IMG/VR virus record: IMGVR_UViG_2778261630_000007
Strand: one strand, 5' to 3'
Origin: a virus
Taxonomy: Duplodnaviria; Heunggongvirae; Uroviricota; Caudoviricetes
DNA: 38,730 bases
Part shown: positions 1 through 38,730 of the stretch, piece after piece
How the letters are laid out: each line of letters opens with the position of its first letter
How positions within the stretch are numbered: the first letter of the stretch is position 1
The notes under the pieces: model-generated
Seen by the model: the letters and a program-made list of their open reading frames with translations, nothing else
The model's database searches: none
Told to the model about the DNA's origin: nothing
Translations under genes and position numbers: made by a program

Positions 1-609
1 ATCCTTCGTGATATCGGACGTCGGCTGGTCATATTCATCCGCGACAGCCGGACCATGATAACCGCACTCATCACCGCGATAGGTCCAGGTGCAGGTGTTG
101 GCCAGCATGATGCGCCCCGGAAAAACAGCACCATCCGTTTCCGTCGGTGTGGAGAGCACAAAGGAGGCACTGACCGCACTCAGTTCGCTGCACTGCTCGA
201 TGCGCCAGCGGCTGATCACCTCCTGCTCCGGATCGGCGTCGCTGTTTCCGTTGACGAAGTTCACCGCATCCAGAAAACGGGCGTAAACCTTACGCCTGAC
301 CACCGTTCCGCCGACCAGACTCTGCAGGTCTTCCGCCATCCCGGTGACCATGCCGTGCAGGTTAGAGACCGTCAGTGTCGGACGGGTAGCACTACCCTTA
401 CCGTTCAGTTCAAATCCCGTCCCCTGAATAGGGTATACCTGATACTGCCGCCCCTGCCAGGTGACCGGCTCACCTTTTTCGTTCTGCTCATTACAGAAAA
501 AATAACGTTCACCACCGACCTCTGTCAGATCGATTTCCCAGAGCACCACCTGGGCTGACTGAGTAAGGCGTGTCGTCTCATGATGTGTTTCCTGTCGTAT
601 GTCCTGCAT
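1..609 (-). CDS. minor tail protein L (lambda gpL-like); 3' end runs off the window
   Basis: Minus-strand frame open from ATG at 609 to position 1; translation [57 protein letters not shown]... closely matches lambda gpL as recalled. ATG overlaps the stop of the upstream M gene (ATGA). Not in the ORF track because no stop lies inside the window. Confidence 0.88.
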   Translation of the reverse strand, partial: MQDIRQETHHETTRLTQSAQVVLWEIDLTEVGGERYFFCNEQNEKGEPVTWQGRQYQVYPIQGTGFELNGKGSATRPTLTVSNLHGMVTGMAEDLQSLVGGTVVRRKVYARFLDAVNFVNGNSDADPEQEVISRWRIEQCSELSAVSASFVLSTPTETDGAVFPGRIMLANTCTWTYRGDECGYHGPAVADEYDQPTSDITKD

Positions 610-947
610 CAGATCACCACTTCGTCAAACTGACACGAAAAATCGGTATAGGTGATATGTTCTGTCGCTGACCACGTTCGACACACCACTCTGATTTTTC
701 TGTTAATACCCGGCGGGCGCCAAAAAAAAGATTTATAGCCTCCATGCCGAGCCAGAAACAGTTCAAATGAATTACGTTCATTCGCCTCAACCCTGAAATC
801 ACAGGTAAAAACACGCAGAGAATGATTAAGTCCGTTTGGGCTTCGTTGTTCATAACCATCGCCAAATCTTACAGTTTTTATCGATGGCTTATTTTCTGTT
901 TTCATTCCATCCTCTGGTAACCAGTAAAATTCTTCCGTATTAGCCAC
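609..947 (-). CDS. minor tail protein M (lambda gpM-like)
   Basis: ORF-track ORF; ...[16 protein letters not shown]...[16 protein letters not shown]...[10 protein letters not shown] resembles lambda gpM; sits between tape measure and L as in lambda. Start is GTG at 947; an alternative ATG at 905 is possible. Confidence 0.85.
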
Positions 948-3900
948 TTAACATTCCTCCATCACGTCGCATATTTAACAGAGCGCCCTGCACCCGCTGA
1001 TCAACCATCCCCATAAGTGCTTTTATTGCCTGAGGACCAATCTCTCCATTCTGGCCGTCATTTTGAATAGTGATTTGGTATACAGGGGCATAAGTAATAT
1101 CTCTGCCTCCATTACCACTTTTACTATTAATAGCTCTGACACCAAGAGAACCATCGGAAGTTCGCGTTAATGGCATAATAGCTTCCGGTCCAGCCTCACC
1201 AAAAACACCAGCTCCTTTTGCAAAAGCAAAAAATTGCGGGGAGTCATAAATACCGTTCGAATATGTACTCAATGACGGAGACTCATAAACACCGCCCTTT
1301 GCATTCGGAATAAATTTACTAATAGCACTCCCGATAGTTCCTAAAATACCCCCAGAAGAACTGTTACTAATGCTGTCGAAAATCCCAGTAATTGAAGCCT
1401 TTAATGCAATTCGACTAAGATCTGAAATCACGGAAGTAGCGAAAGAACGAAAATTTGCCTTGCCTGTCGTGACAAAATCACCTAGCGCATCGGTCATCCC
1501 ATCAAACATCTGAGTCGTGGTTGATTTTATTTGCGCACCGATATCCTTAGTGTCATCCAGCCAGTTATTGAATCCCTGGGAGGCACCACTAATCCAGTCT
1601 CCTGCCTGAATATCGAGCTGCTCGTTTTTCTGGCTGACAATTTCTTTTTCTCGCTCCAGAGCATCATTCAGAGCCTGCATTTTCTCCTGAAAAACATGAT
1701 TTGACATTCCACGGGATTTATCTGCATAGTCACGTTCAAGTTGCAGACGCTGATTGTTATATTCACGTTCAATCCGCAGTAATTCCTGCTGGCGTTGCTG
1801 ATTTTTATCGCCAACCCCATAACCAGCAATCTGAATATCATACCCCTGCTGACGATTATCAATCGAAGCCTGCAATGAATCACGCCATGCGGCTATTTCG
1901 GCGGATTCTTTGATTAGCCTGTTATTTTTTTCAATCGCAACATTTTTCTCCATCAACGCGGTTATTTCTTCCCGGTGTAAGAGAAGCGATTTCTGATCCT
2001 GGGTTAATTTCGATGACGGTCGTGACTCCAGGTCGGCAATCTGCTGACGCCACTTAACCAGTTCCTGTTCAGAGGAACTTAATTTAACGGTCAATTCAGC
2101 TTGTGAACTTAGTAACGCATTCTGTTGATTCAGATGATCAATCATTCGTTGGGCAGCATCATCCGAATAACCTTTCGCCTTTGGTTGCTTTGGATCTTTA
2201 TAACGCTCATTTATTTGAGCGATAAGATTATTATATTCTTCCTTTGAATACTGATTCTTTAGCTTTTCCAGTTTTGCAAGTTCACTAGCTCTCTGCTGCT
2301 CCCGGGTCTGATATTGTTTTGAAAAAGCATCTGCTCTCTGTCTGAGTTCAATTCCTTCCTGTTGTCGCTTGTTGTAATCGTTTATTGATGAATTTAGTAC
2401 GTCCTGAGCAATTTTTTCTGCTTGAAGTACGCCCAATTGCTGCTTTAATCGTGCCAGCTTTTTATTTTGAGCTCCGCCATCTCCAATGCCACCTAACCCG
2501 AAAACTCCGGGTCGGGTATTTTTTTCTATTTCATCAATTTGACGGAGAACATCTGAGATTTTTTGATCAAGGGAGGCCTCACGGCCAATATCCAGCATGG
2601 AATCCCATGCCCATTTTGCGGAGTCTGCGACAGCTTTCCATGCAGTCTCAAGATAACCAAGATTTTCTTTAATCTGGTTGGTGCGCTGGATCATTGAGGA
2701 TGAGTATGCTTCTGTCGCAATGCGGGCGGCCTCCTGCTGGTTCCCTTCATCCTGTAGCGCCTTAATCTGGTTATAAGTCGCAAGTGTCAGAAAATGGTAC
2801 TGATCATTAAGTTTTGATATAGCACTGACAGGATCCTTTGCAATTTCATTGAAGTCATTAACCAGTTGTTCGGTTGATATTCCTGTTACTTCGCTCGTTT
2901 TTACTATCGCTGTCGTCACTTGCTCCAGCGAACTGCTCGCTACCTTTCCCGAACGCACAAGCTGGTTTAATACTGCCGCCGCAGCGCCAGTTGTCGAATC
3001 AGCCGCATTCCCGGCACGTTGAGCTATATCGGCCAATTGCCCGCTGGTTGTCCCCAACTGATTTCCGGTAAGAATAAGAGATTTATTAAATTCGTCCTGC
3101 TCCTGAGAGCCTTTATAGTAAGCCAGCCCTAAGACGCCAACGGCTGCTGCGGCCAGGGTAAAAGGATTAATTAATCCCAGCACATAAGAACCTACACCTT
3201 TGATCGCCGGGCCAATCCCACCGAACATATCTTTTAGCTGGCCGCCCTGCTGCATTAACACCATAAATGGCGACTGACCAGTGGACAACCCAACAACAAT
3301 ATCCGTCATTTGTGCAGGCAACATGCGCATAGCAAAAGCCGTTTGTTTTGCCGACATTCCGGTTTTGCTTAATTGCGATTGAGTAACCTCAAGCTCACTC
3401 CGCATAGCACGAAGTTTTCCAGAAAGCTCCTCATACATTTCAGGAGAAAGCATCCCCTTAGCTTTTGCTTCATTGAGCTGTTTCTGTTGTTCTACCAGAC
3501 GATTAAAAGCAGTTCCGACAGGATCAAGTTGAGCAATCAGACGTTGCAAAGCAGCAACCTGTTCATCATGTGCTTTTGCTGCTTCTCGCTCTGCCTGAGC
3601 CTCTCCGGTAAGCTCTCGCCGTGTTTCCTGTATTTTTCGGCTATAATTCTCAAACTGAGAACCATTTATTTTCCCGGATGCAAACGCAGCATTAAGTTCA
3701 TCCTGCTGTTGTTCAAGATTTCTTAGCGCCGCAGCCAGAGGGTCGATCTTGTCCAGCATTCTTTGAAAGACCTGAGCCTGCGCTTCCTGCTGGGCGGCAG
3801 CAAGTTTTCCGGCCTTCTCGGCTTCTCTCTGCGCTTGCGCAACCCCGCTCAATTCCTCTGTGGTTTCATTAAGTTTACGGACAAGAAATTCATATTCTTC

Positions 3901-4173
3901 TTTATCAATAAGCCCTTTATCGAAAAATTTCTTTAATTCAGAATAGCGTCGACCGACAGTATCAATTGCGGCACCAACTGGATCAATAGCTGCTTTTAAT
4001 TTTGCGAGCGCGTTCTTCTCATCTTCTGTTGCCTTAGTCACTTTCCCTGCGCTATTTGCAGCAGTTTCCCCAGCCTGCGTCATTTTGACTAATGAGGAGG
4101 CCAGATTGTCAGCATTATTTTTCGCTCCAGTGCTATCAATAATTATTGCGAGACGCGAGGTTTGCTCTGCCAT
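940..4173 (-). CDS. tail tape measure protein (lambda gpH-like)
   Basis: 1077-aa ORF, long coiled-coil Ala/Gln/Glu-rich N-terminal half, Gly-rich hydrophobic central segment, position immediately after G/GT. AGGAG Shine-Dalgarno upstream of ATG at 4173. Confidence 0.9.
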
Positions 4174-4196
4174 TCATTAAAACTCCTGACAACAAA

Positions 4197-4216
4197 AAAC
4201 CCACCGAAGTGGGTTT
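4197..4216 (-). terminator. putative intrinsic terminator/attenuator hairpin between GT and the tape measure gene
   Basis: Minus strand reads AAACCCAC-TTCG-GTGGGTTT followed by TTTGTTGTC; 8-bp stem with tetraloop and U-run. Confidence 0.45.
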
Positions 4217-4336
4217 CAGGCGACATAATAGTAGATATAGCGATTACGAGGCCACGCAATGCTTTTCTCCAGGAGCATCATCGATTTAATTAAAGACACC
4301 ATCACATCTCTGTAACAGAGTGTACGTAATTAACAA

Positions 4337-4657
4337 CTACACACACTGCTCCTGAAAATACTGGTCATCCAGTGCAAAGATCACTGCTTCAAATTCATCG
4401 CGCTCGATCAATACCGGATGAGTGGCTAAATATTCATTTATCTCTGTCAGAGATAAAGGCAAAGGCACCCCAGTCATTCCAGCATAACGTCGGGCACGGG
4501 ATATTACCGAATAGGCGTACAACAATTCCTTAAGCACCGGGTCTATTTCTGGTTCCGGTATCGGTGGCAACCTGAGTTTTTCTCGCTTCCATCTTGCCTT
4601 TTCACCCTTTTCTCCCCCGAACTCCGATAACCACCGCTGGGCGGCTATGGCTTTTTT
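4337..4657 (-). CDS. T segment of tail assembly chaperone GT, reached by programmed -1 frameshift from G
   Basis: The -1 frame stays open from the slippery heptamer A_AAA_AAG (4651..4657) through the 77-aa ORF 4337..4570; classic G/GT arrangement just upstream of the tape measure gene. Confidence 0.7.
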   Translation of the reverse strand, partial: KKAIAAQRWLSEFGGEKGEKARWKREKLRLPPIPEPEIDPVLKELLYAYSVISRARRYAGMTGVPLPLSLTEINEYLATHPVLIERDEFEAVIFALDDQYFQEQCV

Positions 4658-5094
4658 ATCGTATCCTGCTTCTGCTGCTCTTTACCCTGGGCGATGCTGG
4701 CTGCTTCTGCAAGGATCTGCCAGTACAACTCCGGATTCTGCTTAAGCAGCGCGATCCCTCGTTCTGGCGTATATTCCAGTGCAACCTCAACACCATCAAC
4801 CAGTTCACCAACCCCTTTCCAGCCTTTCAGCAGATAACGAGCAGCATTATCAATGAGTAAATCATCAACAGAATCCACCTCGGAAACCTTTGCAATATCA
4901 AACTCCTTCGTTCCGACGTGCAAACTGGCATCCATTTTCTCAATGTGGCGACGGATTAATGCATTACGGGAGCGATACTGATCGTTATCGCTGCTTGCCA
5001 CCAACAGTTTTAACCCGTCTACAGGTTTTAAGTCCTTCATTGGGGTAAACCAGCGTTCACCACCGATGATAATTTTCTGATTAAGAATAAACAT
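4645..5094 (-). CDS. tail assembly chaperone G
   Basis: ORF between major tail and tape measure genes; ends ...ATA AAA AAG CCA TAG with a slippery heptamer two codons before the stop; ATG at 5094 preceded by GAGG (alternative ATG at 5106). Confidence 0.8.
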   Translation of the reverse strand: MFILNQKIIIGGERWFTPMKDLKPVDGLKLLVASSDNDQYRSRNALIRRHIEKMDASLHVGTKEFDIAKVSEVDSVDDLLIDNAARYLLKGWKGVGELVDGVEVALEYTPERGIALLKQNPELYWQILAEAASIAQGKEQQKQDTIKKP

Positions 5095-5154
5095 CCATAA
5101 CCTCATTCAATGCGCCCCCCTGTAGTGCAGTACCACAGGGGGAATAACGGAAAA

Positions 5155-6117
5155 TCAACTAATCGCCTCAGCACTGGCTTTTGCGATCACGGCAGCCGGG
5201 GAGGCTTTTTTTCTGGTTATCGTAGGTGCTTCATCTGCTGCGGTAATGCTCAATTGAACCTGGATAATGTCGGTATTACCCCCATCAGGCCATTCACCTG
5301 ACATCTGAACCTTCGGGAAACTGAAAGTGTATGCCCCCTCTCCATTCGAAAGCGTGAAGCTGAACGGAACTGTTTCTCCAGTCAGTGTTTTACTCCAGAT
5401 TTCCCACGCGGCTTTAGACCATGAAAGCGTCACCGTACCGGACGGTGTAAAAGTAGTCGGAATATTTGCTCCTGCATAAGGCGAGCCAGTCCCGATACAA
5501 CGCTGTGTCTGGAGTTTGTTATCGAACTGAATATCAAAACTGTCGATACAAAAACCGTTACCTCCGGCAACACCATTCAGGCTTACTGCTGAAACCTCCT
5601 TAAACGAATAACGTAGCTTTCCTGCACTATCCACAGGTTCGCCTTTGATAAAATTCGTATCATCGGCCTTTGATTCCCAGTCCAGCCCGGCAAAGGTTAC
5701 GGTCGCCGTAATATCGCCGTCGTTAGGGATCTGCATTTTCCATGAGCCAACCTGCGCTCCTCTGACAACAGAGGCAATTCCGACATCGGACGCATAGGTC
5801 GCCAGAGAAAATGTTATTCGCTCATTCCCCATTGTCAGAGAATCACCTGACCATTCCGCGCCGAAACAGGATGCAAGAAAATCATCATGTTGACCCCAGC
5901 GAAATTTGGTACCAACATCACCGCCAACATCCACAGTGCCAGGCGTCGCCCCCTGAGCCATCCGGGAGCCACCAATCTCATTATTTTCGCCTTTATTCTG
6001 GGTGGGTTTTACTCCCCAGCTTGTGCGTTTTAATAAACTCCAGTCACCACTTGCTGGTGTGGTGCCTGCAACTGTCTCCCGGATAAATGCCGAGATAACC
6101 TTTGCACCTGAACTCAC
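5155..6117 (-). CDS. major tail tube protein
   Basis: 320-aa ORF between the tail-terminator-like gene and G; GTG start at 6117 preceded by AGGAGG; Gly/Thr/Ser-rich beta-type composition. Confidence 0.75.
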   Translation of the reverse strand: MSSGAKVISAFIRETVAGTTPASGDWSLLKRTSWGVKPTQNKGENNEIGGSRMAQGATPGTVDVGGDVGTKFRWGQHDDFLASCFGAEWSGDSLTMGNERITFSLATYASDVGIASVVRGAQVGSWKMQIPNDGDITATVTFAGLDWESKADDTNFIKGEPVDSAGKLRYSFKEVSAVSLNGVAGGNGFCIDSFDIQFDNKLQTQRCIGTGSPYAGANIPTTFTPSGTVTLSWSKAAWEIWSKTLTGETVPFSFTLSNGEGAYTFSFPKVQMSGEWPDGGNTDIIQVQLSITAADEAPTITRKKASPAAVIAKASAEAIS

Positions 6118-6143
6118 AGGAGCCTCCTATGTCATTAATTGCG

Positions 6144-6536
6144 CTAGAGCGCGCGATATGGAATTTGAAGATTAAGCTGGAACCAGCCATTCTTTTCGCC
6201 AACGGTTATTGAGGAAACAGCCTGGTAACTGAGACGGTCGTCATCCTGAAACTCAAACAGTTCCCGCAATTTATCGGCTGTCTCAGTAATGAGTTTTGAA
6301 CCAGAACCTGCGGGGACAAATAACTGAATAATGATTATCCCCGTGCGATAAACAACCGGCCCCGCACCAATTTCATTAACTCCAGCCTGCCCGGGAATAT
6401 TACTTAACCGCGCCCAGATTAACTTACCGGAAGGATCGAACGTTGGCCCGTTCGGATACAATACGTCTTTTCCATTAATAACCGTCTGTGCCGTCATTCT
6501 GGAAATGACCGTATTTCTGATTTCAGTAAACGTCAT
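6144..6536 (-). CDS. tail terminator protein (gpU-like, by position)
   Basis: 130-aa ORF directly upstream of the major tail gene; overlaps the neighbouring gene by 4 bp. Confidence 0.6.
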   Translation of the reverse strand: MTFTEIRNTVISRMTAQTVINGKDVLYPNGPTFDPSGKLIWARLSNIPGQAGVNEIGAGPVVYRTGIIIIQLFVPAGSGSKLITETADKLRELFEFQDDDRLSYQAVSSITVGEKNGWFQLNLQIPYRAL

Positions 6537-6913
6537 TTGTAAGCCTGTAAAACACCATGAAAAGCGTTGGCATACACGCCAGTTGGCGCTTGTTGTGAAT
6601 GACCGTTTTCAAGAGCCTCTGCATAAGGAAGGTTATTCTGGATATAAATAATTCCGTAATTTGCAGCTTTCGAAATAACCCCGATCCCACGCTGAACCGC
6701 AATCGTACCGTTCGGATCCACGTTATCAGATATACCAAAATCGGGATGCTGTAACGACACCATGTTGTTATTTCTGAAACGCCCGGTATCAACCGGAGCA
6801 GCAATATCGATAGCAGTAAGAATCTGAATAGCGATGTAGCGAATTTTCAGCCCCACATCTTCCTCAATCATCCCGGCAAATATTGACGGTTCGATATCCC
6901 ATGCCTTTGCCAT
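6533..6913 (-). CDS. tail completion protein (gpZ / HK97 gp10-like, by position)
   Basis: 126-aa ORF in the head-tail joining block; tightly packed with neighbours. Confidence 0.55.
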   Translation of the reverse strand: MAKAWDIEPSIFAGMIEEDVGLKIRYIAIQILTAIDIAAPVDTGRFRNNNMVSLQHPDFGISDNVDPNGTIAVQRGIGVISKAANYGIIYIQNNLPYAEALENGHSQQAPTGVYANAFHGVLQAYK

Positions 6914-7300
6914 TTACGCTCTCCTTAACTGGATTGAGTAAACTGATGCGGAAGGATCTACACTCGCTGTAATTACCTCGTATCGTTGCAACTGCCTTGA
7001 TACAGGATCATAAATCTCAATAATATGGCCGACAGCGGGTTTATCCGTAACCTCGCATACCAGAGCTGTTAATTTAAGGTCACCATGCAAAATATTAATC
7101 CCATCAATTCTGCCCAGCTTATAACGCGTCAACACGCCTCGCCCGGTATAGGTTGCTGTGGATTCGCCGCCAGTTTCCGTCACTGGATTCCAGTTCCGGT
7201 GCGCAACGTAAGAACCAGAAAAATCACTCACGGCGTCTGCTAAATCCTCATCAAAAGCAGCGGCAACCTCTGACTGAATCTCTTCACGAAGCCCCATCAT
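6914..7300 (-). CDS. head-tail adaptor / head closure protein
   Basis: 128-aa ORF in the head-tail joining block, overlapping neighbours by 1 to 4 bp. Confidence 0.55.
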   Translation of the reverse strand: MMGLREEIQSEVAAAFDEDLADAVSDFSGSYVAHRNWNPVTETGGESTATYTGRGVLTRYKLGRIDGINILHGDLKLTALVCEVTDKPAVGHIIEIYDPVSRQLQRYEVITASVDPSASVYSIQLRRA

Positions 7301-7692
7301 CCCCCCCTCACAACCCTGACTTGTGAGCGACTAAGTCCGTACGGTTTCAGCAGTGCTATCGCAAGCTGTAAATCGGGTTCAAGCAATGCAGTGCTGTTTG
7401 CTGGCAATTCAGCAAATGATTTCGATACACTGACCCCGTCAGCCGACACGGCTTTACTGATAACAACGCCAGAATCATTTTTCTGCTGAAACAACTTACC
7501 GACAGAGGCAATTCTGGCTGCATATGCTCCCGCAAGTTTTACCTCTTCCGGAATACGGGATGGGTTAATTTTCAGGCCGAAGCCATTAAGCCAGGCATTA
7601 GCCATTAAAACAGCTTTATTTTTAGCGTTCTCACTCGTCCAGGCGTTCCCAAACGCATTATCAACGTCATCACAGGTCACGTAAGTGATCAT
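7297..7692 (-). CDS. head-tail connector protein (gp6-like)
   Basis: 131-aa ORF downstream of the capsid gene; position and size typical of connector proteins. Confidence 0.55.
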   Translation of the reverse strand: MITYVTCDDVDNAFGNAWTSENAKNKAVLMANAWLNGFGLKINPSRIPEEVKLAGAYAARIASVGKLFQQKNDSGVVISKAVSADGVSVSKSFAELPANSTALLEPDLQLAIALLKPYGLSRSQVRVVRGG

Positions 7693-7695
7693 GTG

Positions 7696-7920
7696 TTACT
7701 CCTGAGTTTTCCAGCCCAGAGCCTTCCAGTTGTCAACTTCATCAGGATGAACATTAGCGATAGTTGGTGCGCCGGGAAACATCTGATAATCGGTCACCAT
7801 AACCACTAACTCAATTTGCGTTTTTTGTGGCTCCTGAATTTGCTCCACATTTTGCTCCACCACTGCATTTTTTTGCGCGGCTTCACGCTGTGCTCTTTGC
7901 TCTTTAGTTAATCCGGCCAT
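7696..7920 (-). CDS. small head-module protein, unknown function
   Basis: 74-aa ORF between the capsid gene and the connector gene; acidic and Gln-rich. Confidence 0.45.
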   Translation of the reverse strand: MAGLTKEQRAQREAAQKNAVVEQNVEQIQEPQKTQIELVVMVTDYQMFPGAPTIANVHPDEVDNWKALGWKTQE

Positions 7921-7931
7921 ATACCCTCCAT

Positions 7932-7952
7932 TAAAAATGGGGCCGAAGCCCC
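7932..7952 (-). terminator. putative intrinsic terminator after the major capsid gene
   Basis: Minus strand GGGGC-TTCG-GCCCC followed by ATTTTTAAT; lies 11 bp downstream of the capsid stop. Confidence 0.45.
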
Positions 7953-7962
7953 GTTTGGATGT

Positions 7963-9102
7963 TTAACCAAGAATCAGACAACCATGTGCCGGTTTCACTG
8001 ACGAAACACCCCATGCCAGTCCAACTTCATAGCGCACCTGGCGATACTGACGATACAGTGCAATCTGGAACGTAATCCCTGAAATCGGGTCCGTAACATT
8101 CATTACATCATCAGCATTATCGCCACCTTCCGGCATTGCCGGAGTACGGGATGCCAGCAGAAACGCGTTGCGATCAAACGCCATATTTGCAGTAAAGGAG
8201 CCAACAACTGTGATTGCAGTATCATCGGCCAGATCCTGACGCAGTCCCGGTGCTGCAAGAGTAATCAGATTGCTGGTCGCTGCTGCCACAACATACTGAT
8301 TAGGATCGCCAGCGAACGTAACAATCTGACCTGCAGAAATACTCCCCGAACCAGTATCAATGGAAATAAGAACATCGCCTTCTTTTTTCTCGCCATTCAC
8401 GAGATAACCAGTTGCAGCAACCTTTGGCGCTCGTTTTACACCTGCCGAACTGTGAATATTGAATCCCTCCAGACGCCCCAACACGCCCTCACGCAGTAGC
8501 TGTTCAGTGCCGGATTCATTCACTTTAAACAATACAGACTGTTTTCCGCGCAAATTAGCAATGGCAGTGGAACCAAGCACCATCTGCAGATCTGTTGTCG
8601 GTGCGCCGTTATCCTCCAGAACCTGACGAGCCAGAGCAGCATCAGAAAGATCATCTTTAACACCAAACGGCGTTGTCCCTGCGGTTCCCACGGCGCGGGA
8701 AGCACCGAAATACAACACACCAAGATCAGCCTCAACCTCGTTTGCAAGGGCGCGAAAAGCCTGCTTGAACTGATCAGCCAGAATGGTGTTGTAAGTCCCT
8801 GAAGGGCCAAGAGCCAGTTGTTCTTCACCATTCCATTTAACCGGCGCCATTTTGGATTTAGTAATTTTTACATCAACAGTGCCAATATTTTGATCACCGG
8901 TATTCGGAGCTGACGGCCCCGGTACGATATCTTCGGTTTTCGCCTCAGGCGCAACTGGCGCGGTTACCGTCTGATCTTTTGCTGCTGCGTCAGCTTTTGC
9001 GTTTTTTGCTACCGCAGGGATAAAACCTACCTGCTCACGGGATACAACATCCAGGGCGGTGTAAATAGTCGGGATCAACCCGGTCAGGGTATTTCCAGCC
9101 AT
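7963..9102 (-). CDS. major capsid protein
   Basis: ORF follows the scaffold gene; ATG at 9102 (MAGNTLTGLIP...) preceded by AAGGAA; the ORF-track start at 9195 is an upstream alternative-start extension. Confidence 0.8.
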   Translation of the reverse strand: MAGNTLTGLIPTIYTALDVVSREQVGFIPAVAKNAKADAAAKDQTVTAPVAPEAKTEDIVPGPSAPNTGDQNIGTVDVKITKSKMAPVKWNGEEQLALGPSGTYNTILADQFKQAFRALANEVEADLGVLYFGASRAVGTAGTTPFGVKDDLSDAALARQVLEDNGAPTTDLQMVLGSTAIANLRGKQSVLFKVNESGTEQLLREGVLGRLEGFNIHSSAGVKRAPKVAATGYLVNGEKKEGDVLISIDTGSGSISAGQIVTFAGDPNQYVVAAATSNLITLAAPGLRQDLADDTAITVVGSFTANMAFDRNAFLLASRTPAMPEGGDNADDVMNVTDPISGITFQIALYRQYRQVRYEVGLAWGVSSVKPAHGCLILG

Positions 9103-9200
9103 AATTAAATATTCCTTAAAAATTTGCGTAATTGTGAATGGATTGAGTAGTGAGCTATCCAGCCCTGACACCAACTCCCATCCGGAAGCTGGCAAATGTA

Positions 9201-9965
9201 TTAATCAACGATTGTGATACCGTCTTTCAGTGCGTTTTGCTTACCTGCAACATCCAGTGCATCAAAAGCAGAGCGTTTCATCGTTTTCTGACCAATATCA
9301 TGCTGTGTCGGACGGGAACCGCCGCCATTGTTGCCACTGGCTTTCAGGATGTAGTCTTTCTGAGGGTAATTTTCGACGAGGAACTCCAGCGCCTCATCAA
9401 ACTGCGCCAGTTCTCCTGGCTTCGCGCGGGAATAAATTTTGTTGCCGGAAGCGTCATAAGCAACGATCTTCCCTTCTTCCACTTTGAATGCCTGTCCGAA
9501 GCGGGCTTGTAATAAATCTGCCGGGATCGCAATTTTATCGGCAATATATTTTGAACCCGCAAAACTACCGCCAATCATAGAATCGTAAAGCTGCTTCTCC
9601 AGCATCTGAGAGCGTTGCTTTTCTTCATCTAATTGCTGCTGAAAATTTTTCGTAATTTCTGCCTTAACCTGGTCAACCTGTCCCGCATCGATCAGCTTTT
9701 TCTGGTCGATTTTTGACAGCATTTCCAGTGCCTCAATCGCCTTCTTCGGGTCTTCGATAGCGGCAAACTTAGCCAGTTTTTCCTCTGCAGCTTCTTTAGC
9801 CAGGCGATGATTTTTTGCCTCGCCATTAAGCTCTGTAATTTTTTTTGTCGCCAGCGGTGCATCGAAGCCGATTTCTTTACCATCGTCGTGCACATAGACT
9901 GGCAGGCCAGCAGTATCAATTTCTGCGTATTGTTTTCCGTTAATCTCGACCGTTTTCAGTTTCAT
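9201..9965 (-). CDS. capsid scaffolding protein
   Basis: Lys/Glu-rich coiled-coil-like protein between the head morphogenesis and capsid genes; likely ATG at 9965 (MKLKTVEINGK...). Confidence 0.65.
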   Translation of the reverse strand: MKLKTVEINGKQYAEIDTAGLPVYVHDDGKEIGFDAPLATKKITELNGEAKNHRLAKEAAEEKLAKFAAIEDPKKAIEALEMLSKIDQKKLIDAGQVDQVKAEITKNFQQQLDEEKQRSQMLEKQLYDSMIGGSFAGSKYIADKIAIPADLLQARFGQAFKVEEGKIVAYDASGNKIYSRAKPGELAQFDEALEFLVENYPQKDYILKASGNNGGGSRPTQHDIGQKTMKRSAFDALDVAGKQNALKDGITIVD

Positions 9966-10069
9966 ATTAGTACCTGGTTTAAGTCTTCTGACAGTTACGC
10001 TGCTCACCATCCGGATCGCAGCAATAAAAAAGGCCACCCGAAGGTAGCCTGTTGTAATAAATGATTTAT

Positions 10070-11185
10070 TTAAATCCCTGCTTTTCTGAATACCTGTGCA
10101 TCACGCTCACGGAGTTGCTTCAGCGTCAGCCATTCGCCTTTATCGGTGTAAAATTCATCTGGCGACATACCACCATCCCGAATCAGCTTTGCCCGGGTTT
10201 CCCCCACAATCTGTTTTTGTCTGGTGTAAGGCTGACGCAAAAACCATTCCCTGTAGGTTGTATCTCCGGCCACCACGCCATCCATGCTGGCCCGCTCAGC
10301 CGGGGAAATATCACGAACATCAATACCCAGTTCCTTCGCTGATTTCAGAATGAACGTTTCCGTTGAGCGGCAGCAGAAATGAATTTTTCCCGGCCCCTGC
10401 AAATAAGGCACGCTGTGACCTACAGGTTTATTATCCAGCGTATATTTGAGGCGATCCCTGATTCGACATTGTGGCGTAGTACGATTATCAAGCGTTGATA
10501 ACCATTGCTTACCCTTAATCAAATCATTATTCGCGCGTGCAAAACTCTCACGAGCAGTAGCAGCAAGATGTCCAACCGCTGTTTTTGCAATGCTGGCCGC
10601 ATTAGCCCGGCTCATCTGCAATGCACCATCCTGAAATCCCTTACTGACATGTCCCCGAATTTTTCTTGCGATCTGCTCATTGGTATCCCCCAGCAAAAAA
10701 CCCTGACGCACCGTATTTGTTATGCGTCTGAGCCGATCCGCCTCAAGATCTGAGGCCCACTCACTGAGCAGTCGTCCCTGGAATGGTCGCGCCATTGCAG
10801 CGGCGTAAAGTGCATCAGAAGAGATACCAACCAGAGGGTGAACATCAGCAACAAAATCAGGTAGCAGAGAATCAAACAGACTTAACTGATAACCAGCCTC
10901 ATAAATTGCCAGCTCGTTCAGCTCTCCGGAGAGACTGGTAAACATACTGTTAATAGCAGCGCGGTTAACCTCTCTGACACTCGCCAGAAGTGACTCCAGG
11001 CGCGTAACGGTAAAACTACCAGGATCGAGGCTGTCCAGTGCTACCAGCAGGCGAGCTGTAAGCTCCGCATCGCTGTCATTCAGTATTTTCACCATTCTGG
11101 CAGCCACACCAGTGCTATAGCGGGATATCCAGACTGCATGAGCAATTGATTCATCACGCAGCCGTTCATTCACGGTTTGCATCAT
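10070..11185 (-). CDS. head morphogenesis protein (Mu gpF / SPP1 gp7 family)
   Basis: 371 aa with the motif ...STLDNRTTPQCRIRD... typical of the Mu F-like minor head protein family; directly follows the portal gene. Confidence 0.75.
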   Translation of the reverse strand: MMQTVNERLRDESIAHAVWISRYSTGVAARMVKILNDSDAELTARLLVALDSLDPGSFTVTRLESLLASVREVNRAAINSMFTSLSGELNELAIYEAGYQLSLFDSLLPDFVADVHPLVGISSDALYAAAMARPFQGRLLSEWASDLEADRLRRITNTVRQGFLLGDTNEQIARKIRGHVSKGFQDGALQMSRANAASIAKTAVGHLAATARESFARANNDLIKGKQWLSTLDNRTTPQCRIRDRLKYTLDNKPVGHSVPYLQGPGKIHFCCRSTETFILKSAKELGIDVRDISPAERASMDGVVAGDTTYREWFLRQPYTRQKQIVGETRAKLIRDGGMSPDEFYTDKGEWLTLKQLRERDAQVFRKAGI

Positions 11186-12572
11186 TGATTTCCATCAGCA
11201 TTACACTCTGATTTTTTAATTCATCGATCACTTCCTCTGGACGGGAATCCTGATCGATAAATTTCAACGCCTGCAACACCCGAACCGCATCAATCTGACG
11301 TATATCACCGCCCTGACGCAATGACTGAACAGCCAGCGCGGAGGATGAGTCAAACACCTGGGCAGATACATCCAGTTCAGTGCGCACATCCACATTGCCA
11401 CCGCAACTCTCTCCGCTCCATTCCGCCATTATCTGGAGAATATTATCGAGGGCATCTTCGAGGGAGTTCGCCATTGTATAAAGCGGCGAGTGTTCCTGCA
11501 TCCGCTCTTCATTAGTCTGATCAACAGATTTGGTGGATGTATTTTCAGCCCGCAGAAGTTTAGCGCCAGCATGACGCATCTGATTTTCCAGCTTCTCAAG
11601 TGATGTTTCGCCAGATTCTATCGCTGCGCCACTATGTTCAACATATTCGAGGCCATTTTTTGTTCTGTCCTCAAAAATCGTAGCGGTGGATGCACCAACC
11701 GTCAGTTCTTCATTCCTGTCCAGCCCGTAGGCCACCAGCAATGGAACGCGGGCAACATGAAGAATATTGTCCTGCTCGCTCTGGCTTTGCCAGTGCTTGA
11801 TATTCAGCAAGCCAAGATTAAGCAATGGCGGTGTACCACGCATAAACCCTGTTTTCTTCGTATACAGTGTTACCAGAGGAATATCATCACGGCTGGTATT
11901 CCATGACTCATGAAGCGTCCAGACAGATTCGCCATTAGTACCTTCGCTGCGTCGATAAATTTCAACTCGACGGGGCATAATATGGCGGATCTGCTCCACC
12001 TTCTTCTGCCCGAAATCATCACCATCAATAATGATGACCTCTTTTATACGCAAATCAGTGAGAACAACTTTCCCTTTTTCAACTTTCGATTTCCATCCAA
12101 TAACCTGGCGTGGATTCAGCATCGTAACGTACGGGCGACCACCGGCCGCGTTTTCATCGGCTTTTGTCCGAATCTCTTTCATATCCGTTCGTGGATAGTC
12201 CACCAGCGCATGTGCCACACCATACTGAAATGCGAGACTGAAAAATTGCTGCGCCCACACATCCAGTCGGCTCCCCTCCATGTCGATATTTTCTGCATAT
12301 TCCCTGATTTTTTCCGGCGTTTCCTCACTCAATACTGTCGGCTCTGCAAATATGCGCCCAATATTTTGTTTGATGCTTTCTTCATACACAGGAAGTAGCG
12401 TAGCCACAGACAGGCGTTTTTTATAAGCGTCTTCATCTTCATTAGGCCATTTGGGGAGATAATTTTCCCCCTGCCTGCGCATTTCAAGCGTACCGCCCAT
12501 CAATGCGTCGTTAATATCCCACGCCTCCAGCATATCGTTATAGTCGAGGTTGGGTGTTGATATATCAGCCAT
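11166..12572 (-). CDS. portal protein
   Basis: 468-aa ORF immediately downstream of the large terminase gene; size and position typical. Confidence 0.8.
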   Translation of the reverse strand: MADISTPNLDYNDMLEAWDINDALMGGTLEMRRQGENYLPKWPNEDEDAYKKRLSVATLLPVYEESIKQNIGRIFAEPTVLSEETPEKIREYAENIDMEGSRLDVWAQQFFSLAFQYGVAHALVDYPRTDMKEIRTKADENAAGGRPYVTMLNPRQVIGWKSKVEKGKVVLTDLRIKEVIIIDGDDFGQKKVEQIRHIMPRRVEIYRRSEGTNGESVWTLHESWNTSRDDIPLVTLYTKKTGFMRGTPPLLNLGLLNIKHWQSQSEQDNILHVARVPLLVAYGLDRNEELTVGASTATIFEDRTKNGLEYVEHSGAAIESGETSLEKLENQMRHAGAKLLRAENTSTKSVDQTNEERMQEHSPLYTMANSLEDALDNILQIMAEWSGESCGGNVDVRTELDVSAQVFDSSSALAVQSLRQGGDIRQIDAVRVLQALKFIDQDSRPEEVIDELKNQSVMLMEINDANRE

Positions 12573-12574
12573 AA

Positions 12575-13885
12575 TTAAATCCGAAGTGATGTGACTCTTC
12601 CGGTCGGTTTGACAATAGGGAATTGCTTAACGATGAAATAACCTCCGGCATCATTCGGGTGATCATTGCCAGATTTTTTATCAGGCTCCCCCTTATCATC
12701 CCAGACCTGTTGCTCCAGAGATTCGGCATATACCGGACAACGCTTCACATTAACTTTATAGCGACGCTCACCATTGGCATTGCAGAACATTGCATTCATT
12801 GAGTTAACGCGATCTTTTACTGGCGGGTTCGAGCTGTTCACCACAACGTTAAAACCAGCCTGCTTAAGCTGGGCTATATCCGTCGTACTTGCGTTACTTG
12901 ATTTTCTGGAATCTCCGGAAGCATCTGGATAAATATAAATCTCCCTCACTTTCCGGTAATCATTCCCGTCATACAGCCAGAAGCGTTCTTTAATGATGCG
13001 GATCATATCCGGCGTATCGTAGGCATTGATGATTTCAGTTACCGCACATGGAAGCCCCAAACGCAGCACATGGACGATCCCCGCCATCTTTCCAACGTTA
13101 AAATCCATCCCAATATAAATCGGCTCCCCTGGCTGCTCCACTTCTTCGCAATTATTCAGTTTCCGGTCAAACTGATGGTAAACAGTACCACTTGTCAGGT
13201 TAGTAAACTGTCCTCGAAGATAGGCTTTAATCAGCTCTGGAGGGTATGATTCAAGAAGCGAAGGAATGTAATCTGCTGGCAGGTTCTTTTCATTATCGAA
13301 AGTAGATGCCTGCACCAGACCATACAGTGAGGCCAGCTCTGTTTTTTCACGCACGGCTTTAACAAACTGCTCGTAGACAAATTTGAATCCTTCCGGCGTG
13401 GTTGTAACGTCAATACCGTTGCGAAGTCCATCAATCTTATAACGCATACGCGCAATTATCTTGCGCCACGCCGTTCTGGCTTTTTCCTTCGGCAAAATGT
13501 CCAGTTCATCCACCAGCGCATTACCAATTTTGAAACCGACGATCGTTTGTGGCTTCTCCATCGATCTGCAGATAGTGGTTCCCCGATACTGGCGTCCGTA
13601 ATAAAAGTGAACCTCTTTATTTCCCTCATTAATTTTTACGTTCAATCCCCAGTCAGCAGCAACTTCTTCCACTGTAGGGTAAAAAATATCGCGAATTTGG
13701 GGATACGTTGGCGCAAAATATCCCTGATTTATACCTGGATGCTCCCAAATCCCCTTGCATATGCCGCCACACCCAACCCATGTTTTGCCCGAGCCAAAAC
13801 CAGCAATATAGGCTTTAAATTTATGGGGCATTGAAAGAAATCGCGCCTGAGGCACATTAAGCGTCGGAGAGATCATCTTCATCAC
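12575..13885 (-). CDS. terminase large subunit
   Basis: 436 aa with an N-terminal Walker A-like FGSGKT motif; followed by the portal gene. Confidence 0.85.
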   Translation of the reverse strand: MMKMISPTLNVPQARFLSMPHKFKAYIAGFGSGKTWVGCGGICKGIWEHPGINQGYFAPTYPQIRDIFYPTVEEVAADWGLNVKINEGNKEVHFYYGRQYRGTTICRSMEKPQTIVGFKIGNALVDELDILPKEKARTAWRKIIARMRYKIDGLRNGIDVTTTPEGFKFVYEQFVKAVREKTELASLYGLVQASTFDNEKNLPADYIPSLLESYPPELIKAYLRGQFTNLTSGTVYHQFDRKLNNCEEVEQPGEPIYIGMDFNVGKMAGIVHVLRLGLPCAVTEIINAYDTPDMIRIIKERFWLYDGNDYRKVREIYIYPDASGDSRKSSNASTTDIAQLKQAGFNVVVNSSNPPVKDRVNSMNAMFCNANGERRYKVNVKRCPVYAESLEQQVWDDKGEPDKKSGNDHPNDAGGYFIVKQFPIVKPTGRVTSLRI

Positions 13886-14951
13886 TCCTTACTCTGGCAT
13901 CAACCACATTAATATTGATCGCCACAGGCTGGGGATGTTCATTATCTTCCACCGTTTCGATCTCTTTGCGCAGCTTCTGGTTTTCCATTCTGCGTCGTTC
14001 AATTTCCAGTTCCTGTAGCCGCTTATCTGCACATAAAGCCCCGCCAGCAGAAAGCAAACGCAACAATTCACGCCGGGCGGCAGCCTTATCCTCCAGCAGG
14101 ATCTCAACACCGAATTTTCCGAGTTTTGCCCCTGCATATAATTGCCGCGCATCCCCATCAAGCAGAGTGGTATCAGCCATATAAAGCTGTCCCGTTCCCT
14201 CACCGCAGCACTTCGGGCAGTCCGGATTGGGTATGGCGTTATCAACAAAGCCGAGGCCTCCATATTCCGGTTCGGGTTTGCCATCTCTGGAAGCCTGCGC
14301 CGCTGCCTTGTCGAATTCTGCTATATCGCGCCACTGGTAGAGATGATTCTCGCCCCAGCAATAACGGCAGTTAACACGGCGAAATTGTGCAAGCTGATTG
14401 GGGTCGGCCAGGACAATGGCCATCAACTGACTCACCAGTAAATCCAGGTCTGCGGTATAGCGTTTCTGGTACTGATTGCGGAAGTAGCTGATAGCGCGAA
14501 AAACCCTGGCATTTCTAAGCATACGACTGGCGTTGCTGTTAGCTGTCGCACCTTGCCCCTCATAACCGGCTAGTCGGTACGCCTCTGTCGGCTTTTTCCC
14601 CTGAGCAACAAGCATCGCAAACTTAGCCTGCTGGTCAGAAATGCCGAATTCATCGGGACAGAACGAAAATTCCTCCGCGTCGCCCTCATTCAGGCCCGCA
14701 TCGAATACTGGCTTTTTTTCCTGAGATTTTTCGTTCCGCTTTTGTGCAGTCTGCGCAGATTTTTTCTGCGCACTTTTTTGCGCAGTTTTGCGCATTTCTG
14801 TCTGCGCATTTTTCGGAGGTTTTTTGATGTAACGACGGGCTGTTGCGTAATTCAGTCCCCTTGCTTCACACCATGCCACCGGAGATATACCGGAGCGGGT
14901 GTATTCAGCAATATACTCCTGCTGCAACGCCCCCCAGTCCGGTCTGCTCAT
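13857..14951 (-). CDS. terminase small subunit
   Basis: 364-aa ORF immediately upstream of the large terminase with 29-bp overlap; N-terminal HTH-like region and Lys/Gln-rich linker. Confidence 0.7.
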   Translation of the reverse strand: MSRPDWGALQQEYIAEYTRSGISPVAWCEARGLNYATARRYIKKPPKNAQTEMRKTAQKSAQKKSAQTAQKRNEKSQEKKPVFDAGLNEGDAEEFSFCPDEFGISDQQAKFAMLVAQGKKPTEAYRLAGYEGQGATANSNASRMLRNARVFRAISYFRNQYQKRYTADLDLLVSQLMAIVLADPNQLAQFRRVNCRYCWGENHLYQWRDIAEFDKAAAQASRDGKPEPEYGGLGFVDNAIPNPDCPKCCGEGTGQLYMADTTLLDGDARQLYAGAKLGKFGVEILLEDKAAARRELLRLLSAGGALCADKRLQELEIERRRMENQKLRKEIETVEDNEHPQPVAININVVDARVRSDEDDLSDA

Positions 14952-14954
14952 CAG

Positions 14955-15206
14955 TTAGTCCTGATTTTTATCCACCCTGAGTAGTTCGCGCAGAGCAAAG
15001 GCATCCCCTTTTCTGGCAAGCTTAAACAATGCCGCTCGTAACTCGGCTTCACCTTTCGCTCTGCCCTTACGGATGGCCGCATAAAAATCTGTCATTGCTT
15101 CCCGATTTTCTTTCAGTCGGTTCAGATCAACATCCAGAACGTCAGCGATTTGTTGTGCAGTCATCCGGCACGCTGCCAGAGACTCGACTTTCGAATACGG
15201 AATCAT
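14955..15206 (-). CDS. hypothetical small protein, possible HTH
   Basis: 83-aa ORF between the glycosyltransferase-like gene and the small terminase; start preceded by GGGTGA. Confidence 0.45.
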   Translation of the reverse strand: MIPYSKVESLAACRMTAQQIADVLDVDLNRLKENREAMTDFYAAIRKGRAKGEAELRAALFKLARKGDAFALRELLRVDKNQD

Positions 15207-16074
15207 TTGTCACCCCTATTGATATGCAGGGTGTCTTCTTCCTGTATTTTTCGTGAAGGATTTTTACTGCAGCGTTGTTCCAGGTGACCTGATGGTGAAT
15301 GCGTTTATGGCTGGCACCCATCAGTGAGATTTTTACGCACGACGGCGCATACATGACGGAGTAAAAACTTTTAACGTAGGTTCCGGAATCCAGATACAGC
15401 TCGGTCATTCCGCCGCTGTTTTTCTGCGTCTGTTTCTGCCCTAACTGGACAGCACCGATCGTCATAAACAATTCACCACAGCGACCGAGATTCGTGTACG
15501 TATTCACATCCTCGTTAATGCGCCCCATGAATGAGAACGGTCGATCAACCGAACAGATAAAGCTGTTCATTGCCTTGCGTTTCACCCACGAAGCATGGCC
15601 GCCATTGTCACCAAGAAAATCCCCGCCCTGCGACATAGCGATGGAAAGAGCAGGTATTGATTCGTAGTACGCCAGCATTTCAGAAAGGAGCGCATCCAGT
15701 TTCCTTATCGGAAAATAGGCCTGGTCATAGTTGCGATCCACCCGAAACTGGAACTCGTGATAATCATCATCGAGCTGAATGAAGTATTTACACCCGACCA
15801 GTTTTGCCAGGTCGAAACAGGCATTACGGGCGTAAAAAATTGAGCGGCGGTCACCGAAATTATCGGCTTCGTCAAAACGACTGGCGATATCGGCTTTGGA
15901 AAACACCAGCACCTGTTCACCAAATTCAGCCATGTACTGATGCCGTGTCTTATCTTCATCATCAACAACGATAAAAATTTTCCCGGTATAGCCAGCACGA
16001 CGCAACGTCCGGTAAGTCAGAACTTTGTCCGGTCGCCCGTGAGTCAGAATAAAGGTGCAAAAATCATCACGCAT
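15142..16074 (-). CDS. GT-A fold glycosyltransferase-like protein (soluble, DxD motifs)
   Basis: ATG at 16074 preceded by GGAGGAGGAGG; N-terminal FCTFILTHGRP strand, KIFIVVDDEDK and IQLDDDYHEF motifs match the GT-A / GT2 pattern; no hydrophobic segments. Start overlaps the ParB-like gene stop by 8 bp. Confidence 0.6.
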   Translation of the reverse strand: MRDDFCTFILTHGRPDKVLTYRTLRRAGYTGKIFIVVDDEDKTRHQYMAEFGEQVLVFSKADIASRFDEADNFGDRRSIFYARNACFDLAKLVGCKYFIQLDDDYHEFQFRVDRNYDQAYFPIRKLDALLSEMLAYYESIPALSIAMSQGGDFLGDNGGHASWVKRKAMNSFICSVDRPFSFMGRINEDVNTYTNLGRCGELFMTIGAVQLGQKQTQKNSGGMTELYLDSGTYVKSFYSVMYAPSCVKISLMGASHKRIHHQVTWNNAAVKILHEKYRKKTPCISIGVTNDSVFESRVSGSVPDDCTTNR

Positions 16075-16858
16075 ATTCCTCCTCCTCCCCACCATGCATG
16101 ATCTCCACCATGCGCTGCGTCATCCGGACAAATCCATTTTCAATAGCCTGCTGATAATCAATGATCACCAGCGCCGACTCCTCGAAAAAACACTGAATTT
16201 CAGCGGGGGCGTGAGCGTAATAGTCCGCAATTCTGCTGAAATTAAACACCGTGTGACGTTCTGCCGCACACAGGAGGAATTTCTCAATATCAGGCTCAAG
16301 GGACGCCGAACGTATCCGGCTGATCAGCTCCTGTGTTTTCGTATCGTCGTACAGTTCACTGATATCCGGTTTACCGCCCGACGGCTCATAAACAGGCGTA
16401 TCAATTTTCGTCGTATACGGCTCCTCCTCATTTCCTGTACCGGGCAAAACATCCGTCAACAGTTCATCAATTTCTGTCGGGCTGAAGCCTGTCAGGGAGA
16501 CATCAAAATCAGCATTGATCAGGTCCGACAGCTCCATCCGTAACAGATCTTCATCCCAGCCAGCATTCATCGGCAGGCGATTATCTGCCAGGCGGTACGC
16601 CTTTTTCTGCTCATCCATCAAACCAGACATAACGATGACCGGAATGGAATCCATTTTGAGCACTTCAGCCGCCATAACGCGACCGTGACCAGCAATAATT
16701 TCGCCCTTTTCATCAATCAGCACCGGATTAGTCCAGCCGAATTGCTTAATGCTTTCTACCAGTTGTGCCACCTGCTCAGGGCTGTGTGTCCTGGCGTTGT
16801 GTGCATACGGAGACAGTTCTTGTAAAGGGCGATAGACGATCTTCAATTTCTTGCTCAT
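16067..16858 (-). CDS. ParB N-terminal domain (ParB/Srx-fold nuclease-like) protein
   Basis: N-terminus YRPLQELSPYAHNARTHSPEQVAQLVESIKQFGWTNPVLIDEKGEIIAGHGRVMAAEVL is a typical ParB-NTD with GHxR motif; followed by an LTGFSPTEIDELL linker as in phage ParB-methyltransferase fusions. May correspond to the full-length form of the K-12 ynaK remnant (uncertain). Confidence 0.7.
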   Translation of the reverse strand: MSKKLKIVYRPLQELSPYAHNARTHSPEQVAQLVESIKQFGWTNPVLIDEKGEIIAGHGRVMAAEVLKMDSIPVIVMSGLMDEQKKAYRLADNRLPMNAGWDEDLLRMELSDLINADFDVSLTGFSPTEIDELLTDVLPGTGNEEEPYTTKIDTPVYEPSGGKPDISELYDDTKTQELISRIRSASLEPDIEKFLLCAAERHTVFNFSRIADYYAHAPAEIQCFFEESALVIIDYQQAIENGFVRMTQRMVEIMHGGEEEEYA

Positions 16859-16875
16859 ACAGCCTTGCTTTATGA

Positions 16876-16909
16876 ATAAAACGCACCCCAGCAGCCAGTG
16901 CTACTGGGG
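16876..16909 (-). terminator. putative intrinsic terminator downstream of trkG
   Basis: Minus strand 10-bp stem CCCCAGTAGC / GCTGCTGGGG with 4-nt loop, followed by TGCGTTTTATTC. Confidence 0.5.
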
Positions 16910-16995
16910 GCGGAGGTGTTGCTGGTAAAGTTAGGTATTGGATCAATGAGTGAGTCAATATAATATTAAACTCACAATTATAAATCAGCCATATA

Positions 16996-18453
16996 TTAGG
17001 AGCGCCAAAAAAAACCTGAAAACAATATAATAACAGGATAAATTTCAAGGCGACCAAGAATCATAGCTATGCACATTAAATATTTTGCGATGTCATTAAG
17101 CACTCCGAATGACGATGCAGTAGCCCCAAAACCTAATCCCATATTATTAATACATGCAGCCACTGTTGCAAATGATGTAAGAAAATCATATCCCATACCA
17201 TTTAACACCAGTATAAAAAACACCGTGAAGAGAGTATAAAGAAAAAAGAAACTCCATACAGACCTCATTACACGATCTGTAACTATCTTCCCTCCTACAT
17301 TTACACTCAACAACGCTCTGGGATGAGAAAGCTGGTTTATCTCGTGTTTGCTTTGTTTGAAAAGTATAAGAAATCGAAGTGACTTAATTCCACCACAAGT
17401 TGAACCTATACATCCCCCAAAGAAACTTGACAACAGCAAAAACACTATCGTGTGCGTGGGCCAGTTTGCATAATCCTGCGTAGCTAAACCATTATCAGTG
17501 AGCATGGAGCTGGCAAGAAAAAACGAATGAATAAAACTTCCAGGCAAGTCATACATACCTATATGCCAGACCTGGAAAGAGGTAACAATGATCACCCCTA
17601 AGGCTATTAACAGAAAGAAACGAAGTTCAATATCTCTGATTAAAGGTTTTAACGTTTTCCTGCTAATAACAATATACCAAAGGGTGAAGTTGAAAGCCGA
17701 TAGCAGGGAAAAAGAACCAGCCACCAGCTCAACCAAATAGTTATTAAAATATCCGATACTCTCGCTATGAGTTGAGAAACCACCAAGCGAAACTGTGGAT
17801 ATCCCGTGACAAATAGCATCAAACAAAGGCATTCCTGCAAGTCTATAACAGACAATACAAGCAATACCTAATAAAGAATAAGTTATCCAAAGTGTCCGTG
17901 ACGTATCGGCCAGGCGGGGAGTAAGTTTGTCATCCTTAAATGGCCCTGGCATTTCTGACTGATAAAGCTTTGCACCACCAATACCCAATAATGGCAATAC
18001 AGCAACCGCCAGAACAATAACTCCTAAGCCACCTATAAAATTTAACTGTGACCGATAGTACAAATATGCCCGAGGTAATGAACTAACATCATCAATTACA
18101 GTTGCTCCTGTTGTTGTTATTCCAGAAACCCCTTCAAATAGAGCATCAATAAACGTTAAATTAAGTTCTGAGTCAATCCATAAAGGGAATGCACTAATAA
18201 CAGAAAACAAAATCCAAAACATTACAATTATAATAAACCCATCACGGGTACGTAATTGAATACCAGATTTCTTAGTTGTATACCACGCTCCGCCACCAAT
18301 GCAAAAAAATATAACGAAAGTTATAAAGAAAACGAACAGGCTTTTTTCTTTATAAAACAATGCTACAACCATTGGTGGCAACATTGAAAGACTATAGAGC
18401 CAAACCAGGAACCCACACATATGAGTAACAACTCTTACATGAGATGTATTCAT
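16996..18453 (-). CDS. trkG: TrkG potassium uptake protein (TrkH/TrkG family)
   Basis: Polytopic membrane protein; sequence from MNTSHVRVVTHMCGFLVWLYSLSMLPP... matches E. coli TrkG as recalled; markedly AT-rich; trkG is a known Rac prophage cargo gene. Confidence 0.85.
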   Translation of the reverse strand: MNTSHVRVVTHMCGFLVWLYSLSMLPPMVVALFYKEKSLFVFFITFVIFFCIGGGAWYTTKKSGIQLRTRDGFIIIVMFWILFSVISAFPLWIDSELNLTFIDALFEGVSGITTTGATVIDDVSSLPRAYLYYRSQLNFIGGLGVIVLAVAVLPLLGIGGAKLYQSEMPGPFKDDKLTPRLADTSRTLWITYSLLGIACIVCYRLAGMPLFDAICHGISTVSLGGFSTHSESIGYFNNYLVELVAGSFSLLSAFNFTLWYIVISRKTLKPLIRDIELRFFLLIALGVIIVTSFQVWHIGMYDLPGSFIHSFFLASSMLTDNGLATQDYANWPTHTIVFLLLSSFFGGCIGSTCGGIKSLRFLILFKQSKHEINQLSHPRALLSVNVGGKIVTDRVMRSVWSFFFLYTLFTVFFILVLNGMGYDFLTSFATVAACINNMGLGFGATASSFGVLNDIAKYLMCIAMILGRLEIYPVIILFSGFFWRS

Positions 18454-18590
18454 ATCTAAATATTCTTTCAATTATAACCACCTTGCTGCAACATTATGAT
18501 TATACTGTATAAAATTTAACTCCTCTTAGATCTTACTTCACTGTTCCTTATGAAACAATCATCAAAATGAATCATATTGTAGTTAAGATT

Positions 18591-19055
18591 TTACTTTAAA
18601 CACTGTTCGGTTATGTATTGCTGAGCACCTTCAAGTTGGGCCTGCATCATTACCAGTCGTTCCCGGAGGGTGAAATAATCCCGTTCAGCGGTGTCTGCCA
18701 GTCTGGGGGAGACTGCATTATCCACGCTGGAGGTGGCGGTGGCTTCACGCACTGACTGACAGACTGCTTTGATGTGCAACCGACGACGACCAGCGGCAAC
18801 ATCATCACGCAGAGCATCATTTTCAGCTTTCGCATCAGCTAACTCCTTCGTGTATTTTGCATCGAGCGCAGCAACATCACGCTGACGCTGCTGCATGTCA
18901 GTAATGGTGGCGGTCGCCTGCTTCAGCTCACTGACTTTTTTATCTCGCTGTTCTTTGTAGGCGATGGCGTTATCACGGTAATGATTGACCGCCCACGACA
19001 GGCAGACGATGATGCAGATAACCAGAGCGGAGATAATCGCGGTTACTCTGCTCAT
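18591..19055 (-). CDS. spanin inner-membrane subunit (Rz-like)
   Basis: N-terminal TM segment then coiled coil; ATG at 19055 overlaps the endolysin stop (ATGA); follows the endolysin. Confidence 0.85.
18650..18835 (-). CDS. spanin outer-membrane lipoprotein subunit (Rz1-like), embedded in Rz in another frame
   Basis: 61-aa ORF wholly inside Rz; lipobox VVGC followed by a proline-rich stretch (PPPPP). Confidence 0.8.
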
Positions 19056-19549
19056 TGTTGCCCCCACAAACAGACTTCACGCTCAATCTCACGACGAGTC
19101 ATCAGACCTTTCCATTGCTTACCGCCAGCGTATGTCCAGCGACGTAGCTGGTCACATGCGCCTTTGATATCGCCCTGGTTTATTTTGCGAAGAAGCGTCG
19201 ATGTTCTGAAATTGCCAGCACCCACGTTGTAGACGAACGAGTAAAGAGCGCCGCGCGTTGTTTCCGGTATATCGACTTTGATGTATGGGTTAATTTGTCT
19301 GGCGACCGTGGCAAGGTCTTTATTCAGGAGGGCTTTGCATTCTGCTTCGGTATACGTTTTACCGAGCATGATGTCTTTTCCGGTGTGTCCGTGACATACA
19401 GTCCATACGCCAACGATATCTTTGTATGGTATGTAGCTGACACCTTCCAGGCCATCGTCACCACTTGGGCCAGTGATTAACACTGATGCTATAGCAATTG
19501 CTCCGCCACCAATAGCAGCAGCAACTGCTTTTCGTAATGATGGAGGCAT
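19052..19549 (-). CDS. SAR endolysin (phage 21 R-type lysozyme)
   Basis: 165 aa; N-terminal signal-anchor-release segment [18 protein letters not shown]; near-identical to P21 lysozyme as recalled. Confidence 0.9.
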
Positions 19550-19764
19550 TATTCACCTCTCGCAGCCTTGCGCTTATCTTCTTTAATCTTGAAATAAAGG
19601 TTTGTCAGGTACGTCAGCAGGCCAAATACCAGGCTACCCAGCACACCTATTGCAGCCCACTGTGACGGAGTTACTCTATCGAGCAACTGTAAAAACCAGT
19701 AGCCAGCACTGCCTGCGGAGGTGCCATAGGCGACACCCGTTGTTAACTTATCCATGGATTTCAT
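19549..19764 (-). CDS. pinholin (phage 21 S-type) with dual-start motif
   Basis: From ATG at 19764: [71 protein letters not shown], matching S21; the Met1/Met4 dual start is present. The ORF-track upstream extension is probably not translated. Confidence 0.88.
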
Positions 19765-20104
19765 AACCCCCACCTCGCAGATGCGGGCGCTGTGTAACGG
19801 AAACAAAAAATGGCCACCAGCGGCCCGTAAAAAACACCCCGTCAAAAGCACCGGCATCCGCAGATGCCCTTTGCGTGGCGTTATTTGATGCGCGCCAGAT
19901 GTGGCGCAAAGAAATGAAATAAGACTTATCGAAAATTAAGGTTAATTTGATGATTTAAACCACTTATGAAGCTTAGTAGTATGAACATGTCCCCAGAAGG
20001 GGGCCAATACTTATTATTCTTCATGGACTTTGTCCCGCGGTCTTAATCCGACGACCGCGCTACTTTTCACCCTCTCGCAAATTGCTATCTAAAGGACGTT
20101 GTCC

Positions 20105-20138
20105 CACGAGTATTCCTGGATGCTCGTGTCTTTTTTTG
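20105..20138 (+). terminator. putative + strand intrinsic terminator, converging on the previous one
   Basis: Plus strand CACGAG-(12-nt loop)-CTCGTG followed by TCTTTTTTTG. Confidence 0.4.
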
Positions 20139-20152
20139 TCTGATGCAGGTAT

Positions 20153-20176
20153 AAAAAAAACCGCCAGATATGGCGG
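20153..20176 (-). terminator. putative intrinsic terminator between the tRNA genes and the lysis cassette
   Basis: Minus strand CCGCCA-TATC-TGGCGG followed by TTTTTTTT. Confidence 0.55.
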
Positions 20177-20542
20177 TTGGTCAATGTATAAGATAAATCA
20201 TTTTAATTGTAATAAAAATCGAGGTGTCGGGTGCCTCCCGAAATATCTGTCCCTACAACAAATATTGTGATTCCCCGCTAAACCACTATATAAACCACCC
20301 TCGCACTGAGGAACACCTCTGTGGTGCTTTTACAACACCAGAATGATGCATCACCGACCCTGCCAGGAAATACAAAATCTCCACCGATAATGCACCATTC
20401 TGCTGTCGTAAAAAAATCAGCACTGAGGCTACACCTGGCCTCAAATCATAGCCAGAGAACAGAATGCTTTTCCAAAACAACCTGCTCCCACGTAATAAAA
20501 AATACGCCAGTGCCGTGATACAATAAGGCTTGTTTCAAATGC

Positions 20543-20617
<75 letters not shown>

Positions 20618-20620
20618 ATA

Positions 20621-20696
<76 letters not shown>

Positions 20697-20930
20697 ATTG
20701 GTTCTTCAGGGGAGCGATATCACCGAGCAAAGAAGAGTTCCCCCTCAGAACCGTTTTCGATGATACGATTTAATATTCCAATCGCAACAACACTTTGCGT
20801 CAAGTTATGTAAATTTATTTATATGTTTTTATTTTATGTGAATAATTCACCTTCACTTAAAATATACATGACAATGTATAAACAAATTTATTTTGAAGGT
20901 AATTATTAAATGTCGTTTCTTATATCACAC

Positions 20931-20962
20931 CACAAAAACAACAAAACCCGCTCGATGGCGGG
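20931..20962 (-). terminator. putative intrinsic terminator downstream of the Q-like gene (tR'-like position)
   Basis: Minus strand CCCGC-CATCGA-GCGGG followed by TTTTGTTGTTTTTGTG; lies between the Q-like gene and the tRNA genes. Confidence 0.5.
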
Positions 20963-21049
20963 TTCTATTAAAGTTTAATTGCGCTTGATTCGCCTCGCGA
21001 TACAGCTTTGCGAAGCATAGCAAAATTGAAGCAGTTTATGCGTAAAAAA

Positions 21050-21592
21050 TCAAGCCGTTTTTTGAGCGAATGATTCTCGCATGGGAATGTATAGCGCATA
21101 CTCAGCAACGGCCAACCAATTAGCAATTCGCTTTTCGCATGTGCTAAAACACCACTCTGGGTGTGCATCATTTAGCAATTCAGCCATTTTGCGTTTGGTC
21201 ATCCCCCGCCCCTCATACCGTTGACGAAGGACGCTAATCAATCCTGGATGCTCTACCAGCACCTCACTTATGACCCGATCAATACATAACGCCTCTGCAT
21301 CAGTACAATGCGCCAGCCAGCTCTTTTGCTTACCGTTAATCATATCCCGCAAAAAAGCCTCAAGTTCAGACTTGTTCAGACCTGCTTTTTTCATCCTCCG
21401 GAGCGCCTCGTTAATTGCCGTTTTTGTCAGCTTTTTAGAGGCCAACAACTGGTTGAACATATTCCCCGTCTTACCGCCGCCAATATACGACCAGCGCCCC
21501 CACATGCGCAGTTTTCCCTGAATCCAGACACTTTCCAGCGTGGTGAGACGAAGGTGTTCCCCGCTTTTGCCTGTATTTGTTGGGTAAATCAT
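21050..21592 (-). CDS. putative late-gene antiterminator (Q-like), assigned mainly by position
   Basis: About 180 aa from ATG at 21592 (MIYPTNTGKSGEHL...), overlapping the ybcO-like stop (ATGA); last gene before the terminator, tRNAs and lysis cassette; Cys/His-containing. Confidence 0.5.
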   Translation of the reverse strand: MIYPTNTGKSGEHLRLTTLESVWIQGKLRMWGRWSYIGGGKTGNMFNQLLASKKLTKTAINEALRRMKKAGLNKSELEAFLRDMINGKQKSWLAHCTDAEALCIDRVISEVLVEHPGLISVLRQRYEGRGMTKRKMAELLNDAHPEWCFSTCEKRIANWLAVAEYALYIPMRESFAQKTA

Positions 21593-21879
21593 AAATAACC
21601 TTCCTTTCTCCAGATTTCTTGCGTGCGAAAAACACCTTCTGCATGCATCAGGCGTAATTCTTCTTTGGTGTAATCGCTTGTTTTTACCCGCCCGTCGATT
21701 AAATCGTGGCACGAGCTACAGGCAATCGCTGCCTGCATATCGTGTGGCTTTATCGCCGTTCCGCACGTTCCCGCCAGTCGGTAATGCGCCAGCACAGACG
21801 TTTCGGGATTGTGATTGCAGTAGCCAGGAATTCTGACCTGGCACATCAGGCCCCGCGCCGCTTTACGTAAATCCACCAT
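21589..21879 (-). CDS. YbcO-like protein (DUF1364, putative Zn-binding nuclease)
   Basis: MVDLRKAARGLMCQVRIPGYCNHNPETSVLAHYRLAGTCGTAIKPHDMQAAIACSSCHDLIDGR... resembles DLP12 YbcO as recalled. Confidence 0.7.
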   Translation of the reverse strand: MVDLRKAARGLMCQVRIPGYCNHNPETSVLAHYRLAGTCGTAIKPHDMQAAIACSSCHDLIDGRVKTSDYTKEELRLMHAEGVFRTQEIWRKEGYL

Positions 21880-22478
21880 TACGCAAACTCCAGTAGCTGC
21901 GCGGCCACATTTTCGACCTGTTCCGGAGAGGAAAATTTACGGAACAGAATCCAGTTCCACAGCACATTCAGTACAGATTTATAAACCTGCTGAAACTCGG
22001 TTTCGTCCATATTCGCAAACGCGATGGATTTCGCCCTGCGCCCACGGCTACCGTCCGGATAAATATGCTCGGTGTAAAATCCGGCCTGAATGGTTACCCA
22101 CTCGCGGAAAGCCTCAAACGACTTTAGCAATGCCGTATCACGGGTTCTGCGTGTCGCAACTGTATTCAGATATTGCTCTGCGGCTTCGCTCAGAGCTGGC
22201 GTATGTTCCCGGCCTACTGATTCACACAGGTAATCAACGAAACCTGACACCAGTTTTCGTTCGCGAGGCGTGATCGCCCCACCGACCGGAGTCCAGTAAT
22301 CGAAACCCAGTTGCAGGAGTTTGAAAAAACGCTTGTGGAATGCGTAGTTACGCACACGCTTAAAGTCTGCGTGTATCCACTCACCTATTTTGATTTGATG
22401 CAGAAAATCGCAACTCTCCGGCGTCGCCGGGAGAAGTAAACCAGAAGAAGTTTGTTTGACCAGTTGTATATGCGCCAT
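21879..22478 (-). CDS. nin-region phage protein of unknown function
   Basis: 199-aa ORF immediately upstream of the ybcO-like gene, stop and start adjacent; possibly DUF1367 family (uncertain). Confidence 0.55.
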   Translation of the reverse strand: MAHIQLVKQTSSGLLLPATPESCDFLHQIKIGEWIHADFKRVRNYAFHKRFFKLLQLGFDYWTPVGGAITPRERKLVSGFVDYLCESVGREHTPALSEAAEQYLNTVATRRTRDTALLKSFEAFREWVTIQAGFYTEHIYPDGSRGRRAKSIAFANMDETEFQQVYKSVLNVLWNWILFRKFSSPEQVENVAAQLLEFA

Positions 22479-22751
22479 TTCTCAATCTCTCGATGGCGCA
22501 GCGCAGCAGATGCCAGTTGTTCAGGCTGACGTATGAAGTATAAATAAACTGGCTCCAGTGTAAAGCCCCCACCTTAATGGAATAAAAACCAAACAACAGA
22601 TTGCTGGGATACAAACAACGCTTATTATTAAAAGCGGTTAAACAAATTAAATTTTAATGTTATGCAAATTTGTCAGATCACCATAATATCTCATTTGAAA
22701 ACCGCTGAAATAACAACCCTATCAGGGTTAATCATATTAAGGTGAGTAAAT

Positions 22752-22838
22752 ATGGAAAACAACAAATCTGCACATTACGTTCCTTTTTTATCTGTAATAC
22801 TTTTTGTTTTATGCTGTGCGTGGGCATTATTTTTATAA
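22752..22838 (+). CDS. possible small hydrophobic peptide, 28 aa
   Basis: ATG at 22752 preceded by AAGGTGAG; MENNKSAHYVPFLSVILFVLCCAWALFL; in AT-rich DNA next to the hok locus. Confidence 0.3.
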   Translation: MENNKSAHYVPFLSVILFVLCCAWALFL

Positions 22839-22946
22839 AAATATTCACAGATAAAATATACCCGCCAAAGCTGGTTAAGTGCGGGTGCGTTGAGGATGCC
22901 TGACACATCAGAGGTGGCGGGAGATTACTCTCCCGCCTGGTCACTC

Positions 22947-23102
22947 TTACTCTCTAGATTCGTAGTCTACGAAGACAGCGACCTCCGTCTGGCCGGTTCG
23001 GATTCGTACCTCGCAGAGGTCTTTCCTCGTTACCAGTGCCGTCACTATGACGGTTAAACAGATGACGATCAGGGCGATTAGCATCGCTTTTTGCTGCTTC
23101 AT
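22947..23102 (-). CDS. hok: Hok/Gef family type I toxin (HokD/RelF-like)
   Basis: MKQQKAMLIALIVICLTVIVTALVTRKDLCEVRIRTGQTEVAVFVDYESRE from ATG at 23102; Hok signature with a single TM segment and CE(V/I)R motif. The ORF-track in-frame upstream extension is mok-like leader or spurious. Confidence 0.85.
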   Translation of the reverse strand: MKQQKAMLIALIVICLTVIVTALVTRKDLCEVRIRTGQTEVAVFVDYESRE

Positions 23103-23313
23103 AGCCTGCTTCTCCTTGCCTTTCGGCACGTAAGAGGCTAACCTACATGTGTTCAGCATGGATTGAGCCTCAGATTAATGTTAAGCGTCTTGCAGGACGC
23201 GTAATGTTAACTGGGGCTTTTCTCTATCTGCCTTTTGGTGTTCATGCCTGAGGCAGATAGCCTCAAGCACCCGCAGCAATTCTACTTAACTCTCCTTTTC
23301 CCGCAAACCGTTT

Positions 23314-23397
23314 TTATCCCCAGCGGCAAATCGAATACACCACCAGCGCCACCGCCATCGCAATTCCTACCGTTGTGAATGCTTCAGGCCAGGTCAT
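23314..23397 (-). CDS. possible 27-aa membrane peptide, translationally coupled
   Basis: ATG at 23397 overlaps the upstream gene stop (ATGA); MTWPEAFTTVGIAMAVALVVYSICRWG. Confidence 0.3.
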   Translation of the reverse strand: MTWPEAFTTVGIAMAVALVVYSICRWG

Positions 23398-23789
23398 CGA
23401 TTCACCTCCTGCTCAATATTTTTAAGGTCATTTTCCGCATACAGTATTGCTGTCCTGGCTGCTCGTAACCGGGCTTTGGCATTTTTCTCTTCACGTTCAA
23501 GTTTTGCCACAGCTTCACGAAGAGCATCCCGCTTTGCATAGAGTGATTTAATCTCAGACACTATGTTTTCACCGTTTCTCGCACGGTCGAGAACAAGCTC
23601 GAACGGATCTAAAGCCAATCCGCACCAGTTACAGGTAATCGTACGATTCACTTCTGAAATTGTTGTACGGATATGCTGACAGCATTTTTGCTCGCCGCTT
23701 TTTCTGTCGGTTATCACAACGTTGAGGAGTCCTTCCTCCTCTGATTTTGGCTGTACCAGGGTGATAACATTGTCGACTTCATTTTTCAT
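23394..23789 (-). CDS. hypothetical protein, Cys-x2-Cys plus coiled-coil tail (paralog of 25327..25716)
   Basis: 131-aa ORF; ...TCNWCGLALDPFELVL... then a Lys/Arg/Glu-rich helix; same architecture as the ORF at 25327..25716. Confidence 0.6.
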   Translation of the reverse strand: MKNEVDNVITLVQPKSEEEGLLNVVITDRKSGEQKCCQHIRTTISEVNRTITCNWCGLALDPFELVLDRARNGENIVSEIKSLYAKRDALREAVAKLEREEKNAKARLRAARTAILYAENDLKNIEQEVNR

Positions 23790-24319
23790 CCGTTCACCTC
23801 CTGCGGTGGTTCCGGTAGCGGCATCCAGTGAGTTGCCTGCTCAATACCATTACCCGGCTTAATCGTTGCTTCTCCTCGCCGGAATGTGCTTCCTGTATAG
23901 CGTGCGGAGCATATTAGCGGTTCAACCAGAGAGCTATCGAAATTCACCGAAATAAGCACGTTCTGGTTCTTTTCAGGCATCCGCTCACTACAGCTTATCC
24001 AACCATCCGGAATTACCGGCGCTGACGGCGCTGCGTAAAGCGGTGTTATTTCTGCCCGAAAGTCACCTATTTCATGCAGTCGCACCCACCGTTCGACTTC
24101 TGCTTTGTCAGAATACAGAGCAGTGAACGTATTATATTCATTGTCAATTTGCGTGAAGGTTGCCTTCCACGCCACTGGCTCTGCTTCCAGTGATGCCAGT
24201 GCGATACGAAACACATTGGCAAGCAGGCTGTCTGAAGATTGGTTATCGTGCGCCGGGTCGCTCAGGAAACCAGTGATGAATGATTTAATCTCCGCGTTTT
24301 CTCTGGTAATAGTGGTCAT
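23786..24319 (-). CDS. DUF551-like phage protein
   Basis: 177 aa with C-terminal ...EQATHWMPLPEPP, the characteristic DUF551 terminus as recalled. Confidence 0.6.
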   Translation of the reverse strand: MTTITRENAEIKSFITGFLSDPAHDNQSSDSLLANVFRIALASLEAEPVAWKATFTQIDNEYNTFTALYSDKAEVERWVRLHEIGDFRAEITPLYAAPSAPVIPDGWISCSERMPEKNQNVLISVNFDSSLVEPLICSARYTGSTFRRGEATIKPGNGIEQATHWMPLPEPPQEVNG

Positions 24320-24525
24320 TTGTTAATCCTCAAAACTTTATGCCCGGGTGCAAAAGCACGCGTTTTGTCTTTGCTTATTCGCCAACCATCCTTGCGCGCC
24401 TCTTTTGCACAGCCAGCCCATGACGTACCGATATACTCACCAAAGTCTGGCGGCTGATATTTGCCATCCGTACACTGGCGGCAATCACAATAGAGATGCA
24501 TGGTGTAACTTGCGGCAATACCCAT
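24316..24525 (-). CDS. hypothetical small Cys-rich protein
   Basis: 69-aa ORF, 4-bp overlaps with both neighbours. Confidence 0.5.
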   Translation of the reverse strand: MGIAASYTMHLYCDCRQCTDGKYQPPDFGEYIGTSWAGCAKEARKDGWRISKDKTRAFAPGHKVLRINK

Positions 24526-24885
24526 TCAGCCTCCTTTGATGCCAGTGTTTACAACCAGGCAGGCCTCCTTGAGTACCCAGTCAATAGCGTCTTTCCATGC
24601 TCCGGTTTCGACTGGCGGATTCTCACGCTTTACCTGTTCATAAAAGCGCACGGCTTTAACCAGTCCTTCTGATGTCACCGGGACTGGCGGGGCAGTGAAT
24701 AACGCCTGAATTTCATAGTTCGGTCTGTCGTTGCAATCCTCTTTGGTCGGTACATATTTCCAGTCACCAGCCCACTGCGTCCCCTTAAAGTCCGTAACGC
24801 CTTTTTTCACATAGCGATATCGCCATGCAACTGGTTTTGCCTTCCCTGCCGTTTCATGCCCTTCCTGATAATTAATCTCGCTCAT
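24526..24885 (-). CDS. hypothetical protein
   Basis: 119-aa ORF in the same co-directional array. Confidence 0.5.
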   Translation of the reverse strand: MSEINYQEGHETAGKAKPVAWRYRYVKKGVTDFKGTQWAGDWKYVPTKEDCNDRPNYEIQALFTAPPVPVTSEGLVKAVRFYEQVKRENPPVETGAWKDAIDWVLKEACLVVNTGIKGG

Positions 24886-25058
24886 TCATCGCCCCACTCA
24901 TCACAATATGCTTCGACAGGTGTTTTTCCTGCTTCGTAGTCATCACGCCAGGCTTCAGCATCAGCAGCACTTCCACCACGTAACTCTGCATAGTCCATTA
25001 ACAATTCATGCCATTCTTCAAAACTGACGTTGTATTTAGTTGAGCCAAAATCAGCCAT
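24882..25058 (-). CDS. hypothetical small acidic protein (58 aa), missed by the ORF track
   Basis: ATG at 25058; MADFGSTKYNVSFEEWHELLMDYAELRGGSAADAEAWRDDYEAGKTPVEAYCDEWGDE; stop overlaps the next start (ATGA). Confidence 0.45.
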   Translation of the reverse strand: MADFGSTKYNVSFEEWHELLMDYAELRGGSAADAEAWRDDYEAGKTPVEAYCDEWGDE

Positions 25059-25233
25059 TTTGTTCTTCCTCCTCGTCTTTTATTTCGTGATATGAGTAAT
25101 TGCAGTAGTTAAAGAAAATTTCTTTTGCTTCGTCATGAATTTCATCAGGTATTGCGTCATCGTCCACTTCGAATACATCCTCAAAATCTCCACCAGCTAT
25201 TCCCGTTTCAATAATTATTTTGAACTTTCGCAT
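25051..25233 (-). CDS. hypothetical small acidic protein
   Basis: 60-aa ORF, strongly acidic C-terminus (DEEEEQNG). Confidence 0.45.
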   Translation of the reverse strand: MRKFKIIIETGIAGGDFEDVFEVDDDAIPDEIHDEAKEIFFNYCNYSYHEIKDEEEEQNG

Positions 25234-25326
25234 TTCACTACTGCCCTTTCGGGTGGCCTCCTGCTGTTCTGAGGGTGCAGAAATCCCTCCGGTTAAGGAT
25301 TAAATTTTTAACAGTGCTAAATTTAA

Positions 25327-25716
25327 TTATTCAGTTCTGGATTTTGTCGCCCTGCGTATCCGCGCTTTCGCGTTACGCTCAATCTGAATTAGCTTTTCTA
25401 TATTTTTTCGCCTTTCCCGCTCCTCCTGACGCAATAGCCTTACATCATCTGCCAGTCTGGTTTCTCTTTTCGCCACAGAGAGCATCCAGTCAAACGGCTC
25501 CACAACTGCACCGCAGATTTTACAGCGGACCTGACGCTCTTTTTCATCAACCCGGACAGAAGCGTGATGGCAATATGGTCTTTCCGATGGCTCATAAAGA
25601 AAATTAACCTGATTAAGTGGGTCATCTTCTTTTACCGGAAATAAAACAATATTACTTAACTCATCTTCTGGTTTTATTTCCACGTCACTCTCCTTTGATG
25701 CGAATGCCAGCAACAC
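25327..25716 (-). CDS. hypothetical protein, Cys-x2-Cys plus coiled-coil tail (paralog of 23394..23789)
   Basis: ...RCKICGAVVEPFDWML... followed by a basic coiled coil; architecture parallels the ORF at 23394..23789. Confidence 0.55.
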   Translation of the reverse strand: MLLAFASKESDVEIKPEDELSNIVLFPVKEDDPLNQVNFLYEPSERPYCHHASVRVDEKERQVRCKICGAVVEPFDWMLSVAKRETRLADDVRLLRQEERERRKNIEKLIQIERNAKARIRRATKSRTE

Positions 25717-25996
25717 GTAGTGCGCGCTCTAAATCAGCCAGATAAATCCAGCTGCCATTTTCCTTAGGTATCATGACATGGCGCTCATCAGCATTTATCG
25801 GGTGTCCATATCGAAGTTCATAGCCAGCCGGTAGCTGGACTTCCCTTGCCTCCAGTTCTGCAATGCGCTTGTCTTTGGCTTCCAGTTCATCAAGAACCTT
25901 TTTTATGGCTGGTGAATGTGTCGCATAACTCGCAGCCGGACCGGCAAGCATTATCCTGAGCTGCGTTTTCGCTTTTTCCGTGTTCATTTGGTTCAT
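25685..25996 (-). CDS. hypothetical protein
   Basis: 103-aa ORF in the co-directional array. Confidence 0.5.
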   Translation of the reverse strand: MNQMNTEKAKTQLRIMLAGPAASYATHSPAIKKVLDELEAKDKRIAELEAREVQLPAGYELRYGHPINADERHVMIPKENGSWIYLADLERALRVAGIRIKGE

Positions 25997-26011
25997 TACC
26001 TTATTTAGTGG

Positions 26012-26416
26012 CTATATTCCCCAATAGAACGTTAGTATACGCTGTATACCTTTGCTTTCCCGGCACTCACGGCAAATCATGTTCTGACGCCTGTCGTAGC
26101 GGCGTATTTCTCCGTCTGGTAATGACCAGATAAGGTCCGGATCAACCACAACCGGTTTCTTCGCCTTTGCCCTCGATAGTTTTTTGCGGGCATTTTGCCA
26201 GTCCTTACGAGCCTGTTCAGACGGGAATAACCCGTAGCCAGAGTTGTATACATCGCCACTGGCAACCAGCTCTCTGGCGAGAACGCTCATCAGATATCTT
26301 GTCGCACCTGTCTTGGCTTCCAGTTGCCGTAACGTCTCGCGCCCACTCCGGCGTACTAGCTCAACAACCTGTCCCTTGATTTTTTCCCGCTCTTCTTGTG
26401 TAAATACTTTTGCCAT
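26012..26416 (-). CDS. hypothetical protein
   Basis: ATG at 26416 (MAKVFTQEEREKIKGQ...); basic protein with a C-terminal CxxC. Confidence 0.5.
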   Translation of the reverse strand: MAKVFTQEEREKIKGQVVELVRRSGRETLRQLEAKTGATRYLMSVLARELVASGDVYNSGYGLFPSEQARKDWQNARKKLSRAKAKKPVVVDPDLIWSLPDGEIRRYDRRQNMICRECRESKGIQRILTFYWGI

Positions 26417-26431
26417 AAGCGCCTCCGGCAA

Positions 26432-27193
26432 TCACTTTTCCGATGCAACACAGCGAGAAGAATCAGTAATCTGTCGAACAATATCCCGGTGCTTGTTCAG
26501 CTCCCGCAGCGCGGCGCAGACACGCTCCCACTTCTGGACATGATTTTTCGCCCGACGCAGTTCGCGGTTTGCCATATGCAGCGATGGCAGAACGAGGTCA
26601 TCCGCTCGCGTTTCGGTAAACGATGGCAACGACTGCACAATGTCCGCCACAGTTTCTGTTTTAATATCTTCCTGTGTTGCAGCTTCCTGTCCCGGTAACG
26701 CAACACCTGCTGGTTGAGGAAAGGCTTTACCATCAGTTTCCGTTACCGATGCAGCTTTCGGCTCTGCTGGTAAATCATCGCCCGGCATGCAGTAACGAAA
26801 TTTACCGTTCTGATTAACGCGAATCAGACGGCCTTTGCTGATTGCCATTGCCAGCGTTGAAGCCACTTTGCGTGATGTGGTGCCGAAAAACGTAGCCAGT
26901 TCATCCGCCGTTTGTGGGCCACGTTGTTCAATCGTCGCGGTTAAATCGCACTCTGAGATTTTCGCTACTGTTGCCGTGGTGGTTTCTTCCGGCAGTTCTG
27001 CCTGCTCTGGCTGTTCCTGCTGAACGTTGTTATCAGCCACACGCCAGGTGTATACGCTTTTATCAACGAAGCCAGCCTTTTTAAGTTCCCACAGCTCGTT
27101 CAGCACTTCTTCACGACTGATATCAAGTCGCGCAGCCAGTTCTACCGACGTGGCTTTTCCCATTGCTTTCAGTGCATCAAAAACGGTTTCCAT
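26432..27193 (-). CDS. hypothetical replication-module protein with N-terminal winged-helix-like region (possibly YdaW-like)
   Basis: ATG at 27193 ([43 protein letters not shown]...); follows the DnaC-like gene; alternative start at 27244. Confidence 0.5.
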
Positions 27194-27215
27194 TAAAATT
27201 TCCTCCCGGTAAAAA

Positions 27216-27962
27216 TCACTTCGCAATTCCTGGCTGGACGACATTCGGACGCCAGCTCTCCCAGTTAAAATTCACCCATCGCCCGCCGTTCATGGTCATG
27301 CGATCCATAATCCGCTCGCCGAGCAATGTTTTCATGGCCTCATAGTTCAGGTTTGTCAGCATCCCCACGCTGCGCATCGACGCTGTCCGGCGATCAACAA
27401 TCTGGTGCAGCACCACCTGCTCGTTTTTTGTCTCGCGCTGAATGCCAATTTCATCAAGAACCAGCAGATCCACTTGGCACAGTTCCCGCAAAAATTTTTC
27501 GCCTGATTGCCCGTCGTCATAGCTGGCGTGTAGAGCACTCATGACATCAGCCACGGTAACCACAATCACTGTCTGGCCATCTTTCAGCAGGCGATTCCCG
27601 ATAGCCGCCGCCAGATGGTTTTTTCCGGTACCAGGTTTTCCGCTGAACGCAAAATTTGTACACCCGGTCATCAGTTCATCAGCGATAGATTTCGCCTGGT
27701 TCAACGCGTATCGCTGACCGTAGTTCTGCACCTGGTAATTCGCAAACGAGCATTTGCGGTGCAATGGCTGGATGCCAGAGCGATTCAGAATTTTTTCCAC
27801 CCGCAACTGACGATTCTGACGGTTGATCTCCTCACAACGTTTCTGGCCTTCGGAAAGTTGCCACTCGCGCCACTCCGCTACCGTTTTGAATGGGGCGGTT
27901 ACATGTGGCGGGGCCAGTCTGCGGATACGTTCAAGAATGCCTCCAGCCGCAATATTTTTCAT
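27216..27962 (-). CDS. ydaV: DnaC-like helicase loader (IstB-like AAA+ ATPase)
   Basis: 248 aa; Walker [16 protein letters not shown] and Walker [10 protein letters not shown]; same size and position as Rac YdaV. Confidence 0.85.
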
Positions 27963-27968
27963 GGTCAG

Positions 27969-28826
27969 TTACCCCCTGAAGCCTGGCGGGATCGCACTAT
28001 CCGGTAACGAGACGGTGTTAACCTGTCGGAGTAACGTCTCAGGTCGAACACCTTTTGGCGCGAACAAGCCCTGGTATTCATTGGCGATGCTGTGTCGAAT
28101 CACCTGCTCAGGTGAAAAACCCTGCTGGCGGAATTTTTCCAGCTCCCGTATCGCCCCGTTAGCGCCCTGCTCCGTTCGAATCGGTTTACGCAATGCCTGG
28201 CGAAATTCAACCCACTCACGCCAAAGCGAGACAGAAATCCAGTTCGGCAAAGCAATATCCAGAGGGTCAAACTTTTTGCCACCTCGATTCCCCCGGGGGG
28301 GATTTAGGGGGGGATCTGTTTTTAGATCTTTATCTGTATCTTTATTAGTTGCCTTTGTGTTGACATCATGTTCAAACACCACTTCAACATCTGTTTGAAC
28401 ACCTGTTAAATTTCTCTCTTGTTTTGTTTGAACATCTGCTTCCTTTCTGCTTCTTCTGGCCTGAACCGATGCTTTTCCTGCGGCTGATTTTTTGGTTAAT
28501 TTTTCCCTGACTGATGCCAGATCTTCCTCAATCCGAAGATGCACCCATTCCTCGCCGTTATCGCAAAAAAACTCCCGCAAGGATGGTTCAACATCAGCCC
28601 ATCGCTCGTTAGTCAGACGGGCAATTTTTGCCAGCCTGTTTTTAGGTATTGGCTTTCCTGTTTGCCAGTAATTGAACATCAGCAACAAATACGCACCATG
28701 CTCCTCTGCTGACAAATGCATGGTGTCAGCCAGGTAATCAGCTATGTACAGTTGCATGTATGGTAATGCGGCCATAATTGCCCCGTATGATGCTGCCCGG
28801 TTGCTTAGAATAAGCACAAACAGCAT
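27969..28826 (-). CDS. ydaU: replication initiation protein (lambda O-like, YdaU/DUF1376 family)
   Basis: 285-aa ORF preceding the DnaC-like gene; contains the iteron-like repeat block; size matches Rac YdaU as recalled. Confidence 0.7.
   Translation of the reverse strand: MLFVLILSNRAASYGAIMAALPYMQLYIADYLADTMHLSAEEHGAYLLLMFNYWQTGKPIPKNRLAKIARLTNERWADVEPSLREFFCDNGEEWVHLRIEEDLASVREKLTKKSAAGKASVQARRSRKEADVQTKQERNLTGVQTDVEVVFEHDVNTKATNKDTDKDLKTDPPLNPPRGNRGGKKFDPLDIALPNWISVSLWREWVEFRQALRKPIRTEQGANGAIRELEKFRQQGFSPEQVIRHSIANEYQGLFAPKGVRPETLLRQVNTVSLPDSAIPPGFRG
28290..28440. repeat. iteron-like repeat cluster inside the O-like gene (putative replication origin)
   Basis: CCCCCGGGGGGGATTTAGGGGGGGATCTG then AGATCT/TATCTG repeats, then GTTCAAACACC (28370), GTTTGAACACCTG (28393), GTTTGAACATCTG (28426) in AT-rich context. 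Confidence 0.5.
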
Positions 28827-28838
28827 GGAAACTTTTGC

Positions 28839-29261
28839 TTAATGAACAATGACAGAATCGTCGGAAGACCCGCCGCCGCTGAAATGCGCTTTCCGGTAAA
28901 CGGCTTGGACTGCATCATCATGCGCATCAATTGCCGTACTTAACGCTTCCTGCGCCGCCAGTAATGCACGGCGTTCCAGGGTATCGAAGATGCAGAGTCG
29001 GTGACGCAGCTCGCGCGGAAGGATTGCCAGAATTGCTGGGATCAGCTTCTGAATTTTTTCTCTTTGCGTTTTCGTTTCACCTTTCAACCAACGGTGATAG
29101 ATATTCTGCTGATTGTTCCAGTCCTTGCCTGGAACCAGGGGCAATTCGCCGCCCCCCTGGCGCAGATATTCTTCAGTAATTGCATTGGCTACCCATGCCT
29201 GCCCTTTTTCGGCTGCCAGGGCAAACAACACTGATTCGATGTGCTCATGCTTGATTTTCAT
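28839..29261 (-). CDS. ydaT: YdaT-like protein (toxic second gene of the ydaS-ydaT pair)
   Basis: 140-aa ORF directly after the Cro-like gene; size and position match Rac YdaT. Confidence 0.7.
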   Translation of the reverse strand: MKIKHEHIESVLFALAAEKGQAWVANAITEEYLRQGGGELPLVPGKDWNNQQNIYHRWLKGETKTQREKIQKLIPAILAILPRELRHRLCIFDTLERRALLAAQEALSTAIDAHDDAVQAVYRKAHFSGGGSSDDSVIVH

Positions 29262-29283
29262 GAATCATTTGCCTCTTGATGTT

Positions 29284-29580
29284 TCAGGTATGATCAAATG
29301 AGGATTTGTTACTGTCATTTAGTTGCTTCACTGACATATTCTGCGAACAACATGCCGAACGTCGTAAATATGACCAGTCAATATCAGGACGAAGCTCTTC
29401 GCACAGAATCTCACCTCTTGTTGCACGTTCAATTGCTGGACATCTCTCGGCAGGCAATTGACGTACCCCTTTGATCCATTGATTTACGCTTGGAGGTGAT
29501 ACACCTAAAAGCCTAGCCATTGCTGATTGCCCACCGACAACAGCACAAGCTTGCTTGAATGAATAGTTCTCTTTTTTCAT
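29284..29580 (-). CDS. ydaS: Cro/CII-like HTH regulator YdaS
   Basis: 98 aa; HTH core QSAMARLLGVSPPSVNQWIKGVRQLP; divergent from racR; GGAG upstream of ATG at 29580. Confidence 0.85.
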   Translation of the reverse strand: MKKENYSFKQACAVVGGQSAMARLLGVSPPSVNQWIKGVRQLPAERCPAIERATRGEILCEELRPDIDWSYLRRSACCSQNMSVKQLNDSNKSSFDHT

Positions 29581-29609
29581 CGAATGAACTCCAAAAACAC
29601 ACAGAAATA

Positions 29610-29649
29610 TTAGGCGACGCCTAACATAAATGTCAATAGGCTATGCCTA
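29610..29649. promoter_or_regulatory. OR-like operator region between ydaS and racR: two TAGGC-N3-GCCTA palindromes
   Basis: TAGGCgacGCCTA at 29612..29624 and TAGGCtatGCCTA at 29637..29649 in the 123-bp divergent intergenic region; a minus-strand TTGACA -35 lies at 29631..29636. Confidence 0.6.
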
Positions 29650-29703
29650 ATGCGATAAGGGTAGGGATTGCCTAATGCAATGAGCATAGGAGAATATTAA
29701 GCA

Positions 29704-30180
29704 ATGCTTAGTGGTAAAGACTTAGGCCGAGCGATAGAGCAGGCCATTAACAAAAAAATCGCATCGGGATCCGTCAAATCAAAGGCGGAGGTCGCACGCC
29801 ACTTCAAAGTCCAACCACCATCAATTTATGACTGGATTAAGAAAGGCTCCATAAGTAAAGATAAACTTCCAGAATTATGGCGTTTCTTTTCTGATGTTGT
29901 TGGTCCAGAGCATTGGGGGCTTAACGAATACCCCATACCAACCCCCACCAATTCAGATACAAAAAGTGAACTTTTAGATATAAACAACCTTTATCAAGCA
30001 GCCTCTGATGAAATAAGAGCGATTGTAGCTTTCCTGTTATCTGGAAATACTACAGAACCAGATTGGGTTGACCACGATGTTCGCGCCTACATAGCAGCGA
30101 TGGAAATGAAAGTGGGTAAGTATCTGAAAGCTCTAGAATCTGAACGGAAAAGCCAGAACATCACAAAAACTGGAACTTAA
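29704..30180 (+). CDS. racR: prophage repressor RacR
   Basis: 158 aa; N-terminal HTH (KSKAEVARHFKVQPPSIYDWIKKG); divergent from ydaS; AGGAG upstream of the start. Confidence 0.85.
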   Translation: MLSGKDLGRAIEQAINKKIASGSVKSKAEVARHFKVQPPSIYDWIKKGSISKDKLPELWRFFSDVVGPEHWGLNEYPIPTPTNSDTKSELLDINNLYQAASDEIRAIVAFLLSGNTTEPDWVDHDVRAYIAAMEMKVGKYLKALESERKSQNITKTGT

Positions 30181-30276
30181 ACTTATATGGTCTGACGGAA
30201 AACTCTTGGATTCCGTTATTTAACCCCCCATCACTTTCTCCTGTCGCCATCACCTATTAGGTTACGCCCAAAACAT

Positions 30277-30318
30277 TAGGCATAGCCTATTGACAATCAA
30301 TTAGGCATTACCTATAGT
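30277..30318 (+). promoter_or_regulatory. OL-like operator pair overlapping a sigma70-like promoter for the early-left operon
   Basis: TAGGCataGCCTA at 30277..30289, TTGACA at 30291..30296, TAGGCattaCCTA at 30302..30314, TATAGT at 30313..30318 with a 16-nt spacer. Confidence 0.55.
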
Positions 30319-30487
30319 TCCAGCATACCACCCACCCCGCCCCACAGAACGCAGGGCAATACTTCGAGTTACCAGGCAGTGGTAAGGGGTTAAGTAGCCA
30401 GCCCGAGGCGTATGAACATGACGGCGGGATTCAAATTTTGCAGTGCAGCAGTTAGTTCCGCCACCCGGCGTTAAGGGGAGAGATAAG

Positions 30488-30622
30488 ATGGTGCATTACG
30501 AAGTAGTTCAGTATTTGATGGATTGTTGCGATATCACTTACAGCCAGGCTGTACAGGCTCTACGCAGCAACGACTGGGATCTCTGGCAGGCAGAAGCCTC
30601 TATCCGCAACAACAAAATGTGA
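30488..30622 (+). CDS. ydaG: YdaG-like small protein (44 aa), below the ORF-track threshold
   Basis: ATG at 30488 preceded by GGGGAGAG; MVHYEVVQYLMDCCDITYSQAVQALRSNDWDLWQAEASIRNNKM; size and position match Rac ydaG. Confidence 0.55.
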   Translation: MVHYEVVQYLMDCCDITYSQAVQALRSNDWDLWQAEASIRNNKM

Positions 30623-30632
30623 GGTGCGAAAA

Positions 30633-30788
30633 ATGCAAAAAATCGACCTCGGCAATAACGAATCCCTAGTGTGCGGCGTGTTCCCCAACCAAGATGGAAC
30701 GTTCACTGCTATGACGTATACCAAAAGCAAAACATTTAAAACCGAAACTGGTGCGCGCCGATGGTTGGAGAAGCACACAGTAAGCTAA
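30633..30788 (+). CDS. ydaF: YdaF-like small protein (51 aa), below the ORF-track threshold
   Basis: ATG at 30633 preceded by GAGGTG; MQKIDLGNNESLVCGVFPNQDGTFTAMTYTKSKTFKTETGARRWLEKHTVS. Confidence 0.55.
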   Translation: MQKIDLGNNESLVCGVFPNQDGTFTAMTYTKSKTFKTETGARRWLEKHTVS

Positions 30789-31273
30789 CGATTAAAACGT
30801 CTACTCCTGCTGTTCCAGAATAACTTCATAAAATGGGAGTATTTTTCGGTGACGAGATAATAAGAACAGTTTGCGCTATCACTCTGATGTTGAATGATGC
30901 CCTTCCGTTCTAATTTTTTCATAACCGGGTTACGGCAAGGAGAAGTGATAATAAGATTTCCTGTTTTAAGGAAATCTTTAAATACAGCGATTTCTTTCTC
31001 AGATAAACGAAGCAATACTCGTTGCTCTGGTAGTAATGAATAATGCTTTTGAATATGTGCTCGCAATCTTGAGAAGGAAATGGCGACCACGAAAGAAAAG
31101 GCAAAAACGATAATCTGAAAGAGCCAAGGTATTTCAGTATAAGCATTGAATTCGACAGTAAACTCTTTCGGTATCAGCCAGAGAGTGAGACCAAAAATGA
31201 TAATCGTATACATAAGTCTTTCGAGTAGCTCGTTAGCAAAAAGTTTCAACAATGGAGTAAATACATCCAACAT
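30785..31273 (-). CDS. sieB: superinfection exclusion protein B
   Basis: 162 aa from ATG at 31273 (MLDVFTPLLKLFANELLERLMYTIIIFGLTLWLIPKEF...); two TM segments; AT-rich; matches Rac SieB size and position. Confidence 0.8.
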   Translation of the reverse strand: MLDVFTPLLKLFANELLERLMYTIIIFGLTLWLIPKEFTVEFNAYTEIPWLFQIIVFAFSFVVAISFSRLRAHIQKHYSLLPEQRVLLRLSEKEIAVFKDFLKTGNLIITSPCRNPVMKKLERKGIIQHQSDSANCSYYLVTEKYSHFMKLFWNSRSRRFNR

Positions 31274-31491
31274 ATCAATAATTCTCAACTGTAAGGGTAT
31301 TGAAATGTTAACACAAGCTCTCGCTGTAGGGGTATAGCCGAGACCACCGAAGCCCGGAGGTGGTGAAATAAAACCGGGCACAACACGAAGGCGCACTTCC
31401 GGTATCCATAAAGAGTCGGTCTTGTCTGTTAAATTTAAATGGTGGGAGTGCGCCTCCGGTTGTAAATAACAACACTGCTGTGTGTAGTCTT

Positions 31492-31539
31492 GGCGGCATC
31501 AGTTTTTTCTTGAAGTTCGACTGATGTCCGCCCTTTTTA
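31492..31539 (+). terminator. putative + strand hairpin with U-run upstream of kilR (terminator or antitermination element)
   Basis: GGCGGCATCAG ... CTGATGTCCGCC (11 to 12 bp stem, 18-nt loop) followed by CTTTTTAAA. Confidence 0.35.
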
Positions 31540-31713
31540 AAGTGAATTTTGTGATGCGGTGAATGCGGCTAAGCGCACGCGGCACAGTTAAAAGTCATGT
31601 TAGTCCTTATTGGTTTGGGTGGGAAAGCCGACTGTAATTGTTAACTGGTTGCAGTCACCTGGAGGCACCAGGCACCGCATCAACAAAGTTCATTTGTAAA
31701 AATGGAGATAATT

Positions 31714-31935
31714 ATGATTGCACATCACTTCGGAACTGATGAAATACCACGTCAGTGTGTGACTCCTGGTGATTATGTTCTTCATGAAGGCCGGACATAT
31801 ATCGCCTCGGCAAACAATATTAAAAAGCGAAAACTTTATATTCGTAACCTGACTACAAAAACATGCATTTCTGACTGCATGATTAAAGTCTTCCTCGGTC
31901 GTGATGGTTTACCAGTAAAGGCGGAGTCATGGTGA
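31714..31935 (+). CDS. kilR: KilR, FtsZ-targeting cell division inhibitor
   Basis: 73 aa from ATG at 31714 preceded by GGAGA; [49 protein letters not shown]... matches Rac KilR as recalled. Confidence 0.85.
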
Positions 31936-32105
31936 TGACTAAGAAAATAAAATGTGCTTACCACCTTTGCAATAAAGGAATTGAAGAAAGCAAAAGCATT
32001 AAAAGACCACTTCATTTCATGCGTGGAGTTATCCCAACGACGGAAATGAAAAAATATTGTAGTGAAAATTGTGCCGAAAAAGACCAGATGGCACACGAAC
32101 TTTAA
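31935..32105 (+). CDS. ydaE: YdaE-like small Cys-rich protein (56 aa)
   Basis: ATG at 31935 overlaps the kilR stop (TGATG); [56 protein letters not shown]. Confidence 0.7.
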   Translation: MTKKIKCAYHLCNKGIEESKSIKRPLHFMRGVIPTTEMKKYCSENCAEKDQMAHEL

Positions 32106-32178
32106 TTAACTGACTATGCGAAACTGAATTTATGCCAGCAATGGCAGGGATTCGCTCAACCTTAATTAAGGAGAAAAA

Positions 32179-32454
32179 ATGATTACCAATTATGAAGTCA
32201 CTGTTGTAACTACCGATGACATTGTTCACGAGGTTAATCTGGAAGGAAAGCGTATTGGCTACGTGATTAAAACAGAAAATAAAGAAACCCCATTCACTGT
32301 GGTTGATATTGACGGCCCATCAGGCAACGTAAAAACACTTGATGAAGGTGTCACAAAAATGAGTCTGGTTCACATCGGAAAGAATCTGCCCGTAGAAAAA
32401 AAAGCCGGATTTCTGGCAACTCTGATTGCAATGAAATTAAAAGGTGAAATCTGA
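32179..32454 (+). CDS. racC: RacC protein
   Basis: 91 aa; AAGGAGA upstream; MITNYEVTVVTTDDIVHEVNLEGKRIGYVIKTENKETPF... matches Rac RacC as recalled. Confidence 0.8.
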   Translation: MITNYEVTVVTTDDIVHEVNLEGKRIGYVIKTENKETPFTVVDIDGPSGNVKTLDEGVTKMSLVHIGKNLPVEKKAGFLATLIAMKLKGEI

Positions 32455-32552
32455 AAAAAGAAAGCCTGCACAACGTGCAGGCCTGAGTGAAGAACCTGGG
32501 ACATTTATTCATCACTCGCAGTAATTTTAATCTGAGTTGAGGTTAAAAAACA

Positions 32553-33284
32553 ATGAGCACAAAACCACTCTTCCTGTTACGGAAAGCGAAAAAATCATCC
32601 GGTGAACCTGACGTCGTCCTGTGGGCAAGCGACGATTTTGAATCGACCTGTGCCACTCTGGACTACCTGATCGTTAAGTCAGGTAAAAAACTGAGCAGCT
32701 ATTTTAAAGCTGTTGCCACGAATTTTCCTGTCGTTAATGACCTGCCCCCTGAAGGTGAGATCGATTTTACCTGGAGTGAACGCTATCAACTCAGCAAAGA
32801 CTCCATGACCTGGGAACTAAAATCGGGAGCAGCGCCAGACGACGTTCACCATCAGGAGAATGCTCAGGAAACCGAAGAACTGACGGGAGGGCAGGAAGAA
32901 AACACACTGGCAGACGCTCACGGGGATTGCCAGGATTGCGAAGTTTCTGTATCTACTTTGCGGTTCACACAGCGTCTTCTGCACATTTTTACGTATGCGG
33001 CCGGGAATCGGAAATACCTGCATCATGCCACCCGTGAACAACGCGAACACATTACTGCTCTTGAGATGGATCAGGAAAACAGCTATGTCCAGAATCTGCT
33101 GTTGGCCATACGCGGTATGGCAGAACCGACAACTCTGGATAATGCCGCCCTGCTCCGCCTGACTGATGCAATTAAGGCAGTTTTCTCTATCACGAAAAAA
33201 CATCAGCCCTATGAATTTAAGAATTTCATTTCAGCCTGGCTGGATACCGAACACATTGATCGTGGTCTTCTGACAAAAGAATGA
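32553..33284 (+). CDS. recE: RecE (exonuclease VIII) N-terminal segment, ending at an in-frame TGA
   Basis: MSTKPLFLLRKAKKSSGEPDVVLWASDDFESTCATLDYLIVKSGKKLSSYFKAVATNFPVVNDLP... matches the RecE N-terminus as recalled; TGA at 33282..33284; the downstream ORF is in the same frame with no intervening stop. Confidence 0.7.
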   Translation: MSTKPLFLLRKAKKSSGEPDVVLWASDDFESTCATLDYLIVKSGKKLSSYFKAVATNFPVVNDLPPEGEIDFTWSERYQLSKDSMTWELKSGAAPDDVHHQENAQETEELTGGQEENTLADAHGDCQDCEVSVSTLRFTQRLLHIFTYAAGNRKYLHHATREQREHITALEMDQENSYVQNLLLAIRGMAEPTTLDNAALLRLTDAIKAVFSITKKHQPYEFKNFISAWLDTEHIDRGLLTKE

Positions 33285-33431
33285 AGGAAAGGGAATCGTG
33301 TTTCACGCATCACTCGCACGGCTTCCGGTGCTAATGCTGGCGGCGGGAACCTCACCGATCGCGGCGAAGGTTTCGTCCACGATCTGACGTCACTGGCACG
33401 CGATGTAGCCACTGGCGTACTGGCCCGTTCA

Positions 33432-35675
33432 ATGGACGTGGACATCTATAACCTTCATCCGGCACACGCTAAACGCATTGAGGAAATTATCGCTGAAAAT
33501 AAACCGCCCTTTTCTGTTTTCCGCGACAAATTCATCACCATGCCTGGCGGGCTGGATTATTCACGCGCCATCGTGGTTGCGTCCGTGAAAGAAGCACCAA
33601 TTGGGATCGAGGTCATCCCCGCGCACGTCACTGAATATCTGAACAAAGTACTGACTGAAACCGATCATGCCAACCCTGATCCGGAAATCGTGGATATTGC
33701 CTGCGGTCGCTCCTCTGCCCCGATGCCGCAGCGTGTAACAGAAGAAGGAAAACAGGATGATGAAGAAAAACCGCAACCATCTGAAACAACGGCAGATGAA
33801 CAGGGAGAGGCTGAAACAATGGAACCGGACGCAACTGAACATCATCAGGACACGCAGCCGCTGGATGCTCAGTCACAGGTAAATTCTGTTGATGCGAAAT
33901 ATCAGGAACTGCGGGCAGAACTCCATGAAGCCCGGAAAAACATTCCATCAAAAAATCCTGTCGATGCCGATAAATTGCTTGCTGCATCACGTGGTGAATT
34001 TGTTGACGGAATTAGCGACCCGAACGATCCGAAATGGGTTAAGGGGATCCAGACTCGCGATTCTGTGTACCAGAACCAGCCAGAAACGGAAAAAACCAGC
34101 CCGGATGTGAAACAACCTGAGGCAGTAGTGCAACAGGAACCGGAAATAGTCTGCAATGCCTGCGGTCAGACTGGCGGAGATAACTGCCCTGACTGTGGGG
34201 CGGTGACGGGCGACGCAACATACCAGGAAACATTCGATGAAGAGAATCAGGTTGAAGCTAAGGAAAAAGATCCGGTGGAAATGGAAGGCGCTGAACATCC
34301 GCACAATGAGAATGCTGGCAGCGATCCGCATCGTGATTGCAGTGATGAAACTGGTGAAGCGTCAGCTCCTGTAGCAACTGAAATCATGTGGCCGTCATAT
34401 TTCGAGCCTGGCCGCTATGAAAACCTCCCGAACGAGGTTTATCACTCCGCCAACGGAATAAGCAGCACGATGCTGAAGGATGCCCGTATCAGCCTGATGT
34501 ATTACCACGGACGGCACATTGCCGGAACTATTCCGAACGAGGAAAGTGATGCACTGCTGCGTGGGCGGATCATTCACAGCTATGTTCTGGAAACGGATAA
34601 ATTCGCTGATGAATATGCCATTCCGGTACCGGTTCCTGAATATGTGGTTACTACTTCTAGCGAACTGATCGCCATCATTAAAAAACACAATGCCAGTCTG
34701 CCAGCACTGATGACACCAGAGCAGATGAAAGAGTGGATCGAAAGCTACAACAGCACTCTTATACAGCCACTGTCTGTAAGTGCCGGGGCCGAAGAAACAG
34801 GCATCCTTTACGGTTCGCTTCCGGTGGAATTTCGGCGTATTCCTGAGGGGGAAAAACACACAGCATCAGCAATGAAAGCCTGTATTAAAGAATACAACGC
34901 AAGCCTCCCTCCTCTGTTGAAAACCAGTGGAGCACGGGAGCAGCTTCTGGATCAAATTGAAACTGTAGACCCAGAACTGGCAAAAAAAGAACGTGCTAAA
35001 TCTTTGCCTTACAACATCAGTGGCACAAAAGAGCAATTAACCGAAATCGCACGGAAAATTCGCCCGGAACTGGTGACACTGGAGGACTGGCAAAAACGCC
35101 AGCAAGAAGAAAATGCCGGGAAAACGTTTATCAGTCCGGAGATGTATGAACAGGCAAAAAATATTCACGCGGCACTGCAAAACAATACCGATGCAGCAAG
35201 GCTACTCAACCACCCGGATCGCAAATCTGAAATCAGCTATTTCGGGTTTGATGAAGAAACCGGGCTGGAAATCAGGGTCCGTCCTGATATCGAAATCCGG
35301 CTGCCATACGAAAGCATTTGCGCTGACGTGAAGTCAGTCAGCCTCGGTTATGTGCGACAGGAACGACTTAAAGATCGCCTGCACCGTGAAATTATTGAGC
35401 GTGATTATCACCTCAGCGCCGCAATGTATTGCGATGTGGCAAACCTGGACAAATTTTTCTGGATCTTCGTCAACAAAGATGCTGGCTATCACTGGGTGGC
35501 AGTCGTGGAAGCCTCGCAGGAACTCCTGGAACTTGGTCGACAGGAATATCGCCGGACGCTACGCCAGATAAACGAAGCCCTGGAGACAAACAACTGGCCA
35601 GCACCGATTACCGAAAGTTATACCGACGAATTAAACGACTTTGATCTTCGTCGTCTTGAAGCACTGAGCATCTGA
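33432..35675 (+). CDS. recE: RecE (exonuclease VIII) central region and C-terminal nuclease domain
   Basis: 747-aa ORF in the same frame as 32553..33284; the 49 codons between them also read as RecE-like ([33 protein letters not shown]...); acidic central linker; C-terminal domain is divergent from K-12 RecE as recalled. Confidence 0.75.
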
Positions 35676-35686
35676 GGAAGGACACA

Positions 35687-36739
35687 ATGAACGAATTAAC
35701 TCAACAAGAAAATATTAACTCTAATGTTGCGGTTTTCAGCCCTCAGTCCCTGGCTGCAATTCAGACATTTTCCCAGGTAATGGCTTCCGGCATGGCTACT
35801 GTACCGGAACACCTCCGGGGAAATCCATCAGACTGCATGGCCATCACCATGCAGGCGATGCAGTGGCAAATGAACCCTTACGCAGTAGCTCAGAAAACTT
35901 TCGTTGTGAATGGTGTGCTCGGATATGAAGCGCAACTGGTTAATGCCGTAATCAGTACTCGTGGGCCGCTAACCGGGCGTATTGAATATGACTGGTTCGG
36001 GCCGTGGGAAAAAATTATCGGGAAATTTGAAATCAGGAAGAGCGACAAAGGGAAAGAATATCGTGTACCTGGCTGGAAGCTGGCCGATGAAAACGGGATC
36101 GGTGTTCGTGTCCAGGCAACACTACGCGGCGAAAGTAAACCACGCGTACTGGAATTACTTCTGGCGCAGGCCAGAACACGTAACTCAACGCTATGGGCCG
36201 ACGATCCTCGCCAGCAGCTTGCCTATCTAGCGCTGAAACGCTGGGCGCGCCTTTATTGCCCCGAAGTGATTCTTGGAGTGTACACCAGGGACGAACTGGA
36301 CGAGCCACAGGAAAAAATCATTAATCCGGTTCAGGAACATAAAAACACTTCCGCTTGCCGCGCGGAACGTGAAACAACAATTATTGAGCAGGATGCCGGG
36401 GAAAACTGGATCGATGCTTTCCGTGAACGTATTGAGCAGGCACAAAGCACCGGGGAAACAACAGCACTTCGCCAGGAAGTGGAAGATCATAAAAATACAC
36501 TTGGCGCTCTCTATACGGAACTTAAAGGAAAAGTGGTTCAGCGTCATCACCGTCTCAATGCTATTGCCCGTATCGAGAAGATGATAAATGACCTACCTTC
36601 TTCAGGTGATCCAGAAGCAGAACAAAAATTTACTGCTCTGGAAAATACGCTGAATGCTGCCCGGCCACATCTGGGTGAATTATATGAGGCGTATAAAACG
36701 ACACTGACAGATATGAAACCAGAATATATCGGCTCCTGA
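35687..36739 (+). CDS. single-strand annealing protein (RecT/Redbeta superfamily, Bet-like)
   Basis: 350 aa directly after recE with GAGGAAGGA upstream; ...QWQMNPYAVAQKTFVVNGVLGYEA... and ...STLWADDPRQQLAYLALKRWARLY... resemble lambda Bet more than K-12 RecT. Confidence 0.65.
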   Translation: MNELTQQENINSNVAVFSPQSLAAIQTFSQVMASGMATVPEHLRGNPSDCMAITMQAMQWQMNPYAVAQKTFVVNGVLGYEAQLVNAVISTRGPLTGRIEYDWFGPWEKIIGKFEIRKSDKGKEYRVPGWKLADENGIGVRVQATLRGESKPRVLELLLAQARTRNSTLWADDPRQQLAYLALKRWARLYCPEVILGVYTRDELDEPQEKIINPVQEHKNTSACRAERETTIIEQDAGENWIDAFRERIEQAQSTGETTALRQEVEDHKNTLGALYTELKGKVVQRHHRLNAIARIEKMINDLPSSGDPEAEQKFTALENTLNAARPHLGELYEAYKTTLTDMKPEYIGS

Positions 36740-36802
36740 TATTGACTTTGGCGGTGTAGCCTCACCGCCATCACAAAATTTTATTTTATGAGAGAAAAGA
36801 CA

Positions 36803-36997
36803 ATGCGGTATGAAAAAGTCAAACCATGCCCTTTTTGTGGTTGTCCATCAGTAACGGTGAAAGCCATTTCCGGATATTACCGCGCGAAGTGTAACGGATG
36901 CGAATCCCGAACCGGCTATGGTGGAAGTGAAAAAGAAGCACTCGAACGATGGAATAAACGAACCACTGGAAATAATAATGGAGGTGTTCATGTATAA
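36803..36997 (+). CDS. ralR: restriction alleviation protein Lar/RalR
   Basis: 64 aa from ATG at 36803; MRYEKVKPCPFCGCPSVTVKAISGYYRAKCNGCESRTGYGGSEKEALERWNKR...; Cys4 zinc-ribbon; position between the annealing protein gene and ydaC as in Rac. Confidence 0.65.
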   Translation: MRYEKVKPCPFCGCPSVTVKAISGYYRAKCNGCESRTGYGGSEKEALERWNKRTTGNNNGGVHV

Positions 36998-37178
36998 AAT
37001 TACCGCCACTATTGAAAAGGAAGGTGGCACTCCTACTAACTGGACAAGGTACTCAAAAACAAAATTAACCAAATCAGAATGCGAAAAAATGCTCTCAGGT
37101 AAAAAAGAAGCAGGCGTTTCCAGAGAGCAGAAAGTAAAACTGATAAATTTTAATTGCGAGCAACTTCAGTCCTCGTGA
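36990..37178 (+). CDS. ydaC: YdaC-like small protein
   Basis: ATG at 36990 preceded by GGAGGTG; MYKITATIEKEGGTPTNWTRYSKTKLTKSECEKMLSGKK...; 8-bp overlap with lar. Confidence 0.6.
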   Translation: MYKITATIEKEGGTPTNWTRYSKTKLTKSECEKMLSGKKEAGVSREQKVKLINFNCEQLQSS

Positions 37179-37277
37179 ATTGCATTGTATTCAAATTAAA
37201 ACTTCATAGCTGATTATTAATAATCAACATCGGGCGTCAATTTCAGTCTAACATTGGCGCCTGCCAGAGGTGATGCG

Positions 37278-37493
37278 ATGGCACAAGTAATCTTTAATGA
37301 AGAGTGGATGGTTGAATACGGCCTGATGCTTCGCACTGGTCTGGGGGCCAGACAAATTGAAGCATACCGCCAGAACTGTTGGGTGGAAGGCTTCCACTTC
37401 AAACGAGTATCTCCTTTAGGGAAGCCAGACAGTAAGCGAGGGATTATCTGGTACAACTATCCAAAGATAAATCAGTTTATCAAAGACTCATGA
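37278..37493 (+). CDS. xis: excisionase (Xis-like)
   Basis: 71 aa from ATG at 37278 preceded by GAGGTG; immediately upstream of int with a 1-bp gap; small basic protein. Confidence 0.7.
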
Positions 37494-37494
37494 T

Positions 37495-38730
37495 ATGTCT
37501 AAATTACCAACAGGTGTCGAGATTCGAGGTAAATACATTCGCATCTGGTTCATGTTTCGAGGAAAACGATGTCGGGAAACATTGAAAGGCTGGGAGGTTA
37601 CTAACAGTAACATTAAAAAAGCCGGGAATTTAAGAGCGTTGATAGTTCATGAAATCAATTCCGGTGAATTTGAGTATTTAAGACGTTTCCCCCAGTCCAG
37701 CACTGGGGCAAAAATGGTGACAACGAGGGTCATAAAAACGTTCGGGGAGCTTTGTGATATCTGGACAAAAATTAAAGAGACAGAGTTAACAACAAACACA
37801 ATGAAGAAAACGAAATCACAATTAAAAACACTCAGGATAATAATTTGTGAGAGTACCCCAATATCACATATTCGTTATAGCGATATCTTAAACTACCGGA
37901 ATGAACTGCTGCATGGAGAAACGCTTTACCTGGATAATCCAAGATCCAACAAAAAAGGAAGAACCGTGCGCACAGTTGATAACTATATCGCCCTGCTCTG
38001 TTCGTTGTTACGTTTTGCGTATCAGTCGGGATTTATATCAACCAAACCATTTGAAGGAGTAAAAAAATTACAGCGAAACAGAATAAAGCCTGATCCGTTA
38101 TCTAAAACAGAATTCAATGCATTAATGGAAAGTGAAAAAGGACAGAGCCAGAACTTGTGGAAATTTGCCGTTTACTCCGGGCTTCGTCACGGGGAACTGG
38201 CTGCTCTGGCGTGGGAGGATGTGGATTTCGAGAAGGGAATTGTGAATGTCAGAAGAAACCTGACGATACTTGATATGTTCGGTCCCCCAAAAACAAATGC
38301 GGGGATTCGGACGGTAACACTACTGCGGCCTGCTATTGAAGCACTGAAGGAGCAATACAAACTAACCGGGCATCATCGCAAAAGCGAAATCACTTTTTAT
38401 CATCGGGAGTACGGCAGAACCGAAAAGCAAAAACTGCATTTTGTTTTCATGCCCAGGGTGTGTAACGGAAAACAGAAACCTTATTACTCGGTAAGCAGTC
38501 TGGGGGCGAGATGGAATGCAGCAGTAAAACGTGCTGGTATTCGCCGCCGTAATCCGTACCATACGCGGCATACTTTTGCCTGCTGGTTGTTGACGGCAGG
38601 AGCGAACCCGGCATTTATAGCCAGCCAGATGGGGCATGAAACTGCGCAGATGGTGTATGAAATTTACGGTATGTGGATTGATGACATGAACGACGAACAG
38701 GTAGCTATGTTGAATGCGCGGTTATCGTAG
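37495..38730 (+). CDS. int: tyrosine site-specific integrase (Rac IntR-like)
   Basis: 411 aa; C-terminal catalytic region ...HTRHTFACWLLTAGANPAFIASQMGHETAQMVYEIYGMW... with the R/H-x-x-R/Y signature; stop TAG at 38728..38730, so the att site lies just past the window. Confidence 0.9.
   Translation: MSKLPTGVEIRGKYIRIWFMFRGKRCRETLKGWEVTNSNIKKAGNLRALIVHEINSGEFEYLRRFPQSSTGAKMVTTRVIKTFGELCDIWTKIKETELTTNTMKKTKSQLKTLRIIICESTPISHIRYSDILNYRNELLHGETLYLDNPRSNKKGRTVRTVDNYIALLCSLLRFAYQSGFISTKPFEGVKKLQRNRIKPDPLSKTEFNALMESEKGQSQNLWKFAVYSGLRHGELAALAWEDVDFEKGIVNVRRNLTILDMFGPPKTNAGIRTVTLLRPAIEALKEQYKLTGHHRKSEITFYHREYGRTEKQKLHFVFMPRVCNGKQKPYYSVSSLGARWNAAVKRAGIRRRNPYHTRHTFACWLLTAGANPAFIASQMGHETAQMVYEIYGMWIDDMNDEQVAMLNARLS

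Follow-up and report, generated by a model that had tools for sequence, protein, structure and literature searches.

The 38,730-nt stretch of DNA analyzed here (the window) very probably represents most, about 80%, of a full-length lambdoid temperate siphovirus prophage of the Rac family, and there is every likelihood that this prophage is inserted in the 5' end of ttcA in the Escherichia coli chromosome. The source is a draft genome of E. coli (GCA_002232835.1, contig NLTD01000007.1). The locus was found at ttcA and the immunity and integrase genes are Rac orthologs; hence an earlier note on this DNA, which read it as a Rac-family prophage retaining late genes that were lost from K-12, is fully supported. 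That note also described the element as apparently intact and possibly inducible, which is plausible. The hallmarks of lambdoid siphoviruses are all present, namely Q, a holin-endolysin-Rz/Rz1 cassette and a lambda-type tail (G/G-T, tape measure, M and L).

Gene Content and Integrity of the Prophage

The features detected in the window are listed in Table 1. The match to Rac gene content that had been proposed for the early genes, trkG and the integrase was confirmed by tblastn with K-12 Rac proteins, at 95-100% protein identity, and RalA and sok were recovered with Rfam. The early-left genes recE-recT, ralR/RalA, kilR and sieB, plus trkG, are all there in the K-12 order.

Table 1. Features of the window (E. 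coli 042 and K-12 as references; aa, amino acids)
Feature	Position	Strand	Evidence
Minor tail protein L, residues 1-203 of 232	1-609	-	100% identity to 042 L residues 1-203
Minor tail protein M	612-947	-	100% identity to 042
Tail tape measure protein, 1077 aa	943-4173	-	100% protein identity to 042, 1 synonymous difference
Tail assembly chaperone G (ydaY) and -1 frameshift extension G-T	4337-5004	-	phrog_313
Major tail tube protein	5158-6117	-	100% identity to 'phage tail tube protein' of 042
Tail terminator and four head-tail connector/completion genes	6147-7920	-	all of full length; 99-100% identity to 042
Major capsid protein (P22-coat family)	7966-9102	-	PF11651, phrog_283; 75% identity to HK639 capsid
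Scaffolding protein (DUF6651)	9204-9965	-	PF20356, phrog_206; 66% identity to HK639 gp05
Minor head/head morphogenesis protein (Mu F / SPP1 gp7-like)	10073-11182	-	PF04233, phrog_241, TIGR01641
Portal protein (DUF4055)	11169-12572	-	PF13264, phrog_145; 100% identity to 042
Terminase large subunit, Terminase_6 N and C domains	12578-13876	-	PF03237, PF17289
Terminase small subunit, 364 aa	13860-14951	-	PF03592, phrog_51
Small 69-aa protein related to terminase small subunits	14958-15164	-	phrog_309, partial match
Putative TAGT-family (GREB1-related) GT-A glycosyltransferase	15145-16074	-	PF20691 (E 3e-35), phrog_842
ParB/Srx N-terminal-domain protein, 263 aa	16070-16858	-	PF02195, phrog_620
trkG potassium transporter	16999-18453	-	100% identity to 042; 99.2% to K-12 TrkG
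Rz (lysis cassette, 18594-19764)	18594-19055	-	Rz1/rzoR embedded at 18653-18835
Lysozyme (lysis cassette)	19055-19549	-	
Holin (lysis cassette)	19552-19764	-	
tRNA-Gly(UCC) and tRNA-Thr(UGU), between Q and lysis genes	20543-20696	-	ARAGORN, Rfam
Terminator-like hairpin directly downstream of Q	20939-20970	-	consensus scan only
Q-type late antiterminator (DUF1133)	21068-21592	-	82% identity to 042 protein
DUF1364 (ybcO-like) and DUF1367 genes	21592-22478	-	97% and 96% identity to 042
Region with hokD (toxin gene) and sok (antisense RNA)	22950-23272	-	tblastn (hokD); Rfam (sok, 120 bits)
Eight small accessory genes (DUF551, DUF7167, PHROGs of unknown function)	23394-26011	-	
DUF977 and full-length DUF1627	26012-27193	-	
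ydaV (DnaC/IstB-like) and ydaU (DUF1376), replication	27219-28826	-	97-99.6% identity to K-12 and 042
Immunity region	28842-30180	both	99-100% identity to K-12 proteins
ydaT	28842-29261	-	100% identity to K-12
ydaS	29287-29580	-	99% identity to K-12; YdaS_toxin (PF15943)/P22_Cro families in the region
Operator region, 123 bp	29581-29703		repeated TAGGC-N3-GCCTA palindromes
racR	29704-30180	+	99.4% identity to K-12
ydaG, ydaF (+), sieB (-), kilR, ydaE, racC (+)	30488-32451	both	
sieB	30788-31273	-	99% identity to K-12
recE, 1040 codons	32553-35675	+	in-frame TGA at 33282-33284
RecT-family annealing protein, 350 aa	35687-36739	+	PF03837, phrog_561
ralR toxin	36803-36994	+	97% identity to K-12
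rcbA/DUF1187	36990-37196	+	
RalA antitoxin RNA	36996-37174	-	Rfam
xisR excisionase	37278-37490	+	100% identity to K-12 XisR
intR tyrosine integrase	37495-38730	+	98.5% identity to K-12 IntR

The genes run unbroken from the ParB-like and TAGT genes through the terminase subunits, portal, head and connector genes to M. The late, lysis, replication, immunity and int/xis reading frames are all full length compared with 042 and/or K-12, so that, as had been claimed, recE carries the sole lesion within the window. A slippery heptamer A AAA AAG (4657-4651) is intact just before the G stop, and past it the -1 frame is open for about 105 codons. The morphogenesis block had been called complete, which holds for the packaging, head and tail-shaft genes but not for the tail, as position 1 of the window is position 2 of the contig and L is cut at this end. 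Because the source contig ends in L, genes K, I, J, lom and the tail fibers are absent from the window; these and the far att site lie outside both the window and its contig, and relatives carry L-K-I-J-lom-stf-tfa beyond this point. The family of the terminase large subunit suggests headful packaging.

A conserved gene pair upstream of the terminase, encoding the ParB-like protein and the putative glycosyltransferase, deserves attention in its own right. TAGT stands for TET/JBP-associated glycosyltransferase, a family expected to occur alongside a TET/JBP dioxygenase or a source of hydroxymethyl-pyrimidine. The protein has a GT-A fold with an invariant DDD at residues 102-104, and its gene is partnered here by the ParB-like gene; no dioxygenase or hydroxymethylase gene was found in the window or in the 042 prophage.

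Between the lysis and packaging genes lies trkG, a low-GC cargo (39-41%). The DUF1133 protein is annotated as 'antitermination protein Q' in related records, and the hairpin downstream of its gene is a candidate Q-controlled late terminator. The tRNA pair occurs likewise in 042, and the eight accessory genes form a mosaic segment in place of the QueH region of that strain.

Immunity, Integration and Early Genes

RacR scored 245 bits against an NCBIfam equivalog cut-off of 200, and the racR-ydaS intergenic region is 93.5% identical to that of K-12. As the RacR/YdaS/YdaT module matches, immunity should be shared with K-12 Rac; many prophages at the Rac site, such as that of 042, have immunity of another type. 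Domain and profile searches did not find an S24 (LexA-like) protease domain in RacR, and no LexA box was found within the window. By tblastn, YdaU, YdaV and KilR are 98.6, 97 and 96% identical to their K-12 counterparts, respectively.

The last position of the window is that of the int stop codon, and IntR differs from the K-12 protein by 6 changes, all conservative. In the source contig int is adjoined by ttcA-dbpA-zntB, and the 26-bp att core TTGTTCAGGTTGTATTGTTCTTTCTT, identical to both K-12 att copies, is located 76-101 bp beyond position 38730; only this int-side copy occurs in the contig. The earlier placement of an att site outside the window is thus right for the far site, but the int-side site lies outside as well. 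Rac of K-12 is still excised by its IntR/XisR (Liu et al., 2015, cited in PMC6379469).

The recE Stop and the recT Allele

The recE stop is real. A single G-to-A change, private to this copy, converts codon 244 from TGG to TGA (W244*); over 801 nt it is the sole difference from strain 190. The truncated 243-aa RecE, which matches PF06630, was called on both the NCBI contig and an independently assembled Logan contig, which match the window exactly over 16,178 and 14,045 bases, respectively. Since the Logan run may derive from the same isolate, this agreement excludes an assembly error but leaves room for a mutation that arose in culture. The next ATG, at 33432, opens a 747-aa reading frame containing the entire RecE nuclease domain (PF12684).

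The stop would not be expected to block growth, given that recombination functions are dispensable in recA+ hosts, that the downstream frame retains the nuclease domain, and that the wild-type residue would be inserted if tRNA-Trp read through the UGA; recE is probably dispensable. Conversely, a polar effect of the nonsense codon could reach recT, ralR, xis and int if these are on a shared transcript.

Compared with K-12 Rac, the RecE nuclease domain (29% identity) and RecT constitute a different, co-swapped allele: the K-12 RecT query gave no tblastn match in the window, the two RecT alleles being unrelated at the BLAST level. RecT is 64% identical to that of 042.

Relationship to Other Rac-Type Prophages

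The whole-prophage alignment to the cryptic prophage Rac of K-12 (NC_000913.3, 1411899-1434958) that had been suggested as a check yielded five collinear blocks in BLAST and delimited the K-12 deletions. The two elements have the same integration site and att core and share, in the same order, intR, xisR, rcbA, ralR/RalA, racC, kilR, sieB and ydaF/G, as well as racR-ydaS-ydaT, ydaU/V, rzoR and trkG, with 89-100% identity between shared proteins. K-12 Rac lacks window positions 4997-16604 (11.6 kb, from the tail tube through most of the ParB-like gene) and 19036-26743 (7.7 kb, from the lysis genes through the tRNAs, Q and nin-type genes to DUF1627), together with the distal tape measure and the tail tip. 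Three K-12 genes are remnants or fusions of genes that are full length here: ynaK is an 86-aa remnant of the ParB-like gene (16601-16858), ydaW joins the first 151 aa of DUF1627 to Rz sequence, and ynaA corresponds to the N-terminal 312 aa of the tape measure protein (3238-4173). Conversely, the recE nonsense codon distinguishes this copy from K-12 Rac.

The prophage at ttcA in E. coli 042 (NC_017626.1, about 1533.7-1578 kb) is full-length and collinear throughout, and all late proteins of the window are of full length and share 99-100% identity with its own. It differs in its immunity pair (an HTH repressor and a Cro of another type), in having QueH where the window has 23.2-26.0 kb, and in its recombination genes, with the divergent RecT, a RecE N-terminal region that is partly divergent and a recE without the stop. 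Over positions 1-16000 only 21 sites differ from 042 (99.87% identity).

Escherichia phage HK639 (NC_016158), a viable lambdoid siphovirus, has a homologous capsid-assembly module (portal 69%, MuF-like protein 50%, scaffold 66%, major capsid protein 75% identity), but its terminase, tail, immunity and integration modules are different and it has neither the ParB-TAGT pair nor trkG. Escherichia phage Rac-SA53 (KU052037), an LT-IIa enterotoxin prophage with an annotated 26-bp attP, is located at ttcA and has int, xis, recET, kilR and replication genes of the Rac type. It differs in its late region, which is unrelated and includes myovirus-like baseplate genes, in having immunity of the dicA/dicC type and in its toxin cargo, and it covers no more than 59% of the window's right half, at 93% identity. 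This half has a mosaic structure of its own in each close relative, the best coverage being 83%.

An active relative has been described in a mouse commensal E. coli: KingRac, a Rac-related prophage of 46.8 kb integrated at ttcA, lysogenises K-12 by replacing K-12 Rac, and its induction by mitomycin C is weak, with formation of tailed particles (Frazao et al., 2019, PMC6731689; PMC12251178). Its likeness to the prophage of the window is drawn from this published description (Rac-related, ttcA).

Life Cycle and Viability

By analogy with lambdoid phages, RacR would keep the prophage silent, and loss of repression would lead to expression of YdaS/YdaT and replication, followed by Q-dependent late transcription. 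The Terminase_6-type enzyme would then pack headfuls into an HK639-like capsid, a lambda-like tail would be assembled via the G/G-T frameshift chaperones, and lysis would come afterwards, with excision carried out by IntR/XisR. As RacR is devoid of a LexA-like protease domain and the window of a LexA box, any induction is likely weak, as in KingRac (PMC6731689).

Intactness is unproven since a different contig holds the tail tip, the fibers and the far att site, and as these are unseen and no SOS-responsive switch is visible, production of infectious particles by this copy is given about an even chance. Somewhat short of even is the possibility that the prophage is defective, with a lesion outside the window or recE polarity on xis/int preventing infectious particles, a grounded element kept for trkG, sieB, hok/sok, ralR/RalA and the tRNAs. 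The contig end in L, the lack of an evident SOS switch and the private nonsense mutation, which precedes recT-ralR-xis-int in the same orientation, are in line with this, as is the existence of locally decayed relatives (strain ST70 has a truncated ParB-like gene and a frameshifted racC); yet all inspectable genes are intact, the near identity of IntR/XisR is to a pair that still excises Rac, and the divergence between lineages is far lower in the late module than in the adjoining chromosome, which argues for recent mobility.

It is unlikely that the late region is old and has come down by vertical descent, as a domesticated remnant under host-level selection instead of a mobile phage genome. 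Rac-type elements occupy the same locus in most E. coli (69% of strains, as stated in PMC6379469), and the late-gene substitutions, few as they are, are mostly synonymous (dN/dS 0.12-0.17), a purifying selection that host-level selection could also produce. However, 21 differences in 16 kb beside a flank diverged by 2% are unlike co-divergence with the chromosome, the mosaicism of the right half is typical of exchanging phages, and no use to the host is known for the 22 adjoining genes for virion, packaging and lysis functions. It is highly improbable that an artifact of sequencing or assembly created the recE stop or made the prophage look complete, for even though the source genome is a draft and the stop a one-base change, the 243-aa product is found on two independently assembled contigs.

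Rac-type prophages of full length occur commonly in E. coli and are not novel, having been reported already (PMC6731689; PMC6379469, citing Lawrence, 2001). The late region of the window is present in APEC O1 and in 693 of 5,426 complete E. coli genomes, and its identity to 042, compared with 98.0% in the adjacent chromosome, points to a recent horizontal spread of the late module.

Rac membership and comparison with K-12 Rac

The element is in substance what the earlier note had proposed, a Rac-family prophage. It is also of a kind already known, as shown by the literature on deleted Rac, by Rac-site prophages with other late modules such as Rac-SA53, by the characterised active prophage KingRac and by the occurrence of the late module (packaging, head and tail genes) in 13% of complete E. 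coli genomes. Membership in the Rac family was confirmed by tblastn searches with K-12 Rac proteins (see the table), by RacR, the prophage repressor facing ydaS/ydaT, which scored above the NCBIfam equivalog cut-off, and by the detection of the RalA and sok RNAs with Rfam. Between racR and ydaS the sequence is 93.5% identical to K-12, a lower conservation than that of the proteins encoded on either side. Two TAGGC-N3-GCCTA palindromes lie in this region together with a third half-site, and these are probably the RacR operators.

A whole-prophage alignment to K-12 Rac, the cryptic prophage of E. coli K-12, was suggested as a check in that note and was run with BLAST, producing five collinear blocks at 96-99%. 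Relative to the window, K-12 Rac has undergone three deletions, the first two with exact breakpoints and junction microhomology of at most 1-2 bp. These deletions account for the odd K-12 genes ynaK (residues 1-86 of the ParB-like protein), ydaW (151 DUF1627 residues fused to Rz sequence) and ynaA (the truncated N-terminus of the tape measure). The comparison offers a base-level view of how three deletions turned a full-length phage into the textbook cryptic Rac. PMC6379469, with reference to Lawrence 2001 for EDL933, already treats K-12 Rac as a form, shortened by deletion, of prophages that appear complete elsewhere in other strains.

Features of the window and of its comparison with K-12 Rac (identities from tblastn of K-12 Rac proteins against the window)
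Feature	Coordinates (strand)	Observation
Long ORFs, left part	1-29580	minus strand nearly throughout
Long ORFs, right part	29704 to window end	mostly plus strand
Blocks shared with K-12 Rac	3239-4996; 16605-19035; 26744-32854; 33258-34373; 36749-38730	collinear
K-12 Rac deletion 1	4997-16604	breakpoints 4996/16605; tail tube, all head/packaging genes, most of ParB-like gene
K-12 Rac deletion 2	19036-26743	breakpoints 19035/26744; part of Rz, lysozyme, holin, tRNAs, Q, nin-type genes, DUF1627 end
K-12 Rac deletion 3		all sequence distal to tape measure codon 312
Slippery heptamer	4657-4651 (-)	A AAA AAG
TAGT glycosyltransferase gene	15145-16074 (-)	PF20691, E 3e-35
ParB-like gene	16070-16858 (-)	overlaps TAGT gene
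Stretch between Q and holin	19765-21050	largely non-coding, 1.3 kb
Two tRNA genes	20543-20696 (-)	tRNA-Thr(UGU), tRNA-Gly(UCC)
Block of eight small genes	23160-26011 (-)	DUF551, DUF7167, unknown-function PHROGs
racR-ydaS intergenic region	29581-29703	palindromes
RacR	29704-30180	99.4% to K-12
recE in-frame TGA	33282-33284	in 1,040 codons
Next recE ATG	33432	starts 747-residue ORF
RecE nuclease domain and RecT region	34373-36749 (+)	divergent from K-12
Terminase small subunit		Terminase_2 family
Terminase large subunit		Terminase_6 N and C
Portal		DUF4055
Minor head protein		Mu F / SPP1 gp7-like
Scaffold		DUF6651
Major capsid		P22-coat family
Tail assembly chaperone		family assigned
IntR		98.5% to K-12
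XisR		100% to K-12
RcbA		96% to K-12
RalR		97% to K-12
RacC		94.5% to K-12
KilR		96% to K-12
SieB		99% to K-12
YdaF		100% to K-12
YdaS		99% to K-12
YdaT		100% to K-12
YdaU		98.6% to K-12
YdaV		97% to K-12
RzoR		98% to K-12
TrkG		99.2% to K-12

Boundaries and integrity of the prophage

Window position 1 is position 2 of a 238-kb contig, so that the left edge is the contig end and falls within tail gene L, of which residues 1-203 of 232 are present. At the right edge, the int stop codon, the contig continues with ttcA, dbpA, ynaL, zntB and dgcM, and the 26-bp att core TTGTTCAGGTTGTATTGTTCTTTCTT, the same as both K-12 Rac att copies, lies 76-101 bp beyond the window end. The identity of this chromosomal flank to K-12 (97.9%) and to E. 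coli 042 (98.0%) identifies the host as E. coli.

Apart from the cut gene L, the late genes within the window are full length, and the recE stop, the sole obvious disruption noted before, was the single lesion found there. To describe the morphogenesis block as complete was nevertheless an overstatement, because the end of L, the genes K, I, J and lom and the fibres fall on another contig, as does the far att site; relatives possess all of these. Just ahead of the chaperone gene end there is a canonical heptamer, with the -1 frame open for about 105 codons beyond it, meaning that the G/G-T frameshift arrangement is preserved. Rz, the embedded Rz1, lysozyme and holin are all full length, and IntR differs from the excision-competent K-12 IntR by six substitutions, all conservative. 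Substitutions are mainly synonymous with respect both to 042 (51 synonymous, 21 non-synonymous, dN/dS 0.12) and to the E. coli relative ST70 (dN/dS 0.17), the counts in head and tail genes taken alone being small. A homologous capsid-assembly module occurs in HK639, a viable lambdoid siphovirus (portal 69%, scaffold 66%, capsid 75%).

Two sets of database entries were rejected as counterparts among isolated phages. The "phage" entries most similar to the window, ON4705xx, are in silico predictions of prophages, chromosomal flanks included, and so are no evidence of viability, and "Salmonella phage SPF_0923" contains sitABCD, uspF and ompN. The latter (ON032529.1, a "complete phage genome" in GenBank) is 35 kb of E. 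coli-type chromosome running from Rz/trkG just upstream of terS through this late region to sitABCD, uspF, ompN and ydbK. Such a stretch could have been packaged in situ from a Rac-type prophage, as in lateral transduction, or it may be host DNA present as a contaminant. In some relatives (ST70, ON032529.1) the iron/manganese transporter genes sitABCD lie just past that end of the Rac-type prophage where the tail fibres are encoded, and they may be cargo or part of a neighbouring island.

Between Q and holin, the largely non-coding stretch holds the two tRNA genes and several terminator-like hairpins; this is the position at which Stx phages carry their toxin genes.

The recE stop codon and the RecE/RecT allele

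An assembly artefact was considered for the recE stop and rejected: the resulting 243-residue N-terminal RecE fragment was found both on the NCBI contig NLTD01000007.1 (GCA_002232835.1) and on a Logan contig of SRR3407787, whose identity to the window is complete over 16,178 and 14,045 bases, respectively. At this position 042 codes for Trp, strain 190 shows a single difference across 801 nt, G instead of A at 33284, and the next two closest genomes checked also have G, indicating that the stop is a private transition. The ORF starting at the next ATG retains the entire PF12684 nuclease domain; no obvious Shine-Dalgarno sequence precedes this ATG. The stop would be expected to leave the phage able to function, since lambdoid phages can grow in recA+ hosts without their recombination functions, and a low level of UGA read-through by tRNA-Trp would give back the native residue. 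Polar effects on recT, ralR, xis and int are conceivable.

The N-terminal ~600 residues of RecE are still Rac-like, the C-terminal nuclease domain is 29% identical to K-12, and RecT (350 aa) shows 64% identity to 042 RecT and gave no BLAST match to K-12 RecT. The nuclease domain and RecT thus constitute a distant allele acquired together in one exchange, which fits the known requirement that exonuclease and annealase be a cognate pair.

Inducibility

The earlier note considered that the prophage may be inducible. A classical SOS route is not apparent from the sequence: the whole 38.7-kb window contains no LexA box, and profile searches detected no LexA-like/S24 autocleavage protease domain in RacR. 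KingRac, published as an active Rac-like prophage, responds only weakly to mitomycin C but still produces particles and has lysogenised K-12 at ttcA (PMC6731689; PMC12251178).

Distribution and mosaicism

The two halves of the window were compared by megablast with 5,426 complete E. coli genomes at a coverage threshold of 80%. The left 20 kb reached at least this coverage in 693 genomes (13%), the best matches, APEC O1 and 042 among them, being 99.2-99.4% identical. The right 18.7 kb did so in one genome only and was covered at 72-78% in other relatives among the matches listed, the covered part in every case being a Rac-type early region that includes intR, recE, ydaU and ydaV. This unevenness indicates that the element is a mosaic of common modules.

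The ttcA prophage of 042 is collinear with the window in its annotated record, and by tblastn each of its late proteins is full length here at 99-100% identity, in a run comprising the ParB-like gene, terminase, portal, capsid, connectors, tube, tape measure and tail M. Vertical inheritance of this module was rejected, because window 1-16000 is 99.87% identical to 042, with 21 differing positions over 16 kb, and the adjoining ttcA-dbpA chromosome is only 98.0% identical. The late module has thus been exchanged between lineages recently, a pattern that suggests a phage active now or until recently. The repressor and Cro of 042 found no tblastn match in the window, which has the K-12 immunity type. 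The mosaic block of eight small genes takes the place of a segment with QueH in the 042 and ST70 prophages.

A ParB-like and TAGT gene pair

Real potential for novelty is confined to one part of the window, the overlapping gene pair before the terminase genes. The gene lying shortly before terS, called "hypothetical" ("GREB1-related" in PGAP), belongs to the TET/JBP-associated glycosyltransferase (TAGT) family; its product carries an invariant DDD motif, its first 215 residues are confidently assigned a GT-A fold, and a PDB sequence search found no match among solved structures. A Pantoea prophage and a metagenome phage also carry the pair directly before their terminase genes, and their terminase and portal families differ from those of the window; on soil/MAG contigs the pair recurs where no terminase gene is present. 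In the window it has no TET/JBP dioxygenase alongside, and a literature search on ParB plus TAGT returned no direct match. In T-even phages, characterised TAGT enzymes attach sugars to cytosines that already bear a modification (PMC13390438), and very recent work has established ParB-like proteins as activators of phage thymine dioxygenases (bioRxiv 10.1101/2025.08.14.668559). By analogy with the latter, the ParB-like protein might load or activate the glycosyltransferase on DNA, the pair forming a self-contained cassette that needs no TET/JBP dioxygenase to glycosylate phage DNA or a packaging component, a reading that we consider unlikely. If it were true, an undescribed system for DNA modification or anti-restriction would reside in a common E. 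coli prophage, with K-12 ynaK as its fossil.

A PADLOC scan of the cargo proteins found no defence system; among its matches only that of the ParB domain, which resembles ParB-methyltransferase fusions, was strong, and two marginal LmuB matches (E ~1e-3) were disregarded.

Concluding remarks

As a discovery the prophage is of small value, being a further example of a type of prophage that is widespread and has been described before. By alignment it is useful as a reference point for K-12 Rac, and its K-12 RacR immunity type would make it a convenient full-length partner for work on Rac repression and excision. It could also serve to study whether the ttcA-fnr region is moved by headful or lateral transduction.

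Follow-up and report, generated by a model that had tools for sequence, protein, structure and literature searches.

The analyzed window, a 38,730-nucleotide stretch of a tailed-phage genome (Caudoviricetes, IMG/VR record IMGVR_UViG_2778261630_000007), carries two adjacent genes on the minus strand, both of them late genes, in a Rac-like prophage of E. coli. The upstream gene (16067..16858) encodes a protein of 263 amino acids, here called the partner, and the downstream gene (15142..16074) encodes a predicted TAGT-family GT-A glycosyltransferase (GT) of 310 amino acids. Both are intact open reading frames (ORFs), matched by PF02195 and phrog_620 in the case of the partner and by PF20691 and phrog_842 in the case of the GT. 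Within the partner gene, 16454..16858 encodes a ParB_N domain of the CTPase fold together with a helix-helix linker (residues 1-135) and 16070..16438 encodes an acidic C-terminal domain (C-domain, residues 141-263), both on the minus strand. As stated in the preliminary description of this DNA, the two minus-strand genes overlap by 8 bp (16067..16074, ATGCGTGA), the end of the partner gene reading GAATATGCGTGA and containing the ATG of the GT gene. The strong ribosome-binding site noticed before the second gene is GGAGGAGGAGG, which is located within the 3' end of the partner gene (16078..16088, minus strand) at a spacing of 3 nt from the GT ATG, and the GT gene is translationally coupled to the partner gene. 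A longer GT ORF starting at 16095 was dropped; as all homologues begin with MRDDFC... and PGAP gives a gene of 933 bp, the true start is at 16074.

The potassium transporter gene trkG (16996..18471, minus strand, ORF and PGAP) lies between the lysis genes and the pair, and the terminator thought to separate trkG from the pair corresponds to a hairpin (16886..16909, minus strand) with a 10-bp stem including 7 G-C pairs and a subsequent T-tract (TGCGTTTTAT), placed 28 nt upstream of the partner start codon. On the other side of the pair, a small ORF of 83 amino acids (14955..15206; 69 amino acids in the PGAP version) reaches into the GT gene at its 3' end and resembles the helix-turn-helix part of the terminase small subunit (phrog_309, E=8e-23); ORFs of 79-85 amino acids also follow the GT in other Enterobacterales loci. 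The genes for the terminase small subunit (13857..14951; PF03592, phrog_51) and large subunit (12575..13885; PGAP annotation of a near-identical prophage) come next, and these three ORFs are again on the minus strand. The pair thus heads the packaging operon behind a terminator, and for this reason it should be read in the prophage only by Q-antiterminated late transcription; a promoter scan gave sites that were no more common than expected by chance. The pair had been regarded as a moron in a hotspot. Instead, phages from many phyla have it as a conserved unit that opens the packaging operon, and the moron is trkG.

The 310-amino acid protein matched the Pfam family TAGT (PF20691) with 122.4 bits (cut-off 27.5, E=3e-35) over the whole 205-position profile and matched phrog_842 with E=5e-103. 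The motifs quoted earlier, FILTHGRP (residues 8-15), VVDDEDK (36-42) and QLDDDYHEF (100-108), are present, as are the GHxR and linker motifs of the partner, and most of them are invariant across homologues. Invariance was also found for the DxD motif (D102-D103-D104) and for D38, D41, R83-N84, N187-E188-D189, T216-Q217, G221-G222 and H260-H261. When the GT model was compared with the PDB by Foldseek, 52 matches were obtained at E<=0.001, the top nine being glycosyltransferases and the remaining ones GT-A-fold glycosyltransferases or related nucleotidyltransferases, and in the BFVD the best matches were TAGT proteins with TM values of up to 0.73. The model, which was based on a 20-sequence alignment, is of low confidence after residue 217, and the GT profile gave only chance-level matches against PDB sequences. 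The earlier assignment to the GT-A fold is supported by these results, and the protein is, as judged from its sequence, a soluble TAGT-family GT-A enzyme with an intact DxD metal/nucleotide-sugar site. The TAGT assignment, like that of the ParB domain described below, is far beyond chance.

The TAGT family comprises T2/T6 and TET-associated DNA glycosyltransferases, its characterized members being enzymes that glycosylate DNA, and includes the T2/T6 enzyme acting on glucosyl-5hmC DNA (PMC13216743, PMC13390438). The T2/T6 β-glucosyl-HMC-α-glucosyltransferase and the T4-like TAGTs belong to the same Pfam family and have the same GT-A fold as the GT, and the GT domain (residues 3-270) can be aligned over its full length with the TAGT of Aeromonas phage 65, the GR, ARN, DD, GRxNED, TQ..GG and HH motifs being common to both. 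However, these TAGTs are only about 23% identical to the GT. In T-even phages a dCMP hydroxymethylase and an α-GT generate glucosyl-5hmC, onto which a second glucose is then transferred; the genes for these enzymes are absent from the window. Also, T4-like TAGTs, unlike the GT studied here, have no C-domain partner. From the low identity, the absence of the T-even pathway genes and the lack of such a partner in T4-like enzymes, it follows that the RefSeq/PHROG product name "beta-glucosyl-HMC-alpha-glucosyltransferase" is unjustified for this GT subfamily. The TAGT of Aeromonas phage 65 has an extension at its N-terminus, which was considered as a fused C-domain and was rejected as such. Some GT copies carry the name "GREB1-related protein" in NCBI and UniRef.

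The partner is composed, in this order, of a ParB/Srx N-terminal NTP-binding domain, a helical LTGF linker, a disordered segment and the acidic C-terminal domain. Its AlphaFold model has a mean pLDDT of 80.6, with values of 86-97 across most of residues 1-130. The match to PF02195 is marginal (28.3 bits at a cut-off of 26.3, E=1.8e-6), phrog_620 was matched with E=3e-89, and Foldseek detected the ParB-CDP structure 6sdk (E=1.5e-7) as well as ParB-CTP, MxParB, PadC, Noc, KorB and Srx, in agreement with the ParB N-terminal nuclease/NTPase-like domain proposed at the outset. The GHGR motif is located at residues 57-60 and the linker LTGFSPTEIDELL at residues 122-134. Candidate NTP-binding residues are N21, R23, S36, G57-H58-G59-R60 and D92-N93, and a comparison of 44 N-domains of many phyla revealed conservation of N21 in all 44, of R23 in 36, of S36 in 38, of R60 in 42 and of N93 in 43. 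ParB_N carries the nucleotide-binding residue set (N/Q-x-R, Ser, the Arg of GxxR, Asn), and binding of NTP is predicted. The catalytic Glu of the GERR box, which serves CTP hydrolysis, is missing and His58 is found in its place; among the 44 N-domains this position is occupied by H in 24 cases, by N in 19 and by E in one. A canonical partition ParB of a ParABS system was rejected, as there is no HTH, no C-terminal dimerization Pfam domain and no parA in the prophage; the score against TIGR00180 was 37.6 at a cut-off of 58.45, with a match covering residues 11-94 only.

Residues 1-140 of the partner are homologous to the N-termini of phage ParB-DNA methyltransferase fusions, with 40-55% identity in tblastn. 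This relationship is reflected in the matches to phrog_498 (E=6e-50, residues 3-141) and to PADLOC MTase_II (E=6e-38, residues 10-144), and the homology ends at about residue 141-144. In accordance with the initial reading of the sequence, no SAM-dependent methyltransferase Pfam domain is present in the partner, residues 141-263 forming a different, unannotated domain. The suggestion that a glycosyltransferase has replaced the methyltransferase is a fair description of the pair, but within the polypeptide the replacement is the acidic C-domain, and catalysis would be provided in trans by the separate GT. Phage and prophage fusions of ParB with PF01555 and PF13489 have been surveyed (PMC12704722). 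The closest functional precedent concerns the ParB-like protein ParB176, shown in 2026 to be needed for the phage thymine dioxygenase 5mYOX176 on double-stranded DNA (PMC13229309). Both ParB176 and the partner possess an NTP-binding domain with the same N-x-R...S...R motif pattern, a short helical segment, a disordered linker and a C-terminal domain, both have no obvious DNA-binding domain, and both are encoded beside a DNA-modifying enzyme, which is putative in the case of the GT. The enzyme of ParB176 is a dioxygenase whereas that of the partner is a glycosyltransferase.

For the C-domain (residues ~141-263) no Pfam family was found, and its profile revealed no relative among PDB sequences, where only chance-level matches were obtained; the Foldseek search with the partner model was dominated by ParB_N. 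The C-domain has a four-helix core (residues 173-227), and its family comprises about 1,000 clusters at 50% identity (1188 counted) with a median pI of 4.55, mostly fused to ParB_N and sometimes stand-alone. It constitutes a new domain family without a Pfam entry. The term "undescribed" used for the pair in the preliminary description holds only in part, as TAGT is a curated family and links between ParB and modification have already been published. In all 59 evaluable genome loci the C-domain and the GT are encoded on one strand with the C-domain upstream, and in 58 of them the two are directly adjacent and usually overlapping, the exception (L064) having a second TAGT gene in between; gaps between partner and GT are -7 to -40 nt in most loci. 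Similarly, the GT lies downstream of the C-domain in 80 of 80 viral loci, directly adjacent in 75 and after one gene in 5, and the same order is found in Vibrio phage pv27 and in HHTV-2, a virus of archaea. Several lineages do without ParB_N, and the constant partner of the GT is the acidic C-domain, not ParB_N. A mirror-tree analysis gave r=0.69 for C-domain and GT and r=0.50 for ParB_N and GT, with 0.14 and 0.02, respectively, for distant pairs, values that fall short of proof that the proteins interact physically. The two proteins differ in charge, the GT subfamily being basic (median pI 8.7, with pI 9.7 for the C-terminal segment 217-288 of the GT) and the partner acidic (pI ~4.6).

A motif Y148-[T/S]149-x-K-x-x-x-P155-x-Y157 was detected in the C-domain, in a segment predicted to be disordered. 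Among 51 partners Y148 and Y157 are present in all and T/S149 and P155 in 50 each. Such near-invariant residues might be expected if the GT modified a protein, either its own partner at Tyr148-Thr/Ser149...Tyr157, in a way resembling glycogenin or GREB1, or a DNA-associated protein of phage or host. Glycogenin and the peptide-modifying GT-A enzymes SunS, ThuS and ColGalT1 are among the structural neighbors of the GT in the PDB. GREB1 and the kinetoplastid base-J glucosyltransferase (JGT) belong to the same GT superfamily; while JGT needs 5hmU made by JBP, GREB1 acts on protein and O-GlcNAcylates ERα on Thr/Ser (PMC7968844), and both are large proteins of eukaryotes, neither having a ParB-type partner. 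A protein acceptor would also agree with the absence of a hydroxylated DNA base in the window and in phages c5 and phi jlb1. However, the motif may equally serve as an interface element, this ParB_N module is known from phages as a fusion to DNA methyltransferases, the basic C-terminal segment of the GT suits a polyanionic substrate, and the neighboring genes are terminase and replication genes of many unrelated types, with no conserved target evident except the partner. Protein glycosylation is regarded as rather unlikely; if the module does act on protein, it would represent a novel system by which phages glycosylate proteins, linked to the packaging operon.

Carriers of the pair include phages from many bacterial phyla, one haloarchaeal virus, Vibrio phages of 191 kb and 889 of 5426 complete E. 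coli genomes, or about 1 in 6. GT sequences are 39-59% identical across phyla and across a domain boundary, which argues for a universal substrate. The commonest downstream neighbors in other loci are terminase families, notably those of the large subunit, as in phage c5, where the order is cos-ParB-GT-terS-terL. Stand-alone forms of the C-domain adjoin genes for DNA polymerase A, primase-helicase or exonuclease, and at some loci nucleotide-sugar genes or a second TAGT gene are inserted. A universal substrate and a broad host range would also be compatible with glycosylation of RNA (at the 2'-OH, or of tRNA) or of a nucleotide-derived immune signal as a counter-defense, with ParB_N as nucleotide sensor: ribose hydroxyls provide the acceptor that is missing from DNA, ParB-fold domains bind CTP, ATP or GTP, and fusions to RNA domains occur in some lineages (PMC12704722). 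This appears improbable, as the TAGT family offers no precedent for it, the sensor ParB_N would be dispensable in several lineages, and the conserved place at the packaging operon or by DNA polymerase or primase points to DNA; in addition, PADLOC assigned the GT to no defense system.

The abundance in E. coli genomes might suggest that the pair acts in superinfection exclusion, with lysogens over-glycosylating or marking the incoming DNA of 5hmC or 5hmU phages, or otherwise defending the host. Such an idea has been raised (bioRxiv 10.1101/2023.12.21.572611), and the 5hmC and glucosyl-5hmC acceptors of T-even phages would suit a TAGT (PMC13216743). However, lysogens are not expected to express late-operon genes that a terminator precedes, in the dairy phage c5, which does not integrate, the pair forms the first operon following cos, and it is also present in the large Vibrio phages and in hosts without known hydroxymethyl-pyrimidine phages. 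With the lack of a PADLOC match for the GT, this makes superinfection exclusion very unlikely. Even less credence is given to modification of a cell-surface glycan or to a decaying, non-functional remnant. Although prophage glycosyltransferases commonly alter the O-antigen, a seroconversion enzyme was rejected because neither the partner nor the GT has a membrane-spanning segment or a signal sequence, and no flippase or Gtr-like partner is present. Truncated copies in K-12, Shigella and many other strains could indicate decay, but both ORFs in the window are intact and keep all family-invariant residues, and the association with ParB_N and terminase is maintained in different phyla.

Glycosylation of phage DNA is faced with the question of the acceptor. 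No TET/JBP enzyme, thymidylate-synthase-like hydroxymethylase or DNA methyltransferase was found in the window, in phage c5 or in phage phi jlb1, and none within two genes' distance on each side at about 50 loci. Characterized TAGT-type enzymes transfer sugar onto the hydroxyl of 5hmC, 5hmU or an attached glucose. To our knowledge, all glycosylation of phage DNA starts from 5-hydroxymethyl- or 5-hydroxy-pyrimidines, and a hydroxyl of this kind is absent from canonical DNA. Without an enzyme forming hydroxymethyl-pyrimidines, the acceptor must differ from phage-made 5hmC or 5hmU, and the lack of both an acceptor-making enzyme and a hydroxyl in canonical DNA counts against glycosylation of DNA. 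The same applies to the partner, which is acidic throughout and in which no recognizable DNA-binding domain was found by Pfam, and to GREB1 as a protein O-GlcNAc transferase in the same superfamily (PMC7968844). The search of the literature revealed no reports of unusual DNA in any phage carrying the pair and nothing functional on the pair, on ynaK or on HHTV-2, earlier description being judged from papers that cite Iyer et al. (2013).

Several lines of evidence nevertheless point to DNA: the TAGT family, GT-A fold and catalytic motifs shared with the TAGTs of T4-like phages, the ParB-CDP/CTP fold with NTP motifs and an N-module in common with phage DNA methyltransferases, and the strict synteny of the module with its terminase or replication neighbors, its nucleotide-sugar genes and the opposite pI of its two proteins. 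Precedents are ParB176 and modification linked to packaging (PMC13229309, PMC8256090); ParB-directed DNA modification during packaging is a hypothesis of Iyer (2013), as cited in PMC8256090. ParB-like and terminase genes have also been noted near TET/5mYOX-associated glycosyltransferases of metaviromes, which are likewise post-replicative phage DNA glycosyltransferases of GT-A fold (PMC8256090; 10.1101/2023.12.21.572611). The TET-associated enzymes act on 5hmC generated by an adjacent methyltransferase and TET, whereas the pair has neither, and those studies do not describe a strict unit of two genes in which the enzyme has its own partner domain, as found here. Taken together, the pair is most likely a late-expressed two-protein phage module in which the partner-assisted GT would glycosylate phage DNA, a reading to which we give a probability of about one half; that the GT needs its partner is suggested only by synteny. 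The acidic C-domain would bind the GT, which is basic, with the basic segment at the C-terminus of the GT as the probable contact site, and ParB_N as an NTP-dependent switch or clamp would engage or activate the GT on double-stranded DNA, comparable to ParB176 and 5mYOX176. With an NDP-sugar of the host as donor, the GT would then glycosylate phage DNA after its replication, either ahead of packaging or in the course of it, and the glycosylated packaged DNA might be shielded from nucleases in the next host.

More tentatively, the module might install sugar directly on DNA without a phage-made hydroxymethyl-pyrimidine, although this is doubtful; the sugar may go to a canonical base at its exocyclic amine, to a mark made by the host, or to the backbone or the ends of the DNA. 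If true, direct glycosylation would add a novel class to DNA modification chemistry, one that is timed to packaging. Any action on DNA would imply that ordinary temperate coliphages, as well as dairy phages and viruses of archaea, contain an unrecognized modification or acceptor, with a bearing on evasion of restriction and defense, on sequencing artifacts and on enzyme tools. With either substrate, DNA or protein, the new principle that ParB-fold proteins regulate DNA-modifying enzymes would be extended to a very common and strongly conserved subfamily of a DNA-glycosyltransferase family that has no hydroxymethyl pathway and has its own obligatory partner domain.

The module can be tested directly in E. 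coli because K-12 lacks the pair through a natural deletion. The K-12 genes ynaK and ydaY had both been taken as remnants of this locus. This is correct for ynaK, which represents the first ~84 codons of the partner gene, whereas ydaY is a homologue of a tail-region gene located at about 4640..4996 in the window; a deletion of 11.6 kb (window 4997..16604) set ydaY next to ynaK. A further hit (H24), examined as a methyltransferase allele at the same locus, turned out to be another deleted Rac prophage.

The module consists of two intact minus-strand ORFs, one for the 263-aa ParB_N protein (partner; 16067..16858) and one for the 310-aa glycosyltransferase-like protein (GT; 15142..16074). They overlap by 8 bp (16067..16074), with the partner gene ending in ...GAA TAT GCG TGA and the ATG of the GT gene lying inside that string. 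The ribosome site of the GT gene, GGAGGAGGAGG, is found at 16078..16088 on the minus strand, and the two genes are translationally coupled. A longer GT ORF starting at 16095 was rejected, because all homologues start with MRDDFC and the PGAP coding sequence measures 933 bp. At its C-terminus the E. coli GT is extended by a tail of about 22 aa (window 15142..15206) that is missing in homologues from other genera and that overlaps, in a different reading frame, the start of an 83-aa terS-like ORF. Inspection of ORFs and sequence bears out the two genes, overlap and ribosome site of the preliminary description, and all motifs quoted there were found in the partner and GT sequences. No hydrophobic segment of the membrane-spanning type was detected in either sequence, in keeping with the proposal of a soluble GT.

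Comparison of the GT with Pfam PF20691 (TET-associated glycosyltransferase, TAGT) gave a match over the full profile with 122 bits (cut-off 27.5), and phrog_842 was matched with E=5e-103. Confidence in the AlphaFold model is high over residues 1-150 and low beyond residue 217; the significant Foldseek matches of the model in the PDB are GT-A-fold enzymes, the best nine being glycosyltransferases, followed by nucleotidyltransferases of this fold such as ADP-glucose pyrophosphorylases, and among viral models TAGT proteins are the best matches. The GT-A signatures suspected earlier are thus confirmed. Invariant in GT homologues are D102-D103-D104 (DxD motif), D38/D41, N187-E188-D189 and H260-H261, and the TAGT of the T4-like Aeromonas phage 65, which aligns over GT residues 3-270, retains these motifs. 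Judged by its sequence, the GT is a TAGT family member with intact predicted catalytic motifs. One member of the family is the T2/T6 enzyme, by which glucosyl-5hmC DNA receives its second glucose (PMC13216743, PMC13390438).

The N-terminal domain of the partner belongs to the ParB/Srx group (PF02195; phrog_620, E=3e-89), as had been claimed, and in Foldseek the AlphaFold model of the partner superposes on ParB-CDP/CTP structures as well as on PadC, Noc, KorB and sulfiredoxin. Across phyla the NTP-binding residues are kept, but His or Asn takes the position of the catalytic Glu. The partner differs from partition ParB proteins in that TIGR00180 scores below its cut-off and that HTH, CTD and ParA are lacking. 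Over its residues 3-144 it shares homology with phage ParB-methyltransferase fusions, namely with their N-termini (phrog_498, PADLOC MTase_II), and in tblastn many phage 'DNA methylase' genes are 40-55% identical to the N-region. However, this homology stops at about residue 141-144 and, as already noted in the preliminary description, the partner has no methyltransferase domain. Instead, residues ~141-263 form a C-terminal domain (C-domain) for which no Pfam family was obtained in a Pfam search and no relative among PDB sequences in a sequence search. AlphaFold predicts a confident four-helix core after a disordered stretch, and the family comprises about 1,000-1,200 clusters at 50% identity.

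To our knowledge the constant association of the GT with this C-domain is described here for the first time. Loci with GT relatives of 39-59% identity, one genome per species, were collected from Enterobacterales, Bacteroidota, Firmicutes, Veillonella, Desulfovibrionaceae, Acidobacteriota, Saccharibacteria and others (62 loci). Wherever upstream DNA was present (59/59), the GT is preceded on its own strand by a gene whose product matches partner residues 141-263 with its final ~120 residues. In 58 cases this gene comes directly before the GT, usually overlapping it; at the remaining locus (L064) a second TAGT gene intervenes. The N-terminal part of the upstream gene is ParB_N in most loci, whereas in several lineages ParB_N is missing and the C-domain is free-standing (~135 aa). 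In the reverse direction, a C-domain profile found at least 589 loci in IMG/VR, and all 80 that were kept have a GT downstream, 75 adjacent and 5 after one inserted gene. C-domain and GT strictly co-occur, and the constant partner of the GT is the C-terminal domain. The pair is also present in the archaeal virus HHTV-2 (gp21 and gp22), in 191-kb Vibrio phages with a free-standing C-domain, and in Lactobacillus phages c5 and phi jlb1. A survey of ParB-fold fusions (PMC12704722) does not mention glycosyltransferases, ParB-like neighbours receive only a passing mention in a preprint on viral DNA glycosyltransferases, and a 2026 paper on T4 glucosyltransferases reports solitary TAGT homologues in 288 of 753 phage genomes, suggesting that they are possible novel transferases.

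On the minus strand of the window the order is Q-like antiterminator, tRNA-Gly(UCC) and tRNA-Thr(UGU) (20543..20696), holin, lysozyme and Rz, trkG, a terminator-like hairpin (16886..16909), partner, GT, the 83-aa terS-like HTH ORF, terS and terL. The pair therefore does lie between lysis cassette and terminase, right after the terminator-bounded trkG. Its description as a moron is rejected: trkG is a moron, whereas the pair is the conserved head of the packaging operon, because in other loci terminase families are met more often than any others just downstream of the GT, in c5 the pair comes first after cos, and in phi jlb1 it lies between late activator and terS. Free-standing C-domain variants, that of the Vibrio phage included, adjoin DNA polymerase A, primase-helicase or 5'-3' exonuclease, so that the module stands in a DNA-metabolism context.

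Some loci contain additional genes, among them sugar-nucleotide dehydrogenase/epimerase genes, of the kind to be expected near an active NDP-sugar transferase. In five IMG/VR contigs a two-domain histidine-phosphatase and cytidylyltransferase-like gene is inserted between partner and GT (L125 2942-3895, L133 6326-7321, L138 5676-6662, L142 1419-2387, L144 5208-6176), suggesting a dedicated nucleotide-activated donor. Second TAGT paralogues adjoin the module at three loci (L064 5178-6011; L029 2970-3845; L057 571-2004, which also has two C-domain genes) and hint at a larger glycan built stepwise.

All characterised GT relatives known to us use 5hmC, 5hmU or glucose already attached to them. Yet no TET/JBP dioxygenase, thymidylate-synthase-like hydroxymethylase or DNA methyltransferase was found in the window prophage, in the complete 31.8-kb c5 genome (where all unassigned ORFs are below 210 aa), in phi jlb1, or among two genes on each side at about 50 loci. 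An acceptor of the 5hmC/5hmU type is therefore not made by these phages: the GT agrees with TAGTs in sequence and fold but not in context, and the RefSeq/PHROGs product name 'beta-glucosyl-HMC-alpha-glucosyltransferase' is not justified for its subfamily. Given the missing acceptor pathway, the outcome would be new in either case, be it a DNA modification or a phage system of protein glycosylation, and the module is common, strongly conserved and easily tested.

The best-supported reading, to which we assign a probability of about one half, is that the GT, an NDP-sugar-dependent enzyme, would act on phage DNA late in infection together with its C-domain and ParB_N partner. The C-domain is strongly acidic (median pI 4.55) and the GT basic (median 8.7; 9.7 for window GT residues 217-288), charges that are complementary, and the C-domain would bind the GT, probably via the basic C-terminal part of the latter. 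ParB_N may then engage the GT on duplex DNA, or activate it there, by working as a nucleotide-dependent switch or clamp. Such ParB assistance is plausible because the phage thymine dioxygenase 5mYOX176 requires a ParB-like protein, ParB176, with the same overall layout as the window partner, to act on dsDNA (PMC13229309), and because ParB proteins have been proposed, in a suggestion cited in PMC8256090, to direct modification enzymes to DNA during packaging. We infer the DNA acceptor, the kind of sugar, the dependence on the partner and a protection from nucleases.

The C-domain also bears an invariant motif, Y-[T/S]-x-K-x-x-x-P-x-Y (window 16388..16417, partner residues 148-157; Y148 and Y157 in 51/51 partners, T/S149 and P155 in 50/51), in the AlphaFold-disordered segment, which might either belong to an interface or itself be glycosylated. 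In the latter case protein rather than DNA might be the acceptor, and another member of the superfamily, GREB1, does transfer O-GlcNAc to protein (PMC7968844); we consider this main rival rather improbable. RNA or nucleotide substrates, superinfection exclusion and seroconversion are less likely explanations. The earlier interpretation as a nucleic acid modification module thus had largely the right direction, with several details corrected and its function being a prediction.

Of 5426 complete E. coli genomes, 889 contain the full pair at ≥90% nucleotide identity, and so do 10 deposited records of coliphages or Salmonella phages. Compared with the window, Rac of K-12 (strain DH1, L150) has an 11.6-kb deletion (window 4997..16604) that removes the C-terminal part of the partner, the GT, terminase genes, and head and tail-tube genes. 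Of the two genes regarded as remnants of the pair, ynaK is indeed the 5' stump of the partner gene (first ~84 codons), whereas ydaY is a tail-region gene (window ~4640..4996) and no remnant of the GT. Seemingly because of the truncated K-12 YnaK, PGAP calls the intact partner a partial 258-bp 'ynaK' pseudogene in two other genomes (L001 20926-21717 and L002 4926-5717), where the equivalent of window 16067..16858 is an uninterrupted ORF; in one of them it adds a separate 504-bp 'transcriptional regulator'. In Shigella flexneri (L003 5102-6008) the partner is split into ORFs of 129 and 168 aa, probably by an inactivating frameshift, and the GT is intact. The closely related prophage of L001 has, within the nin region, a gene resembling epoxyqueuosine reductase QueH (29132-29797) that is not in the window, whose counterpart region (22478..26034) has different genes. 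Its recE is a single 2.6-kb gene, and the exodeoxyribonuclease VIII (recE) region of the window holds two ORFs (32553..33284 and 33432..35675), of which that of 243 aa matches Exonuc_VIII and that of 747 aa has a PDDEXK domain.

Follow-up and report, generated by a model that had tools for sequence, protein, structure and literature searches.

The 38,730-nucleotide stretch of viral DNA analysed here, referred to as the window, very probably includes a Rac-type lambdoid immunity module with operators for the repressor RacR on both sides of racR. The locus is 97.7% identical to Rac of E. coli K-12. The initial annotation compared two groups of palindromes flanking racR with lambda OR and OL, and predicted that one repressor controls both the ydaS-ydaT operon and the kilR/recET operon. 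This interpretation, which corresponds to a textbook lambdoid design, is supported: palindrome geometry, purifying selection, retention across lineages and joint replacement with the repressor all agree with the lambda parallel, and the prediction of a common repressor is consistent with the published RacR footprint and with the derepression of both arms upon RacR depletion. The identities assigned to ydaS, racR and the early-left operon were also correct. The cluster between ydaS and racR is an already published system, and the one downstream of racR seems to be undescribed so far.

Palindromes and promoters flanking racR

A pattern search confirmed the presence of TAGGC-N3-GCCTA palindromes on both sides of racR. 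The exact form (TAGGCNNNGCCTA) was found three times in the 38.7-kb window, at 29611-29623, 29637-29649 and 30277-30289, while 100 dinucleotide shuffles gave 0.02 on average and never reached three. Allowing up to one mismatch added 29662-29674 (TAGGGATTGCCTA) and 30302-30314 (TAGGCATTACCTA), for a total of five versus 0.56 expected. All five fall into two clusters that flank racR, and a search of the whole window for further copies, which had been proposed with the initial annotation, found none with up to one mismatch elsewhere. The positions originally given for 29637-29649, the perfect 30277-30289 and the singly mismatched 30302-30314 hold, but the first site occupies 29611-29623 and not 29612-29624. 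Furthermore, the ydaS/racR divergent region includes four sites rather than two, those at 29662-29674 and 29698-29710 having been overlooked (Table 1).

Table 1. Features of the racR region, in coordinates of the window
Feature	Position	Strand	Sequence	Characteristics
ydaS	29284-29580	−		ORF; Cro-like; heads the early-right operon ydaS-ydaT-ydaU-ydaV
PydaS (PR analogue)	29607-29636	−		TTGACA 29636-29631, 18 nt, TAATAT 29612-29607; 10/12 in promoter scan
Right operator O1	29611-29623		TAGGCGACGCCTA	perfect; between PydaS -35 and -10, overlaps -10 by 2 nt
Right operator O2	29637-29649		TAGGCTATGCCTA	perfect; abuts PydaS -35; within 22-nt inverted repeat shared with left cassette
Right operator O3	29662-29674		TAGGGATTGCCTA	one mismatch
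Right operator O4	29698-29710		TAAGCAATGCTTA	variant palindrome over racR ATG and leaderless racR promoter start
racR	29704-30180	+		CI-analogue repressor, 158 aa
Hairpin	30193-30218	+		13 nt past racR stop; folds at -9 to -11 kcal/mol (RNAfold) in every variant
Possible weak third left site	30255-30270 (palindrome 30258-30270)		TAGGTTACGCCCA	two mismatches; low confidence
Left operator, distal	30277-30289		TAGGCATAGCCTA	perfect; abuts left promoter -35; centred near -42
Left promoter (PL analogue)	30290-30318	+		TTGACA 30290-30295, 17 nt, TATAGT 30313-30318; 11/12
Left operator, proximal	30302-30314		TAGGCATTACCTA	one mismatch; between -35 and -10, overlaps -10 by 2 nt; centred near -17
Early-left transcript leader	30325-30487	+		conserved

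The genes ydaS and racR are divergent, with 123 bp between them. The product of the former matches the Pfam families YdaS_toxin (4.6e-31) and P22_Cro (1.8e-9), and identical E. coli records annotate the 29284-29580 gene as ydaS. The four right sites start at positions 29611, 29637, 29662 and 29698, a spacing of 25-36 bp, with O1 and O2 bracketing the PydaS -35 hexamer. This number matches the "four operators" of the literature. The PydaS hexamers have been validated in K-12 by primer extension and mutagenesis of -10 and -35 (PMC9638921, PMC11879457). RacR was footprinted on this cluster in K-12, where the same motif was defined, and the O1 region was protected already at the lowest concentration (PMC9638921). 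The half-sites of O1 are unchanged across 38 variants while its N3 spacer varies, and O3 is perfect (TAGGCATTGCCTA) in an O157:H7-class relative. O4 corresponds to the published operator with the racR ATG inside its spacer (PMC9638921) and has the counterpart TAGGC(A/T/G)ATGCTTA in other genera; it is likely an autorepression site.

The TTGACA/TATAGT promoter originally placed downstream of racR is present, with a spacer of 17 rather than 16 nucleotides. It is a near-consensus sigma-70 promoter that begins 110 bp past the racR stop codon and faces the + strand genes ydaG, ydaF, kilR, ydaE, racC, recE, recT, ralR (lar) and xis-int. The start of transcription is predicted near 30325. Between 30300 and 38730 the other + strand promoter matches are at 37196 and 37815, both 9/12 with none higher, and a scan of the same interval found no + strand intrinsic terminator. 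The two left operators start 25 bp apart, a distance that is the same in all other lineages with the pair. When their A/T flanks are included (ATTAGGCATAGCCTAT and ATTAGGCATTACCTAT) they match the published (T/A)TAGGC-n3-GCCTA(T/A), and they are as near to this consensus as the footprinted O1-O4. The left cassette and the validated PydaS -35/O2 are linked through a perfect inverted repeat of 22 nt (30274-30295 and 29631-29652), and a common design can be written for both promoters as palindrome-TTGACA-N6/7-palindrome-(TA)TAGT/ATAT.

Three other elements are found in the vicinity. A third left operator at 30258-30270 was considered and rejected: only its left half, ATTAGGT, is kept in E. coli variants and there is no counterpart in other genera, so that it is at best a weak half-site. 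The hairpin at 30193-30218 shows one compensatory change in the O157 class (ACGGAA/TTCCGT to ACGGGAA/TTCCCGT) and is possibly a weak terminator, or an mRNA 3' end element, separating racR from the left promoter. The leader at 30325-30487 lies outside the immunity module because homology with prophages of other immunity types begins there; Qin-type phages have the same conserved leader behind their left promoter. Its identification as a known RNA was discarded after Rfam gave no match by gathering score or with E up to 10 and the folding z-score was -0.44. The RNAalifold covariation term over six sequences was unfavourable (+1.56), giving no covariation support, and phage pPE4 does not conserve the short ORF (MTAGF...) of the leader.

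Conservation and replacement of the module

In a phylogenetic footprint consisting of 38 and 33 unique variants, variation was seen in 2 of 60 half-site columns versus 65 of 197 other non-coding columns (Fisher p = 5e-7); by this footprint, the half-sites are under purifying selection. The hexamers of the left promoter are nearly invariant in the 33 variants. Substitutions in the O157 class, which has 87% identity, are located in the N3 spacers and linkers.

In Mixta, Morganella, Proteus, Yersinia and Pectobacterium, the downstream pair on a TTGAC(A/T) promoter likewise follows racR homologues that are 57-64% identical; in an Achromobacter MAG and Pectobacterium aroidearum, the homologues that it follows are fused to S24. 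Seven other lineages keep the downstream cassette behind a racR homologue, with unrelated flanks and with differing spacer and linker sequences. The pair was not seen within the 1.5-2.5 kb examined at three racR homologue loci, those of Klebsiella (L011), Pigmentiphaga (L013) and Salmonella (L101); cargo genes may be inserted there, as in the L104 locus, where two ORFs separate the repressor gene from the left promoter. Of the 96 IMG/VR stretches that encode a RacR-type N-terminal domain, 90 carry both clusters; this survey was seeded with the cassette pattern and is therefore not an unbiased sample. The distance between clusters is about 0.65 kb here, 616-691 bp in the short-repressor lineages and 0.5 to 3.9 kb overall. 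Helical phasing between clusters was also considered and dismissed, as there is no common phase over the lineages.

Strain 0H25, a relative of different immunity type, carries another repressor/cro pair in place of about 29268-30329. This swap takes out ydaS, racR and both operator clusters together, and its boundaries are the YdaT box and a few nucleotides past the left promoter. The 0H25 module has its own motif, (T)GAAC-N5-GTAC(A), on both sides of its repressor. A defined left promoter and operator would also fix the true extent of the Rac immunity module, about 1.06 kb.

A proposed two-armed RacR switch and its alternatives

RacR belongs to the small set of transcription factors that are essential in E. 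coli K-12. Its N-terminal domain has the five-helix HTH fold of the CI/Cro/XRE type, as in lambda CI, P22 C2 and 434. The RacR of the window has no Pfam match to Peptidase_S24; lacking this autocleavage domain, it would not be induced through RecA-stimulated cleavage, and it can be grouped with the non-cleavable repressors DicA, PaaR2 and those of Gifsy. Homologues with the same N-terminal domain and operators do carry S24 (1.2e-13 in L012, 3.7e-15 in L013, and P0103).

The proposed module of about 1.06 kb (roughly 29268-30329) consists of ydaS, the intergenic operators, racR, and the left promoter with its operators. In this model RacR binds the 13-15-bp palindromes, (A/T)TAGGC-N3-GCCTA(A/T), as a dimer. 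The four right sites, already published and footprinted, lie over the strong promoter of ydaS and over those of racR. In the left pair, with starts 25 bp apart, one site abuts the -35 and the other fills the spacer and overlaps the -10. Cooperative filling of the pair would occlude RNA polymerase and silence the early-left operon ydaG-ydaF, kilR-ydaE-racC, recE-recT, ralR and xis-int. We infer that RacR binds the left pair and represses transcription there, as well as cooperativity between its two sites and any OL-OR looping. With one repressor on both clusters, loss of RacR would open both arms together. RacR depletion is reported to derepress ydaS/ydaT, to raise kilR, ydaF, ydaG, ydaE and racC 40- to 70-fold, and to increase recET, xis and int as well (PMC6765115; bioRxiv 10.64898/2026.09.06.749655). 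Part of this left-arm derepression in RNA-seq may follow an indirect route through YdaS, YdaT, excision or racR read-through. A left promoter and operator, once defined, would directly explain the rise of kilR, recET, ralR and xis-int upon RacR depletion, as well as the zygotic induction shown by Rac, and may also be relevant to the activation of recET by sbcA-type mutations. Since the silencing of kilR in K-12 is also Rho-dependent (PMC4150792), the repressor is not the sole barrier.

A broader reading, which we offer tentatively and consider possible rather than probable, combines a six-site RacR device with a cross-genus immunity group. If the former were true, RacR octamers would loop the 0.65 kb between clusters and the left pair, beyond its role at the left promoter, would be needed for full ydaS/ydaT silencing and racR autoregulation. 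If the latter were true, TAGGC-N3-GCCTA would be read in Enterobacterales and Burkholderiales by RacR-type N-terminal domains whose partner is either the RacR oligomerisation domain or an SOS-cleavable S24 domain, with the induction pathway swapped and the specificity kept.

It is somewhat unlikely that the left palindromes are mainly YdaS targets, or that they are used by both YdaS and RacR; under shared use YdaS would, like Cro at lambda OL, lower transcription of the early-left arm once induction has occurred. RacR and YdaS are 41% identical over a 29-residue helix-turn-helix segment, YdaS represses PydaST about 16-fold in Rac (PMC11879457), and in CP-933P PaaR2 and YdaS each repress PL933P about 100-fold (PMC8630535). 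However, the motif was derived from RacR footprints (PMC9638921), Rac has no defined YdaS binding site, and the palindromes accompany RacR-type N-terminal domains even beside a divergent gene that is only distantly YdaS-like. Shared use of the left sites would be compatible with the main explanation. The left cluster could instead act mainly at long range, with RacR octamers bridging the two clusters as in the lambda OL-OR loop, so that ydaS would be repressed more tightly and racR autoregulation adjusted, local repression being secondary. The octameric state of RacR by size exclusion (PMC11014345), the two multi-site clusters flanking racR, and looping, which is established in the case of lambda CI and has been proposed for that of PaaR2 (PMC8630535), are in agreement with this possibility, which we nevertheless regard as unlikely given that the clusters are 0.5 to 3.9 kb apart with no conserved helical phasing; the sites always lie exactly on the -35/-10 of a strong promoter, which argues that local occlusion is primary.

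A role of the palindromes in stopping racR transcription, either as RNA hairpin terminators or through a RacR roadblock against read-through into kilR, rather than as promoter operators, appears very unlikely. It is true that racR and the early-left genes are co-directional, that Rho-dependent termination of racR transcripts is needed for kil silence (PMC4150792), and that a scan flags 29607-29627 and 30277-30289 as a hairpin followed by a T-run. These matches are found on the − strand only, with stems of 5-9 bp, and intrinsic termination was rejected as the primary role; on the + strand the 5-bp stems have no T-run after them, the conserved hairpin at 30193-30218 is a better 3' end candidate, and the sites are always phased with TTGACA and TA-rich hexamers. 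A roadblock effect could exist additionally. Finally, the left cassette might be a non-functional relic, left in a decaying prophage after the right promoter/operator was copied through duplication or gene conversion; Rac is cryptic in K-12 and the 22-nt perfect identity of the cassettes could stem from a recent conversion. This would be hard to reconcile with half-sites and hexamers that are kept while adjacent bases drift, with a cassette found in seven other lineages with differing spacers and linkers and also in inducible full-size prophages, and with the matching pair that the relative of different immunity has of its own, and we consider it extremely improbable.

Relation to known systems

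Descriptions of the left cluster, and binding, footprint, reporter or start-site results on the left region, were not found in the searchable literature, and an earlier report may exist; PPTP-seq and sigma-S run-off profiling contributed nothing useful. Conter et al. 1996, reportedly the first to describe kil, might discuss the left promoter. The racR-ydaS system of K-12 Rac has the same motif, ydaS promoter hexamers and four inverted repeats as the right cluster of the window, with DNase I footprints and EMSA for its RacR operators (Krishnamurthi 2017, PMC5700373; Wisniewska 2022, PMC9638921; Gucwa 2023, PMC11014345; Wons 2025, PMC11879457). These four papers cover the intergenic region only, with no mention found of sites or a promoter downstream of racR, and the RacR regulon is called not characterised in detail.

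The concept of the switch is unchanged, since this layout is also that of lambda, P22, 434, Qin and CP-933P. Lambda and Rac share divergent repressor/cro genes, a leaderless repressor mRNA, a CI-type HTH, and operators 24-26 bp apart over two outward early promoters flanking the repressor gene. Cargo may separate the left promoter from the repressor gene in both types, rexAB in lambda and two ORFs in L104. The Rac palindrome core has 13 bp versus 17 bp in lambda and the sites are distributed 4 + 2 versus 3 + 3; unlike lambda CI, RacR lacks S24 autocleavage, and unlike in lambda, neither an N gene nor a nut site follows the Rac left promoter.

Qin DicA/DicC, with dicCp and dicBp, resembles Rac in its short non-cleavable repressor and in a left operon that includes a cell-division inhibitor (PMC10448788). 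The dicA-dicC and dicA-dicBp intervals hold three operators each; the repressor and operator sequences differ from those of Rac, and an antirepressor induction route has been demonstrated for DicA (PMC10448788). The PaaR2/YdaS/YdaT switch of CP-933P from E. coli O157:H7 comprises PR933P, PRM933P and PL933P/OL1-3 (Jurenas 2021, PMC8630535). Its left promoter is repressed by PaaR2 and YdaS in reporter assays, whereas that of Rac is predicted from sequence. CP-933P differs from Rac in its repressor family, in its 18-bp operator repeats (consensus half GTTTAGTAA) and in a toxin-antitoxin pair between the repressor gene and PL. Its immunity region is Rac-like, with a non-cleavable, octamer-forming repressor, homologues of YdaS and YdaT, and a second promoter past the repressor operon that carries matching operators and has -35 and -10 hexamers identical to those of PR.

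Known and predicted operators and promoters on both sides of racR

The window region is a lambdoid prophage of the Rac type from E. coli, and nucleotides 29200-30800 showed 100% identity to strain 190 and 97.7% identity to Rac of K-12 MG1655 in a sequence comparison. The initial annotation had described TAGGC-N3-GCCTA palindromes on both sides of racR, two in the racR/ydaS gap and two 3' of racR, and this observation stands with small corrections. Exact copies of TAGGCNNNGCCTA are found three times, where dinucleotide shuffles give a mean of 0.02, and allowing one mismatch adds two more (five against 0.56 expected). A pattern search of the 38.7 kb found no further copy with up to one mismatch outside the two clusters, and both downstream palindromes were recovered as described. 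In the gap the second palindrome was correctly placed, while the first begins one base earlier than annotated and the total is four sites rather than two. With up to two mismatches the total of nine is at chance level; two of the extra matches fall inside the clusters, one of them being itself a palindrome over the racR ATG.

A promoter scan identified TTGACA-17-TATAGT downstream of racR (11/12 match), confirming the hexamers proposed for the left promoter with a spacer of 17 rather than 16 nucleotides, and TTGACA-18-TAATAT upstream of ydaS. The two promoters have a common structure: one palindrome abuts the -35 hexamer and a second follows 6 or 7 nucleotides after it, its final two bases (TA) being the first two of the -10 hexamer. 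Thus the ydaS promoter reads TAGGCATAGCCTA-TTGACA-TTTATGT-TAGGCGTCGCCTA-ATAT and the left promoter TAGGCATAGCCTA-TTGACA-ATCAAT-TAGGCATTACCTA-TAGT, and a perfect 22-nt inverted repeat surrounds racR. If the predicted start near 30325 holds, the centres of the left sites fall near -42 and -17, and two dimers bound there would cover both hexamers. On the + strand of 30300-38730 the scans found no other promoter match above 9/12 (two reach 9/12, at 37196 and 37815) and no intrinsic terminator, which fits a single long early-left operon.

An 8-bp stem hairpin begins 13 nt past the racR stop codon and is retained in all variants, with one compensatory change in the O157 class; as its T-run is weak, it may serve either to terminate weakly or to stabilise the 3' end. 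The exonuclease VIII gene of the window consists of two ORFs: the first encodes 243 aa, including the Exonuc_VIII N-terminal domain, and the second 747 aa with the PDDEXK domain. RecT is 350 aa long. Strain 190, by comparison, has one undivided recE gene of 883 aa and a RecT of 269 aa. Either a variant recET module or a frameshift could account for this. Rfam searches also located the RalA sRNA, which is the antitoxin to ralR, a sok antitoxin RNA adjoining a hok-type gene and, in the late region, two tRNA genes.

Features of the racR region, the wider prophage and related loci (window coordinates unless a locus is named)
Feature	Position	Strand	Remark
ydaV, ydaU		-	precede ydaT and ydaS in the - strand order
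ydaT	28839-29261	-
YdaT box	29251-29268	-	ATGATT-CATGAA-AATCAA
ydaS	29284-29580	-	aligned 29284-29577
ydaS promoter	29636-29607	-
Gap palindromes	29611-29623, 29637-29649		exact
Gap palindrome	29662-29674		one mismatch
Gap palindrome	29698-29710		TAAGCAATGCTTA, two mismatches
racR	29704-30180	+	aligned 29704-30177
Hairpin	30193-30218
Left-cluster match	30258-30270		TAGGTTACGCCCA, two mismatches
Left palindrome	30277-30289		exact
Left palindrome	30302-30314		one mismatch
Left promoter	30290-30318	+
22-nt inverted repeat	29631-29652 / 30274-30295
Leader	30325-30487
ydaG	30488-30622	+
ydaF	30633-30788	+
sieB		-	between ydaF and kilR
kilR, ydaE, racC, recE, recT, ralR, xis, int		+	in this order after sieB
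recE ORFs	32553-33284, 33432-35675
recT	35687-36739
RalA sRNA	36996-37174
sok RNA	23097-23272
tRNA genes	20546-20696
Swap boundaries (0H25)	~29268 and ~30329
0H25 operator motif	L002 1829-1902, 2388-2430
S24-fused repressor, Achromobacter MAG	L012 1501-2598
S24-fused repressor, Pigmentiphaga	L013 1501-2406
S24-fused repressor, P. aroidearum	L104 2501-3208

Conservation and exchange of the two clusters

In the O157:H7-class region, which is 87% identical, every site is retained and the third right site is perfect, the substitutions lying within the N3 spacers and between sites. For the intergenic region 38 unique variants were compared and for the left region 33, all taken from E. coli and IMG/VR loci; a minor allele present in at least three variants was found in 2 of 60 half-site columns and in 65 of 197 spacer or other non-coding columns (Fisher p = 5e-7, indicative only as the variants are phylogenetically related). 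Homologues of racR with 57-64% protein identity from Mixta, Morganella, Proteus, Yersinia and Pectobacterium all have the downstream pair, with starts 25 bp apart on TTGAC(A/T)-N6-...-(TA)ATAT, in otherwise unrelated DNA. An Achromobacter MAG and Pectobacterium aroidearum encode a longer protein, a RacR-type N-terminal domain fused to Peptidase_S24, and have the pair 3' of its gene. No downstream pair was found within 1.5-2.5 kb in the Klebsiella, Pigmentiphaga and Salmonella loci, two of which have further genes after the repressor.

An IMG/VR pattern scan for the palindrome plus TTGAC returned at least 120 stretches, and a RacR-type N-terminal domain was present in 96 of the 120 listed. Among these matches, a sample seeded with the cassette pattern itself, 90 of the 96 carry two or more sites in the gap upstream and two or more on the downstream side; the pair downstream is spaced 24-25 bp, at a distance of 0.5-3.9 kb from the start of the repressor, and the exceptions listed are mostly incomplete contigs or stretches. 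In most of the listed stretches that are not of the E. coli Rac type the seed matched only one cassette, and the other cluster was found independently.

The E. coli 0H25 prophage shares with the window ydaT and everything from a few nucleotides past the left -10 hexamer onward, and differs in its cro-like gene and its repressor. Homology ends right after the YdaT box and the ydaT start and restarts at about 30327-30330. Its own motif, (T)GAAC-N5-GTAC(A), is found with 24-bp spacing both in the intergenic region and on the left promoter, and therefore the two clusters are part of an exchangeable immunity module of about 1.06 kb. The YdaT box, a previously published element that spans the start codon of ydaT, falls at the right-hand limit of this module.

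The S24 (LexA/CI-type) fusion genes of the Achromobacter MAG, Pigmentiphaga and P. aroidearum, whose N-terminal domain (residues 1-77) is about 70-75% identical, have the same TAGGC-N3-GCCTA operators, so that this operator code is common to SOS-cleavable and non-cleavable repressors. The racR region of a 5.2-kb contig assigned to a Candidatus Nanosynbacter MAG (JARKOR010000130.1) shows 99% identity to E. coli Rac, and the bin is almost certainly contaminated with E. coli DNA.

The leader of about 165 nt starts a few nucleotides past the predicted left-promoter start. It is found, with 77-98% identity, 3' of unrelated DicA-like and CI-like repressors in temperate phages of the Qin/DicA and other types (Evi, Tritos, vB_EcoS-640R1, pPE4) and in the 0H25 prophage. 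Of the 5,426 complete genomes of E. coli, 3,554 matched part of the 29200-30800 query, and for about 2,000 of these the listed matches cover the leader alone; the RacR-type region is present in only 554 of the 5,426. The C-rich, G-poor 5' end of the leader resembles a rut site, and searches of 30325-30487 found no Rfam match, no covariation (six sequences) and no conserved small ORF.

Known and probable control by RacR, and relation to known systems

The right cluster is already published. Three RacR-DNA complexes were formed on the 123-bp intergenic region, in which three repeats were noted (Krishnamurthi et al., PMC5700373); the ydaS promoter (TTGACA/TAATAT) and three racR promoters were mapped, RacR was footprinted, and a half-site ATTAGGC and inverted repeats (T/A)TAGGC-n3-GCCTA(T/A) were defined, one with the racR ATG within its spacer (Wisniewska et al., PMC9638921). 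Later work speaks of four operators and reports RacR as an octamer (PMC11014345, PMC11879457). No mention of sites or a promoter 3' of racR was found in these four papers, and one states that the RacR regulon has not been characterised in detail. Searches of the searchable literature with the operator sequences, or with racR and OL or PL, gave no match; a 1996 description of kil may show the left promoter.

We consider it highly likely that RacR dimers bind the left palindromes cooperatively and keep RNA polymerase off the strong early-left promoter, with a mechanism and a DNA code shared with the ydaS promoter, so that loss of RacR would open both arms. Published expression data fit the prediction of one repressor for both operons: when RacR was lowered by the C.Csp231I protein or CRISPRi, ydaS and ydaT increased, kilR, ydaC and ralA rose more than 70-fold and ydaF, ydaG, ydaE and racC about 40-fold, and recE, recT, xisR and intR also increased (PMC6765115; bioRxiv 10.64898/2026.09.06.749655).

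That the left sites are a relic of a duplication, or act in RNA as a terminator, is unlikely given their conservation and their fixed register with the promoter hexamers. Roles in addition to repression are possible: RacR octamers may loop the clusters together, bound RacR may be a roadblock against read-through from racR, or the left sites may also be used by YdaS. RacR and YdaS share 41% identity over a 29-residue helix-turn-helix (AEVARHFKVQPPSIYDWIK / SAMARLLGVSPPSVNQWIK), which suggests related DNA recognition, and as a consequence YdaS might plausibly read the same or overlapping sites, as Cro does.

A domain search of RacR gave only a sub-threshold HTH_17 match and no S24 domain, and its sequence matched no solved structure. 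An AlphaFold2 model (22 homologues, mean pLDDT 82) shows an N-terminal domain of five helices joined by a disordered linker to a helical C-terminal domain. The parallel with lambda OR and OL drawn in the initial annotation held in the computational tests; both the sequence-level and the fold-level features of a lambdoid immunity switch are found, and the system would work alike. The S24 autocleavage of such switches is absent from RacR, which is therefore grouped with non-cleavable repressors such as DicA, PaaR2 and those of Gifsy. In P. aroidearum two extra co-directional ORFs lie between the repressor gene and the pair, much like rexAB between cI and PL of lambda. Among experimentally tested analogues of the left cassette the closest is PL933P with OL1-3 of CP-933P (PMC8630535). 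The left cluster is an apparently new, expected instance of a familiar design.

Follow-up and report, generated by a model that had tools for sequence, protein, structure and literature searches.

In a Rac-type lambdoid prophage, we identified a recE gene that carries, with a probability that we put at ~0.88, a private and very recent nonsense mutation, i.e., a loss-of-function and at most leaky allele in an otherwise intact prophage. The window, i.e., the whole stretch of 38,730 nt that was analyzed, places this prophage next to ttcA and dbpA, which Rac adjoins in K-12 as well. Judging from the alleles compared, the stop is a TGG (Trp244) to TGA change produced by one G→A transition at 33284, and the ancestral codon is TGG. 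The gene, its parts, and its neighbors are as follows (positions are those of the window).

32179..32454, + strand: racC-like gene, 91 aa, directly upstream of recE (ORF list; same position as K-12 racC)
32553..35675, + strand: recE, a 1040-codon Rac-variant allele (exodeoxyribonuclease VIII) interrupted at codon 244 (homology to strain 135 and K-12)
32553..33284, + strand: recE 5′ fragment, 243 codons plus the premature TGA, with the RecE N-terminal domain only (ORF list, PF06630)
33282..33284, + strand: premature stop TGA, Trp244→stop, with the mutated base A at 33284; equivalent to K-12 RecE Trp227 (allele comparison)
33285..33431, + strand: 49 in-frame sense codons of RecE without a canonical start, i.e., no in-frame ATG, GTG, or TTG (ORF list, sequence, K-12 alignment)
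33432..35675, + strand: rest of the recE frame, 747 codons, from the first in-frame ATG, which equals K-12 Met277 (ORF list)
33819..33821, + strand: in-frame ATG, codon 423, with an SD-like CAGGGAGA (spacing 10, −8.2 kcal/mol); possible internal start (SD scoring)
34434..35615, + strand: PD-(D/E)XK nuclease domain of the RecE/DUF3799 type (PF12684, PDB 3H4R match)
35687..36739, + strand: recT, intact, a 350-aa RecT-family annealase (PF03837, E = 5e-43)

One recE frame with a single in-frame TGA

Both recE ORFs start at positions divisible by three (32553 and 33432) and thus share a common frame; what separates them is the TGA and 147 nt (33285–33431), i.e., 49 stop-free codons. The ORF list therefore agrees with the sequence-only reading, which had placed the 243- and 747-codon ORFs in one frame with the TGA at 33282..33284 between them and had described the intervening 49 codons as stop-free and RecE-like. 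The chance that 49 random codons contain no stop is ~9.5% ((61/64)^49), which is weak evidence taken alone. The likeness to RecE was confirmed by alignment, with 47 of the 49 bridging codons identical to K-12 RecE residues 228–276, and because of this match the two ORFs are one gene with one stop.

Analysis of the predicted products revealed the domains of the RecE family on both sides of the TGA. Specifically, the N-terminal domain was recognized in the 243-aa piece (PF06630, Exonuc_VIII, residues 2–182, E = 1.3e-67), and the PDDEXK nuclease domain was recognized near the end of the 747-codon piece (PF12684, E = 9e-14). The solved nuclease domain of RecE (PDB 3H4R) gave a match with an E-value of 1.3e-6 in two aligned stretches (query residues 335–447 and 596–728), and the motifs EVYHS..., RVRPD, and ADVK of the window RecE are those that align with it. 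The RPD...DVK catalytic motif of the C-terminal nuclease domain is kept, with RVRPD...ADVK aligning with RCRPD...MDVK of K-12. Relative to K-12 RecE, protein identity is 68% over the first 753 residues, in addition to the match in the nuclease core.

The setting of the gene is also that of the RecE family: in the early-left region of a Rac-type prophage, it has racC upstream and the RecT annealase directly after it. The racC-like gene is 91% identical to its homologue in MEI003, and RecT is 100% identical to the WP_001004422-type RecT. Of the family features compared, the one missing from this locus is an unbroken frame from the N-terminal region to the nuclease domain, which the TGA at codon 244 interrupts.

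Intact recE alleles and the base at 33284

A full-length recE homologue was present in 88 of the 5426 complete E. coli genomes. In the closest relatives (strains 135, ETEC1706, and GmM062), recE is annotated as uninterrupted (3123 nt, 1040 codons), and it is flanked by a racC-like gene on one side and a 350-aa RecT on the other, after which come ralR, a DUF1187 gene, xisR, and intR. The strain 135 allele (NZ_CP080260, WP_016248739.1) is 99.6% identical to that of the window, with all 11 differences in 3123 nt falling within 32993–33398; around codon 244, it reads TGG CGA, whereas the window has TGA AGG. With 121 bp around the stop as the query, none of the 5426 complete genomes matched exactly, and ten matched with a single mismatch; the three of these that were fetched have G at 33284 (TGG AGG). 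Strain 190 (NZ_CP020520, N-terminal part) matches the window across 29553–33562 except at 31374 and 33284. Both strains 135 and 190 thus have TGG at codon 244 in recE CDSs annotated as complete, whereas the window has TGA.

The same codon was found more widely. TGG occupies codon 244 in all ten fetched loci that were located by codon scan (L001–L007, L012, L014, and L015), and Trp is present at the aligned position in K-12 (Trp227) as well as in database proteins P0003, P0004, and P0018. Within the 3123-nt gene, the base at 33284 is the only one absent from the intact alleles compared. As expected of a pseudogene, the interrupted codon is a sense codon in both close and distant homologues, and homology continues in frame on both sides of the stop. 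Alignment to intact recE alleles had been proposed in the sequence-only reading as a way to see whether TGG is ancestral. Every intact allele inspected carries TGG, and K-12 has Trp227; the opposite outcome, i.e., reference alleles that all have a stop at this site, was not seen among them. The first alternative of that reading, a nonsense mutation truncating RecE, is therefore supported.

Downstream of the stop, we found no secondary decay (more stops or frameshifts), and from 33399 to 35675, the sequence does not differ from the intact allele of strain 135. The lack of any further change in this part indicates a very recent mutation and not a long-standing pseudogene. Against this, the lack of downstream decay as such fits a very recent mutation and continued use of the sequence equally well.

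A sequencing or assembly error, with G as the true base at 33284 and recE intact, had also been raised from the sequence alone, and we regard it as very unlikely. The exact 243-aa and 747-aa products occur on two contigs only, namely NLTD01000007.1 of the E. coli assembly GCA_002232835.1, evidently the source of the window, and a Logan contig from run SRR3407787, both 100% identical to the window over 11–12 kb. Hence, the TGA allele was seen in one strain only and in none of the 5426 complete genomes, and the single substitution rests on two assemblies, perhaps of the same isolate or even of the same reads, all of which leaves some room for an error. However, the NCBI assembly and the separately built Logan assembly (SRR3407787) agree over 11.1 kb that include 33284, and the change is a substitution, not a homopolymer indel. 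In addition, a second private SNP (31374) lies in the same 4 kb, which would put the divergence at ~5e-4 per base, well above typical consensus error.

The rest of the prophage also argues against an error. The related MEI003 prophage has 46 CDSs, four of which have no counterpart in the window; the other 42 were compared. With the exception of recE, their counterparts align essentially end to end (two are 1–7 residues short) and contain no internal stop, which indicates that the assembly is not error-prone and leaves recE as the only lesion found. No NCBI protein accession exists for the 243-aa or the 747-aa product, in line with the gene having been called a pseudogene in the annotation as deposited.

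Predicted products of the interrupted gene

The nuclease domain of K-12 RecE comprises residues 564–866 (PMC11611040), so a stop at the equivalent of K-12 residue 227 removes it. After prophage derepression, ribosomes that start at ATG 32553 would stop at codon 244, yielding an N-terminal fragment of 243 residues that lacks the nuclease domain, and the PD-(D/E)XK nuclease (codons ~628–1021) would not be made in normal amounts. A little nuclease-containing protein could arise by near-cognate Trp-tRNA readthrough of the UGA, which would restore the wild-type residue, or by weak internal initiation, e.g., at ATG 33819. recT has its own SD (GAGGAAGGA, −7.9 kcal/mol), which overlaps the natural recE stop, making its translation independent of that of recE; RecT would probably still be translated unless Rho-dependent polarity lowers the transcript. 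By C/G composition, no clear Rho-utilization signal was found downstream of the premature stop, where only two 80-nt windows are mildly C-rich (C/G of 1.9 at 33445 and 1.5 at 33605). RecE-dependent double-strand-end recombination is predicted to be lost or strongly reduced, and RecT annealing to be kept.

The nuclease part might instead be usefully translated on its own, from ATG 33432, ATG 33819, or GTG 34275/ATG 34281. If such a functional split gene were real, the strain would keep RecE nuclease/RecT recombination and lose the N-terminal region only; we consider it unlikely. It is true that the downstream frame and its RPD...DVK catalytic motif are intact and that the isolated nuclease domain can, in genetic terms, stand in for full-length K-12 RecE (PMC11611040), so that even weak initiation upstream of codon ~580 could give some activity. 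Two sites upstream of the nuclease domain are SD-like, namely that of ATG 33819, the best among the internal starts, and that of GTG 34275 (codon 575; CUAAGGAA, −6.0 kcal/mol). However, both are present in intact alleles as well and were thus neither created nor selected in response to the stop, and the mutation is too recent for compensatory change.

The scoring of internal starts leads in the same direction. Before ATG 33432, the first in-frame ATG, the strongest SD:anti-SD duplex reaches only −1.5 kcal/mol, compared with a median of −6.4 kcal/mol over 31 probable gene starts of the window and −6.3 kcal/mol for the recE start itself (GAGGUU), which bears out the earlier remark that the downstream piece has no evident ribosome-binding site at its nominal start. 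Among the 33 internal in-frame candidates, two reach −6 kcal/mol or lower, which is what the background of 7.5% predicts (P = 0.72), and the chance of at least one site as good as that of ATG 33819 (−8.2 kcal/mol) among 33 is P = 0.51. An evolved internal start was accordingly considered unlikely, as 33432 has no SD and the other SD-like sites occur at chance frequency. The out-of-frame GTG at 33298, which is preceded by AAGGAAAGGG, opens a 29-codon ORF in the +1 frame only. No promoter-like site or terminator was detected on the + strand inside recE. In work by Chu, Templin, and Clark (1989), an N-terminal recE frameshift reportedly needed in-frame gene fusions for activity; internal initiation in K-12 recE would then be poor. 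Thus, nothing in the sequence supports the idea, also put forward earlier, that the C-terminal domain is made from an internal start.

We further considered if the UGA could be a programmed recoding site, decoded as selenocysteine or read through in a regulated manner so as to control how much short RecE is made relative to long RecE. This has a next to negligible probability, although the UGA is followed by A and Trp-tRNA readthrough, seen at the percent level in K-12 reporters, would bring back the ancestral residue. Conservation of the UGA is lacking, as every other allele inspected has TGG and TGA is private to one strain, and a strain-private feature cannot be an evolved recoding signal. 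No stable (SECIS-like) stem-loop was found downstream of it. Specifically, the 90 nt around and after the UGA fold with an MFE of −20.8 compared with a shuffle mean of −23.0 (z = 0.64), and in 147 of 200 shuffles, the fold was at least as good; a search for Rfam elements within recE returned none. On these two grounds, i.e., an unconserved UGA and no downstream structure, selenocysteine insertion and programmed readthrough were rejected.

Ordinary leakiness of the codon bears on how complete the loss would be. In an E. coli K-12 reporter, UGA readthrough amounted to ~2% at 37°C and 4% at 25°C (PMC10570021). As the UGA could be similarly leaky here and readthrough would put back the ancestral Trp, the allele may be a hypomorph and not a null. 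K-12 RF2 is unusually weak, and wild isolates probably read through UGA less.

As to the cause of the stop, the default is neutral mutation of recE, which the lysogen keeps repressed. Alternatively, the stop may have been selected because the RecE nuclease is harmful in its host, e.g., by triggering a retron-type toxin/antitoxin defense. K-12 RecE was reported to trigger retron-Sen2 and retron-Eco9 by degrading msDNA, and RacC was reported to block the retron toxin (bioRxiv 10.1101/2020.06.22.160242). These published effects, the position of racC just upstream of recE, and the fact that no lesion other than that of recE was found in the otherwise intact prophage speak for selection. It nevertheless appears improbable, since one lesion in one strain is the neutral expectation, the repression of recE in the lysogen leaves little opportunity for selection, and an intact racC-like gene is present; moreover, no recurrent stops at codon 244 or nearby were seen among the complete genomes and database proteins compared. 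A more specific proposal, by analogy, would be a selected down-tuning or inactivation in which Trp-tRNA readthrough supplies RecE at the percent level, so that retron abortive infection is avoided and RacC and RecT remain intact; this we regard as slightly less probable still. A role in defense escape, if true, would be of moderate interest, but the present analysis gives it no support.

Overall, the stop is most probably an ordinary, very recent gene-inactivating change in a well-known gene and not a new mechanism. There is nothing novel in a TGG→TGA nonsense allele (W244*) of recE in one strain, and the locus is best annotated as a recE pseudogene with this internal stop, not as two genes. 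Its ancestry makes it a recE gene, but in its present state, it is a pseudogene or, at most, a leaky allele. As a clean case of very recent inactivation in one step, in a prophage that is otherwise intact, it could serve as a natural control for the contribution of the RecE N-terminal region or nuclease to prophage fitness. Beyond correct annotation, its importance is small.

Comparison with K-12 Rac and other recE genes

The closest well-studied counterpart is recE of the K-12 Rac prophage (b1350, exonuclease VIII, 866 aa), which is uninterrupted and has Trp227 at the position of the stop. The first ~100 residues and residues 241–600 of the window RecE are nearly identical to it, whereas residues ~100–240 have diverged. 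The nuclease domain of the window is a distant variant of that of K-12, with ~29% identity in the core and an insertion of ~140 aa. Accordingly, the proteins differ in size: the intact form of the window's type has 1040 aa compared with 866 aa in K-12, and RecT has 350 aa compared with 269 aa. Common to both RecE proteins are the PF06630 N-terminal domain and a PD-(D/E)XK nuclease of the family with RPD...DVK, and the gene order kilR-ydaE-racC-recE-recT-ralR-(DUF1187)-xisR-intR beside ttcA is the same in K-12 Rac.

The part of the gene downstream of the stop also resembles the truncated RecE used in recombineering (K-12 residues ~564/588–866), in that both contain the nuclease domain. Such truncated constructs show that the downstream part suffices for nuclease activity and RecT-dependent recombination (PMC11611040). 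However, they are equipped with an engineered promoter and start codon, whereas the window sequence offers no efficient start.

Disrupted recE genes also occur in other E. coli prophages. Two kinds of database entries proved to be poor guides to them. The PGAP name 'RecE family exodeoxyribonuclease' was rejected as a proxy by which to count recE pseudogenes: two of the four entries checked were true pseudogenes, and the other two were intact ORFs of 657–677 aa that have no nuclease domain and precede gam-bet-exo. Likewise, RecE proteins of the same 90% cluster that are short and labeled 'partial' were rejected as independent truncations, as they are contig-end fragments that still read TKEWRKGNRV. 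The two true pseudogenes are independent inactivations of the same gene, one in strain 06-00048, where recE is frameshifted and truncated, and one in strain 2014C-3051, where it is split by IS600. Other disrupted prophage recE genes in E. coli thus owe their state to a frameshift, a deletion, or an IS, often with further rearrangement, whereas the recE of the window differs by a single base substitution only.

Composition of the recE gene

We found that the window recE (32553-35675, + strand) matches two Escherichia coli alleles in succession: as far as 33562 it has the sequence of strain 190 (NZ_CP020520), the premature-stop base at 33284 excepted, and from 33399 to its end it has that of strain 135 (NZ_CP080260), so that 33399-33562 agrees with both. 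Beyond the equivalent of 33562, strain 190, unlike the window, runs on into a K-12-type nuclease and a 269-aa recT, which shows module exchange inside the gene; the window recE looks like a recombinant. Across 29553-33562 (4 kb), the sole other difference from strain 190 is at 31374, upstream of the annotated sieB start.

Compared with K-12 RecE and the nuclease-domain structure 3H4R, the window variant carries an insertion of ~140 aa within its PD-(D/E)XK domain. The insertion, in which two similar segments can be seen by eye, has no Pfam family match, and the partner of this variant is a longer RecT of 350 aa. A GC-rich hairpin sits within the 98 nt that separate the racC-like gene from recE. 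An intrinsic terminator would require a T-run, and the hairpin has one solely on the minus strand; read along the plus strand, it is preceded by an A-run.

32462-32484, GC-rich hairpin, 10-bp (AAGCCTGCACAACGTGCAGGCCT)
34434-35615 (+), RecE nuclease domain, with the insertion chiefly at ~34640-35200

The RecE N-terminal region in other records

In some Rac-type prophages, the ~600 N-terminal residues of RecE form an intact separate ORF, as in two fetched recE loci, L012 and L013; the window counterpart is 32553-34400.

L012 (NZ_AP042570) 3501-5534, intact stand-alone RecE N-terminal ORF, 677 aa, not flagged as a pseudogene
L013 (NZ_CP054665) 2814-4787, intact stand-alone RecE N-terminal ORF, 657 aa, not flagged as a pseudogene

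Since these ORFs are intact without the nuclease domain and are followed on their 3′ side by lambda-type gam-bet-exo, which replaces the recE nuclease and recT, the N-terminal region is suggested to be a separable module, retained beside differing exonuclease/annealase pairs.

A recE 95.4% identical to the window's E. coli Rac-type gene over all 3123 nt also occurs at positions 1857-4979 of PP818812.1, a record named 'Actinobacillus phage vB_Apl-pPE4' with Actinobacillus pleuropneumoniae given as host. This host is unexpected, as the sequence looks like that of an E. coli prophage.

Terminase region and RNA genes

12575-13885 (−), intact large terminase, 435 aa, Terminase_6N + 6C
15142-16095 (−), 317-aa ORF, PF20691 'TET-associated glycosyltransferase' (Pfam E=3e-35)
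16067-16858 (−), intact ynaK-like protein with a ParB N-terminal domain, 262 aa, adjoining the PF20691 ORF
20543-20617 (−), prophage-borne tRNA-Gly(UCC)
20621-20696 (−), prophage-borne tRNA-Thr(UGU)
36996-37174 (−), RalA antitoxin sRNA (Rfam RF02694, 215 bits)

The PF20691 ORF, annotated only as hypothetical in relatives, has the small terminase gene on one side and trkG on the other; the tRNA pair is flanked by DUF1133 (Q-region) genes and lysis genes. The related prophage of strain MEI003 also carries this tRNA pair, but its ynaK-like ParB-domain protein is truncated and its large terminase, annotated as a pseudogene, is broken by an HNH endonuclease gene, whereas both are intact in the window. 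As in K-12 Rac, RalA is antisense to the ralR/DUF1187 region.
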